From: Mobula birostris | Lineage: Eukaryota | DNA: 64,000 bases | Direction of reading: 5' to 3' | Assembly: GCF_030028105.1 (NCBI RefSeq) | Contig: NC_092374.1 | Span: 90,238,491 to 90,302,490, forward strand | The notes under the pieces: model-generated | Databases searched by the model: none | Told to the model about the DNA's origin: nothing | What the model saw: only the letters and a program-made list of their open reading frames with translations | Shown here: in pieces, positions 1 to 64,000 of the stretch | Numbering within the stretch: the stretch's first letter is position 1 | Layout: every line of letters begins with the position of its first letter | Position numbers and translations under genes: made by a program

Positions 1-219
1 CAGGCATTTGTTCCTCCAGCCGGGGAAGGCATCACACGGACTAACTCTCTCTCTCTCTGAATTAGAGAGGCGGGACAGGAGGGAGGCCTCTCGAAACGGT
101 GCCGAGGTTTCTGCACCGGAGAGAGTATTCTGGAGGGCGTGTTAGGAGGGGTTGGCTGATGAGAGGAGGGTTGAGGAATGGGGATAGAGGAGGTACATGA
201 TGAAAGTGAGTCTACTCAC

Positions 220-262
220 CCACTATCAACTGTACCAACACAAGACAGAGCGAAACGTCCAT
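220..262 (-). CDS. Gene C leader exon MDVSLCLVLVQLIV (rest of gene lies left of the window)
   Basis: gcgccATGG, 43 nt, phase-1 donor G|GTGAGT; paralog of the gene A leader. Confidence 0.78.
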
Positions 263-990
263 GGCGCCTCACCCACCAAAACTTCCTCTCTGGACCTGAT
301 CGCGTCCGGAGTTAACTCTGACTATGACTCACGACTGCCCTGTCACTGAATCAATGCTTCTGCTTTCTTCAGTCCCCCGACTCCGCCTCCAGCTCTTGGG
401 TTCCATCACCCCTCGGGACATTTCCCTTGCTCCTGCCCCACCCGCCGCTCTCTACACTTGGGTCGGCTTGTGCGGCCAAAGTGGGGAGTGAGGTGAATCC
501 TCCTGTACTGAGGTTGAGTTCGGGATGCGAGAGTCAGTGAAGCGGGAAAGCAGCACCACAAACGAGTGAGGCGCAGGTTGGAGCAGGAGGCGGGAGTTCT
601 GATAAATGTTGTGTCTCCACGCGTATTGCATAGTTCAGAAGTTCTGAAGCCCGAAAGAGACACTTTTTGCAAATTATTGGGAGGAAATTGATTAGTTAGT
701 TAGTTGATTGACAGCAGCCAGAAACAGAAGTTAGGAGCCTGCAAACAGCCATTGATTCTTGCCAAACAATCGCTTAACATTAGAATATAAATGTAGAGGT
801 GCCTTTGCGTGACAGGGAGATAAAATCCAGAATTAAAAAGTCTATTTATCACCGTGGCAACTAAATTGGGAAAAAGAAAACGAAGGATGGCATTTATATA
901 AAAATCGGAGGATGGCGGGAACTTAAATAGGAGATCGGTATAAAATGACCTAAGAAGTTATACTGACACGTTTATGTATTGGACATACTC
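263..990 (-). promoter_or_regulatory. Conserved 5'UTR/promoter block of the A/B/C family, copy 1
   Basis: Non-repeat sequence directly upstream of the leader, retained with high similarity at 16356-16990 and 35195-35900. Confidence 0.55.
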
Positions 991-999
991 TTAAATAGT

Positions 1000-1240
1000 T
1001 TCTTTATTGAGTTACAGCCTGGAATGCACCATTCCAGTCCTTCGAGACGCGCCACTCAACAGCCCCTGATTGAATCCTAGACGAATCACGGGACAATCCA
1101 GCAACCCGTACATCTTCGAACTGTGGGAACACCCAGAGGGAACCCTTCTGGGTCACGGGGGTGAACGTCGAAGCTAAATACGGACATCGACGTCAGCATC
1201 ATGCGTGCTAATTCTGTTCAGAAACCATAATGGGAATCAT
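1000..1240 (-). mobile_element. V-SINE/HE1-like SINE
   Basis: Reverse complement carries the V-domain-like cccccgtgacccagaagggtt...cccacagttcgaagatgtac; paralogous copy at 35905-36150. Confidence 0.55.
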
Positions 1241-1249
1241 AGGCCTCCA

Positions 1250-3935
1250 AGTGCTGTCCAAGATGAACCTGAGGTGAGGCACACCACTGGTCATCAACTT
1301 CCGTGCAGTATATGACCCGTCTACAGCTACTCTTTGCCTTCTGTGGGCAAGCCAATTCTGGATCCACAAAGCAAGGACCCTTGGATCCCATGCCGACTTA
1401 CTTTCTCAATAAGCCTTGCATGGAGTACCTTATCAAATGCCTTGCTGAAATCTACATATATTACATCTACAGCTCTACCTCCATCAATATATCTAGTCAC
1501 ATCCTCAAAAAATTCAATCAGGCTCGTAAGGCACGACCCACCTTTGACAAAGCCATGCTGTCTATTCCTAATCACATTATGCCTCTCCAAATGTTCATAA
1601 ATCCTGTCTTTCAGGATCTTCTCCATCAACTCACCAACCACTGAAGTAAGACTCTCTGGTCTATAATTTCGTAGGCTATCTCCACTCCCTTTCTTGAATA
1701 AAATAACAACATCTGCAACCCTCCAATCATCCAGAACTTCTCCTGTCCCCATTGATGATGCAAAGATAATTGCCAGAGGCTCAGCAATCTCCTCCCTCAC
1801 CTTCTACAGTAGCCTGGGGTACATCTCGTCTGGTCCCAGTGACTTATCCAACTAGGTACTTTCCAAAAGCTCCAGCACATCCTTTTTCTTAATGTCTATA
1901 TGTTCAAGCTTTTTAGTTCACTATAAGTCATCCCTACAATTGCCAAGGTCGTTTTCTGTAGTGAATACTGAAGCAAAGTATTTATTAAGTACCTCTGCTA
2001 TCTCCTCTGGTTCCATAAACACTTTTCCACTGTTACACTTGATTGGTCCTATTCTCTCACATCTTATCCTCTTGCTCTTCACAAACTGTACTTGTAGAAT
2101 GCCTTGGGTTTTTCCTTAATCCTGCTTGCCAAAGCCTTCTCATGGCCCCTTCTGGTCCTCCCAATTTCATTCTTAAGCTCCTTCCTGCTAGCCTTATAAT
2201 TTTCTAGATCTCTATCATTACCTAGTTTTTTAAACCTTTCGAAAGCTTTTCTTTTCTTCTTGACTAGATTGTCTATAGCCTTTGTACACCATGGTTCCTA
2301 TACCCTACTACAATCATTTCCCTGTCTCACTGGAATGTACCTATGCAGAATGCCACACACATATCCCTGAACATTACCACATTTCTGCCATACATTTCCC
2401 TGAGAACATCTGCTCCCCATTTATGCTTCCAAGTTCCTGCCTGATAGCTTCATAGTTCCCCTTACTCCAATTAAATGCTTTCCTGACTTGTCTGTTCCTA
2501 TCCCTCTCCAATGCTATGGTAAATGAGATAGAATTGTGATCATTATCTCCAAAATGCTCTCCCACTGAGAGATCTGACACCTGACCAGGTTCATTTCCCA
2601 ATACCAAATCAAGTATAGCCTCTCCTCTTGTAGGCTTATCTACATATTGTGTCAGAAAACCTTCCTGAATACACCTGACAAACTCCACCCCATCTAAACC
2701 CCTTGCTCTAGGGAGATGCCAGTCAATATTGGGGAAATTAAAATCTCCCATCATGACAACTCTGTTATTATTGCACCATTCCAGAATCTGTCTCCCTATC
2801 TATTCCTCAATATCCCTGTTACTATTGGGTGGTCTATAAAAGGCACCCAGTAGAGTTATTGACCACTTCCTGTTTCTAACTTCCACCCACAGACACTCAG
2901 TAGACAAACCCTCCATGACTTCCTCCTTTTCTGCAGCCGTGACACTATCTCTGATCAGCAGCGCCACGCCCCATCCCTTTTGCCTCCCTCCCTGATCTTT
3001 CTGAAACATCTAAAGCCTGGCACACTAAGTAACCATTCCTGCCCCTGAGCCATCCAAGTCTCTGTAATGGTCACAACGTCATAGCTCCAAGTACTGAGCT
3101 CATCTGCTTTGTTCATAATGCTCCTTGCATTAAAATAGACTCATCTCAAACCATCGGTCTGAGTGTATCCCTTCTCTATCACCTGCCTATCCTCCCTTTC
3201 GCATTGTCTCCAAGCTTTCTCTATTTGTGAGCCAACCGCCCCTTCCTCCGCCTCTTCAGTTTGGTTCCCACCCCCCAGAAATTCTAGTTTAAACTCTCCC
3301 CAATAGCCTTAGCAATCCTCTCCACCAGGATATTGGTTCCTCTTGGATTCAAGTGCAACCCGTCCTTTTTGTACAGGTTATGCCTGCCCCAGCAGAGGTC
3401 CCAATGATCCAGAAATCTGAATCCCTGCCCCCTGCTCCAATCAGTCAGCCACACATTTATCCTCCACCCCACTCTATTCCTATACTCACTGTCGCGTGGC
3501 ACAGGCAGTAATCCCAAGATTACTACCCTTGTGGTCCGCTTCTCAGCTTCTTTCCTAACTCCTTCTCTTTTCGTACTAATATGTTCACCTTCCCACTTCA
3601 GGATATCATGGACGCGATCAGAAGTGTCCCAGACCCTGGCACCTGGGAGGCAAACTACTATCCAAGTTTGTTTCCTATGTCCCCAGAATCGCCTGTCTGA
3701 CCCCCTAACTATAGAGATCCCCAATCACTGCTTCCACCCTCATCCTTTCCCTACAGTTCTGAGCCAAAGGACCAGACTCTGTGCCAGAGGCATGACCACT
3801 GTTGCTTCCCCCGGGAAGGTCACTCCCTCCCCCCAACAGTACTCAAACAGGAGTACTTAGTGCTAAGGGGGACAGCCACAGGGGTACTCTCTGGTAGCTG
3901 ACTCACCCTTCCCTCTTCTGACTGTTACCCAGTTA
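1250..3935 (-). mobile_element. CR1 LINE, degenerate (ORF1 esterase, APE, 5' part of RT)
   Basis: ORF fragments 3284-3724 (SGNH-like), 2374-3009 (GDFNFP endonuclease) and 1327-1800 (NYRP..SLTS, QHGF, DFSKAFD). Confidence 0.88.
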
Positions 3936-3989
3936 TCTGTCTCCCCAGGCCCCAGAGTGACTACCTGCCTCTCGTTCCTCTCTATCACC

Positions 3990-5390
3990 TCCTCATGTTA
4001 AGAAGGGAGGAAGACAGAAAGAAAGGAAGTGATACACCAGCTAGCCTAACTTCAGTGTTTGGGAAAGTGCTGGAGTCTATTAATAAGGACGAGGTTTCAG
4101 GGTACTTGGAGACTAATGATAAAATAAGTCAAAGTCAGTATGGTTTCTGCAAAGGGAAATCTTACTAGACAAATCAGTTAAATTTTTTTGAGGAAGTAAC
4201 AAGCAGGGTGGATAAAGGAGAGGCAGTGGATTTCATTTACTAAAATTTTCTGAAAGCATTTGCTACAGTGTCTCAAATGAGGCTGGTTAGCAAGATAAAC
4301 TATGGTGTTACAGGAAATATATTGGCTGGATAGAGGAATAGCTGACAGGCAGGAGGCAGCGAGTGGGAATAAAGGGGCCTTTTCTAGTTGGCTGCCAGTG
4401 ACTAGTGGTGTTCCTCAGGGGTCAGTATTGACACCGCTACTTTTCACCTTGTTTGTCAATGATTTAGATAGTAAATTGACGCCTTTCTGGAAAAGTTTGT
4501 GGATGATACAAAGATAGTTGGAGGGGTAGGTAGTGCTGAGGAAGCAATGCAATTGCAGCAGGACTTAGACCAATTGGAAGAATGGGCAAAAATGTTGCCG
4601 ACGGAATACAGTGTTGGGAATAATAGTGTTGTGATAATGCATTTTGGTAAAAGGAACAAAAGTGTAGACTATTATCTAAATGGGGAGAAAATTCAAACAT
4701 CAGAGGTGCAAGGCAACTTGGAAGCCTTCGTGCAAGACTCCCAGAAGGTTAATTCACAGGCTGAGTCAGCGGTAAAGAAGACAAATGCAACTTCGGCATT
4801 CATTTCAAAGGAATAGAATATAAAGACAAGGAAATAATGCTGAGCTTTTATAAGACACTGGTCAGGCCACAATTGGAGTATTGTCTACAGCTTTGGGCCC
4901 CTTATCTTAGAAAGGATGTATTGTCACAGGAGAGAGTACAGAAGTGGCTCAAGAGGATCATTTGGGGAATGAAGGGGTTAAGATCTGAGGAGGGTTTGGT
5001 AGCTTTAGGCTTGTATTCACTGGTATTTGGAAGAATGCATGGGGATCTCAATGTTGCTTAAGGTGAATGTGCAGAGGATGTTCTCTCTGGTGGGGCTACC
5101 CAGAGCTAGTGGGCACAGCTTAAAATTGAGGGGTGACCTTTTATGACGGAAGTAAGGAGGAACTTTTTTTAGCCAAAGAGTGGTGAAACTGTGGAATGCT
5201 CTGCCACAGACTGTGGTAGAGGCCACGTCCATAAGTATATTTAAAGCAGAAGTTGATAGATTCCTGCTCTGTCAGGGCATTGAGAGATAAGGTGGAAGGG
5301 CAGGTGTATGGGGTTGAATGGGATCCGGGATCAGCCATGATGAAATGGTGGAGTGGACTTGATGAGCTGAATGGTCTTTTGATCTTGTGA
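3990..5390 (+). mobile_element. CR1 LINE 3' portion, degenerate
   Basis: [15 protein letters not shown] and RPQLEYC fragments; shared with units at 17040-17850 and 36150-38450. Confidence 0.85.
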
Positions 5391-5854
5391 TACTAGCATC
5401 TGTAGGAAATGTACTGATCAAGAACTTGTGCCACAAATATTGTTCGAATGTTGGGAAGAGGAGCAAAGGAACCATCTAATTGTTAAATTGTGATCTTTGG
5501 GATAGATGGAGTTTAACCTGGAAATTTTATTAGGGTATGACTCCAATTGTAATGTGTGCATAAATGTGTATTTGACTTTCTAAAAGGCATTAGACTTTTT
5601 GATACTATTTGAGTTTTTGGGAGGGGGCATGGTTATACTTCCCGGCTCCTGCTTTACACGCCCATTCAGCAGGTGGCGATAATACACCCTATGTTGGTCT
5701 GCCAATCGCCATCAAATTTTACAGGATGAAGAAAAAGACCGGCCATTGTGGAGTGTGGAAGACACAACCAGCACGCTGGAAGTTCAAGAGTGTCGGGGGC
5801 AGAGGTTGGTGGAGTTGCCGTCACTAGGGAGAAGGCTATTGGGAAACTGACAGT

Positions 5855-7400
5855 TCTGAAATGAGACAAGTCACCTGGACCAGGTGATCTTCACACCAGG
5901 GTTCTGAAAGAGGTGGCTGAAAAGATTGTTGAGGCATTAGCAATGATCTTTCAATAATCAATGGATTCTGGCCAGGTTCTGGTAGACTGGAACATTGCAA
6001 ATATCACTCCATTCTTCAAGGAGGAAAGTGAAAAGAAAAGAAATTATAGGTTAGTTTGTCTGATTTTAGTGATTGGGAAGATGCTGAAATTAATTAGTAC
6101 AGATGTAGATTAAAGGCACTTGGAGGCACATGATAAAATATGCTAAAGTCAGCATTGCTTCGTTCAGGGGAAATCTTGTCTGTCAAATCTGTTAGAATTG
6201 TTTGAGAAAACAACAAGCAAAGTAAACAAAAGAGAATCAGTGGATGTCGCATACTTTGAGTGTCAGAAGGCCTTTGACAAGGTGCCACATGTGAGGCTGC
6301 TTAACAAGTTAAGAGACGATGGTAATACAGGAAAGATACTAGCATGCATTAAACATTGGCTGATGGGCAGAAGGCAAACATTGGGAATAAAAGGGGCCTT
6401 TCCTTGAGACTAGTGGTTTTCCATAGGGGTCTGTGTTGGGACCACTTCTTTTTACATTCATCATCAATGATTAGGATGAGTTTGTGGCTAAGTTTCCAGA
6501 CGGTATGAAGATAGGTGGAGGGGTTGGTGATTTTGATGAAGCAGAGATGCTAAGTCATTGTAGACAGACTAGGAAAATGGGCAAAGTAGTGGCAGATGGA
6601 ATAGGCCCAGAACTGTTCCTACTGACAAGAGAAGGGACAAAGGTGGCCTACTAGCACCTCAAAACCAGTTGCTTCGGGGAGGTGGGGCTCATCAGCCTTG
6701 GACAGCAGCCTGCCTATCAGAAGGAAAACTCTGATTTTAATCCTCTGCTGCCTTGCAGCCTTACCCACCCACGGGAAAGGCTTAAGGAGTAAACCTTGAG
6801 GAAGAAATCCAGAGCTGGGTTCCCTACAGCAGCTTGATGTTGTTTACAACTTCACTCTGGCAACCTCTGCAATGACACAGGTGCCAAGCTGTATCAGCAC
6901 TTGCCCTTCCCTTGGACTACATCAGTGACGTGGAGAGGGGAAGCCCGCTGCATGGGCAACAGCCGGCTCTTCAAATCTTCCCGCCCAGGCTTGTGCCCTG
7001 GAGAGGACACAGTCCACCAGAGGGGCAAACCCATGATCCCCTGGGATTGACGGCTGCCTACAATCTGCGATGAGAGATGCAAATGCGATGCTAGTATTCT
7101 TTAGAGAGGACTTGAACAGAAAAGGAAGGATGTAATGTTGAGGTTTTATAAAGCACTGGTGATGTTCCTGTGGTGAGGGAGTCAAAAAACTAAGGTACAT
7201 AGCCTCAGATTGGAGGGACATCCATTTAGAACAATGAAGATGAGCAAACATTTTTAGACAGAAGGTGTTGAATCTGTGGAAGATGTTGCACAGGCAGCTT
7301 TAAGACACAGGTTGCTAGATTTGTGGTTAGTCAGGGCATGAAGGGAATCGGGAAGAAGGCAGGATGTTGGGGCTGAGACTGAAATGGTTCAGCCATGATG
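5855..7400 (+). mobile_element. CR1 fragments interrupted by an RTE-like segment (about 6600-7070)
   Basis: FECQKAFDKVPH and 3' CR1 motifs; the internal segment is absent from the paralogous CR1s at 18300-19110 and 38900-39900. Confidence 0.7.
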
Positions 7401-8039
7401 CATTGGGGGGAGCTGACTCAATTCTGCTCTGATATCATACATGTAAGATCTCACCCAACACCACAGTGAGCTGTGGGCTGCATCACAGCAGAGTGCACCT
7501 GAGAAGCACAATATGCAAAATCTTCCTTCAGTCCTGCTCAGAGATAAAGTCAATGTCAAGGCCAAAGTCAGGTTTACTGTCAGACGAGCAACTTCACGTG
7601 TGCACAGATACAATGAGAAACTGACTCACAGCAGCATCACACACACTGTAGCATCAGATAAGCAGCATGCTCAAGCAAAACATTTATTATACACACATAA
7701 TATGCAATTCGTTAAAAAGTGAAGTCTATTTCAGTGCAAAGTCACAGTTGGCAAAATGTCGCTGAGCTCTGGTGATGAGGGTTGTGCCGCTTGGTTCAGG
7801 AAGTAGGTCTTCTTTAACTCAGTGATGTGGGATCTTACGCTTCTGTACGTCCTGTCTGTGAGCAGCTGGCATGCTCTGGGTGCTGGGAATATTCAATGAT
7901 GGATGTTGCCTTCTTGAAGTGGCCCCTCCTGTAGTCTTTACCGACGGTGGGGAGGGACGGGCCTGTGATGCACAGAATGACATCGCACGATAGACAGGTG
8001 GAACAGGGGAGGGAGGACAAGCTGGAAGGTGAAACTTGA

Positions 8040-10205
8040 AGTTAGGTGAGTAGAAAAGGGAAGGGGCTGGAGGAGAAGGAACCAGATAGGAGAGGAGAAT
8101 AGACCACGGGAGAAAGGGAACAAGGAGGGGCACAGGGGGAATTGATAGGCAGGTGAGTAGAAAGGAGTAGGAGGCCACAGTGGGGAATAGTAGAGGGGAA
8201 ACAGAGAGAAAAAAAATACCAAAATGAGAAATTCTTCTCCATGCCATCAGGTTAGAAGCTCCCTAGACTGTATAGGAGGTTTTGCTCCTCCATCCTAAAT
8301 GTGGCCTCATCATAGCGAATGTGGAGATAGTTGGAAGGGGAATGGGGTTAGGAATTAAAATGGTTAACCACAGGTGGAGTGGAGTTGCTGGTGAAAATGG
8401 TCTGCAAATTTAACCCCCGGTCTCACCACGATGTTGATGAGGTTGCATCGAATAGAAGAGCCCAGCAGATTTGCAGGTGAATTGTGGCCTCAACTGTAAG
8501 GACTATATGGATCCCTGACTTGAGGCTAGACAGGAAGTGAATTGACAGATGTGGCAATTCTTTCACTTGCACAACATGTGACAGGAGGGCAGGAGGCAGA
8601 TTAATAGGGAGGGATGAATAGACAGGAAGTCATGGAGGAAGCGAGCCCTGCGAAGAGTGGAGAGTGAGGGTGAGGAGATAAAAATGCGTATGGCAGCGGG
8701 ATCCTGTTGAAGATGGTGGAAGTCTGGAGAACTTTGTGTTGGATGTGGAGGCGAATGTGGTGATAAGTGAGGACATGTGGAACTCTATCTCTGTTAAGGC
8801 TGCTGGAAGATGGTGTAAGCACGGATATCCGGGAAATCGTGGAGATATGGGTGATGGCAATGTCAATGGTGGTGTAAGTGAAACTCAATTCAATTCAGTT
8901 CAGTTCAGAAAACTTTATTGTCATTCTAACCGTACATCAGCTCTGCAGGGCAGAATGAGACAGAGTTTCTCAGGAGCAGTGCAATCATAACGTAACAAAC
9001 ACAACACTAAATAATAAACATAGCAATAAATAGTAAAACACAACAGCCACATGTCAGTTAAAATCAGGTTTAAGTGTCCAGTGCAAGTTAAAAGTGTCCA
9101 AAGCAGAGTCAGGTGGAGCAGCTATTTAGCAGTCTGACTGCCTGTGGGACGAAGCTGTTTAGTAGCCTTGTGGTTTTAGTTTTGATGCTCCTGTATCGTT
9201 TGCCTGATGGCAGAAGAACAAACAGTTCATGGAGAGGGTGTGAGGGGTCTTTAATGACGTACAGGGTCTTTTGAAGACATTGACTCTGAAAGAGGTCTTG
9301 GACAGAAGGTAGGGAGACCCCAATAACCTTCTCTGCTCCCCTAACCACCCTCTGCAAGGCTTTTTTGTCACCAGCACTGCAGCTGGAGTACCAGGTTGTG
9401 ATGCAAAAGATCAGCACACTCTCGACCATGCCTCTGTAGAATGTAGTTAAGATGTTAGTGGGGAGTGATGCTTGTTTAAGCTTCCTCAGAAAGTGCAATC
9501 TCTGCTGGGCCCGTTTCACAATCCCAGTGGTGTTCCTGGACCAGGTGAGATTGTCCGAGATCTGCACCCCAAGGAACTTGATGTTTTCCACTCTCTCCAC
9601 TGTGGAGCCGCTGATGCTGAGGGCTGTGTGCTCAGGCTGAGACCGTCTGAAATCGACGATCATCTCCAGTTTGAGAGTGAAGACATCTCTGATGTCCTGG
9701 AAAGGAAAGCCTCATCCTGGGAACAGATGGGATGGACAAAGTGTAGACCGCACAGACGAAGGAACTGAGGAAGGGCAATAGCATTTTTACAGCAGACTGT
9801 GTGGGGAGAGGTGTAGTCAAGAGTATAAACTCCAAACTAACGGCGTGAACATCGATTTCTCCTTCCAGTATTTTTCCCTCTATTCCCTAATCTAGCCTGT
9901 AACCTCTTCGCCTCACCAACGCAAAAACCTCCCCCTGCTGCACTCATTCTTCCCTACCCCTCATGGCCCACACTCCTCTCCTATATCAGGATCCTTGTTC
10001 TCCAGCCCTATAGGTTTCACACCCTCCTGGCCTCAATATCACTTCTAACTAGTCCTCTTTCCCATCCCCCCCTTCTGGCACCATCTGCTTCATCCCCAGT
10101 CCAGAAGAAGGGTTTCAGCTTGGAATTGTAACCGTGTATTCATTTCAATTGATGCCGCTTGACCTGCAGGCTCCCACCAGCATTCTGTGCGTGTTCCTCT
10201 GGATT
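8040..10205. mobile_element. Penelope-like element fragments, split by a Rex1/Babar insertion
   Basis: NRDRVPHVLTYH peptide and gaagaagggtttcagc..gatgccgcttgacctgc terminal region match the PLE at 44644-46044. Confidence 0.7.
8880..9665 (-). mobile_element. Rex1/Babar-clade LINE 3' end
   Basis: ORF 9109-9663 (MIVDFRR, KFLGVQISDNLTW, AQQRLHFLR, DPSHP, LPSGKRYRS); short tandem tail at 8880-8910. Confidence 0.85.
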
Positions 10206-10538
10206 TCCCACGACTTTAAAACACCTTGCGTTTAAGGCATTGCACTATTAATATATTCATCAACAGAACTAAAGAGGAAATTTTCAAAATTGTTGCCAAC
10301 ATCACTGAACAATATTGGTCATCCAAGCTATGAAAATATCCCGCATATTTGGAAATTAGTTCCAGGGTTTTATTACACAGGTAACACTGAGGTGTTGCAC
10401 ATAAACCATAAATACCCAGAAGAGATAGGAACACTATGATGCTTAGATTGGCCCCTGTCCCTGCTGCTTTGAGTTCTGTCACTGTGACGTGATCTCACTT
10501 TGCATTGATGAGTGATCTTCTGTTTCACCCAGTGCTTC

Positions 10539-10591
10539 TCAGAGTTGGGTTTCCTGGAATGTCTCCTTCTTCAATCCCTGACTGTAGGCAT
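10539..10591 (-). CDS. Terminal cytoplasmic exon, copy 1 (DAYSQGLKKETFQETQL*), residual last exon of gene B
   Basis: Acceptor ccacctgcctgtttacag, 53 nt; differences from the other copies in the QETQL codons are synonymous. Confidence 0.65.
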
Positions 10592-10789
10592 CTGTAAACA
10601 GGCAGGTGGATTTTTCAGTGTGAACTGAACCAGCAGAAATGGTGCAACAGGTATTCAGGACATCTGCTTATCCAAGCAGGTGACAGCCAAAGAATAGTGT
10701 GCAAAAGTCTTAGATATATATATATATAGTGTAGCTAGGGAGACTATGATATTTGTGCAATACTGTATTTGTTAACCTGGAGTGAATAT

Positions 10790-12345
10790 AGAACCTAGAA
10801 AATTACAGCACAGTACAGGCCCTTTGACCCACAATGTTGTGCTGACCATGTAACCTACTCTAGAGACTGCTTAGAATTACCCTAGCGCATAGCCCTCTAT
10901 TTTTCTAAGCTCCATTCATCTACCTAAGAGGCTCTTAAAAGATCCTATTGTATCTGCTTCCACCACCACTGCCGGCAGTGCATTCCACGCACCCAGCACA
11001 CTCTGTGTGAAAGCCTTACCCCTGACATCCCTTTGGTACCTATTTCCAAGCACCTTAAAATTATGCCTCCCATGTTAGCCACTTCAGCACTGGAAAAAAG
11101 CCTCTGGCTACCCACACGATCAATGCCCCCCAACATCTTATACACCTCTATCAGGTCACCCCTCATCCTCCATTGCGCCGAGGAGAAAAGTCCAAGTACA
11201 CTCAACTTATTCCTATAAGGTACACCCTGCAATCCAGGCAACATTCTTGTAAATCTCCTCGGCACTGTTTATAGTATCCACATCCTTCCTGTTGTGAGGT
11301 AACCAGAACTGAACACAGTACTCCAAGTGGGGTCTGATCAAGGTCTTATATAGCTGTAACATTACCTCACGGCTCCTGAACTCAATTCCACAGTTGATGA
11401 AGGCCAACACATCATATACCTTCTTAGCAACACTGTCAACCTGCACAGCAGCTTTGTGTGTCCTATCAACGTGGACCCCAAGATCTCTCAGATCCTCCAC
11501 ACTGCCAAGAGTCTTATCATTCATATTATATTGTCTACAAATTGGATCTGCCGAAATGAAACACTTTACACTTATCTGGATTGAAGTCCATCTGCCACTA
11601 CCCAGTTCTGCATCCTTTCGATGTGCCACTGTAACCTCTGACAACCCTCCAACCTATCCCCAAACTTTGTGTCATTAGCAAACTTCCTACTAAACCACCT
11701 TTCCGCTTCTTCATCCAGGTCACTTATAAAAATCACAAAGAGGAGGGGTCCCAGAACAGATCCCTGCAGAACATCACTGGTCACCGACCTCCATGCACAA
11801 TATGAACCATCTACAACCACCCTTTGCTTTCTATGGGCAAGCCAATTCTGGATTCAGAAAGTAAGGTCTCCTTGGATCTCATGCCTCCTTACTTTCTAAT
11901 GGAGCCTTGCATGGGGAACCTTATCAAATACCTTACTGAAATCCATATACACTACATCCACTGCTCTACCTTCATCATTATGTTTTGTTACATCCTCAAA
12001 GAATTCAATCAGGCTCATAAGGCATGACCTGCCCTTGACAAAGACACACAGACAATCCTTAATCAGATTATGTCTCTCCAAATGTTCATACATACTGCTT
12101 CTCAGGATCTTCTCCAACAACTTGCCCACCACTGAAGTCAGACTCACTGGTCTATAATTTCTTGGGTTAGCTCTATTCCCTTTCTTGAACAAGGGAACAA
12201 CACTTGCAAACCTACAATCCTCCAGTACTCTCCCATCCATACTGATGACTCAAATATCATTGTTAGAGGGTCAACAATCACCTCCCTCATTTCCCACAAT
12301 AGCCCGGGATATAGCTCATCTGGTTCTGGTGACTTATCTAACTTA
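10790..12345 (-). mobile_element. CR1 LINE 3' portion
   Basis: RT fragments 11896-12240, 11572-11820, 11213-11644 and 10945-11265. Confidence 0.85.
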
Positions 12346-12448
12346 TCCTTTCTCTCTCCCTTCCCCTTTTCCCAACAATAATAACACTCTCCTTGCCCCC
12401 TTCTCACTCTCAGTCCATGTTAGAAACCCATAACAGAATCAAGCTTAT

Positions 12449-15270
12449 GCTGCCTTCTTCCACCTGACTAGATTTTCCACCTCACTTGTCACCCATGGTT
12501 CCTTCATCCTACCATTCTTTATCTTCCTCATCGGGACAAATCTATTCCTTACATCCCACAAGAGATCTCTAAACATCAACCACATGTCCATAGTACATTT
12601 CCCTGCAAAAACATCATCCCACAAAATTCACACCCGCAAGTTCTAGCCTTATAGCCTCAAAATTTGCCTTTCCCCAATTAAAAATTTTCCCGTCCTCTTT
12701 GATTCTGTCCTTTTCCATGATAATTATAAAGGCCAGGGAGCGGTGGTCACTGTTCCCCAGATGCTCACCCACTGAGAGATCTGTGACCTGACCTGGTTCA
12801 TTACCTAGTACTAGATCTAGTATGGCATTCCCCCTGGTCGGCCTGTCCACATACTGTGACAGGAATCCATCCTGGACACACTTAGCGAACTCTGCCCCAT
12901 CTGCCCCATCTAAACCCTTGGAACTAATCAGGTGCCAATCAATATTAGGGAAGTTAAAGTCACCCATGATAACAACCCTGTTATTTTTGCACCTTTCCAA
13001 AATCTGCCTCGCAATCTGCTCCTCTGTATCTCTGCTACTACCAGGGGGCCTAAAGAATACCCCCAGTAGAGTAACTGTTCCCTTCCTGTTCCTGACTTCC
13101 ACCCATATTGACTCAAAAGAGGATCCTGCTACATTACCCACTCTTTCTGTAGCTGTGATAGTATCCCTGACCAGTAATGCCACCCCTCCTCCCCTTTTTC
13201 CGCCCTCTCTATTCCTTTTAAAGCACTGAAATCCAGGAATATTGAGAATCCATTCCTGCCCTGGTGCCAGCCAAGTCTCTGTAATGGCCACTACATCATA
13301 ATTCCATGTATGTATCCAAGCTCTCAGTTCATCACCTTTGTTCCTGATGCTTCTTGCAGGTTTAGGAAGCAAGGATTAGATGGGTCTATTGAGGAATATA
13401 GGGAAGCAAGAAAGGAGCTTAAGAAGGGGCTGAGAAGAGCAAGAAGGGGGCATGAGAAGGCCTTGGCGAGTAGGGTAAAGGAAAACCCCAAGGCATTCTT
13501 CAATTATGTGAAGAAAAAAAAAGGATGACAGGAGTGAAGGTAGGACCGATTAGAGATAAAGGTGGGAAGATGTGTCTGGAGGCTGTGGAAGTGAGCGAGG
13601 TCCTCAATGAATACTTCTCTTTGGTATTCACCAATGAGAGTGAACTTGATGAAGGTGAGGACAATATGAGTGAGGTTGATGTTCTGGAGCATGTTGATAT
13701 TAAGGGAGAGGAGGTGTTGGAGTTGTTAAAATACATTAGGACAGATAAGTCCTCGGGGCCTGACGGAATATTCCCCAGGCTTCTCCACGAGGCGAAAGAA
13801 GAGATTGCTGAGCCTCTGGATAGGATCTTTATGTCCTCGTTGTCCACGGGAATGGTACCGGGAAGCGAATGTTGTTCCCTTGTTCAAAAAAGGTAGTAGG
13901 GATAGTCCGAGTAATTATATACCAGTGAGCCTTACGTCCGTGGTGGGAAAGCTGTTGGAAAAGGTTCTTTGAGATAGGATCTATAAGCATTTAGAGAATC
14001 ATGGTCTGATCAGGGACAGTCAGCATGGCTTTGTGAAGGGCAGATCGTGTCTAACAAGCCTGATAGAGTTCTTTGAGGAGGTGACTAGGCATATAGATGA
14101 GGGTAGTGCAGTGGATGTGATCTATATGGATTTTAGTAAGGCATTTGACAAGGTTCCATATGGTAGGCTTATTCAGAAAGTTAGAAGGCATGGGATCCAT
14201 GGAAGTTTGGCCAGGTGGACTCAGAATTGGCTTGCCTGCAGAAGGCAGAGGGTGGTAGTGGAGGGAGTACATTCAGATTGGAGGATTGTGACTAGTGGTG
14301 TCCCACAAGGATCTGTTCTGGGACCTCTACTTTTCGTGATTTTTATTAACTACCTGGATGTGGGGGTAGAAGGGTGGGTTGGCAAGTTTGCAGATGACAC
14401 AAATGTTGGTGGTGTTGTAGATAGTGTAGAGGATTGTCAAAGATTGCAAAGATACATTGATAGGATGCAGAAATGGGCTGAGAAGTGGCAGATGGAGTTC
14501 AACCCAGAGAAGTGTGAGGTGGTACACTTTGGAAGGACAAACTCCAAGGCAGAGTACAAAGTAAATGGCAGGATACTTGGTAGTGTGGAGGAGCAGAGGG
14601 ATCTCGGGGTACATGTCCACGGATCCCTGAAAGTTGCCTCACAGGTGGATAGGGTAGTGAAGAAAGCTTATGGGGTGTTAGCTTTCATAAGTCGAGGGAT
14701 AGAGTTTAAGAGTCGCGATGTAAAGATGCAGCTCTATAAAACTCTGGTTAGGCCACACTTGGAGTACTGTGTCCAGTTCTGGTCACCTCACTATAGGAAG
14801 GATGTGGAAACATTGTAAAGGGTACAGAGGAGATTTACCAGGATGCTGCCTCGTTTAGAAAGTATGCATTATGATCAGAGATTAAGGGAGCTCGGGTTTT
14901 ACTCTTTGGAGAGAAGGAGGACGAGAGGAGACATGATAGAGGTGTACAAGATAATAAGAGGAATAGATAGAGTGGATAGCCAGCGCCTCTTCCCCAGGGC
15001 ACCACTGCTCAATACAAGAGAACATGGCTCTAAGGTAAGGGGTGGGAAGTTCAAGGGGATATTAGAGGAAGGTTTTTTACTCAGAGAGTGGTTGGTGCGT
15101 GGAATGCACTGCCTGAGTCAGTGGTGGAGGCAGATACACTAGTGAAGTTTAAGAGACTACTAGACAGGTACATGGAGAAATCTAAGGTGGGGGCTTATAT
15201 GGGAGGCAGGGTTTGAGGGTCGGCACAACATTGTGGGCCAAAGGGCCTGTACTGTGCTGTACTATTCTGT
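12449..15270. mobile_element. CR1 LINE with 5' inversion (12449-13357 minus, 13358-15270 plus) and AAGCTTAT target-site duplication
   Basis: Endonuclease ORF 12614-13372 on minus; RT ORFs 13525-15142 on plus; aagcttat at 12441-12448 and 15271-15278. Confidence 0.88.
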
Positions 15271-16312
15271 AAGCTTATCATCCTTCATTTTTGTCATGAC
15301 TTTTTGGCAGCAGTGCAGTATAATACATAACATTACTACGGTACTGTGCAAAAGAACCAGGCACAATATTGTACACCGATTAGCGATGAGCAGAAGTAAG
15401 TGAGGAGCAATATCCTATACCCAACACAGTGGCGCTGTGAATATAGTTGTGAGCAGCCTTCCATACAACATTGAACAGATACTTAGTGGCCACCTTATTA
15501 GGTTCATCTGTACATCTGCTGGTTAATGCAAATATTTAATCAGTCAATTATGTAGCAGCAACTCAACACTTCAAAGTATGCAATAAATTTTAAGTTTACC
15601 TTTCACACTCCGAGCCTATGACCTCCAATGGGGAATCAGACAACAAAGGTATAAACTCCAGGCACCCAGGGATTAGATTCCAGCCTGTACCCAACCCTTG
15701 GGATCTCTTATTGACCTTACGAGTACCGCAAACACTCGAAAAACTGTGTGTGAGCGAGTGGTCGTGCGTGTGTAGATTCCAGTCTGTTACTATCCCTTCG
15801 GAATCTGTTATTCATTTATAAACACATTAAAACCTTTTACTGGATTCCAACCTATAACAAACCCCGGGAATCTGTTATTGACTAAAACTCAGTTCTCGCT
15901 CTGCCGCCCTTCGAGCTCTCTCTGCCCGTTCTGTCCTTGCCCTCTCCGATCAGTCATACAAACCGCATCGAATGGTCTCTCTCTAAAAACCCATTCACTT
16001 CAGCAACCCCCCCCCCAACTTTAACCCCGACTTTAGCAGCAGGCCTTTCCCGGATCTCCTGTTCCCCGTTTCTACTCTTCTTACCCGTTAGCAGAGGGAG
16101 CACTTGGAGTTGTTCCTAATCTCCGGTGAGGGTGCTATTCAAATGCAGGCATTTGTTCCTCCAAGCTGGGAAGGCACCAAAACGGGCTTCCTCTCTGAAT
16201 TGGAGAGATGGCGCTGCAGGGAGCCCTCCATAAACGGTGCCGAGTTTTCGGGGGGGGGCGGTGGTGAGGGGTGGGGACAGAGGTGGTACGTAATGAAGCT
16301 GGGTCTACTCAC

Positions 16313-16355
16313 CCACTGTCAACTGCACCAACACCAGACAGAGCGAAACGTCCAT
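16313..16355 (-). CDS. Gene B leader exon MDVSLCLVLVQLTV
   Basis: acaccATGG, 43 nt, donor G|GTGAGT; near-identical to the leaders at 262 and 35194. Confidence 0.72.
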
Positions 16356-16990
16356 GGTGTCTCCCCCACCAACGCTCCCTCTCTGTACCTGATCGCGTCC
16401 GTAGTTAACACTGACTATGACTCTCGACTGCCCTGTCACTGAATCACTGCTTCTACTTTCTTCAGTCCCTCGACTCCGCCTTCAGCTCTTGGGTTCCATC
16501 ACCTCTCGGGACATTTCCCTTGCTCCTGCCCCACCCGCCGGTCCCAACACGTGGGCCGTTTTGTGCGTCCAAAGTGGGGAGCGACGTGAATACTGCAGTG
16601 GAGTAGAGTTGATTAAGGGAGAGTCAGTGAAGGGGGGAAAGCGTTGGAGCAAGAGGAGAAAGTTGTGTTATTGAATAGTTCGAACGTTCTGAAGTCCAAA
16701 AGAGAAATTTTTCAAATTATTGGGTGAAAATTGATTAGTTAGTTAGTTGGCAGCAGCCAGAAACAGAAGTTAGGAGCCTGCAAACAGCCATTGATTCTTG
16801 CCAAATAATCGCTTAACATTAGGATATAAATGAGGATGTGCCTACGTGTGAGACAGCGATGAAATCCAGAATTAAAAAGTCTATTTGATCACTGTGGCAA
16901 CGAGGTTGGGATAAAGAAAACGAAGGACGGCATTTATATAAAATTCAAAGAATGGTGGGAATTCGAGTGGGAAGTTGGTATGCAAAGACA
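16356..16990 (-). promoter_or_regulatory. Conserved 5'UTR/promoter block, copy 2
   Basis: Paralogous to 263-990; shared core cagcagccagaaacagaagttaggagcctgcaaacagccattgattcttgccaaa. Confidence 0.5.
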
Positions 16991-17039
16991 TAATAAGTTA
17001 GATTGACATTGGACCTGCTCTTAAGTTGTCTATTTATTA

Positions 17040-20000
17040 AATAAATGGCAGACGGAATACAGTGTTTGGAAATGTATGATAATGTATTTTCGGAAAAGGA
17101 ACAATATTGCAGACTATTATCTAAATGGAGAGGAAACATCAGAGGTGCAAAGGGACTCGGGAGTCCTCATGCAAGACTCCCAGAAGGTTAATTCTGTGGT
17201 CAAAAACGCAAATGCAATGATGCCATTTATTTAAAGGGAAATAGAATATAAAACAAGGAGATAATCCTGAAACTTTATAAGACTATCTTAATAAGCCCGC
17301 ATTTGGAGTATTGTTAACAGTTTAGGGGTCCTTATCTCAGAGAGGCTGTATTGGAGAGAGTACAGAGGAGGTTCACGAGGATGATTCCAAGAATGAAGGG
17401 GGTTAACATATGAGGATCGTTTGGCAGCTTTGGACCTGTACTCACTGGAATTTAGAAGAATGCATTTGGATCTCATTGAAACCTACTGAATGTTGAAGGT
17501 CTAGATAATGTGAACGTGGAGAGGATGTTTGCTCTGGTAGAGGTATCCCGAACTAGAGGGCCCAGACTTAAAATTCAGTGGCAACCTTTTACAACAGAAG
17601 TAAGGAGGATTTATTTTTAGCCAAAGAGTGGAGAATCTGTGGAATACTCTGCCAAAGACTGTGGTGGAGGCCAAGTCCATGGGTATATTTAAAGTGGAAA
17701 TTGATATATTCCTGATTGGTCAGGGCATCAAGGGATATGGTGAGAGGCCAGGTGTATGGGGTTAAATGGGATCCTGGATCATCCAGGATGAAATGACAGA
17801 GTGGACTCAATGGAGTAAATGGCCTAACTCTGCTCCGATATCTTATGATTGTATGATACCAGCATCTGTATGAAGTGCACTGATCAAGAATTGCTGCCAC
17901 ATGTGTTGTCTGACTGTAGTTCCTAAGAGGAGCGAAGGAAACATAAAATTGCTAAATTGAATTCTTTGAGACAGATGGAGTATAACCTGGAAATTTTAAT
18001 AAGATATGACTCCTATTGTAATATGCATATGAATTTGTATTTGTCTTTTTGAAAAGCATTAAATTTTTGATATTATTTGAGATATTTTGGGGGGAGCTTA
18101 TAGTTCCTGTCTCTTTGCTTTACACTCTCATTCAGCAGGTGCCAGTAATGCACATTATGTTGGTCTGTCACTGCCATCTAACTTTACAAGATGAAGAAGA
18201 AAAAGAAGACACAACATTGTGGGACTGTGGAAGACACTACCAGTATGCTGGAATTTTAAGTGTCAGGAGCAGAGGTCGGTGAATTTGCCATTACTAGGGA
18301 GAAGTTTCTTGGGAAACTGAAAGTTCTGAAGTGAGATAAGTCACCTGTACCAGATGATCTTCACCCCACTGTTCTGAAAGAGTTGACTGAAGAGATTGCT
18401 GAGGCTTAGTAATGATCTTACAAGAATCAATGGACTCTGGCAAGGTTCCAGTGGACTGGAAATTTGCAAATATCTCTCCGTTCTTCAAGAAGGGAGAAAG
18501 ACAAAACAAAGAAAATTATTGGCAAGTTAGTCTGATTTCAGTGATTGGGAAGATGTTGGAGTCAATTATTGAAAATATGGTTTCAGGGAATTTGATGGCA
18601 CATGATGTAATAGTCCAAAGTTAGCATGGTTTTACTTCAGGGTAAATCTTGCCTGTTTGAATCCTTAGAGAAAATAACAAGCAAGATAAACAAAGGGGAA
18701 TCAATGGATATTGTGTAAATAGATTTTCAGAAGGTCTTTGACAAGGTGCCATACATGAGTTCACTTAACTATTTAAGAGCCGATGGTATTACAGGAAAGA
18801 TACTAGCATGGATAAAACATTGGCTGATGTGCCAAAGGCAAACATTGGGAATGAAAGGAGCCTTTTAGTTGGCTGCATGGAGACGAGTGGTGTTCCACAG
18901 GGGTCTGTGCTGCAACAAACTCTTTTTACACTAAACATCAATTATTTGGATGACTGAAATGATGACTTTGTGCCTAAGTTTGTTACAAAGACAGCTGAAG
19001 GGACAGGCAGATTTGAGGAAGCAGAGATGCTATGTCATTTTAGACAGACTAGGAGAATGGGCAAAGTAGTGGCTGATAGAATATGGTGTCAGGAAGTGTG
19101 TGGTCAAGCGCTTTGGTAGTATTGAGGATTATTGTTGAAGAACTTCTTGTGTGCACAGATACAATGAAAAACTGACTCACAGCCACATCACACACACATA
19201 GCATCAGATAAGCAGCATGCACAAGCAAAACATTTATTATACACAAATTATATACAATTCATTAGAAAGTGAAGTCCACTTCAGTGCAAAGTCACAGTTG
19301 TCAAATTGTTGCTGAGCTCCAGTGAGCGGGCTGTGTCGGTTGGTTCAGGAAACTACTGGTTGAACGGAAGTACGTCTTCTTTGACTCGGCTTCTGTGCGT
19401 CCTGTCTGTGAGCAGCTGGCATGCTCTGGGTGCTGCGCTATTCAATGATGGATGTTGCCTTCTTGAAGCGGCCCCTCCTGTAGACTTTACCGACGGTGCG
19501 TAGTGATGGGCCTGTGATGTACAGAATGACATCGCACGATAGACAGGTGGGGGGAGCGGAAGGAGGACAAGCTGGAAGGTGGAAGGTGAAGCAAGGTGTG
19601 TGGAAGGTAAAGGGCTGGAGAGGTAATAACCTGATATGAGAGGAGAACAGACCATGGGAGAAGGGGAAGGAGGAGGGGCACGGGGGGAATTGGTAAGCAG
19701 CGGAGTACAACGGGTAGGAGGCCACAGTAGGGAATAGAAGAGGGCAAAGGGAGAGAAAAAACTTACTAGAATGAGAAATCCTTCTCCATGACATCCAGTT
19801 AGAAGCTTCCTATTCAGAATATGAGATGTTGCTTCTCCATCCTGACTGTGGCCTCATCATAGCAAATGTGAAGACAATTGGAAGGGGAATGGGAATAGGA
19901 ATTTAAATGGTTAACCAGAGTGGAGTTGCTGGTGAAAATGGTCAGCAAATCTACCTCTGGTCTCAACACGATGTAGATGAGGTCACATCAAATAGAAGAG

Positions 20001-20465
20001 CCCAGCAAATTTGCAGGTGAAGTGTGGCCTCAACTGTAAGGACTATTGGAGGTGTAGCCAATGCTATAAACTCCAGACTAATGGCATGAACATTGATTTC
20101 TCCTTCCATTATTTTTCCTCCCCCTTCCTTCTATACCCCAATCTGGCCTCTTACCTCTTCTCCTCACCAGCACAATCACCTCCCTCTGGTGCACCCCTTC
20201 GTCACTATCCCTCATGGTCCACTCTCCTCTCCTATATCAGGTTCATTGTTCTCCAGCCCTAAAGGTTTTGCACCTGACTGGCTTCATTTATCACCTTCTA
20301 CCTGGTTCTCTTTGTCCTCCCCCACTTTTTATTCTAACACCATTCCCTTCCTCCCCAGTCCAGAAGAAGAGTTTCAGCCAGAAACAGTAACTGATTCATT
20401 TTGAATGATGCTGCTTGACTTGCAGAGCCTCTCCCGCATTGTGCACATGTCCCTTCGGAGTTCCA
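17040..20465. mobile_element. Shared intergenic scaffold of unit 2: CR1 fragments, spacer, Rex1 3' piece, Penelope-like piece
   Basis: Colinear with 4560-10205 and 37600-41780. Confidence 0.75.
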
Positions 20466-20749
20466 GCAACTTTAAAAACCCCTGTGTTTATGGCATTGAA
20501 TATATTAATAGTGCATCAACAAAACTAAAGAGAAAATGGTTCAAAATAGATGCCAACATCATTAAACAGTGTTGGTGATCCAAGCCATGAAAATATCCTG
20601 CATATTTGGAAGCTAGTTCTGGGGTTTTTCTTACACAGATAACAATGAGATGTTGCACAGAAACCATACACCTTTGGAAGAGATAGGATCACTAGGATGC
20701 TAAGATTGGCCTCTGTCCCTGCCGCCTCCATGTGTCACTGTGACATAAT

Positions 20750-21500
20750 CTCAATAGACAATAGACAATAGGTGCAGGAGTAGGCCATTTGGCCCTTCGA
20801 CCCAGCACCGCCATTTACTGTGATCATGGCTGATCATCCACAATCAGTATCCAGTTCCTGCCTTATCCCCATACCCTTTGATTCCGCTATCTTTAAGAGC
20901 TCTATCCATTTCTTTCTTGAAAGCATCCAGAGACTTGGCCTCCACAGCCTTCTGGGGCAGAGCATTCCATATATCCACCACTCTCTGGGTGAAAAAGTTT
21001 TTCCTCAACTCCGTTACGAATGGCCTACCCCTTATTCTTAAATTGTGGCCTCTGGTTCTGGACTCACCCATCAGCAGGAATATGCTTCCTGCCTCCAGCG
21101 TGTCCAATCCCTTAATAATCTCATATGTTTCAATAAGATCCCCTCTCAGCCTTCTAAATTCCAGACTATACAAGCCCAGTCGCTCCAATCTTTCGACATA
21201 TGACAGTCCCGCCATCCCGGGAATTAACCTTGTGAACCTGCGCTGCACTCCCTCAATAGCAAGAATGTCCTTCCTCAAATTTGGAGACAAAAACTGCACA
21301 CGGTACTCCAGGTGTGGTCTCACCAGCGCCCTGAACAGCTGCAGAAGGACCTCTTTGCTCTTATACTCAATTCCCCTTGTTATGAAGGCCAGCATGCCAT
21401 TAGCTTTCTTCACTGCCTGCTGTATTTGCATGCTTGCGTTCAGTGACTGATGTACAAGAACACCTAGATCTCATTGTGCTTCCCCTTTTCTTAACCCGAC
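20750..21500 (-). mobile_element. Young 5'-truncated CR1 in the predicted 3'UTR of gene A
   Basis: Open ORF 20844-21431 and (aatagac)n tail at 20751-20765; absent from the paralogous sites near 10495 and 42060. Confidence 0.88.
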
Positions 21501-21592
21501 TCACTTTGCATTGATGGGTGATCTTCTGTTTCACCTGGTGCCCGGACCAAGGTTAACCCATCTGACCCGACACTGTCTGGGAGAATTCATTC

Positions 21593-21645
21593 TCAGAGCT
21601 GGGTCTCCTGGACTGTCTCCTTCTTCACTCTCCGAGTGTAGGTTT
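21593..21645 (-). CDS. Terminal cytoplasmic exon, copy 2 (ETYTRRVKKETVQETQL*)
   Basis: Acceptor ccatctgcctgttctag, 53 nt; same length, frame and stop as the copies at 10539 and 42154. Confidence 0.72.
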
Positions 21646-24600
21646 CTAGAACAGGCAGATGGATTTTTAATTGTCAACTCAACCGGCAGAGATAGTGTGA
21701 CAGGTAGTCACGACATGTGCTTATCCAAGCAAGTGACAGCCAAAGAGTAGTGTGCAAAAGTCTTGGGCTCGTATCGGTACTGTAGCTTGGGTGCTTAAGA
21801 CTTTTGCATCGTGGAGCGTCGTAGGAGAGACACAGGATAGGTGGCAGAGAAGGAGCACTGGGGTAGCATTGCTGCAGATACACCCAGCCCTGAGACACCA
21901 GGCAAGGTCATTTGATTCCAAACAATTGTTCTATTGATTCTTTCTGCTGCTTCCTGCTCCCTCCCCTCTCCCTTCCCCTTTTCCCAACAATAATTCCCCT
22001 CTCCCTGCACCCTTCTGACTCTCGGTCCACATTAGAAACCGATAACAGAATCAGGCTTATCAACACTCACTTGTCATGAAATTTGTTTTTTTTTACACTG
22101 TAGAGTATAATACATAAAATTACTACAGTACTGTGCAAAAGTCTCAGGCACAATGCTGTACACCGATTGCTGACTAATGGACGGACGTGGGGAGCAATAG
22201 TCTATATCCATCACTGTGGTGCTGAGAATATGGTGCTCAGCAGCCCTCCATAGAAAAAGGAGCGGAGTCGTTGATTGGAGTCTGTGCAGACGTGACAGGA
22301 ACATTCCTGCACAGATTTGACAAAGATTTTTGATGAGAAACTCAGGCTCTACAAAGGAGAGGTATCACCTTGCCAAGCAGTCATCGTGGGCTTATTCCAT
22401 TCTAGATACGGGGTATATCTACAGAGCCAGTGTTCAGTCTGAGTGTCAGATGTGGGATTTCCAGGAGACTCCCAACCCTAACGCACCAGGTGCATGGAGA
22501 TGCAGCTCCTGAGAGATAGCGTTCAGGAACTGGAGCTGCGCCTTGATGACCTTTGCTTGTTAGGGAAAGTGAAGTAGTGATAGACAGGAGCTACAAGAGT
22601 GTAGTCATCCCAAGGCTACAAGGAGACAGATAAATGGGTGACTGTCAGGAGATGGAATGGGGAACATCAGATAGTGGAGAGCATCCCTGTAGTCATCCTC
22701 CTCCAAAATAAGTACTCTGTTTTGAAACATAGAAACATAGAAAATAGGTGCAGGAGTAGGCCATTCGGCCCTTCGAGCCTGCACCGCCATTCAGTATGAT
22801 CATGGCTGATCATCCAACTCAGAACCCTGCACCACCCTTCCCTCCATACCCCCTGATCCCCGTAGCCACAAGGGCCATATCTAACTCCCTCTTAAATATA
22901 GCCAATGAACTGGCCTCAACTGTTTCCTGTGGCAGAGAATTCCACAGATTCACCACTCTCTGTGTGAAGAAGTTTTTCCTAATCTCGGTCCTAAAAGGCT
23001 TCCCCTTTATCCTCAAACTGTGACCCCTCGTTCTGGACTTCCCCAACATCAGGAACAATCTTCCTGCATCTAGCCTGTCCAATCCCTTTAGGATTTTATA
23101 CGTTTCAATCAGATCCCCCCTCAATCTTCTAAATTCCAACGAGTATAAGCCTAGTTCATCCAGTCTTTCATCATATGAAAGTCCTGCCATCCCAGGAATC
23201 AATCTGGTGAACCCTCTTTGTACTCCCTCTATGGCAAAGATGTCTTTCCTCAGATTAGGGGGCCAAAACTGCACACAATACTCCAGGTGTGGTCTCACCA
23301 AGGCCTTGTACAACTGCAGTAGTACCTCCATGCTCCTGTACTCGAATCCTCTTGCTATAAATGCCAGCATACCATTCGCCTTTCTCACTGCCTGCTGTAC
23401 CTCCATGCCCACTTTCAATGACTGGTGTATAATGACACCCAGGTCTCGTTGCACCTCCCCTTTTCCTAATCGGCCACCATTCAGATAATAATCTGTTTTC
23501 CTGTTTTTGCCACCAAAGTGGATAACTTCACATTTATCCACATTAAATTGCATCTGCCATGAATTTGCCAACTCACCTAACCTATCCAAGTCACCCTGCA
23601 TCCTCTTAGCATCCTCCTCACAGCTAACACTGCCGCCCAACTTCGTGTCATCTGCAAACTTGGAGATGCTGCAGTTAATTCCCTCATCCAAGTCATTAAT
23701 ATATATTGTAAACAACTGGGGTCCCAGCACTGAGCCTTGCGGTACCCCACGAATCACTGCCTGCCATTCTGAAAAGGTCCCGTTTATTCCCACTCTTTGC
23801 TTCCTGTCTGCCAACCAGTTCTCTATCCACATCAATACCTTACCCCCAATACCGTGTGCTTTAAGTTTGCACTCTAATCTCCTGTGTGGGACCTTGTCAA
23901 AAGCCTTTTGAAAATCCAAATATACCACATCCACTGGTTCTCCCCTATCCACTCTACTAGTTACATCCTCAAAAAATTCTATGAGATTCGTCAGACATGA
24001 TTTTCCTTTCACAAATCCATGCTGACTTTGTCCGATGATATCACCGCTTTCCAAATGTGCTGTTATCACATCTTTGATAACTGACTCTAGCAGTTTCCCC
24101 ACCACTGATGTTAGGCTAACTGGTCTATAATTCCCTGGTTTCTCTTTCCCTCCTTTTTTAAAAAGTGGGGTTACATTAACCACCCTCCAATCCTCAGGAA
24201 CTAGTCCAGAATCTAAAGAGTTTTGAAAAATTATCACTAATGCATCCACTATTTCTTGGGCTACTTCCTTAAGCACCCTGGGATGCAGACCATCTGGCCC
24301 TGGGGATTTATCTGCCTTTAATCCCTTCAATTTACCTAACACCACTTCCCTACTAACATATATTTCCCTCAGTTCCTCCATCTCACTGGACCCTTTGTCC
24401 CCTACTATTTCCAGAAGATTATTTATGTCCTCCTTAGTGAAGACAGAACCAAAGTAATTATTCAATTGGTCTGCCATGTCCTTGCTCCCCATAATCAATT
24501 CACCTGTTTCTGTCTGTAGGGGACCTGCATTTGTCTTAACCAATCCTTTTCTTTTCACATATCTATAAAAGCTTTTACAGTCAGTTTTTATGTTCCCTGC

Positions 24601-27600
24601 CAGTTTTCTCTCATAATCTTTTTTCCCCTTCCTAATTAAGCCCTTTGTCCTCCTCTGCTGAACTCTGAATTTCTCCCAGTCCTCAGCTGAGCCACTTTTT
24701 CTGGCTAATTTGTATGCTTCTTCTTTGGAATTGATACTATCCCTAATTTCCCTTGTCAGCCATGGGTGCACTACCTTCCTTGATTTATTCTTTTGCCAAA
24801 CTGGGATGAACAATTGTTGTAGTTCATCCATGCAATCTTTAAATGCTTGCCATTGCATATCCACCGTCAACCCTTTAAGTGTCATTTGCCAGTCTATTTT
24901 AGCTAATTCACGTCTCATACCTTTCAAAGTTACCCATCTTTAAGTTCAGAACCTTTGTTTCTGAATTAACTATGTCACTCTCCATCTTAATGAAGAATTC
25001 CACCATATTATGGTCACTCTTACGCAAGGGGCCTCTCACGACAAGATTGCTAATTAACCCTTCCTCATTGCTCAATACTCAGTCTAGAATAGCCTGCTCT
25101 CTAGTCGGTTCCTCGACATGTTGGTTCAAAAAACCATCCCGCATACATTCCAAGAAATCCTCTTCCTCAGCACCCTTACCAATTTGGTTCACCCAATCTA
25201 CATGTAGATTGAATACTGTTATTTATGGGTGGGAAATGACCTACCTGGGGAAAGAACCATTGCCGTACCTCTGCCACAGAGTCGGGCCCTGTGTATCAGT
25301 AGGGTAGGGAACTGAAAAGGATGGCAGCAGTAAGTGGGGACTCTGTAGTCGGGGGACAGATAGGTGATTTTCTGTGGATGCAGAAAGGGAACACGGATGG
25401 TAGTTTGCCTTTCAAGTGCCAGGGTCTGGGACGCTTCTGGACGCATCCACAATATTCTGAAAAGGGAGGGTGAGCAGCCAGAAGTCGTTGTCCATATTGG
25501 TACCATTGACATAGGAAGAAAAACGGAGAAGGTCCGAAAAAAGATTATAGGGAATAAGGAAGGAAGGTGGGTAGCAGGTCCTCAAGGGTAGTAATCTCAG
25601 GATTGCTGCCTGTGCCAAGCGACATTGAGGATAGGAATTGAGTGAGGAGGCAGATAAATGCATGACTGAAGAATTGGAGCAGGGGCAGAGATTTAGATTT
25701 CTGGATAATTGGCACCTCTTCTGGGGCAGATGAGACCTGTACGAAAGGAACGTGTTGCACTTGAATCCAAAGAAGACCAATATTCCTGCGGACAGTTTTA
25801 CTGGAGCTGTTGGGAGTGGTTTAAACAAATATGGCAGGAGGATGGGAAAGAGGATGATAGAGCTGAGAATGTGCCAGCATGTTTACAGGTAGATGATGGG
25901 TGTGACATTAATGTGAGGAAGGACAAGCCAATATTTGGGTACAAATGCAGACAGAACAAAGAGTTAAATTTTTCCACAGAGGCAAAATTCAAAAGGGTGA
26001 AGAAAGCAGGACTGAATGTGCTGTTTTTAAATGTGCATAGCATTCAGAATAAGGTGCATGAACATAGCACAATTAGAGATTGGTTAGTATGACTCCGTGG
26101 GCATAGCCAAGTTGTGGCTTAAAGAAGGCCATAGTTGGGAGCATAACATGAAAGGATATGCTTTGTATCAAAAGCACTGGCAGGAGACGTATAGGCGATG
26201 CTGGCTCTGTTGGTAAGAGATGGAATTTCATCTTCAGAAAGAGGTGGCATAGGGCTAAAGAATGTTGAATCTTTGTAGGTGGAGTTAAGAAACTGCAAGG
26301 GTAAAAATACCATTATGGGAATCATACATAGACCTCTAAATAGTAGCCAAGATGTAGGGTTAAGATTGCAAAAGGAATTGCAAAAGGCATGTAACAAGGG
26401 TAATGACACAATTGTAATTGGGACTGCAAATATGCAAGGGGTTTGGGAAAAACAGGTTGATGGCAGATTGCAAGAGAGGGTGGTTGTTGAATGCCTATGA
26501 AGAGGCTTTTTAGAGCAGCTTGTGCTTCAGTTTAATTGGGGAAAGGCTATCTTAGACTGGGTGTTGTGTAATAACCCAGATCTTTTTAGGGAGCTTAACG
26601 TAAAGGAACCCTTAGGAGGCAATGATCATAATATGATTGAATTCATACTGCAATTTTAGTGGGAGAAGCATAATTCACATGTATGAGTATTACAATAGAA
26701 TAAAGGGAACTACAGAGGCATGAGAGAGGTGCTTGCCCAGGAGGACTGGAGGAGGATACTGGCAGGGATGACAGCAGAGCAGAAATGGCTGAGATTTCTG
26801 GGAATATTTCATAAGGTGCAGGATAGATATGTCCGACAGAAGTTCTCAGATGGCAGGGGTAGGCCTCCTTGGCTGACAAGGGAAGTTAAGAACTGTATGA
26901 AAGCCAAGGAAAGGTCGTATAAGGTAGCAAAATCGAGTGGGAAGTTGGGTGATTGGGAAGCTTTTAAAATCTAACAAATTCTAAGCTATAAGAAGGGAGA
27001 AGATGAAATATAAGTACAGGCTAGCCAATCATATAAAGCAGGATACCAAGTGCTTTTTCAGTTAATTAAAGAGTAAATGGGAGCTGAGAGTTGAAATTAG
27101 ACTGCTAGAAAATGATGCTGGTGACGTAGTAATAGGCACAAAGAAATAGTAGATGAACATAATGGGTAATCTGCATCTGTCTTCACTATGGAAGACACTA
27201 GCAGTCAGCCAGAGGTCCATGAGTGTCAGAGAGCAGGAGTGAGTGCCATTGCTATTACAAAGGAAATAGTACTATGTAAACTCAAAGATCTTAAGGTGGA
27301 TAAGTCACCTGGACCAGATGGACTACATCCCAGAGTCCTGAGAGAGGTTGCTGAAGAGATGGTGGATGCATTGGTCATGATCTTTCAAGAATCCCTTGAT
27401 TCTGGCATGGTCCCAGTGGACTGTGAGATTGGAAATGTCATTCCACTGTTTAAGAAGCGAGAAAGGTAAAAGAACAGAAATGATAGGCCAGTTCGCCTAA
27501 CCTGAGTGGTTGGAAAAGTGCTGGAGTCTATTATTAAGGATGAGGTTTCAAGGTACCTGGAGAGTAATGGTAAAATAAGTCAAAGTCAGCATGGTTTCTG

Positions 27601-30600
27601 CAAAGCGAATCTTGCCTGACAAATCTATTAGAGTTCTTCGAGGAAGTACTGGAATGGATAGAGGAATGACTGACAGGCAGGAGGCAGCAACTGGGAAGAA
27701 ATGTGGCCTTTACTGGTGGGCTGCCCGTGACTAGTGGCGTTCCTCAGGGGTCAGTATTGGGACCACTACTTTTCACATTGTTTGTAAATGATTTAGATAA
27801 TGGATTTGATGGCTTTCTGTCAAAGTTTGCAGAAGATATGAAGGTAGATGGAGGGGTAGGTAGTGCTGTGGAAGAATGGGCAAAAAAGTGGCAGATGGAA
27901 TACTGTGTTCGGAAATGTATGCTATTACATTTTGGTAAAAGGAACAATAGTGCGGACTATTATCTAAATGGGGAGAAAATTCAAACAAAAGTGGTGCAAA
28001 GGGACCTAGGGAGGGATCCTCATGCAAGACTCCTAGAAGGTTAATTTACAGGTGGAGTCTGTGGTAAAGAAGGCAAATGCAATGTTGGCATTTATTTCAA
28101 GCAGGAATAGAATATAAAAACAAGCAGATAATGCTGAGGATTAATAAGACGGAAGTCAGGCTGCATTTGGAGTATTGTCAATAGTCTTGGGCCCCATATC
28201 TCAGAAGGGATGTGTTATCAATAGAAAGGTTCCAGAGGAGGTTCACGAAGATAATTCCAAAAATGAAGGGGTTAACATATGAGGAACATTTGGCAGCCTT
28301 GGGCCTACACGCACTGGAACTTACAAGAATGCCTGGGGATCTCAATGAAACCAACCGAATGTTGAAAGGTGGATGTGGGGAGGATGTTTCCTGTGGTGCA
28401 GTTACCAGAACTAGAGGGCACAGCCGCAAAATTGAGGGGCAACCCTTTAGAGCAGAGGTAGGGAGGAATTTTTTTTAGCCAGATAGTTGTAAATCTGTGG
28501 AATGCTCTTCCACAGACTGAGGGGGAGGCCAAATCTGTGGGTATATTTCGGGCAGAAGTTGATCGTTTCCTAATCAGTCAGAGCATCTAAGGATCAAGCA
28601 AGAAGGCAGGTGGGTTGGTGGGATCTGGGATCAGCCATGATGGAATAGCAGAGCAGAGTCCATGGGCTGAATGGCCTGTTTTATGGTCTTATGGACACTT
28701 AGTAGCTATCATATTAAGTATACCTGTACAACTGCTGGTTAATGCAAATATTTAATCAGCTAATTATGTGACATGACCTCAACGCAAATAATGCATGCAA
28801 ATATGGTCAAGGTTCAGTTGTTGTTTAAACCAAATCTCTCAATGGGGAAGAAATGCCTTTGAACTAACTTGGACATTAGGCCAAGTATCACCGAAACAGT
28901 TGATCTCCTGTGAATTACATGCACAACAGTCTCTAGATTTTACAGAAAATGGTGTGAAAAACACAATTAAAACAGTGAGCATTTGTTCTGTGGGTGAAAG
29001 CACCTGGTTAATGTGAGAAATGAAAGGAGAACGAGCAGTCTGGTTCAAGGTGACAGTGAATCAAATGTCGACACGTTCCAACAGTGGAGTGCAGAAGAGC
29101 ATCTCTGAATGCACAACACACCTAACCTTGAAGTGGATGGGCAGGATGAACTGTTTCAAATGCTGATTTGTTTAACTCTCTACATCTATAGATGTGTGAT
29201 GATTAATGTTGAAACTGAACTTGAAGACAACTCTGGGTTCCACTCTTGCACCAAATAAAGTGGCCACTGAGTAAAGAGCAGGATATCACAGGAAAAGGCC
29301 CTTCGGCCCATGATTTTGTACTGATCCAATAAAACTAGTAATGCCACAGTTAACTAACCTGGCTACATGAAGATATCTCTCCATTCCCTTCATGTCCATG
29401 GGAGGAGTGGTAATTTAAAACTGCTGCAAAAGTTGGTGCATCTCTGGAAATCTTGGCAAAATCATCTGGAGCATTTCAGATCGGAAGGGAATGGACTTTC
29501 CAACAATTCGATATTGAGGCTCCTCACAAATGGTAGGGAAAGTGGGATGAGGCTTGGGGTACATCTGCCGAAGTTTTAATAAAAGCTAAGGCTAACTTGA
29601 GGAGCCAAGTAGCCTAATCCTGCTCCTATTTTCCAAAGAGGACGTGAGAGGGATGGATGGGCTCCGCAAGCCGAGATTCACCATGGTAGAGTTTTCAGTG
29701 AAGGAGGATGGGTGTTACAAAGTCTGGAACCATCGTTCAGAGCCCCAGATTGTGCTCGACGGTGGACTGTGGATGGTACATAAATGGTACACCAAGTCTA
29801 ACGGGAAGCTGATGTGATTCATTCCATCGGACAAGGATCTGCAAGGACAGAGAATGCAGGTTACCTGTAACTGAGCTCCTCTTGATCAGGTAAGTGCCCA
29901 CGGTCCACACCACTGCCAGCAGTACTAGAACCAGCGCCAACCGGATCATTAGGATGGAGCTGTGGCTCAGGTTCTGCATCTCCTGAGTTACTGTGGTCAC
30001 TGTGGGGTCAACGAACCTCCTGTGAGTTGTGATCCAGAGCAGGGACTGAGACACAGCAGGAGAGGGCGGAGAGAGCAACCGGTTGTGAAGGACAGGGGTA
30101 ACACTTGGGATCAAGTTTGGAGATTGTGACCCAATGCCACAGGAGACGGGAGAGTCAGGGGCGCGGCGGGGGGGGTGGAATCTGAATAATCCTGAGGTGG
30201 CTCTGACTCTGAAGAGTTGTGATTGTGATTCAGCACAGACACAAGGTCCCAAGCACGAGGATGTTCCACACCTTGAGGAGAGGTGGACTCAAAGACTGTG
30301 ATGACAACAGTGAGTCAAACCGGAAGCATCCTAGGACTTGGAGAGAGGGGACTTGAATTTTACAAGGAAGAACGTGATTACAAAAACAAAAATCAAGGTC
30401 CATTATAGTCCAAATTAATATAGAGTTGGTCTATTAAAGTAGTGGTTGGTTTTCTGTCAGTTGCCTGAAGAACCAGATGTCTGAAGGGATGTAGCTATTC
30501 TTGAACCTGGTGGTGTGGGACTTCACTCCTCTATACCTGCCGCCGTGTGGCAGCTGCCTGAAAATGATATTCAGCAGTTGGTTGGATCATTCATTATGGA

Positions 30601-33600
30601 CGTTGCTCGCTGATCAGTAAGTTCACAGATAAGCGTAGATCCCTTAAAGGTGCTGTGCAAGTCGATAGGGTGGTTTGGAAGGTATATGGTCGGGGGGGCG
30701 CCATCACTAGTGGGGGCGATGGAGTTCACGAGCTGTGAGGTGATGTTACCACATTATAAAATCCTGATTAGATCACATTTGGAATGCCACATTCACTTCT
30801 GGTTACCACTGTACTGGAATGCTGTAGATGCATCAGAAAGGCCACAGAGGAGATTTAGAGGGATGGTATTTGTACTAGAGAGTCTTTCCAATGAAGGGAG
30901 GTTGAGTGAGCTCATGCTGTTCTCTTTGGAGCAATGCAGGATGAGAGGTGACTTGATAGAGAGGCACAAGATGATAAGAGACCTGTATTCAGTGGGCAGA
31001 CAGTGACATTTCCAGGGGTACAATGCTGAATAGGAGGTGGTGTACTTGTAAAGTGATTGGAGGGAAGTATCTGGGGGGAATTTATAGGTAAGTTTGTATT
31101 TACACAGACAGTTGTGGATGCATGAAACACCCTGCCAGTGTTCGCAATGGAGGCACATACGTTAGAGGTATTTGAAAAGCTCATAGATAGGGTCAAGGAT
31201 GATAGAAAAATGGAGGACTATGTAGGAAGGCTGTGTTAAATTAATCTTAGGGTAGGACAAAATTCCGACAGAACATATGAGTTGAGGGGCCTGTGTTAGA
31301 GATCAAGGCGTTAGAGAAGAGAAGGTGGCGGTGCGACACAACACGTAGCGACCACTCCAGAATGAATATCTGTTATTTGTTAAGTAGGGTGCCGTGCACA
31401 ATCCTGATTTGATGGAGACGGACATGAGAAGCATGGAGGAACATCTGGTGAGACTTCTGAAATGCCTGTTTCGCTGCTGCTGCTACTGTGCGATCCAGAA
31501 TCTCGAGAGGGGAAGGTCCTGAATCCTCGGCTTTGCCTGTTGCTTGGTGGATAGGGCTGGGATCGAAGTGCTCGGCAGAGATGGTGTTCGGTGCTCGATG
31601 TCGGAGGGCTGGTCAGGGGCTTGAAGTTTTTGGACGGACTCAGAATTAGCTGTGGTCGGGTGCTTCCCGGGTGCTGCATCAGCAAGTTTGTGGTGCTGGA
31701 GGTTCATAGCAGGGAGAGTTTTTCTTCCTTTGACTGTCTGCTTGAGATGATGGGGCTATTGGGACTCTGAGACTTTTTTTTTACCGTGCCCATGGTCTGC
31801 TCTTTATCAAATTATGGTATTGCTGTGCACTGTTGTAACTATATTTTATAATTACGTGGTTTTTGTCAGTTTTAGTCTTGGTCTGTCTTGCGTTTCTGTG
31901 ATATCATTCTGGAGGAACATTGTATCATTTCTTAATGCATGCATTACTAAATGACAATAAACGAGGACTGAGTGCCCTCATACTCTAATCTACTGTGCTG
32001 TAATGTTCTCTGTTCTCCAATGCAACATCAATGATATTGCTGACAATGTGGAGGGTAAACTTGTCAATACTAAAACTCATTGTGTTGGTGAAATCGGCTG
32101 AGATATCACTGAGGGTATTTATTCTGGAGAAGTTTGAGGTAAAAGTCATTCTGAACATTGATGAGACCAGGACATGGACTACTGAGGGAGAGAGTGGAGG
32201 GGGTGTTCTCACGACAGAAAGTGTGAAGAATGTCCACAGGATATCATCTGGGACAGAGTGCTTCAGTAATGAGGAGGGACTTGCGCTGTATTCCCTGGAA
32301 TGGACATGGTTGTGCAGGAACATGATTGAGGTACACATGCCCATGAGGGCAGAGACAGGGTAGATTACAGGTGATATTCCATAAAACATAAAGGTTTAGG
32401 CTAAGGGATTTGGAGGGGGTCTGAGAAGGAAGTTTCACACAGAGAGCGGTGAGTATTTGGAACCCACTGCCAGAGAGGGAGGGGCGGAGCAGTCACTGAC
32501 ATCCTTTCGGAATTATCTACACCAGTACCTGAACTATCCAGGGACAGGTACAGGACGAAGCCCCGGAGGTGAGCTTAATATGGGTGGCAGTCAATCGGTC
32601 AGTATGGATGTGATGGACTGAGTGGACTGACCTCCTGCAGGAGGAGAATGTGAAAACATGAAGCTGGGTTGATGCACAGGGATTAATTGAAACAACATTT
32701 AGACAAGAGCAGAGGTCAGGGTAAGGATTCAGGACTCACCTCTCACTGACAGAAATGTCCCCGAGATGCTGAGCCATTTAATTGGCTTCCGATGATCTTC
32801 CAAAATTGTCACACGGCAGAAATAAAAATTGGAGTCATTTCCTTTCAACCGATGTAAGCGGATGGAGCCGGTCTTGTCTCGAAGTGCGGAGCCCAGGAAT
32901 TCGATCCGGCCTCGGTATTCACCGAGTGCGCTGTTTCGTGAAGAATCGAATATCTCTGTACCAAAGAAGCCACCAACTCTCCAAGTGATATGAATGTCTC
33001 TGGGTGTATCAGTGTCCGGGTAAGTGAAGGAACAGGGGAGAATGACGGACCCACTCTCTGCAGCCTCCTGGTACCCCAGCTGCTTCACCAGGAACTCACG
33101 GCTACCGGTCGGTGCTGAGGGAAAAGGGAGCAAACGATGAATCGGGAACCGCCTGTCACGTTTCGTTCGGCGGAAAATCATCCCTTAGTACTCTCAGCAA
33201 CAGACTAATACCTGCACTCTGAATAATAAACTGGTCCAATCCAAACGAAATCGTCTACTCTACAAGCCTGTGACCACCAAAGAGGAATTAGGCAAACCAG
33301 ACATCGATCCCTGAGCCGCTGGATAAGATGTCGGCATCAAACTCACTTTAGTGGACCTGCCATTCTCAACAAAAAAAAATCGTTTAAACCCTTGGATTAG
33401 CTCACAACGTGTAACCCATAGATGTGAATTTGTTATTCTATTTATAATCCGGAAGATCCAACAATAGATCGCAGCCTGTAACTCTCTCTGGGCATATATT
33501 TCTAAATACTATAATCCTCTGAACCCGCGATTGTAGTCCAGTCTGCAACTCACTCCCGGGCATCTGTGTATCGCTAGGCAAACAATCTGAACACCAGATT

Positions 33601-34521
33601 AGATTCTGGTCCATATCCAACTCCCGCAGTTTCATCTGCTTCGTCTGCCTGTCTAATTCATTATTCGGCACAGAGACATGTAAACTCCGTAAACCCGCAG
33701 CTTCCTCCATTTACCACTCGTTGTTCCCTCACCTGCAACACTCCAACCCCAGACAACACCTCCAGCCTCATCAAACTACGTACACGGTCTCTGAGACAGA
33801 GGAAGGGGTTCTCACCTTGAACCGACAGGACGGTCCCAGGACCTGTGTACTCTTCCCGCAAGATCACCACACTGCAGAAGTACATGTTCGTGTCCCTTTC
33901 TTTGACCTGGAGTAAGCGGATGGAGCCCGTCTTGTCTCTAAGTGGCGAACCCAGGAACTTGATTCGGTCACTGAACACTTTGTGTGTGTAGTTATCCAGA
34001 TACCTGAATATATCTGTCTTGTAGTGAATGCGAACTCTCCATCTGATGTCAATGTCTCGGAGTGAGGAGATTTCCGGGTGGGTAAAGGTGCAGGTGAGAG
34101 TGACGGACTCGTTCTCTACAGCCTCCATGTATTTCGGCTGCTCCACCCGGAAGCCACTTCCGCTGCTCCATGCTGAGGGAGAGGGAGGGAGCAAATGGTC
34201 ATTTGGGAACCTCCACCCACATGTCACCCGGCGGATAATCAGCCCGTAATTCTCTCAGCGCCAGGCAAGTCCCTGCCCTCTGATTGACAGACCGAGCTCC
34301 AGAACAATTCTTTCTCCTCTCAAACCCGTTAAATCCAAATTGCAACAGACCCGCATTACCAACCACCAGCACCCTGACCCGACGTGGATAACTTCACTCA
34401 CTGAATTGTGAACTCACTCTCCCTCCTGCATACTCACTTTCAAGAGCTCTTTACAAATCTAGTTGTCAGCATATTTTTTGTTTACAGAATTTGACATTTG
34501 ACATTTACCTCGAACCCTCGC

Positions 34522-34596
<75 letters not shown>

Positions 34597-35194
34597 GATT
34601 CCAGCCTGTACCTTCAGAATCTGCTGTACACTGATAAACACCTTAAAACCTTTTATTGGATTCCGATCTGTAACTATCCCCGGGAATCTGTTATTGACGG
34701 AGTGAAAGCCTAAAATCACATCTTGCTCTGCCGCCCTTCGAGCTCTCTCTGCCCGATCTGTCCCTGTCCTCTATCCGATCAGCTACACAAGCCGCAACGA
34801 ATGGGTCTCGCTCGAAAAACCTATTCACTTCAGCAACCCCCCAACTTTAACCCCGACTTTAGCAACAGGCCTTTCCCGGATCTCCTGTTCCCTATTTCTA
34901 CTCTTCTTACCAGTTAGCGGTGGGGGCACTTGGTGTTGTTCCTAATCTCCGGTGTGGGTGCTATTCAAATACAGGCATTTGTTTCTCCAACCCGGGACAG
35001 CATCACACGGGCTTCCTCTCTGAAATGGAGAGGTGGGACCGGAGCAGGACCTCCATAAACAGTGCCGAGTATTTTAGGAGGAGTTGGCTGATGAGCGGGG
35101 TGGTGAGGAATGGGGATAGAGGTGGTACGGAATGAAGCTGAGTCTACTCACCCACTGTCAACTGTAGAAACACCAGACAGAGCGAAACGTCCAT
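21593..35194 (-). CDS. Gene A: two-V-domain Ig-superfamily receptor (PILR/Siglec/NKp30-like), join(35194-35152, 34172-33816, 33114-32740, 29999-29865, 21645-21593), about 320 aa
   Basis: Five exons with GT/AG ends, all introns phase 1, and the summed length of 963 nt is one open frame: signal peptide, V1, V2, short stalk plus TM with Arg, tail ending QETQL*. The TM-exon acceptor and the choice of last exon are inferred. Confidence 0.8.
22260..28690 (+). mobile_element. Older near full-length CR1 (host of the nested CR1)
   Basis: ORF1 remnant 25364-25591, endonuclease remnants about 26000-26700, RT remnants 27188-28478; paralogous to 42920-46930. Confidence 0.85.
22727..25208 (-). mobile_element. 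Young CR1 LINE, 5'-truncated, 702-aa open RT region, nested in an older CR1
   Basis: ORF 22819-24927 ([25 protein letters not shown]); (gaaacata)n tail; ttgaa at 22722-22726 and 25209-25213. Confidence 0.92.
28695..29275. mobile_element. Tc1/mariner-like non-autonomous element (TIR ..cagtggccactttatt)
   Basis: Right end aataaagtggccactgagt with a degenerate left end; related copies at 15480-15590 (truncated) and 58380-58895. Confidence 0.55.
29678..29766 (-). CDS. Possible alternative short-tail exon of gene A (VHRRAQSGALNDGSRLCNTHPPSLKTLPW*)
   Basis: Phase-1 acceptor ccatccacag after a 98-nt intron; ATTAAA about 100 nt past the stop (29580-29575). No paralogous copy is available to test conservation. 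Confidence 0.35.
29865..29999 (-). CDS. Gene A stalk/transmembrane exon with TM arginine
   Basis: TTVTQEMQNLSHSS-ILMIRLALVLVLLAVVWTVGTYL-IKRSSVT, then donor ACAG|GTAAC. The phase-1 acceptor ccccacag|TG gives 135 nt, but other upstream AGs exist, so the 5' edge is uncertain. Confidence 0.78.
31320..31980 (+). mobile_element. Unclassified interspersed repeat; inverted copy at about 60770-61390
   Basis: Shared 3' segment ggaggaacattgtatcatttcttaatgcatgcattactaaatgacaataaa and shared tcgtgtccgttcgggaatt-type internal sequence. Confidence 0.55.
32740..33114 (-). CDS. Gene A Ig V-set exon 2 (PILR/Siglec-like)
   Basis: 375 nt, acceptor ctcccttttccctcag|CA and donor AGAG|GTGAGT. Motifs GSVILPCSFTYP, DIHITWR, YFCRV and WLSISGTFLSV. 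Confidence 0.92.
33816..34172 (-). CDS. Gene A Ig V-set exon 1
   Basis: 357 nt, acceptor tccctccctctccctcag|CA and donor CAAG|GTGAG. Canonical V residues: SVTLTC, IRW, GSIRL, D-x-x-x-YFC, and J-like TGPGTVLSV. Confidence 0.92.
34527..34594. repeat. (TG)34 microsatellite in gene A intron 1
   Basis: Pure TG run; the homologous site in gene B (about 15745-15773) is a short interrupted TG tract. Confidence 0.97.
35152..35194 (-). CDS. Gene A leader exon MDVSLCLVFLQLTV
   Basis: gcgccATGG Kozak context, 43 nt, hydrophobic peptide, phase-1 donor G|GTGAGT; joins in frame to AWSSGSG-FRVEQ of V1. Confidence 0.85.
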
Positions 35195-35900
35195 GGCGCC
35201 TCACCCACCGACACCTCCTCTCTGGACCTGATCGCGTCGGTCGGTAACACTGACTATGAATCACGACTGCCCTGTCACTGAATCAATGCTTTGCTTTCTT
35301 TAATGTCCTGATTCTGCCTCCAGCTCTTCAGTTGCGTCACCTCTCGGGACATTTCCCTTGCTCCTGCCCCACCCGCTGGTCCCTACAAGTGGGGAGTGAG
35401 GTGAATTTTCCTGCGGTGAGGAGTTGGTGACGGGAGAGTCAGTGAAGCAGGAAAGCATCACCTCAAACGAGTGAGGCGCAGGTTGGAGCAGGAGGCGGGA
35501 GTTGTGATAAGTGTTGTGTCTCCACACGTATTGCAGAGTTCAAATGTTCTGAAGCCTGAAAGAGACACTTTTTGCAAATTATTGGGAGGAAATTGATTGG
35601 TTAATTAGCTGATTGGCAGCAGCCAGAAACAGAAGTTAGGAGCCTGCAAACAGCCATTGATTCTTGCCAAACAATCGCTTATCATTAGGATATAAATGTA
35701 GAGGTGCCTTTCGTGAGAGGGATACGAAATCCAGAATTAAAAAGTCTATTTGATCACTGTAGCAACTAGGGTTGGGATAAAGAAAGCGAAGGACGGCATT
35801 TATACGAAATTCAGCGGATAGTGGGAATTCAAGTGGGACGTTGGTATAAAAGGACTAAGAAGTTATACTGATATGTTTTTGTATTGGACATGCTTTTAAA
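35195..35900 (-). promoter_or_regulatory. Conserved 5'UTR/promoter block, copy 3 (gene A)
   Basis: Paralogous to 263-990, with the same conserved core. Confidence 0.55.
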
Positions 35901-36149
35901 TAGTTTATTTATTGAGTTATAGCACGGAATGGGCCTTCCCGGTTCTTCGAGATGCGCCACTCAACTGCCCCCCATTGAACCCTGGCCTAATCACGGGACA
36001 ATTTACAATGACCAATTAACCCACCAACCTGTCCGTCTTCGGACTGTGGGAGGAAACCGGAACACCGAGAGGGAACCCACTGGGTCACAGGGTGAACGTC
36101 CAGATTCATTACAGACATAGACACCAGTATCAAGCATATTAATTCTGTT

Positions 36150-39100
36150 AGAAACCATCATGGGAAGCATATATAGGCCTCTAAATAATACCCAAGATGT
36201 GGTGTTGAGATTGGAAAGGGCATGTAATAATGGTAATATCAGAATTGTAATGGAGAACTTCAATACGCAAGGGGAATTAGAAAATCAATTTGGTGTCGGT
36301 TCGCAAGAGAGGGAATTTCTTGAATGCCTTCGAGATGTGTTTTTTGTTTGGAGCAGTTTGTGTGCTAGCCAACTTGGGGAAAGGCTTTCCTAGATTGAAT
36401 GTTGTGTAATAAACCGGATCTTATTAGTCAGCTTAACGTAAATGATCCCCTGGGAGGCAGCGACGATACCGCAATTTGAGAGGGAGATGCCAAAGTCACG
36501 TGTATCAGTATCACAATGGAATAAAGGGAATTACAGAGGCGTGAGAGAGCTGCTTTCCCGGGGGGATTGGAGGGGGATACTGGCGGAGCTGACAGCAGAA
36601 CAGGGGCTGTTGAAGTTTCTAGGAATACTTCACAATGCCTATGATAGATACGTCCCACAGGAAAAGTTGTCCCCAAACGGCAGTGCAAGGCAACAGTGGC
36701 TGGAAAGGGAAGTTAAGCACTGCATAAATATCAAGGAAAAGTTAAAGGTAGCAGAAGTGAGTGAGAAGTTGGATGATTGGGAAGATTTTAAAATCCAACA
36801 GAAGGCAACTAAAAAAGATTTTTGAAGGGAAAAGATTAAATATGAGGGTGAACATGCCAATAATATAAAGCAGGATACTAAAAGTTTTTTTTTAGGTGTA
36901 TAAAGAATTAGAGAGATGTCAGAGTATTGGACCAGTGGAAAATGATGCTGATGAAATAGTAATGGGGGACAAAGAAATGGCAGGCAAACTAAATGGGTAC
37001 TTTGCATCAGTCTTCACTGTGGAAGACACTAGCAGTGTTCCAGAGGTCCGTGAGTGTCAGGGACTGGGAATGAGTGCCATTGCTATTACAAAGAATCAAA
37101 GGAGAAAAGTGCTCGGTAAACTCAAAGGTCTTAAGGTGGATAAGTCATCTGGGGCAGATGGACTACATCCCAGATTAATGTGAGAGTTTGCTGAGGAGGT
37201 GGTGGATGCATTGGTGATGATCTTGCCAGACATATTTGTTAGAATTCTTTGAGGAAGTAACAAGCAAGGTGGACAAAGGAAAGGCAGTGGAAGTCATTTA
37301 CTTAGATGTTCATAAGGCATTTGATTAAGTCCCTCACATGAAGCTGCTTAACAAGTTTAACTATGGTGCTACAGGAAGATACTGGCATCGATAGACGAAT
37401 GGCTGGCAGGCAGGGTGCAGTGAGTGGCGATAAAGAAGGTATTTTCTGGTTGGCTGCCTGTGACTAGTGGTGATCCTCAGGGTTCCATATTAGGATTGCT
37501 ACTTTTCAAACCGTTTATCAATGATTTAGATAGTAAATTGATGGCTTTCCAGAAAAGTTTGTGGATGATACTAAGATAGCTGGAGGGGTAAGTAGGGCTG
37601 TGAAAACAAAGCAATTGCAGCAGTTATTAGACAGATTGGAAGAATGGGCAAAGATGAGGCAGATGGGATTTTGTGTTTGGAAATGTACGATATTGCATTT
37701 TGGGAAAATGAATAATATTGCAGACTATTATCTAAATGGGGAGGAAACATCAGAGGTACTAATGAACACGAGTCCTCATGCAAGACTTCCAGAAATTTAA
37801 TTCTGTGGTCAAAAAGACAAATACAACGTGCCATTTATTTAAAGGGTAATATAACATAAAACAAGCAGATAATGCTGAAACTTTATAAGACACTCGTCAG
37901 GCCTCACTTGGAGTATTGTCAACAGTCTTGGGCCCATTATCTCATAAAGAATGCATTTTCAGTGGCGAGAGTCCATACGAGGTTCACAAGGATGATTCCT
38001 GGAAGGAAGGAGTTAATGTATGAGGAAGGTTTGACAGCTTTGGGCCCGTATTCACTGGAATTTTGAAAAATGCATGGGAATCTCATTGAAACCTACTGAA
38101 TGTTGAAAGTACTTGATAGGTGAATGTGGAGAGGATCTACCCTCTAGTGAGGGTATCCAGAACTAGAGGGCACAGCCTTACCATTGAGTGGCAACCTTTC
38201 ACAACAAATGTAAGGAGGAATTTTTCTCAGCCAAAGAATGGTGAATCTGTGGAATGCTCTGTCAAAGACTGTGATAGAGGCTATGTCCATGGGTATATTT
38301 AAAGTGGAAGTTGGTAGATTCCGGTTTGGTCAGGGCATCAAGGGATATCGTGAGAGGGCAGGTGTATGGTGTTGAATGGGATCTGGATCAGCCAGGATGA
38401 AATGGCAAAGTGGACTCAATGGGCTGAATGGCCTAACTCTGCTCTGATATCTTATGATCATATGGTACCAGCATCTGTACGAAGTGCACTGATCAGGAAT
38501 TGCTGCCGTATATGTTGCTTGAATGCAGTTCCTAAGAGGACGGAAGAAAACTTCAAATTGCTAAATTGAAATTCTTGTGACAGAGGAGATTAACCGGGAA
38601 TCTTATTAGGATATGACTCCTATCATATCATGCATATAAATGTGCATTTTACTTTCTGAAAAGCATTAGACTTCTTGATATTACTTGAGATATTTGGGGG
38701 GGGGGGAGGGTATAATGGATTTCATACTTGTACTTCCTGTCTCTTTGTTTTACACTCTTATTCAGCAGGTGGCAGTAATGTGCCTTATTTTGCTCTGTCA
38801 CCACCATTAAACTTTACAAGATGAAGTAGAAGAATAAGAATAATGACCATTGCGGGAGCTTGCAAGATGCTGCCAGTACGCTGGAAGTTCAAGAGTTTCG
38901 GGGGCAGTGGTTAGTGAATTTGCCGTTACTAGGGAGAAATTTCCTGGGGTAACAGAAAGCTCTGAAGTGAGATAAGTCACCTGGACCAGATGATCTTCAC
39001 CCCAGTGTTCTGAAAGAGTTGGCTGAAGAGATTGGGGAGGCTTAGTAATGATCTTACAAGAATCAATGGAATCTGGCAAGGTACCATTGGACTTGAAGTT

Positions 39101-41780
39101 TGCAAGTATCTCTCCACTCTTCAAAAAGGGAGAAAGACAAAAGAAAGAAAATTATTGGCAAGTTAGTCTGACTTCAGTGATTGGGAAGATGTTGGAGACA
39201 ATTATTAAAGTTATGGTTTTAGAGAATGTGACGCCACATGATGTAATAGGACAAAGTTAGCATGGTTCTACTTCAGGGTAAATCTTGCCTGTTTGAATTC
39301 TTGAGAAAACAACAAGCACGATAAACAAAGGAGAATCAATGGATGTTGAGTACTTTGATTTTAAGAAAGCCTTTCTCAAGGTGCATACATGAGATTGCTT
39401 AGCAATTTCAGAATCGATGGTATTACAGGAAGGATACTAGCATGGATGAAACATTGGCTGATGGGCCAAAGGCAAATATTGGGAATAAAAGGAGCCTTTT
39501 AAGTTGGTTGCCTGGAGATGAGTGGCATTCCACAGGGGTGTGTGTTGGAATGACTTCTTTTTACACTAAAGATCAATGATTTGGATGACAGAAATGCTGA
39601 ATTTGTGCCAAAGTTTGTTAAAAAGACAGCTGAAGGGACAGGCAGCTTTGAGGAAGCAGAGATGCTATGACATTTTAGATAGACTAGGAGAATGGGCAAA
39701 GTAGTGGCTGATAGAATATGGTGTCAGGAAGTGTGTGGTCAAGCACTTTGCTCGATGAAATAAAAGCAGAGATTTTTTAGCTGATCAGAAAAGTCAAAGT
39801 TCTGAGCAGCAAAGGGACCTGGGAATCCTCGTGCAGGATTCCGTAAAGGCTAATTTGCACATTCATCTGTGTGAGAAAGGCAAATGCAATGCTAGCATTC
39901 TTTTCAGAATAGAAAAGGAAAGATGTAATATTGAGGATTAATGTTGAAGAACTTCTTGTGTGCACAGATAAAATGAAAAAGTTGCTCACAGCAAAATAAC
40001 ACACGCAGCATCAGATAAGCAGCATGCACATGCAAAACTTTTATTATACACAAATTGTATACAATTCATTAGAAAGTGAAGTCTATTTCAGTGCAAAGTC
40101 ACAGTTGTCAAAATGTCGCTGAGCTCTGGTGATGAGGATTGTGCCGGTTGGTTCAGGAACCTAATGGTTAAATGGAAGTACGTCTTCTTTAACTCGGTGG
40201 TATAGGACTTCAGGCTTCTGTACCTCCTGTCTGTGTGCAGATGGCATGTCCTGGATGCTGTGGATATTCAATGATGGATGTTGCCTTCTTGAAGTTGCCA
40301 ACTTTACCGAGGGTGTGGCGGGACGGGGCTGTGATGTACAGAATGATATCGCACGATAGACAGGTGGGGCGAGGCAAGGACGATGAACTGAAAGGTGGAA
40401 GCTGAAGCTAGGTGGGTGGAAAAGGTAAAGGGCTGGAGAGGTAGTAACCTGATAGGAGATGACAATGGACCATGGGAGAAGGGGTAGGAGGAGAGGCACG
40501 GGGGGACTTGATTGGCAGGTGTGTAGAAGGGGTAGGTGGCCACAGTGGGGAATAGAAGAGGGAAAAGGGAGAGAAAAAAATTACCATTTGGAGAAATCGT
40601 TCTCCATGCCATCAGCTAAGAAGCTCCCTAGACTGAATATGAGGTGTTGCTCCTCCATCCTGAGTGTGGCCTCATCATAGCGAATGTGGAGATAGTTGGA
40701 AGTGGAATGGGGATAGGAATTAGAATGGTTAAACACAGATGGAGTGGAGTTGCTGGTGAAAATGGTTGGCAAAATTAACCCCCGGTCTCACCACGATGTT
40801 GATAAGGTTGCACTGAGTAGAAGAGCCCAGCAGACTTGCAGGTGAAGTGTGGTCTCAACTGTAAGGACTACTTGGGGCCCTGACTCAATGCTGGACAGGA
40901 AGTTGAATTGGCAAATTCAGCACTTCTTTCACATGCAGGGTATGAGCCAGGAGGGCAGGAGCGAGATGAATACGGAGAGTGGAATAGACAGGAAGTTATG
41001 GAAGGAGTGTGCACTGCAAAGCATGGAGGGTGAGGAGATAAAGATGCATAATTCAGCAGGATCCCTTTGAAGATGGTGGAAGCTGTGGAGAACTTTCTGT
41101 TGGATGTGGAGGTGAATGTGGTGAGAAGTGAGGACATGTGGAACTCTATCCAAGCTAAAACTACTGGAAGATGGTGCAAGTACGGACATACAGGAAATCG
41201 AGGAGATGTGGGTGTTAGAAACATCATCTCAAACCCACTTCGAGAATGAAGACATCCCCGGTGTTCTGGAAAGGAGAGCTTCATCCTGGGAAAAGGTGCA
41301 GTGGACAAAGTGCAGATGGTATAGACGAAGGAACTGAGGAAAGGGAATAGCATTTCTACATGAGACCACGTGGTAAGAGCTGAACTCCAAACTAATGGCA
41401 TGAACATCAATTTCTCCTTTCAGTATTTTCCCTCTATTCCTCACTCTGGCCTCTTACCCCTTCTCCTAACGAGTCCAATCATCTCCCTCTGGTGCACCCC
41501 TTCTTCCCTATCCCTCATGGTCCACACTCCTCTCCTATATCAGATTCCTTGTTCTCCAGCCCTCTAAGTTTTGTACCCTTCTGGCCTCAACTATCACCTT
41601 CCAACTAGTCCTCTTTCCCATCCCCCACCTTTTTATTCTGGCCACATCCCCTTCCTCCCCAGTGCAGAAGAAGTGTTTCAGCCTGAAATTGTAACTGTGT
41701 ATTCATTTCGATTGATGCATCTTGACTCGCAGAGCTCCTCCAACATTCTGTGCGTGTTCTTCTGGATTTCCAGCAACCTT
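36150..41780. mobile_element. Shared intergenic scaffold of unit 3: degenerate CR1s, spacer, Rex1 3' piece, Penelope-like piece
   Basis: CR1 ORF remnants 36160-38302 and 39048-39260; PLE remnant 40868-41410; colinear with units 1 and 2. Confidence 0.78.
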
Positions 41781-42153
41781 CAATGCCCTGTGTTTATGGC
41801 ATTGCGCTATTAATATATTCAGCAACAAAACTAAAGAGGAAACAGTTCAAAATAAATGCCAACACCATTAAACAGTATTGGTCATTCAAGCTATGAAAAT
41901 ATCCCACGTATTTGGAAACTAGTTCTGGGTTTTTTTTTTACACGGATAACAATGAGATGTTGCATAGAAACTGTACATACTTGGAAGAGATACGATCACA
42001 GGGATGCTAAGATTGGCCTCTGTCCCTATCGCTTCCATCTCTGTCACTGTGACGTGATCTCATGTGGCATTGTTGAGTGATCTCCATTTCACCCGGTGCC
42101 CAGACGACCAGGGTTACACCGTCTGTCCCGACACTGTCTGGGAGAATTCATTC

Positions 42154-42206
42154 TCAGAGCTGAGTCTCCTGGAGTGTCTCCTTGTTCACTCTCTGAGTGT
42201 TGGCAT
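42154..42206 (-). CDS. Terminal cytoplasmic exon, copy 3 (DANTQRVNKETLQETQL*)
   Basis: Acceptor ctatctgcctgtttccag, 53 nt, phase 1; lies downstream of the gene D TM exon. Confidence 0.68.
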
Positions 42207-42919
42207 CTGGAAACAGGCAGATAGATTCTTAATTGTGAACTCAACTGGCAGAGATGGTGCGACTGGTAGTCAGGACATCTGCTTATCCAAGTAGGTGACA
42301 GCAGAATAGTATTGTGAAAAATTCTTAGGCTCATACATGTACTGCAGCTAGGACGCCTGAGACTTTTGCATAGTACTGTGTTTGTCAACATGGAGCGGAG
42401 TGGGAGTTTGTAAATCTACGGGCAGCGAAGGATGTGTGGAATATTGAGAGTGGAGCGTTGTAGGAGGGACACAGTACAGGTGGCAGAGGAGGAGTGCTGG
42501 GGTAGCACTGGTGCAGACACACCCAGCCCTGAGACACCAGGCAAGGTCAAGTCCGATTCCAGACAATTGCTTTATTGATCATTATGGAATGTCTCTCTGC
42601 TGCTTCCAGATCTTTCCCCTCTGCCTTCCCCTTTTCCCAACAATAATTCCCCTCTCCCTGCCCCCTTCTCACTCTTGGTCCACATTAGAATCTAATAGTA
42701 GAATCAGGCATATCATCACTCACTTATATCATGAAATGTGTTTTATTTCTTGGCACAGTAGAGTATAATACATAAAATTACTACAGTACTGTGCAAAAGC
42801 CTCAGGCACAATACTGTACACCGAGTGTTGATGAACAGACGGACGTGGTGAGCAATGGTCTGTACCCATCTCTGTGGTGCTGGGAATATGCTGCTGAGCA
42901 GCACCCCAGAGAACACAGA

Positions 42920-45900
42920 GCAGAGTCGTTGGCTGGAGTACTGTGCAGACGTGACAGGAGCACTCCTGCACTGGTCCAACGAAGATTTTCGACGGGAAAC
43001 CCAGTCTCTACAAAGGAGAGGTACCACCTCGCCAAGCAGTCATCGTGTGAGCAGTGAGTCAGAGTTGAAGGCTTTGGCCCAAATGAAGCTTGGCAAGAAC
43101 AAGTGGAGTCGAGGTAACTTCATTCCTTATTCAATTCTAGACAAGGGGTATATCTACAGAGCCAGTGTCTTGTTTTGACTATCAGATGTGGGATTTCCAG
43201 GAAACTTCCTGCCTCCCCACATCTGTGCAGATGCATCGAGATGCAACTCCTTAGACACAGTGTTGGGGATCTGGAGCTACAGCTCAATGACCTTCAGCTT
43301 GTTGGGGAAAGTGAAGCAGTGATAGACAGAAGCTACAGGGATGTAGTCCCCATTTTGAGTACCCCATTTTGAATACTGTTGGGGGAGGGAGGGAATGACC
43401 TAGCTGGGGGGAAAACAACCACGGCTGTGCCTCTGGCACTGAGTTGGGCCCTGTGGGTCAGAAGGGTAGGGAACTGAAGAGGCTGGCAGCAGTAATAAGG
43501 GACTCTATAGTCAGGGGGACAGATAGATGATTCCGTGGACGCGAAAAGGAAACACATATTGTAATTTGCCTCCCAGGTGCCAGGGTCTGAGATGTTTCTG
43601 GACGTGCCCACAATAACTTGAAAAGGGGTGGGGGGTGAGCAGCCGGAAGTCGTGGTACATATTGGTACAAACAACATGGGAAGAGAAACGGAGGACCAGG
43701 AAGGAAGCTGGGAAGCAGGAACTCAAGGGTAGTAATCTCTGGATTGCTGCCTGTGCCACCGACGGTGAGGATAGGAATAGAATGAGGTGGCAGACAAAAG
43801 CATGACTGAAGAATTTGAGCAGGAGCAGGGGTTTAAATTTTTGGATAATGGGACCTCCTCTGGGGCAGGTGGGACCTGTACAACAGGGATATGTTGAACT
43901 TGAATCGAAGGGGGGCAATTATTCTGGCGAGACTGACAAGAGCTGTTGAGAGCAGTTTACACTAATATGGCAGGATGATGGCCACCAGGATGATAGAGCT
44001 GAGGATGAGCCATCAGGTTTACAAGTAGATGATGGGTGTAAGTTGAATGTAAGGAAGGACAAGCCAACGATTGACTACAAATGCAGACAGAGCGAGGAGT
44101 TAAATTGTACCACAGAAGCAAAGTTCAAAAGGGTGAAGAATCCAGGACTGAGGCTGTTGTATTTAAATGCCCATCGCATTCAGAATAAGGTGCAGGAACT
44201 CGTGGCACAATTAGAGAATGGTCAGTTTGACATTGTGGGCATAACTAAGTCGTGGCTGAAAGAAGGCCATAGCTGGGAGCTTAACATCCAGGGATATACT
44301 TTATATCGAAAGGCATAAAGGCATAGAAGGGCAGGAAGGTATAGGCAGTGGTGTGGCTCTGTTGGAAAGATATAGATTTACATCTTTAGAAAGAGATGAC
44401 ATAGGGTCAGAGAATGTTGAATCCTTGTGGGTGGAGTTAAGAAATTGAAAGGGTATAAAAAGCATTAGGGAAATCATATATAGGCCTCCAAATAGTAGCC
44501 AGGATGTGGGATTGAGATTGCAAAGGGATTGCGAAAAGGCATGTAATGAGCGTAATGATACAATTGTAATGGGGGACTTCAATATGCAAGTGGATTGGGA
44601 AAATCAGAATGGTGTTTGGATCACAAGAGAGGGAATGTGTTCACTCGCCACATGCTGGAGGAACTCAGCAGGTCAGGCAGCATCCGTGGAAACGATCAGT
44701 CAACGTTTTTGGCCGGAACCCTTCATCAGGACTGAAGAGGGAAGGGGCAGGGGCCCTATAAAGAAGGTGGTGGGAGGGTGGGAAGGAGAAGGCTGGAAGG
44801 TTCCAGGTGAAAAACCAGTAAGGGGAAAGATAAAGGGGTGGGGGGTGGGGAAGCAGGGAGGGGATAGGCAGGAAAGGTGAAGAAGGAATAGGGGAAAGCG
44901 CAATAGGTAGTAGAAGGAGGCAGAAGGCTACCTAGACAGTATATGAGGTGTTGCTCCTCCAACCTGAGTTTAGTCTCATCATGGCAGTAGAGGAGGCCAT
45001 GTATGGACATATCCGAATGGGAATGTGAAGCAGAGTTGAATTGGGTGGCAACCGGGAGATCCTGTCTGTTGTGGCAGACAGAGCGCAGGTGCTCGACGAA
45101 GCAGTCCCCCAATTTGCGTTGGGTTTCACCGATGTAGAGAAGGGAGCACCGAATGCCATAGATGACCACAACAGACTCACAAGTGAAATGTTGCTTCACC
45201 TGGAAGGACTGTTTGGGGCCCTGAATGGTGGCAAGAGAGGAGGTGTAGGGACAGGTGTAGCACTTACGCTTACAGGGATAAGTGCCAGGTGGCAGATCCG
45301 TGGGGAGGGACGTGTGGACCAGGGAGTCGCAGAGGAAACAATCCCTGCAGAAAACGGAGAGGGGTGGAGAGGGAAAGATGTGCTTAGTGGTGGGGTCCTG
45401 TTGAAGGTGGTGGAACTTGCGAAGGATAATGTGCTGGATTCGGAGGCTGGTGGGGTGGTAGGTGATGACAAGGGGAACTCTGTCCCTGTTGTGATGGCAG
45501 GAGACTGGGGTGAGAGCCGAAGTGAGGGAAATGGAGGAGATGCGGGTGAGGGCATCGTTGATGATGGTAGAAGGGAAACCACGATCCTTATAGAAAGAGG
45601 ACATTTGAGATGTCCTGGAATGGAAAGCCTCATCCTGGGAGCAGATGTGGTGGAGACAGAAGAAATGGGAATAGGGAATGGCATTTTTGCATGTGGCAGG
45701 GTGGGAAGAGGTATAGTCGAGGTTGTTATGAGAGTCAGTGGGCTTATAGAAGATGTCAGTGGACAGTTTGTCTCCAGAGATGGAGACTGAGAGATTGAGA
45801 AAGGGGAGAGAAGTGTCAGAGATAGACCAAGTGAATTTGAGGGTTGGGTGGAAGTTTGAAGTAGAGTCGATGAAATTGACGAGCTTAGCATGGGTGCAGG

Positions 45901-46930
45901 AAGCAGCACCAATGTAGTCGTCAATGTAGCGAAGGAAAAGTTGGGGAGCAGTACCAGCAGAGGTTTGGAGCACAGACTGTTCCACATAACCAACAAAGAG
46001 GCAGCCACAGCTGGGGCCCATGCGAGTGCCCATAGCTACACCCTTGTGTTCAATGCCTACGAGGTGGCTTTTTAGAGCAGCTTGAGCTTAAGCTTACTCG
46101 GGGAAAGGCTATCTTAGATTGGGTGTTGTGTATTAACCCAGATCTTATTAAGCAGCTTAACGTAAAGGAACCCTAAGAAGGCAGTGATCATAATATGATT
46201 GAATTCAATTTCAGTGGGAGGAGCATAACACATGTATCAGTATCGCAATGGAATAAAGGGAATCACAGAGGAATGAGAGAGGAGCTTGCCCAGCTGGATT
46301 GGGGGAGGATACTGGCAGGGCTGAAAGCAGAGCGGAGATGGGTGAAGTTTCTGGGAATGATTCGGAAGGTGCAGGAGAGACATGCCCCACAGACGTTCTC
46401 ACATGGCAGGGGTAGTCAGCCTTGGCTGACAAGAAAACTTAAAAACTGCATAAAAGGCAAGGAAAGGACATATAAGCTAGCAAAGGTGAGTGGAAAGTTG
46501 GATGATTGGGAAGCTTTTAAAATCCAACATAAGTCAAAGTCATCAGGGAAAAGATTAAATATGAGGGCAGAGTATCCATAATAGGGAGAAAATTCAAACA
46601 AAAGAGTTGCAAACGGACCTAGGGGTCCTCATGCATTACACCCAGAAGGTTAATTCTCTGGTAAAGAAGGCAAGTGCAATGTTGGCACTTATTTGAAGGA
46701 GGTAATGGTGAAGCTTAAGAAGACACTAGTCAGGTGGCACTTGGACTACTGACAACAGTTTTGAGCCCCATATCTCAGAAAGGGTGTGCTGTCAAAGGAA
46801 AGAATCCAGAGGAGGTTCATGGGGATAATTCTGAGAATGGAAGTGTTAACACATGAGGAGTGTTTGGCAGATTTGGGCCTATACTCACTGGGATTTAGAA
46901 GACTTCATGGGGATCTCATTGAAACCTACA
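42920..46930 (+). mobile_element. Older CR1, 5' part (paralog of 22260-28690), interrupted by a Penelope-like element and truncated at about 46930
   Basis: Colinear with 22260-22720 plus 25210 onward; endonuclease remnants 44043-44640. Confidence 0.82.
44644..46044 (-). mobile_element. Penelope-like retroelement, 5'-truncated (RT C-terminal part plus GIY-YIG)
   Basis: ORF 44756-46033 with MGTRMGPS, RYIDD and VIYGIRC..LYIGET; tgtgttca duplicated at 44636-44643 and 46045-46052. Confidence 0.92.
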
Positions 46931-48595
46931 GTGGTTTAATTAAGTCGGGCATTCGTAACTCGTATGTATTTCAATAATTAAACGACTGCGTTGCTTAGTA
47001 ATAATTGTAGCTTTCATCGGGGCAGGGCCTCTCGTAAGTTCCATTACAGGGTGTCCCCGCGTTGCGAACATCCGACATACAAACAACTCGTACTTACGAA
47101 CGGCCTGCCATTAAGCCTATTATATTAAAAAATCGTCAACTCGAGGAAGGAGAACGCCGTCCGGTATTTTAAGTCGGATTACGTTGCCGTTAACACTGTG
47201 TTGAGTGTGTTTCTTTGTATTTGATTTAAAATTTTCTTAGCAAGATTCACCCTGACCCCCCCCCACCTTTTCCAGTCAGCACCGCCCCCACTTGTCCTTT
47301 TTCAGCGGTCCACAACCATCGGCACGCAAGGGAGCGATATGATTTGGCGATATGAGACAGCTGCACCTTTCCTCATTCCCTGTCACGGCCACTGTTGAGC
47401 CATTACGCATGCGAGGTCATTACCCGCGCGTCATCCATGTCAGCGTGGGAAGGAGATCAACTCCTCCAGCTTGCAAATGACGCCGGGCTGAAAAGTATGT
47501 TTGACATAACATCTCTGCCGGCATTCTGGATCAAAGTCAAGGCTAAAAATCCTGAGATAGCCACGAAAGCACTGAAAATGTTCCTTCCAGTTCCAATTTA
47601 TCTCTGCAATGAATGCAACGAAAACTAAATTGTGGAATAGACTGGACATAAGGAACCCCGTTCACCTATCGCTGTCTCCCGTCAGCCTTCGATAGGACCG
47701 TCCTGTTGCAGGAAAACAAGCCCAGGGCTCCCACTGATTCAGTGATATTGGTGCGTTGCAATGATTTTATATGTTCATACGGGGAAAATATGTGCTGTGT
47801 GTTTAATATCCAAACGTTACTTAAAATGTTATGATGCTATTGACTTATATAACCATATAACAAATACACCACGGAAACAGGCCATCTCTGCCCTTCTAGT
47901 CCGTGACGAACACTACTCTCACCTAGTCCCACCGACCTGCACTCAGCCCATAACCCTCCATTCCTTCCCTGTCCATATACCTATCCAATTTTTCTTTAAA
48001 TGAAAAAATCGAACCTGCCTCTACCACTTCTACTGGAAGTTCGTTCAACACTTACTTCAAGCTCCCCTGTCCTCTCCTGATAATTGACGTATCACTATAT
48101 TCATGCGAGGAAAATATGCGCTGTGTGTTTAATATTAAATTCGTTAGATAAACCCTTTCAGAAAGGAAATTGAGTGTATTAGCCACTTATTACCAATATT
48201 CCGGCCGCCGCGCCGAACAGAATCGCCAAAAACGATTTGTAGAAAAAAATCATACACGCATGCGCACTGGTGCCCGGGCAAGGCTTCATGGTCATTGTAG
48301 TCTATTTAGGGGTAAACCGGATGTATTTGACTGCAAACAACAGGAATTCTGTAGATGCTGGAAATTCAAGCAACACACATAAAAGTTGCTGGTGAACGCA
48401 GCAGGCCAGGCAGCATCTCTAGGAAGAGGTGCAGTCGACGTTTCAGGCCGAGACCCTTCGTCAGGACTAGACTGCTACTCTTGGCCGTGGCAACCCTACC
48501 ACCACCACCCCACCCCTCAACCCCGGTCGGCCGGTCCGCAAGAATATTGTCAATATGAAACCGGTCCGCAGTGCGAAAAAGGTTGGGGACCCCTG
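46930..48595 (+). mobile_element. hAT (Charlie/Buster-like) transposon remnant with nested CR1 tail (about 47860-48040) and PLE tail (about 48330-48470)
   Basis: Peptide LKSMFDITSLPAFWIKVKAKNPEIATKALKMFLP resembles the hAT dimerisation domain; right TIR ggttggggacccctg at 48581-48595 followed by tccTAttt. No matching left TIR found. Confidence 0.72.
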
Positions 48596-48606
48596 TCCTA
48601 TTTTAC

Positions 48607-48711
48607 CTGTCTAAGTTCGGGTGGACTTTAGGACCCGGCGGAACTCAGGACCTGCCGCCCGCGACTGCTGCTGAATCTGCAGTGTTTCTTTGACGGAAAC
48701 ACTGTTCTGTT
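48607..48711 (-). CDS. Gene D putative cytoplasmic exon (EQNSVSVKETLQ...KSTRT*), TAG at 48613-48611 just before a CAG|GTAAAA donor
   Basis: Acceptor ttttccgtcaacag after a 71-nt intron; 105 nt, phase 1 to phase 1; KETLQ motif shared with the ETQL exons. Confidence 0.45.
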
Positions 48712-49014
48712 CTGTTGACGGAAAACGATTCCAGTGAGGGATGGTGGGAAGGATAAGGGTGGGAGTAGGGAGGCCATCTCACCTTGGCAGTCTTTCCTCA
48801 CCAACATCCAGGTAGCAAACAACAGGAGCGGCACCAGCCCAATTAGAAAGAGGTACCACGAGGAGGAAGGCAGTGCCCCTGCAGCTGAAACGAACCAAAA
48901 GACATTCAAATCACCTTAAACACAGTGAGATGTGTCAGAGTAAATCAGAGGGAATAAACTCAACAACTTGTGAGAGACAATGTGCGTGTGGGAACTATTC
49001 CCCCACTGAGGGTC

Positions 49015-49077
<63 letters not shown>

Positions 49078-52000
49078 AGGGGGGGGGGGACTGACCCCAG
49101 TGAGAGTCAGTGTGTGTAGGTGGGACTGTCCCCCAGTGAGGGTCAATGTATGTGTGGGACTGTCCCCCAGTAAGTGTCAGTGTGTGTGGGACCAGTCTCT
49201 TCATGAGGGTCAGTGTGTGTAGGTGGGACTGTCCCCTGGTAAGGGTCAGTGTGTGTAGGACCAGTCCTCTTGTGAGGGTCACTGTGTGTGGGGGACCANN
49301 NNNNNNNNNNNNNNNNNNNNNNNNNNNNNNNNNNNNNNNNNNNNNNNNNNNNNNNNNNNNNNNNNNNNNNNNNNNNNNNNNNNNNNNNNNNNNNNNNNNN
49401 NNNNNNNNNNNNNNNNNNNNNNNNNNNNNAGGGTCAGTGTGTGTGTGTATGTGTGTGTGTGACCAGTCCCCCAGTGAGAGTGAGTGTGTGTGACCAGTCC
49501 CCCAGTGAGAGTGAGTGTGTGTAGGTGGGACTTTCCCTAGTGGCGGTCAGTGTGTGTGGGACCATCCCCCAGTGAGGGTCAGTGTGTGTGTGTGTATGAC
49601 CCATTCCCCAGTGATCTCCTAGCTCGCTCTCATTCTCCCCTGTGCCCTGCTTGCCCCGTGGCCTGGTGACCTTACCGAGTACTTCCACCCTGGTACCATT
49701 GCCATGGTAGTCGTTCTGCATTGACATCAGCCTGATAACGGTGATGGCACACAGGTATTCTCCACCGTCCCCTCTCCTTGCGCTCACCACCACCAGGTTG
49801 GTTGCCCAGCCCTGTTCCTCTTCCTTGATGTGCATCTCTCTGCTCTGATTTGTGCTGTTTTTCCAGTATTTGATGTTCATCAGGGTCTTTGTGAATTGGA
49901 GCTGGGAATTTCCTACGGTCCATTTGAAGATCACCGTTTCCAGTGGCGTGACCTCTGTCGTATTGAGCTGGCAGCGGAGACGGAATGATTTCCCTTCCAT
50001 CACAGAGAGGGTAGCTGGGGTCTGCTGGACCATGACAATCCCCATTGCACCTGTGTGTTGCAGACAAGAACAACTCAGATGGGATTATTCCGCTTGAAAG
50101 CTGAAACGTTAGCAGAAAGGTCCATGCCCCAAATTGCCGTCATGCAAATCCTTGACAAAACTCGCCAGCGTCTGTTATTTCTTACATGTTTTGTGTTTCT
50201 TACTTTTAATACATGTACTCATTTATAGGACCGTGTTCTATCATCAGTCGTAGGTCGCACAACACCAGGATCAGGAACCGTTACTACTCTACAACCATCC
50301 GGCTCCTGAACCAGACTGGATAACTTCATTCACCTTAACTCCGAACTGATTCCACAACCTGTGCACTCACTTTCAATGACTCGACATCTCATGTATTCAA
50401 TGTTATTCATTTATTTACCTACCTATCTATTTATTATTACTGCTACTACTTGTATTTACGCAGCTTGTCTCCTTTTCCACGTTAGCTTTCGCCAGTCTTT
50501 GTTTTGTGTGCAGTTTTTCATTGAATCTATTGAATTTCTTTGTTGTATGGTGAATGCCTGCAAGAAAATGAATCACAGGGTAGTATATGGTGACACGTGC
50601 AGTGCTGTGCAAAGGACTCAGGCACATTTATGTAGCTAGGGTGCCTAAGACTTCCGCACAGTACTGTATTGGTGAATGTGCAGTAGAGAGCCAGTTTGTA
50701 CATCTGGCGGAGGCAAAGGCTGTTGGGAACGGCGAGGATGGAGCGCCACGGGAGGGTTGTGGGACAGGTGGCAGAGAAGGAGTGCCAGGGTGAGGGGGTG
50801 TCACAGGTGCAGACACACCCAGCCCTGAGACACCAGGCAAGGTCATTCGATCCCAAACAATTGGTTTATTGATCATTACAGAATGTCTCTAGTGCTTCCT
50901 GCTCCCTCCCCTCTCGCTTCCCCTTTTCCCAACCATGATTCCACTCTCCCTGCCCCCTTTCCACTGTCAGTCCACAATAGAGACCCAGATCAGAATTAAG
51001 TTTATCACTCACATATATCACAGAATTTCGGAGCTTTTTTCAGCAGCGGTACAGTGTAATACATAAAATTACCACAGTACTCTTCAACAGTCTTAGGCAC
51101 CCTAGATATATATACAGTAACAAGCAAGAGAAAATCTGCAGATGCTGTATGCAGTAATCCAGGTACTCGCGTTCAATTGACTACCTCTCCCGCTTCTTCT
51201 CCCACCGCGTTCTCCGCGCCACGCTTTCCGCCATGAGAAGGTACCCTGGGGTTCCTATACCTGTTACTTCCACAACTCTGGGATTCCCCATCCGCCGCCA
51301 ACGGTAGACCCCTCTCTCCGCCGCCAACAGTGGACCCGTCTCTCCGCCGCCAACAGTGGACCCGTCTCTCCGCCGCCAACGGTGGACCCGTCTCTCCGCC
51401 ACCTCCAGTGCTACTTTATGCTCCGCCAGATCCACGCTTTCAATCACAGCTTCTTTGACTTTCTCATGTCGCGCCATGATTGGAAGATCATCCACCTACA
51501 GACTACAGAACCTGCCATCTCCAATGCCGGAAGGCAGGGAAGTCTCCAGACCGTGGTCCCTGTTGCATACCTCAACGATCCTGAGCAGATTCAAAACCCG
51601 GGCTCCACCACCATCAATGCGACTTCCAACAACCCCGGACACCTTCGAAGTGCTGATTACGTAACCTCCAACTCCGACTTCAGCCATGACCAACAGCACC
51701 TCCACGTCAGGACTTTACACGCTGCCACTGGAACCTCGGTCTCCCCTTCCCCTACCACCACTCCGCAATCCCATCTTCCTCTATCCCACACTCCCTGAAC
51801 AGCCCAACCCTGCCCTCTCCTTTGACACTACCAATTCTCTTCCCCTTCTGTCCCCAGCTCTCATCTGTGCCAGGCCTCATCTTTGTCCCCCTGCGCCCAC
51901 ACCTCATTGAGTTCCACACCCGCCATGGCACTGAGCTCCTGTTCTGCCGCCTTCGTCTCCGTGCCAATTTCTTTGACAAGGACTCTTCATTCACACCGAT

Positions 52001-55000
52001 GACCGCTTCTCCGTCTTTAACCCTCCTCCGCTTCCTGGACACCCCACTCTGGTCATCTGCCTGCTCTGGACCTTTTCATTGCCGTTTCTACTTCACCACT
52101 CCTCTCTCCAATTACAACCTCGCTCCTTCCAGACGAACTGCTCTCCACTCTCTGCGCATTAACCCCTAACCTCGCCTCACTGCATATAAGGGAGGTGGGG
52201 GTACCTTGCTAAGGCCCGGCGACAATTGTCAGACACCTCCTCCTACTTACTATTGGAACAGGAGCTCACTAAGGAGCACCAGGCCATTGCCTCCCACACC
52301 ATCACCAACCTTATTAGCTCTGAGGATCTCCCATCCACTGCCATCTACTTCCTACCCAAGATCCATAAGCCCGTCTGTTCAGGTAGACCCATTGTTTCTG
52401 CTTGTTCCTGCCCCTCTGAACTTACATCTGCATATCTGGACTCAGTTTTATCCCTCCTGCTTCAGACCCTTCCCACCTACATCCGTGACACTTCACATGT
52501 TCTTGATCTTTTCAAGGATTGCAAGTTCCGGGGCCCTGATCATCTTATTTTTCACTATGGATATCCAGTCCCTATACGCCTCCATCCCCCAGCAGGAAGG
52601 CCTCAAAGCTCTCTGTTTCTTTCTGCACACTAGACCCAACAACTCCCTCTCCACCACCACTCTTCTCCATCTCACAGAACTTTCCTCACTCCTAATCATT
52701 TCTCCTTCAGCCACACCCCACCCCCCCCCCCCACCACTGCCTTCAAAGATGTAGCCATGGGCACTCGCATGGGTCCCAGCTGTGCCTGCCTGTTCATTGG
52801 CCATGTGGGCCAGTTCATATTCCAAGCTTACACTGGTATCACTCCCCGACATTTCCTATGCAACATCGACGACTGCATTACTGCTGCTTCCTGCACTCGT
52901 GTGGAGCTCATCGACTTCATCCACTTTGCCTCCAGTTTCCCCCTGCCTTCTAATTTACCTGGTCCATTTCTGACACCTCTCTCTCCTTTCTTGATCTCAC
53001 GGTCTCTATCTCCGGAGACAGCTTATCCACCAATGTCTACAATAAACCCATGGATTCTTACTCAGCACTATACCTCTTCTCACCCTGTTATTTGTAAAAA
53101 TGCCACCCCCTTCTCTCAATTTCTCCATCTCTGCTGCATCTGGGGTCAGGATGAGGCTTTTCATTCAAGGGTGAAGGAGATGTCTTCTTTCAAAGAAAGG
53201 GACTTCTCTTCCTCCACCATCAATGCTGCCCTCAACTGCTTCTCTTCCATTTCACACACATCTGCTCTTAACCTATCCTGTCACCACTCCAGCAGGGATA
53301 GGATTCCTCAACCTCACCCACCACCCCACCAGCCTCCGCGTCCAGCACAGAATTCTCTATAACTTCTGGCATCTGCAGTGGGATCCCACCACCAAGTACA
53401 TCTGTCCCTTCCCCTCCCCTTCACTTCCCAACTTGCTTGTCCATTCGTCCCTCCCCACTGATCTCCCTCCTGGCACTTATCCTTGCCAGCAGAACAAGTG
53501 CTACACCTGCCCCTGCACCTCCTCCCTCACAACCATTCAGGGCCCCAAACTCTCCTTCCAGGTGAGGTGACACTTCACCTGTGAGTCTGTTGGGAGTCAC
53601 CTACTGTATCTGGTGCTCCCGATGTGGCCTCCTGTATATCAGGAGACCTGATGCAGTATTGAAGACTGCTTCGCCGTGTACCTATGCTCCGCCCGCCAGG
53701 AAAACCAGGATCTCCCAGTGGTCACTCATTTTAATTCCCATTCCACGATGAGGCCACACTCAGGTTGGAGGAGCAACAGCTTATATTATGTCTGGGGAGC
53801 CTCCAACCTGATGGCATGAACATCAATTGGGAATGTAAGATGGAGACTGAATTGAGATTGTGCATCATTCATTATACAAGCACCTTTGCTCTGTCTGCAG
53901 CAAAGTTCTAAGTTCAAAGTACACTTATTATCTATGTATAGATTATACAATCCTTCAGATTCGTCTCCTTACAGGCAGCCACCAAACAAAGAAACCCAGA
54001 AGAACCCATTAAAGAAAAAGAAGGCTGTCAAACACCCAACGTGCAAAGCAAAACAAAACCTAGTATTTCTCAGAAGCCAACCATTTAAATCCCAACCTCC
54101 ATTCTCATTCCGGCATGTCAGACCACGGTCTCCTCTACTGCTATGATGAGGCCACTCTCAAATGGAGGAGCAACACCTGATATCCTGTCTGGATAGCCTC
54201 CAACTTAATGGCAGGAAAATCAACTTCTCTGACTTCTGGTTATTTCTTCCCACCCCCCGCTTCTCTCTTTTCCCATTCCCCATTCTGACTCCCCTCTTAC
54301 CCCTTCCCTTCTCCTCACCTGCCCATCACCTCCCTCTAGTTCCCCTCCTCCTTTCCTGTCTCCCATTGTCCACAATTCTCTCCTATCAGATTCCTCCTTG
54401 GTCAGCACTTTATCTTTTCCACCGATCACCTCGAGCTTCTCACTTCATCCCCATACCCTGCCCACCTACCTTTCCCCTCATGTGATCTCACCCATCACCT
54501 GCCAGCTTGTACAGCTTCCCCTTCTCCCCACCTCCTTACTCTGCCTCCTTCCCTTCCTGTCCTGACGAAGGGTCTCGGCCCAAAGTGTTGATTCCTTATT
54601 CCCCTCTATAGATGCTGCCTGGCCTGCTGATTTCTTCCAGTATACTGTGTGCATTACCCTTCCTTCTGGGAGTTTGGGTTCTTACATATGACTAACTCTC
54701 AACCTCTCAGTCTAAGTCATTGGTGCTGGCTATCTACTCCACCTGTGCCTCGTATACTGTACACCCCTACAGTGTTGGTTGGAGTGGGGACTAGGCCTCA
54801 AGCCGCAGGCTCGCCTGCTGCTGCAATCCAGGTGAGAAGATGCTGGAGGCGGTGTAGCATGGTGTCCGTGCTCGGTTGTGGGCAGGAGTCTCCCATCAGT
54901 GCTTTCCTCCACTGTTGGTGCAATATCAGGCTGGATTGCCAGGAACTGTACAATCAAATTGCGGGACATGCCGCTCAGAGTCTTGTACTATATATGTGTT

Positions 55001-56027
55001 TTCTTACATGTCTATGTTTTGTTTTTTTTTAATATGCTGTGTACGTTTTACACCTTGGCTGCAGAAGAATGCTGTCTCATTTAGCTGTATCCACGTATGG
55101 CTCAATGATAGTTAAACCAGATTTGATTTGATTTGATAAAATTCTGGAAGTTTGGTGCTCTTGGGACTATGGTGCCGCAGTTTAGCGGCCCTGCGGTAAT
55201 GTAGCAGGTAGAACAATCATTTTATAGAGCCATCAATTCCCAATTAGGGTTCAAAACTCACTGTTGTCTGTAAGGAGCTAATACCGTCGCCCTGTGACCA
55301 TGTGGGTTTCCTCCGGGTGCTCCAGTTTCCTCCCACATTCCAAAGATGTACGCGTTAGGGTTAGTGAGTAGTGGGCAGGTTATGTTAGTGCCAGATGTGT
55401 GGCAAAACTTGTGGGCTGCCCCAACCACAATCCTCAGACTGGGTTGGTCGTTGACATGAATGACGTATTGCACTCCGCTCCATCTGCCAGAAGTGGGACT
55501 GCTCGGAAGTCAAACATTTTAATTCCCATTCCCATTCCCATTCTCAGGGTGGAAGAGCAGCACCTTAAATTCCATGTGGGTAACCTCACCCTGATGGCAT
55601 GAATATCCATTTCTTCTTCCAGTAAAATAAGTTTTGCCTCCCCCTGCCCTCCTACTGTTCCCCACTCTGACCTTTAACCTCTCTTCATCTGCCTATCACT
55701 TTCTCCTGGGTCCCCTCCTCCTTCCCTTTCTCCTATGGTCCACTCTACCCTCCTGTCAGATTTCTACTACTCCAGCCCTTGAACTTTTCAACCCACCTGG
55801 CTTCACCTATCACCTTCTACTAACCTCCATTCCCTCCCCTCACCTTTTTATCCTGGCGACTTCCCCCTTCCTTTTCAGTCCTGAAGAAGGGTCTTGGCCT
55901 GAAACGCTGACTGTTTATTCATTTCCATAGATGCTGCCTGACCTGAGCTCCCCCAGTATTTTGTGTATTGCTTTATATTGCACTGTTTGTTTCAAAACAT
56001 ACACAGCACATTCAAAATAGAAAGCAA

Positions 56028-56061
<34 letters not shown>

Positions 56062-57327
56062 TGCAAAAAAAACCCACATCTATAGTCCAAGAGCCTGAGT
56101 GACATGTCTTGCAAATTGATGGCACATTTCCTGGCCATCCAGCCTGTCGTTCCACCAATTGAGCACTGGAGGGCAGTACCTATAGGAGAGGCCAGCCCCC
56201 AACTGAGCACGGACACCACGCTACACCGCCTCCTGCGTGTCCACTCCTGGACTGCAGCAACAGGCAAGCCTGCAGCTTGAGGCCTAGTCCACGCTACAAC
56301 TGAGGCCAATTTGAGAAAGGATTTTCAGGTTAGCCTAGAACAGATTCCTAGCATGAGATATTGTCCCATCCCAAACAGCTACAAAAGTCAGCTTGATATT
56401 CTTTGGAATTTTGCAAAATGAGGGGTGACTTTATCGAGACATTGTGAGGGGTAGAGATATTTCCACCAGTGGGAGAGACCTGAATGAGGGAACAGAGTTA
56501 CTTTCAATAAGACTATTGAAAAGTCCCCTTGAATGATAAGACAGGTTCTTGTCCTCGTAACCTACCTCACTGCGGTCTTGTACTTTTTTTTGTCTGCCTC
56601 TACTGCAATTTCTCTATAGCTGTTATACTTCGTTCAATGGTTCAGTTGTTCCATTTAGTATCAAGAAATGTATACAATATCCAATGTGAAAATCTTACTC
56701 TTCACAGGCATCCACAAAACAGAAGAAATATCCCAAAGAATGGATGACAGAAAAACGTTAGAACCCCAAAGCCCCATTTCCCCCACCACCCCCCTCCCAC
56801 CCATGCCTCCTTTATCACTGCATCGATATGTTAGGACCAGGTAAGGTCCTCAGAGACAGCAACACCGAGGAACTAGAAATTGCTCACTCTCTCCACTTCT
56901 GATCCCTCTATGAGGACTGGTGTGTATATCCAAACTTCTCCGGTTGTTCAAATTGGTTTGTTATTGTCACATGTATAGTGAAAAGCTTGTCTTCCATACT
57001 GAAATTGGAGTTGAACTTGGTTTCTTGTTGTCACAGTTCAACACACCACAGAAACCAGCCTTCCCTCTCTAGACTCTGGCTACACTTCTCACTTCCTCGG
57101 TAAAGCAGCCAGCACCTCTTGTGAAATCTAGTGCCTCTGACGGTTCTCTGTTCCCTCAGTACCACCAGCCTAGATCAAATCTCTTCTCGAACTGAAGACT
57201 GCGACTCACTGAGCAGTGAAGGAAGCAGGGAGAGACAATGAAGGTCAGTCTGCTTACCTCTGATTTGCATAAGATGTAACCAGAGAATGGATCCCAGCAC
57301 CGCCTGTGACCTTCCAAGGCAGCCCAT
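48611..57327 (-). CDS. Gene D: single VJ-type Ig-domain receptor (NKp30/TMIGD2/CD28-like), join(57327-57258, 50050-49676, 48884-48783, 48711-48611), about 215 aa; alternative ending at 42206-42154
   Basis: Leader, V and TM exons have GT/AG ends, are all phase 1 and join in frame. The cytoplasmic exon is less certain. Confidence 0.75.
48783..48884 (-). CDS. Gene D transmembrane exon (AAGALPSSSWYLFLIGLVPLLLFATWMLVRKDCQ)
   Basis: 102 nt, acceptor ttttggttcgtttcag and donor CAAG|GTGAG; uncharged hydrophobic stretch followed by an RK stop-transfer. Confidence 0.85.
49017..49615. repeat. (GT)n microsatellite plus ~32-36 bp GT-rich minisatellite spanning a 131-N assembly gap (49299-49429)
   Basis: Repeated gtgagggtcagtgtgtgtaggtgggactgtccccca-like units on both sides of the gap. 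Confidence 0.9.
49676..50050 (-). CDS. Gene D Ig V-set (VJ-type) exon
   Basis: 375 nt, acceptor cacacag|GT and donor CTCG|GTAAG. Motifs VQQTP, FRLRC, FKW, DGGEYLC and HGNGTRVEV; four N-glycosylation sequons (NTT, NST, NQS, NGT). Confidence 0.9.
50600..51110. mobile_element. Tc1-like MITE family (TIR cagtactgtgcaaaagtcttaggcac); related copies at about 10700, 21745-22150, 42310-42810 and 58935-59665
   Basis: Recurrent inverted pairs cagtactgtgcaaaagtcttaggcac / gtgcctaagacttttgcacagtactg with a shared internal sequence. Confidence 0.65.
51120..54650 (+). mobile_element. Long degenerate Penelope-like element with a 26-bp tandem repeat (about 51293-51405)
   Basis: YFLPKIHKP..GRPIVSAC, MGTRMGPS, NIDD and GIY-YIG remnants, broken by frameshifts; PLE-type terminal repeats at 53730-53830 and 54100-54650. 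Confidence 0.82.
55175..55465 (+). mobile_element. V-SINE/HE1-like SINE
   Basis: gtgggtttcctccgggtgctccagtttcctcccacattccaaagatgtacg central domain. Confidence 0.65.
57258..57327 (-). CDS. Gene D leader exon MGCLGRSQAVLGSILWLHLMQIR
   Basis: gcaATGG with an in-frame TGA upstream, 70 nt, donor AGAG|GTAAGC; joins to GAMG-IVMVQQTP. Confidence 0.75.
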
Positions 57328-57559
57328 TGCCCAGTGCAGTGACGATCAGAGAGGGCACAGGTACCCTGAGGCGCTTAGTAGCATCAGGTCTTTACCATAT
57401 GAGTAAAACAATCTCTACCATGGTTTCTGAAGGTCTGCAGCCTCCCACAAAGTATGATGAAAGGTTTTGCCTGTAAGCTTTTGCCTTTCATTGGCTGTGA
57501 CTCATCAAAAGCCACAGAGGTCTGATCTTATCATTAGTTTAGGATTGCTTTCTGAAACA

Positions 57560-58230
57560 GTTCATCACTTACTGCCCATTACAACGCTGCTGTTTGGGGC
57601 GGCTATGAAGGTGTTCGATTGTGGTGTTCAGTGCTGCCTTCATTGTGCCAGTGGCTTCCACTCGATCTCCACCCTTGTCAGTCATGCAACTCCCAGGGGA
57701 TGGGGGCAGTGGTGAGGGTAGACCCAGGAATACTATCGCACTCAGATGTGGCCAGCCAGTGATGTCGTGGCATCTGCACCAGACTTTGAGGTGGATGGCA
57801 CCGGGTTTGAATCCAGCCAACTCCTTGCAAACTTTCCATCCATGCTGGGTTGAGTGCTGAGCTAGCAGCTCAGCCTTGTGAAAAAACAGACAAGATGATA
57901 AGGAAATGGCAAAAAATGCTGACCGATGTGCCACAAGGTGTGAAAAGGGACAATAACAGATGTAGAAGGATTCTTCATAGCTGTGTCCGTAAAAAAATTT
58001 GTTTTACCAGTCACGGTTGTTCGCCCTGAGCTGAAACCCCGAACCTGGAGGAACAATGGACCAGCCTTAGTCTGGCCTCTACCCTCTGACTTGTTTGGAA
58101 TGGGTGACCCTACCGAGAGCCAAACCATAAAGCTCTACCTCCAGCCAACGTAGCTCTCCAGGTCATTAAGGCATGCAAGCCTCCAAACCCTACGAAGAGG
58201 TTGTGGTTCTCTTGGAGGAAGCACTTCATC
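57560..58230 (-). mobile_element. RTE-like interspersed repeat; inverted copy at about 62860-63370
   Basis: Shared ggctcttggtagggtca..ccaaacaggtcaaagggtagaggccagact segment in opposite orientations. Confidence 0.5.
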
Positions 58231-60299
58231 AGGGGGCAAATTATTGCAGATGCCGGAAATCCAAAGTAAAAACATGAAGTAACTAAATCTCTTATGCTGC
58301 AGTTGTGTAAGTCATCAGTGAGCGAAGAGGTGCCAGAAACTGAGGTTGCGGCGGCATATTAGCAACACTTAAAACCCGTCTAGTGGCCACTTTATTAGAT
58401 CCCTCCAGGCCACTGAGAGTATGTTTGTGGTCTTCTGCTGCTGTAGCCCATCCACTTCAATGTTCAGCATGTTGTGCATTCGGAGATGCTCTTCTGCCTA
58501 CCTCTGCTGTAACACATGGTATTTTAACATGTTGTCAACTGGAACCAGTTTGCCATTCTGCTCTGACCTCTCTCATTAACAAGGCATTTTTGCCTACAGA
58601 ACTGTTGCTCACTGGATCTTTTTGTTTGTTTTCATCACCATTCTCCATAAACTTAATAAAATGCCGTCTATGCAGATCTCAGGGGATCAGCAGTTTCCGA
58701 GATACTCAAACCACCCCGTCTGGCACCAACAATCATTCCAGGGTCAAAGTCACTTAGATCACATTTCTCCCCCATTCTGATGCTTCGCCAGAACCTCTTG
58801 ACCATGTCTGCATGCTTTTATGCATTGAGTTGCAGCCATGTGATTGGCTGATCAGATATTTGCATTAACAAGCAGGTACCTAATAAAGTGGACATATCAG
58901 TATATGGATAGAAGAGGAGGATGACAGACAGCCCACAGTACTGTGCAAAAGTCTTAGGCACACATATATAGAGCTATGGTGCCTAAGACAATTCGACAGT
59001 ACTGTAGTAATTTTATGTATTACACTGTACTGCTGCCACAGGAACAAACAAAAATTCATGACAGATGTGAGTGATGATAAACCTGATTCTGATATGGGTC
59101 TCTATTATGGACTGACAGTGGGAAGGGGGCAGGGAGAGGGGAATCATGTTTGGGAAAAGGGGAAGGGAGAGGGGAGGGAGCGGGAAGTAGCAGAGAGACA
59201 TTCTGTAACGATCAATAAACCAGTTGCTTAAATTCAAATGCCTGGTGTCTCAGAGCTGTGTGTGTCTGCACCCACACCACCACCCCCTCCCCAGCCCTGG
59301 CACTCCTCCTCTGCCAGCTGCCTCACAGCCCCTCCAGTGGCACTCCACCATCACCATTCTGCAATGAGGGGACGAGGTAATTTTATCCCAAACAACTGGT
59401 TTATTGATATTACAGAATGTCTCTTTGGTGCTTCCCTCTCCCTTCCCCTTTTCCCAACCATGATTCCCCTCTCCCTGCCCCCTTCCCACTCTCAGACCAC
59501 AATGGAGACCCGTACCAGAATCAGGTTTATCATCACTCACGTATGTTGGGAAATACCTTACTCTGCAGCAGCAGCAGTGCTGTTCCGTACACAAAATTAC
59601 TACAGTTCTGTGTAAGAGTCAGGCAACTTATGATCTGTGTCTAAGACTTTTGCGCAGTACTGTACCTGACTCTATGCATCTTTATAAAGCCACTCCTCAG
59701 TCTCTACACTCCAAGGAATAAAGTCTTATTTTTCCTACCTTGCATATAAATCCAGGACTTTAGCTACTCAATATCAACCAGACTTAGCACTGTGGCCTTA
59801 TCTAGGAAATAACGCAAAGTCTCTTTGTACCTCGACAACTCTGAGAAGTTCCGAAGCTATAATGAACATTTCAGCTGTGGAAGAAATGTTGCCATCTGAA
59901 GGGTTAAGTTGGATATGTTTTGATCTGATGTCCCCATTTCCCACAGGTTTGAAACTGAAAGATGATAGGCGTGAAGCACTGTCTCTCCGAGGCTTTGAGT
60001 GGACGCTGAGCAGTCAGTCCTCCTGGACAGATGAAAATGGGAAAATTAGTTCATTATCGCAACGTACGAATGTACAGCAAAATCACTGCCCACATAGAAC
60101 CTTCATTACAACAGTGCATCGAGGTATTACAAGGGTAAACAATAACATCATCATGTTATATGACATGGGCAATCGTGGTCTTTGACCATGGTTGCTCTTG
60201 GCAAATTTTTCTACCAAAGTGGTTTGCCATTGTCTTCTTCTGGGCAGTGTCCTTGCAAGACAGGTGACCCCTGCCATTATGATAAAGTAGGCCATGTCA

Positions 60300-62170
60300 G
60301 CGTGGTTTTCTCAAGGGGAAATTTTGCCGAAGAAATCTGTTGGAATTCTTTGAAGAAATAACAAGCAGGATAGACAAAGGAGAATCGGTTGTTGTTGTGT
60401 ACCTGGACTTTCAGAAGGCCTTTGACAAGGTGCCACACATGAGGCTGCTTAACAAGCTACAAGCCCATGATATTATAGGAAAGATTCTAACATGGCTGAT
60501 TGGCAGAAGGCAAAGAATGGGAATAAAGGGAACATTTTTTGCTTGGCTGCCAGTGACTAGTGGTGTTCCACAGGGGTCTGTTTTGCGACAGATTCTTTTT
60601 ATGTTATATGTCAATGATTTGCATGATGGAGTTGATGGCTTTGTTGAAAGGTTTGCAGACAATATGAAGATAGCTGGAGGGGCAGGTAGTTTTGAAGAAG
60701 TGAAGAAGCTACAGAAGGAATTAGACAGGTTAGGAGAATGGGCAAAGATATGGCAGATTAGATTATGAAGACACATAGTCCCCTTTTATTGTCATTTAGT
60801 AATGCACGCATTAAGAAATGATACATTATTTCCTCTGTTGTGATATCACAAAACACAGGACAAACTAAGACTGAAAAAACTGACAAAACCACATAATTAT
60901 ACATATAGTTACAAACAGTGTAACAATACCATAACTTGATGAAGAAAGTCCATGAGCACAGTAAAGTTCAAAGTTTCTCAAATGTCCCACATCTCATGCA
61001 GACAGGAGAAGGAAGAAAAACTCTCCCTGCCATGCCAACCACAATCCGACTCTGAGTCATCCGAAAACTTCAAGCTCTGATCAGCTCTCTGACACCGACT
61101 ACTGAGCGGCATCTCTGTCCGAATGATTCGACCTCCTTCTCGGTCACCAACAGCAGGCAAAGCCGGGGATTTTGAGGCCTACCCTCCAAAAAATTCCCGA
61201 ACACACAGTAACGACAACAGCAGACGGGCATTTCAGATATTTCTCCAGATGTTCCTCTGTGATTTCACGTCCATTCTCCATCAAATCAGAATTGTCCACG
61301 GCCCCTATTTAACAGATACGATATCATTTTTCACCGGAGAGCTGCACACGTGCGGCGCGCTGCCATCTGCTCCTCCCACCAGATGGAATACAGTGTCAGG
61401 AAGTCATGTAGAAGAAATGAAAGGGTTGACTATTTTCTAAATGGAAACAAAATACAAACACTGAGGTGCAAAGTGTCCTTGTGGAGAATTCCCTAAAGGT
61501 TAATTTGCAGGTTGAGTTGCTGGTGAGGAAGACAAATGTGACGTTAGCATTCATTTCAATAGGACAGAATATAAAAGTAAGGATGTAATGTTGAAACTTT
61601 ATAAAGCACTGGTGAGCCCTCACTTGGAGTATTGTGAGCAGGTTTGGGCCCTTTAGCTGGGAAAAGAAGTACTGGCATTGGAGACGATCCAGAGCAGGTT
61701 CACACAAATGATTCTGGCAATGAAAGGGTTAACATGTGAGAAGCAATTGATGGCTTTAGGCCTATAGTCACTGGAATTCAGAAGAATGAGGGGTGACCCC
61801 ATTGAAACCTATCAAATAGTGAAAGCCCTTGGAGAGGATGTTTCCTACGATGGGAGAGTCTAAAACCAGGGGAAGCAGCCTCAGAACAGAGGGGCGTCCT
61901 TTTGGAATGGAGATGAGGAGGAATTTCTTTGGCCAGGGAGTGATGAATCTGTGGAATTCTTTGCCACAGCCAGCTGTGAAGGCCAAGTCTGTAAGTATAT
62001 TTCAGGCAGAGGTTGATAGATTCTTGATTGGTCAGGGCATGAAGGGATACAGGGAGAAGGCAGGAGACTGGGGGACTGAGAGGAAAATTGGATCAGCCAT
62101 GATGAAAGGGCGGAGCAGACCCGATGGGCCAAATGGCCTAATTCTTCTCCTATATCTTCTGGTCTTATTA
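60300..62170 (+). mobile_element. CR1 3' portion, split by the 60770-61390 repeat
   Basis: ORF 60340-60768 ([23 protein letters not shown]) and 61829-62227. Confidence 0.85.
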
Positions 62171-63484
62171 TCAATAATCTTCAGAGATTTTCTGCCTGGT
62201 GTCAGTGGTCGCATAAAGAGGATGTGATGTGCTAAGCAGGTGCTACACCTTGCCCACGGGTGACCTGCTGGCCAGCAAAATCAGAATCAGGTTTAATATC
62301 ACTGGCATATGTTGTGAAATTTGTTAATTTTGCAGCAGTGGTACAATACAAAACATAATAATAGAGAGAAATGAAAACTGAATAACAGTAAATATATATA
62401 CACACATACAGTAAATACTTAGATAAAAAAAATAAAAAGTAGTGAGGTGGTGTTCACGGGTTCAATGTCCATTCAGAAGTCGGATTGCAGAGAGGAAGAA
62501 GCTGTTCCTGAATCACTGAGAAGAGTGAAAGAGAGCCTTGGTTTGACGTACCACCACCCAAAAACAATAACAGAATGCATATTAAAGTGTTACAGTTACA
62601 GAAAGAGTGCAGTGCAGGCAGAAAATAAGGAACAAGGGGTAGATTGTGAGGTCAAGAGTCCATCTTATCATGCTAGGTGACCAAAGGACATTCTCATAAT
62701 GGTTGGGTAGAAGCCGTCCTTGGTGGTACGTGCTTTCAGACTTTTGTACCTTCTGCCTGATGGGAAAGGGGAGAAGAGGATATCTGGGGTGGGTGGGGTC
62801 ATTGATTATGCTGCCATTGAGAAATGTAGGCAGAGCCAATAGAATGGAGGCTAGTTTCCACAACTATCTGCAATTTCCTAGGGCCATGGGCCCTAGATGT
62901 GACAGATTCCTCTCCTTTGAGGGAGAGCAGAGTTCCTGCCTCCGCAAAGTGGACCACAACTTTGTCGTAGGGTTTGGAGGCTTGCATGCCTCAATGACCC
63001 AGAGCGATGCTGACTGGAGTCAGGGCTTCATGCTTTGGCTCTTGGTAGGGTCATCCAAGCCAAACAGGTCAAAGGGTAGAGGCCAGACTGAGAGTGGTCC
63101 ACCAGACTTCCAGTTTCAGGGGTTCAGCTCAGGGTTAACGACCTTGACCGATCAAACAAAATTGTTATGGAAACAGCAATGAAGGATCCTTCTACATCTG
63201 AGGTGACGGTATTCCCGAGTCTCCACCCGGGACTTGCATAACTGACCATAGTGAAAACTGAGAGGAAGCTGCTGACATGATGAAGGAAGCCCTGAACACC
63301 ACCAGAGATGGCGGACCTTCATTGCTGCCCTGAACACCAGTGGTGTAACAGGCAGTAAGTAGAGGTCCTGCTAGTGTGGCCCAGCAATCACAGTTCTCCC
63401 TCAAGCATCAGGAGAGCTGTTGCCAACGCCTTGTGCATATGAATTGATGCTGTGCTAGCCACTTGCCAGCTAGTGAGTAACTTG

Positions 63485-63506
63485 GGGAAATGTAGTTTAC
63501 CGGAAG
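63485..63506. promoter_or_regulatory. ZNF143/SBS-like motif next to an ETS motif
   Basis: GGGAAATGTAGT (reverse complement ACTACATTTCCC) at 63485-63496 and CCGGAAG at 63500-63506 in non-repeat DNA; motif match only. Confidence 0.3.
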
Positions 63507-64000
63507 CTGGCTTAAGCATAATGTATGCTCTGCATTACATGGTGTGAGCCTCGAATATTTGTACAATAACAGCTTTGCAAGTCAGACTTGCATTGATCAT
63601 GACCACAGGAATTGCTTGAAAATGCATTTAACACAGGAAAGAACTTGCAGCTTTGGGCTGACAGGTTTTTTTTATCCCAGCCCTATCTTTGTTTGAATCT
63701 TTCGAATGAGTTCTAGTTGAGTAGATTTCTCATGCGCACTGCTAATGTAGGTTTCAAGATAAGACGTGCTGTGCCTTGCCATTTCGTTGGGCAGCCTGAG
63801 GCTTCTCTGGTTCCTCAACATCAGCTCAGTAACTACTGTCTGAACGTGCAGATGCTGGTGGGTGAAGCTCCGAAATCTCACAGCTTCAGATCTCAGTCCG
63901 GACTGAACATAGAAAACAGATCTTCACAGGCCCTTCAGCCCACAATGTCGTGCTGACTCATTAGCTGACTCCAAGATCAGTCTAATCTTTTCCTCCCGCA

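Follow-up and report, generated by a model that had tools for sequence, protein, structure and literature searches.

A tandem receptor array with a putative PILR-like pair and a separate single-V receptor gene in the ray Mobula birostris

The window that we analyzed, a 64,000-nucleotide stretch of Mobula birostris CM057560.1, contains a tandem array of type I membrane receptor genes, all on the minus strand, that are assembled from phase-1 exons and whose introns are packed with LINE fragments. In all likelihood the array comprises the activating half of a PILR-like receptor pair (gene A), a gutted copy (gene B), the start of the inhibitory partner (gene C), and an unrelated single-domain receptor (gene D). 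The existence of these split genes as sets of exons is confirmed: A and D are complete, B has been gutted, and C contributes only its leader to the window.

Exon sets in the window and their relatives

All exons listed by an earlier sequence-only reading of this DNA were found on the minus strand, every internal border is of the AG/GT type, and every intron is in phase 1. Spliced in silico, gene A encodes 320 amino acids, gene D 199, and gene B 31, with no internal stop codons, and the three V exons (V1 and V2 of gene A and the V exon of gene D) all pass the Pfam V-set cut-off (E = 2.8e-14, 1e-07, and 6.9e-08, respectively). At the predicted exon joins the translations agree in every residue with protein models that RefSeq has for related rays. 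With all elements present, GT-AG borders, and open frames, the gene models that the sequence-only reading had proposed for A, B, C, and D hold, and its attribution of the DNA to a cartilaginous fish is correct: the first 10,262 nucleotides of the window (1-10262) are 100% identical to a locus of M. birostris CM057560.1 (L004) whose P0088 gene starts at the gene C leader exon. This exon (220..262, minus strand, as are all exons given below) is the first of the annotated P0088 protein of 384 amino acids, and the remainder of the gene precedes the window start.

Gene A consists of a leader exon (MDVSLCLVFLQLTV plus one nucleotide; 35152..35194), two exons for PILR-type V-set domains (V1, 33816..34172; V2, 32740..33114), an exon for the stalk and a transmembrane helix (ILMIRLALVL...; 29865..29999), and an exon for a short tail that ends in ETQL and a stop codon (21593..21645). 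The splice sites of the leader and tail exons were checked, and the transmembrane exon was placed by tblastn with P0005 and P0010 and by its splice sites. The encoded protein has a signal peptide, two tandem V-set domains, a transmembrane helix with an arginine near its outer end, and a tail of 17 residues. Inhibitory tail exons for gene A are not found inside the window, and a LINE lies about 100 nt past the gene A stop codon. The promoter and leader block of gene A is 78-79% identical to the corresponding blocks of genes B and C.

Gene B is a decayed copy in the array. It retains a leader exon with an intact ATG and GT donor (16313..16355), and a tail exon with an intact AG acceptor (...KKETFQETQL plus stop; 10539..10591) that shares 89% identity with the tail of P0005 from Hypanus sabinus; its V1, V2, and transmembrane exons are gone. 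The homology to gene A ends about 400 nt short of the expected position of V1, and the stretch in between is occupied by LINE RT and EN fragments. Since sensitive blastn found no V or transmembrane relic anywhere in the window beyond the exons of A and D, we conclude that gene B is truly without these exons. Evolution of the cluster by duplication and loss, as proposed from its sequence, is borne out.

For gene A or D no exact M. birostris protein is on record. RefSeq models with the same exon structure and domain order are available for Mobula hypostoma (LOC134346253, LOC134346254, and LOC134346255) and H. sabinus (LOC132396364 and LOC132396977), and the ray orthologues are 84-92% identical. 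Gene D corresponds to LOC134346253, and gene A to LOC134346254 and to LOC132396364, the latter also encoding 320 amino acids. The description of the cluster as cryptic therefore applies to the M. birostris protein set, but not to other rays and sharks, where the orthologues are already RefSeq models; models named PILR alpha or beta by NCBI are found in Carcharodon, Cetorhinus, Heptranchias, Hemitrygon, and Pristis. These models in other elasmobranchs are computed predictions without published characterization. In M. hypostoma the three LOC numbers follow one another, which would fit the same D-A-C gene order as read from the numbering.

Gene D and its tail exon

The first exon of gene D (57258..57327; phase 1, GT donor) supplies the start codon and the signal peptide in 23 codons and one further nucleotide. 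It does not differ from the leader of P0011, a paralogue in M. birostris, and shares 96% identity with that of M. hypostoma P0001. The V-set exon (49676..50050; 375 nt, phase 1 at both ends) contains a J-like GNGT motif and is 92% identical to M. hypostoma LOC134346253. The third exon (48783..48884), found by tblastn with P0001 and P0003 at 93-97% identity and with its splice sites checked, encodes an uncharged transmembrane segment, and the fourth (42154..42206) is a PILR-type tail exon for a short tail ending in ETQL and a stop codon; isoform X4 of M. hypostoma (P0003) has a matching tail. Gene D itself has no tyrosine motif. P0011 was considered as the gene D of the window and rejected; it is a paralogue located 0.9 Mb away, with 97.6% nucleotide identity in the V exon and 100% in the leader and transmembrane exons.

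The second intron of gene D contains an assembly gap (a run of N at 49299..49429) embedded in a minisatellite, with arrays of 31-36-nt units of the same kind of motif on both sides. The gap starts 246 nt past the donor of the V exon and ends 414 nt ahead of the acceptor of the transmembrane exon, and in the M. hypostoma orthologue V is joined straight to the transmembrane segment with no extra residues between them. The gene model thus does not depend on the frame in which the gap would be read.

The tail exon of gene D shares 90% nucleotide identity with that of gene A, and its flanks are 82-84% identical to the flank of gene A's tail. In Mobula, gene D would be spliced to this ETQL tail exon or, in an alternative form, would be read through from exon 3 into a tail with a stop near 48631. 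That a lost PILR copy is hidden between the transmembrane and tail exons of gene D was rejected, as no leader, V, or transmembrane relic occurs there. A 1.3-kb match at 43369-44633 resembles a LINE 5' region rather than unit homology. In Heptranchias, a D-like and a PILR-like gene are found on one chromosome, but they lie on opposite strands with about 0.54 Mb between them, which argues against the adjacency of D and PILR-like genes being ancestral.

Judged by its sequence, gene D is a member of a separate single-V family that is unrelated to the V domains of A and C; in a profile-to-profile comparison its V domain is 13% identical to PILR-type V domains. It is possible, albeit doubtful, that this family falls within the extended CD28/CD28H-like family defined by Quiniou et al. 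2024 (PMC11599192), and that gene D is perhaps the chondrichthyan counterpart of CD28HL3 with its inhibitory tail lost in Mobula. The D-family sequences have a proline seven residues after the F-strand cysteine, followed by a GNG motif, a layout comparable to the published CD28H-type CDR3; the shark homologues carry an inhibitory-type tail in which xIYSSL is followed, after about 22 residues, by TxYxxV (ITSM), resembling the ITIM/ITSM pair of CD28HL3; and the nearest protein-language-model cluster is "CTLA-4-like". However, the residue before the proline is lysine or arginine where the published motif has a hydrophobic residue, neither EIP nor PPP is present, no CD28HL3 was found in Chondrichthyes in the published survey, and the accessions that we searched are absent from its supplements. 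A protein atlas search for D homologues returned generic single-V clusters (CTLA-4-like, IGSF6, PD-1, and CD7-like), which we treat as leads only, and nothing but generic V domains came up when the PDB was searched with a D-family profile. The structure model of the D V domain, with a pLDDT of 47.5, is too poor for use and was set aside before the fold search.

The PILR-like pair formed by genes A and C

Among proteins in the PDB, phmmer places PILRα/β at the top for both V domains of gene A (E = 1.3e-13 for V2 and 3.2e-07 for V1). The predicted structure of V2 (pLDDT 88.6) points in the same direction: the top five Foldseek matches in Swiss-Prot are all PILR, with TM values of 0.81-0.85, and the next-best fold is that of NKp30, with a TM of 0.74. 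The YFCRV motif of V2 aligns with YFCRV of human PILRα. With mammalian PILR the identity does not exceed 28-31%, and we name the A/C family PILR-like by its nearest V domain, its orthology to mammalian PILR being putative. The sequence-only reading had recognized no named family in this architecture; the rank of PILRα/β for both V domains of gene A, and the names PILR alpha or beta that NCBI gives to the orthologues in sharks and rays, provide one.

Gene A is predicted to be the activating member of the pair. The basic transmembrane residue is an arginine in all elasmobranch activating forms examined (8/8), and the IR-containing transmembrane segment of gene A is also present in activating forms from sharks and rays. 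By analogy, gene A would signal through an ITAM adaptor recruited by this arginine. In V2, an arginine aligns with the F-strand arginine of human PILRα needed for sialic-acid binding (R126), and the tryptophan of the F-G region is present as well; V1 has a serine where the arginine would align. Again by analogy, V2 would bind sialylated glycoprotein ligands through the conserved arginine, as in mammalian PILR, where an arginine is critical for sialic-acid binding (PMC13358205).

Gene C lies downstream of gene A on the same strand, and its V1-V2 region is nearly identical to that of gene A. The annotated protein, for which five isoforms are recorded, has an uncharged transmembrane segment and a long tail with the tyrosine motifs IIYSVV and CLYVDV. 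These features identify gene C as the probable ITIM-tailed inhibitory partner of the Arg-bearing gene A, and it would signal through SHP-type phosphatases. The logic of paired receptors, as the sequence-only reading had it, is thereby upheld; the uncharged partner, however, is gene C and not, as that reading implied, gene D.

The V segments of A and C, introns included, are 94.6-94.8% identical, whereas the promoter regions are 79% identical, and in a tree of V domains the activating and inhibitory sequences cluster by species. This indicates that gene conversion has homogenized the exons that encode the ectodomains of the two genes. The dN/dS values between A and C are 1.9 for V1 (13 non-synonymous and 2 synonymous substitutions) and 0.47 for V2, counts too small for a claim about selection.

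One could assume that A and D are not expressed or are in decay, that function is confined to gene C and the distant paralogue of D, and that the cluster consists mostly of relics. Gene B proves that copies in the array can decay, a LINE sits close behind gene A, and the absence of exact recorded proteins for A and D stands against five isoforms for gene C and one protein for the D paralogue. Nevertheless, we consider this assumption unlikely, as A and D are open throughout their frames, have lost none of their GT-AG sites, and are conserved in exon structure, their orthologues have been modelled in M. hypostoma and H. sabinus, and the V2 ratio given above, small as its counts are, also speaks against it.

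We find it a little less likely still that the A/C family represents a Siglec-15-like or NKp30-like lineage whose resemblance to PILR reflects generic V-set similarity. Siglec-15 (E = 6.7e-07) and NKp30 (E = 3e-04) match V2 too, NKp30 is its next-best fold, and the transmembrane residue is an arginine, as in NKp30, and not a lysine. However, PILRα/β rank above all other solved or Swiss-Prot proteins for both V domains, Siglec-15 trails PILR by six orders of magnitude, a V-set of the PILR type rather than a C2-set forms the second domain, and the shark inhibitory tail GIVYATL resembles the ITIM of human PILRα. A PILR-like A/C family agrees best with these observations. The idea that gene D is an NKp30-like or XMIV-type NK receptor, also raised in the sequence-only reading, is very improbable: the one V domain of gene D does bear a J-like GNGT-x-V motif, but the best 60 PDB matches, whether of D or of the D-family profile, do not include NKp30, comparably weak scores are obtained with TCR Vα, PD-1, PD-L1, JAML, and antibody V domains, the transmembrane segment is uncharged, and the shark relatives have inhibitory-type tyrosine tails.

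Distribution, origin and comparison with known systems

Forms with an arginine in the transmembrane segment and forms with an ITIM tail recur in four sharks and five batoids. The sharks have one V domain, A and C have two, and the inhibitory gene of M. hypostoma has three; the tree places the V-domain duplication within the batoids. The sialic-acid arginine position, kept by gene A, is occupied by glycine in the activating copy of M. hypostoma and by leucine in that of H. sabinus. The arginine is always kept in copies that are inhibitory or have an uncharged transmembrane segment, and is often lost from activating copies. In Heptranchias, the only neighbor seen is a gene with a PLAC8 domain, which lends no support to synteny with the human PILR locus at 7q22.

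In the literature that we searched, PILR is described in mammals only, and no paper joins PILR with cartilaginous fish; the papers listed as matching PILR together with "shark" or "teleost" carry neither term in the title. In a ray we see the full paired logic, with an ITIM-type inhibitory receptor, an activating partner with a charged transmembrane segment, a retained sialic-acid arginine, and homogenized ectodomains, and matching genes are found in sharks. This makes the origin of a sialoglycan-sensing pair testable near the base of the jawed vertebrates. Copies that kept or lost the arginine form a natural series that bears on activating partners as counter-measures to pathogens exploiting inhibitory receptors. 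In practical terms the locus is of modest value; its genes belong to a known kind, are unexceptional within it, and had already been predicted in sister species. As a tentative scenario, which we hold with less than even confidence, the PILR pair of ITIM-tailed and Arg-bearing receptors may go back to the ancestor shared by all jawed vertebrates and may have been kept as a gene-converting pair for more than 400 million years; rays would have expanded it through tandem duplication of the V domain, and in Mobula the neighboring checkpoint-like gene D, inhibitory in sharks, would have exchanged its original tail for a captured PILR tail exon, resulting in a tail-swapped hybrid.

Mammalian PILR provides the closest V-set by both sequence and predicted fold, including the F-strand arginine and neighboring tryptophan present in V2 of gene A. 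It shares the tandem arrangement, on one strand, of an ITIM-tailed inhibitory gene and a short-tailed activating gene with a basic transmembrane residue, and ectodomains homogenized between the partners; a 2006 paper, cited in a review, reports in its title that the PILR locus of mammals underwent duplication and conversion. However, mammalian PILR has one V domain, compared to the two or three in these rays, and V1 of gene A is without the arginine. V2 has the canonical B-strand cysteine where human PILRα has phenylalanine, the manta transmembrane arginine takes the place of the lysine of PILRβ, which pairs with DAP12, and the manta activating tail ends in the PDZ-ligand-like ETQL.

Siglec-15 resembles gene A in its Siglec-type V domain with an F-strand arginine, its basic transmembrane residue, and its ancient distribution among vertebrates, but it combines a V-set with a C2-set domain and has a transmembrane lysine, whereas the second domain of gene A is a PILR-like V-set and its transmembrane residue an arginine. 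NKp30 (NCR3), the second-best fold match of V2, is an activating receptor with a transmembrane arginine, a feature shared with gene A; it differs in being a single gene without an inhibitory twin and in scoring below PILR. With gene D, the extended CD28 family (CD28H, CD28HL1-3, CD28X, and PD-1; PMC11599192) shares the single V domain, the GxG motif, the proline spacing, and, in the shark homologues, ITIM/ITSM-like tails, but gene D has neither the EIP/PPP signatures of that family nor its tyrosine motifs.

Exon inventory and gene models

In a six-frame scan of the window, three segments of the minus strand were free of stops and showed Ig hallmarks. Read directly in the DNA, all three have AG and GT at their borders and phase 1 at both ends, and all three exceed the Pfam gathering score for V-set domains (E = 2.8e-14, 1e-07 and 6.9e-08). 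The short exons, which are absent from any ORF list, were placed by tblastn of database protein homologues onto the window: three PILR-type leaders (35194, 16355 and 262, minus strand), one leader of a different type (57327, minus strand), two transmembrane (TM) exons, and three short tail exons, each encoding ETQL and a stop (42206, 21645 and 10591, minus strand). Dinucleotides are canonical at every exon junction of A (the activating gene, leader-V1-V2-TM-tail), B (leader and tail) and D (the single-V gene), and in-silico splicing gives 320 aa for A, 199 aa for D and 31 aa for B, with no internal stops. When each exon was searched for by sensitive blastn, no extra copies turned up in the window, so the inventory is exactly that of the sequence-only reading. 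The anatomy it gave for genes A to D is right and lies well beyond chance. Database searches have no exact M. birostris protein for A or D on record; the orthologues of both are RefSeq predictions in sister taxa.

An N run at 49299-49429 sits in intron 2 of D, starting 246 nt past the V-exon donor and ending 414 nt ahead of the TM acceptor. In the M. hypostoma orthologue of D the TM segment follows straight on the V domain; therefore no coding sequence is expected in the gap, and the frame across it is irrelevant. Long ORFs touching or spanning the gap were rejected as genes, being intron read-through. In the surrounding interval (49017-49522), next to a (TG)30 run, the gap is flanked on either side by minisatellite arrays whose 31-36-nt units share one kind of motif. 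The introns are also full of non-LTR retrotransposon ORFs (22819-24927 and 12614-13372, minus strand; 14033-14818, plus strand); one is a reverse-transcriptase ORF open over 702 aa (RVT_1, E = 2.4e-32), and another encodes an endonuclease (Exo_endo_phos, E = 3e-20). The intervals 44756-46033 (minus strand) and 52206-53570 (plus strand) hold a 425-aa ORF without a Pfam match, with similar ORFs on the opposite strand; a short LLYIGET…-type motif may hint at a Penelope-like element.

Gene B is a gutted copy. Its promoter and leader (15745-17038) are 78% identical to those of A (34567-35913) and its tail exon 85% identical, the interval between leader and tail is occupied by LINE reverse-transcriptase and endonuclease fragments, and sensitive blastn of the window with every exon found no V or TM relic of B. 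Compared with the H. sabinus activating tail, the tail of B scores 89% and the more distant tail of A 60%, which implies that the two tail types are older than the Mobula-stingray split.

PILR affinity and paired architecture of A and C

In PDB searches the V2 domain of A matches human PILRα best (E = 1.3e-13), together with PILRβ, followed by Siglec-15 (6.7e-07), nectin-1, sialoadhesin and NKp30; V1 also finds PILRα/β first (3.2e-07). The AlphaFold model of V2, built with 21 homologues as input, is confident (pLDDT 88.6), and its top five Swiss-Prot folds are all human or mouse PILRα/β (TM 0.81-0.85, identity 28-31%), with NKp30 below them at TM 0.74. Aligned to human PILRα, V2 places YFCRV on YFCRV and KWLSISGT on QWQSIEGT. 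An Arg of PILR and Siglec V domains is critical for sialic-acid recognition (reviewed in PMC13358205), and by this alignment the Arg in YFCRV of V2 occupies the matching position; V1 of A carries Ser there and is without the Trp loop. After V2, gene A encodes a TM helix that contains Arg (ILMIRLALVL…) and then a tail of 17 residues, the last four being ETQL.

Gene C, the inhibitory partner annotated as P0088, has its leader alone inside the window. Positions 1-10262 match the first exon of the P0088 gene and the DNA upstream of it at 100.0% over 10,262 nt (chromosome CM057560.1, GCA_030028105.1), and the window as a whole spans about 90.238-90.302 Mb of that chromosome. Its V1 and V2 are near-identical to those of A, its TM segment is uncharged, and its long tail carries IIYSVV and CLYVDV. 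Just before the window start, the locus of gene C (L004, 13648-14296) has a third V cassette of V2-like type, with 84.6% identity to the V2 segment of A, which the 384-aa product leaves out; three V domains are used in the M. hypostoma orthologue (P0085).

Both forms, activating (Arg in TM, short tail) and inhibitory (ITIM tail), recur across elasmobranchs. The activating form is found in H. sabinus (LOC132396364, 320 aa as in A), M. hypostoma (LOC134346254), Hemitrygon, Carcharodon, Cetorhinus and Heptranchias, and the inhibitory form in H. sabinus, M. hypostoma, Hemitrygon, Pristis and Heptranchias, where the tail reads GIVYATL … VLYAAV. Several of these homologues of A and C have been named PILR alpha or beta by NCBI. 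In Heptranchias perlo (CM068671.1, 24.20-24.25 Mb; L002 and L003) the PILR-like cluster consists, on one strand, of a pair of 216-aa V-set genes, of which P0079 is the Arg-TM form, and then a 280-aa ITIM gene; a PLAC8-domain gene adjoins it.

The sequence-only reading had proposed a paired-receptor cluster of a cartilaginous fish evolving by duplication and loss, and in kind this holds. It had seen no named family in the architecture; the family can be named, as PILR-like, and nothing in our analysis supports its NK label. The receptor kind is already known; the combination of tandem V domains, Arg-TM and ETQL tail is new. Our literature search found no paper joining PILR with cartilaginous fish, and where PILR terms were paired with 'shark' or 'teleost', neither term appeared in titles.

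Concerted evolution of the pair

A and C are 79% identical over 1.7 kb of promoter and leader, 94.6% over 877 nt at V1 and 94.8% over 935 nt at V2 (both with flanking intron), and 85.8% in the V1-V2 intron. A maximum-likelihood tree built from 26 V domains splits those of sharks and of batoids into separate clades (100/99 each), and V1 and V2 of batoids are distinct lineages, which places the V duplication within the batoids. Activating and inhibitory copies pair up by species (M. birostris V1 96/92 and V2 85/90; H. sabinus V2 97/95; Heptranchias 100/95; Carcharodon 92/80). Read together with the Arg-TM exon, whose homology between sharks and rays is clear, this grouping in the sequence tree speaks for gene conversion in the ectodomain exons and against the pair having arisen anew repeatedly.

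The V1 exons of A (window 33817-34170) and C (L004, 11339-11695) differ at 15 nt, 13 of them replacements, counts too few to claim selection; the changed residues lie mostly between the FLGSP motif and the F-strand Cys. By hand count, the F-strand Arg is kept in all seven uncharged-TM genes, one of which (Carcharodon P0075) has no clear ITIM, whereas just three of the eight activating genes have it (A, Hemitrygon P0010 and Carcharodon P0074) and the remainder carry Gly, Leu, Leu, Leu and Lys. The difference is suggestive only (one-sided Fisher by hand ~0.02, ignoring shared ancestry).

Gene D, a separate family with a probably borrowed tail

D had been read as the uncharged-TM counterpart of A. 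This is wrong: compared profile to profile, its V domain shares 13% identity with the PILR type and is, by sequence, unrelated to it. An exhaustive HMMER search recovered an orthologue in M. hypostoma (92%) and a paralogue in M. birostris (96%). It also recovered uncharacterised single-V proteins, aligning at 30-41% identity, from Heptranchias, Scyliorhinus, Chiloscyllium and Heterodontus as well as from one caecilian. PDB searches with D or the D-family profile gave generic V-domain matches only, and NKp30 was not among the top 60. In Heptranchias a D-like gene lies on the same chromosome as the PILR-like cluster, 0.54 Mb away.

The tail exons of D and A are 90% identical, and their flanks 82-84% over ~1.2 kb; the ETQL exon of D is used by M. 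hypostoma isoform X4. The D paralogue, 0.9 Mb off on the opposite strand (L005; CM057560.1, 91.18-91.23 Mb), matches the nucleotides of D at 100% in leader and TM exons and 97.6% in the V exon, and the ETQL exon is absent from it. D, we infer, no longer has the cytoplasmic exons that it once had and has taken over the 3' end of a PILR-type unit. The RefSeq model P0011 (416 aa) fuses the D paralogue to a further V-set region, possibly a chimeric annotation.

The tails of the shark D homologues read xIYSSL, ~22 residues, TxYxxV. In the Pro spacing past its F-strand Cys, in a GNG motif and in how the tail is laid out, the D family resembles CD28H-like genes (PMC11599192), but it departs from the signatures published for them.
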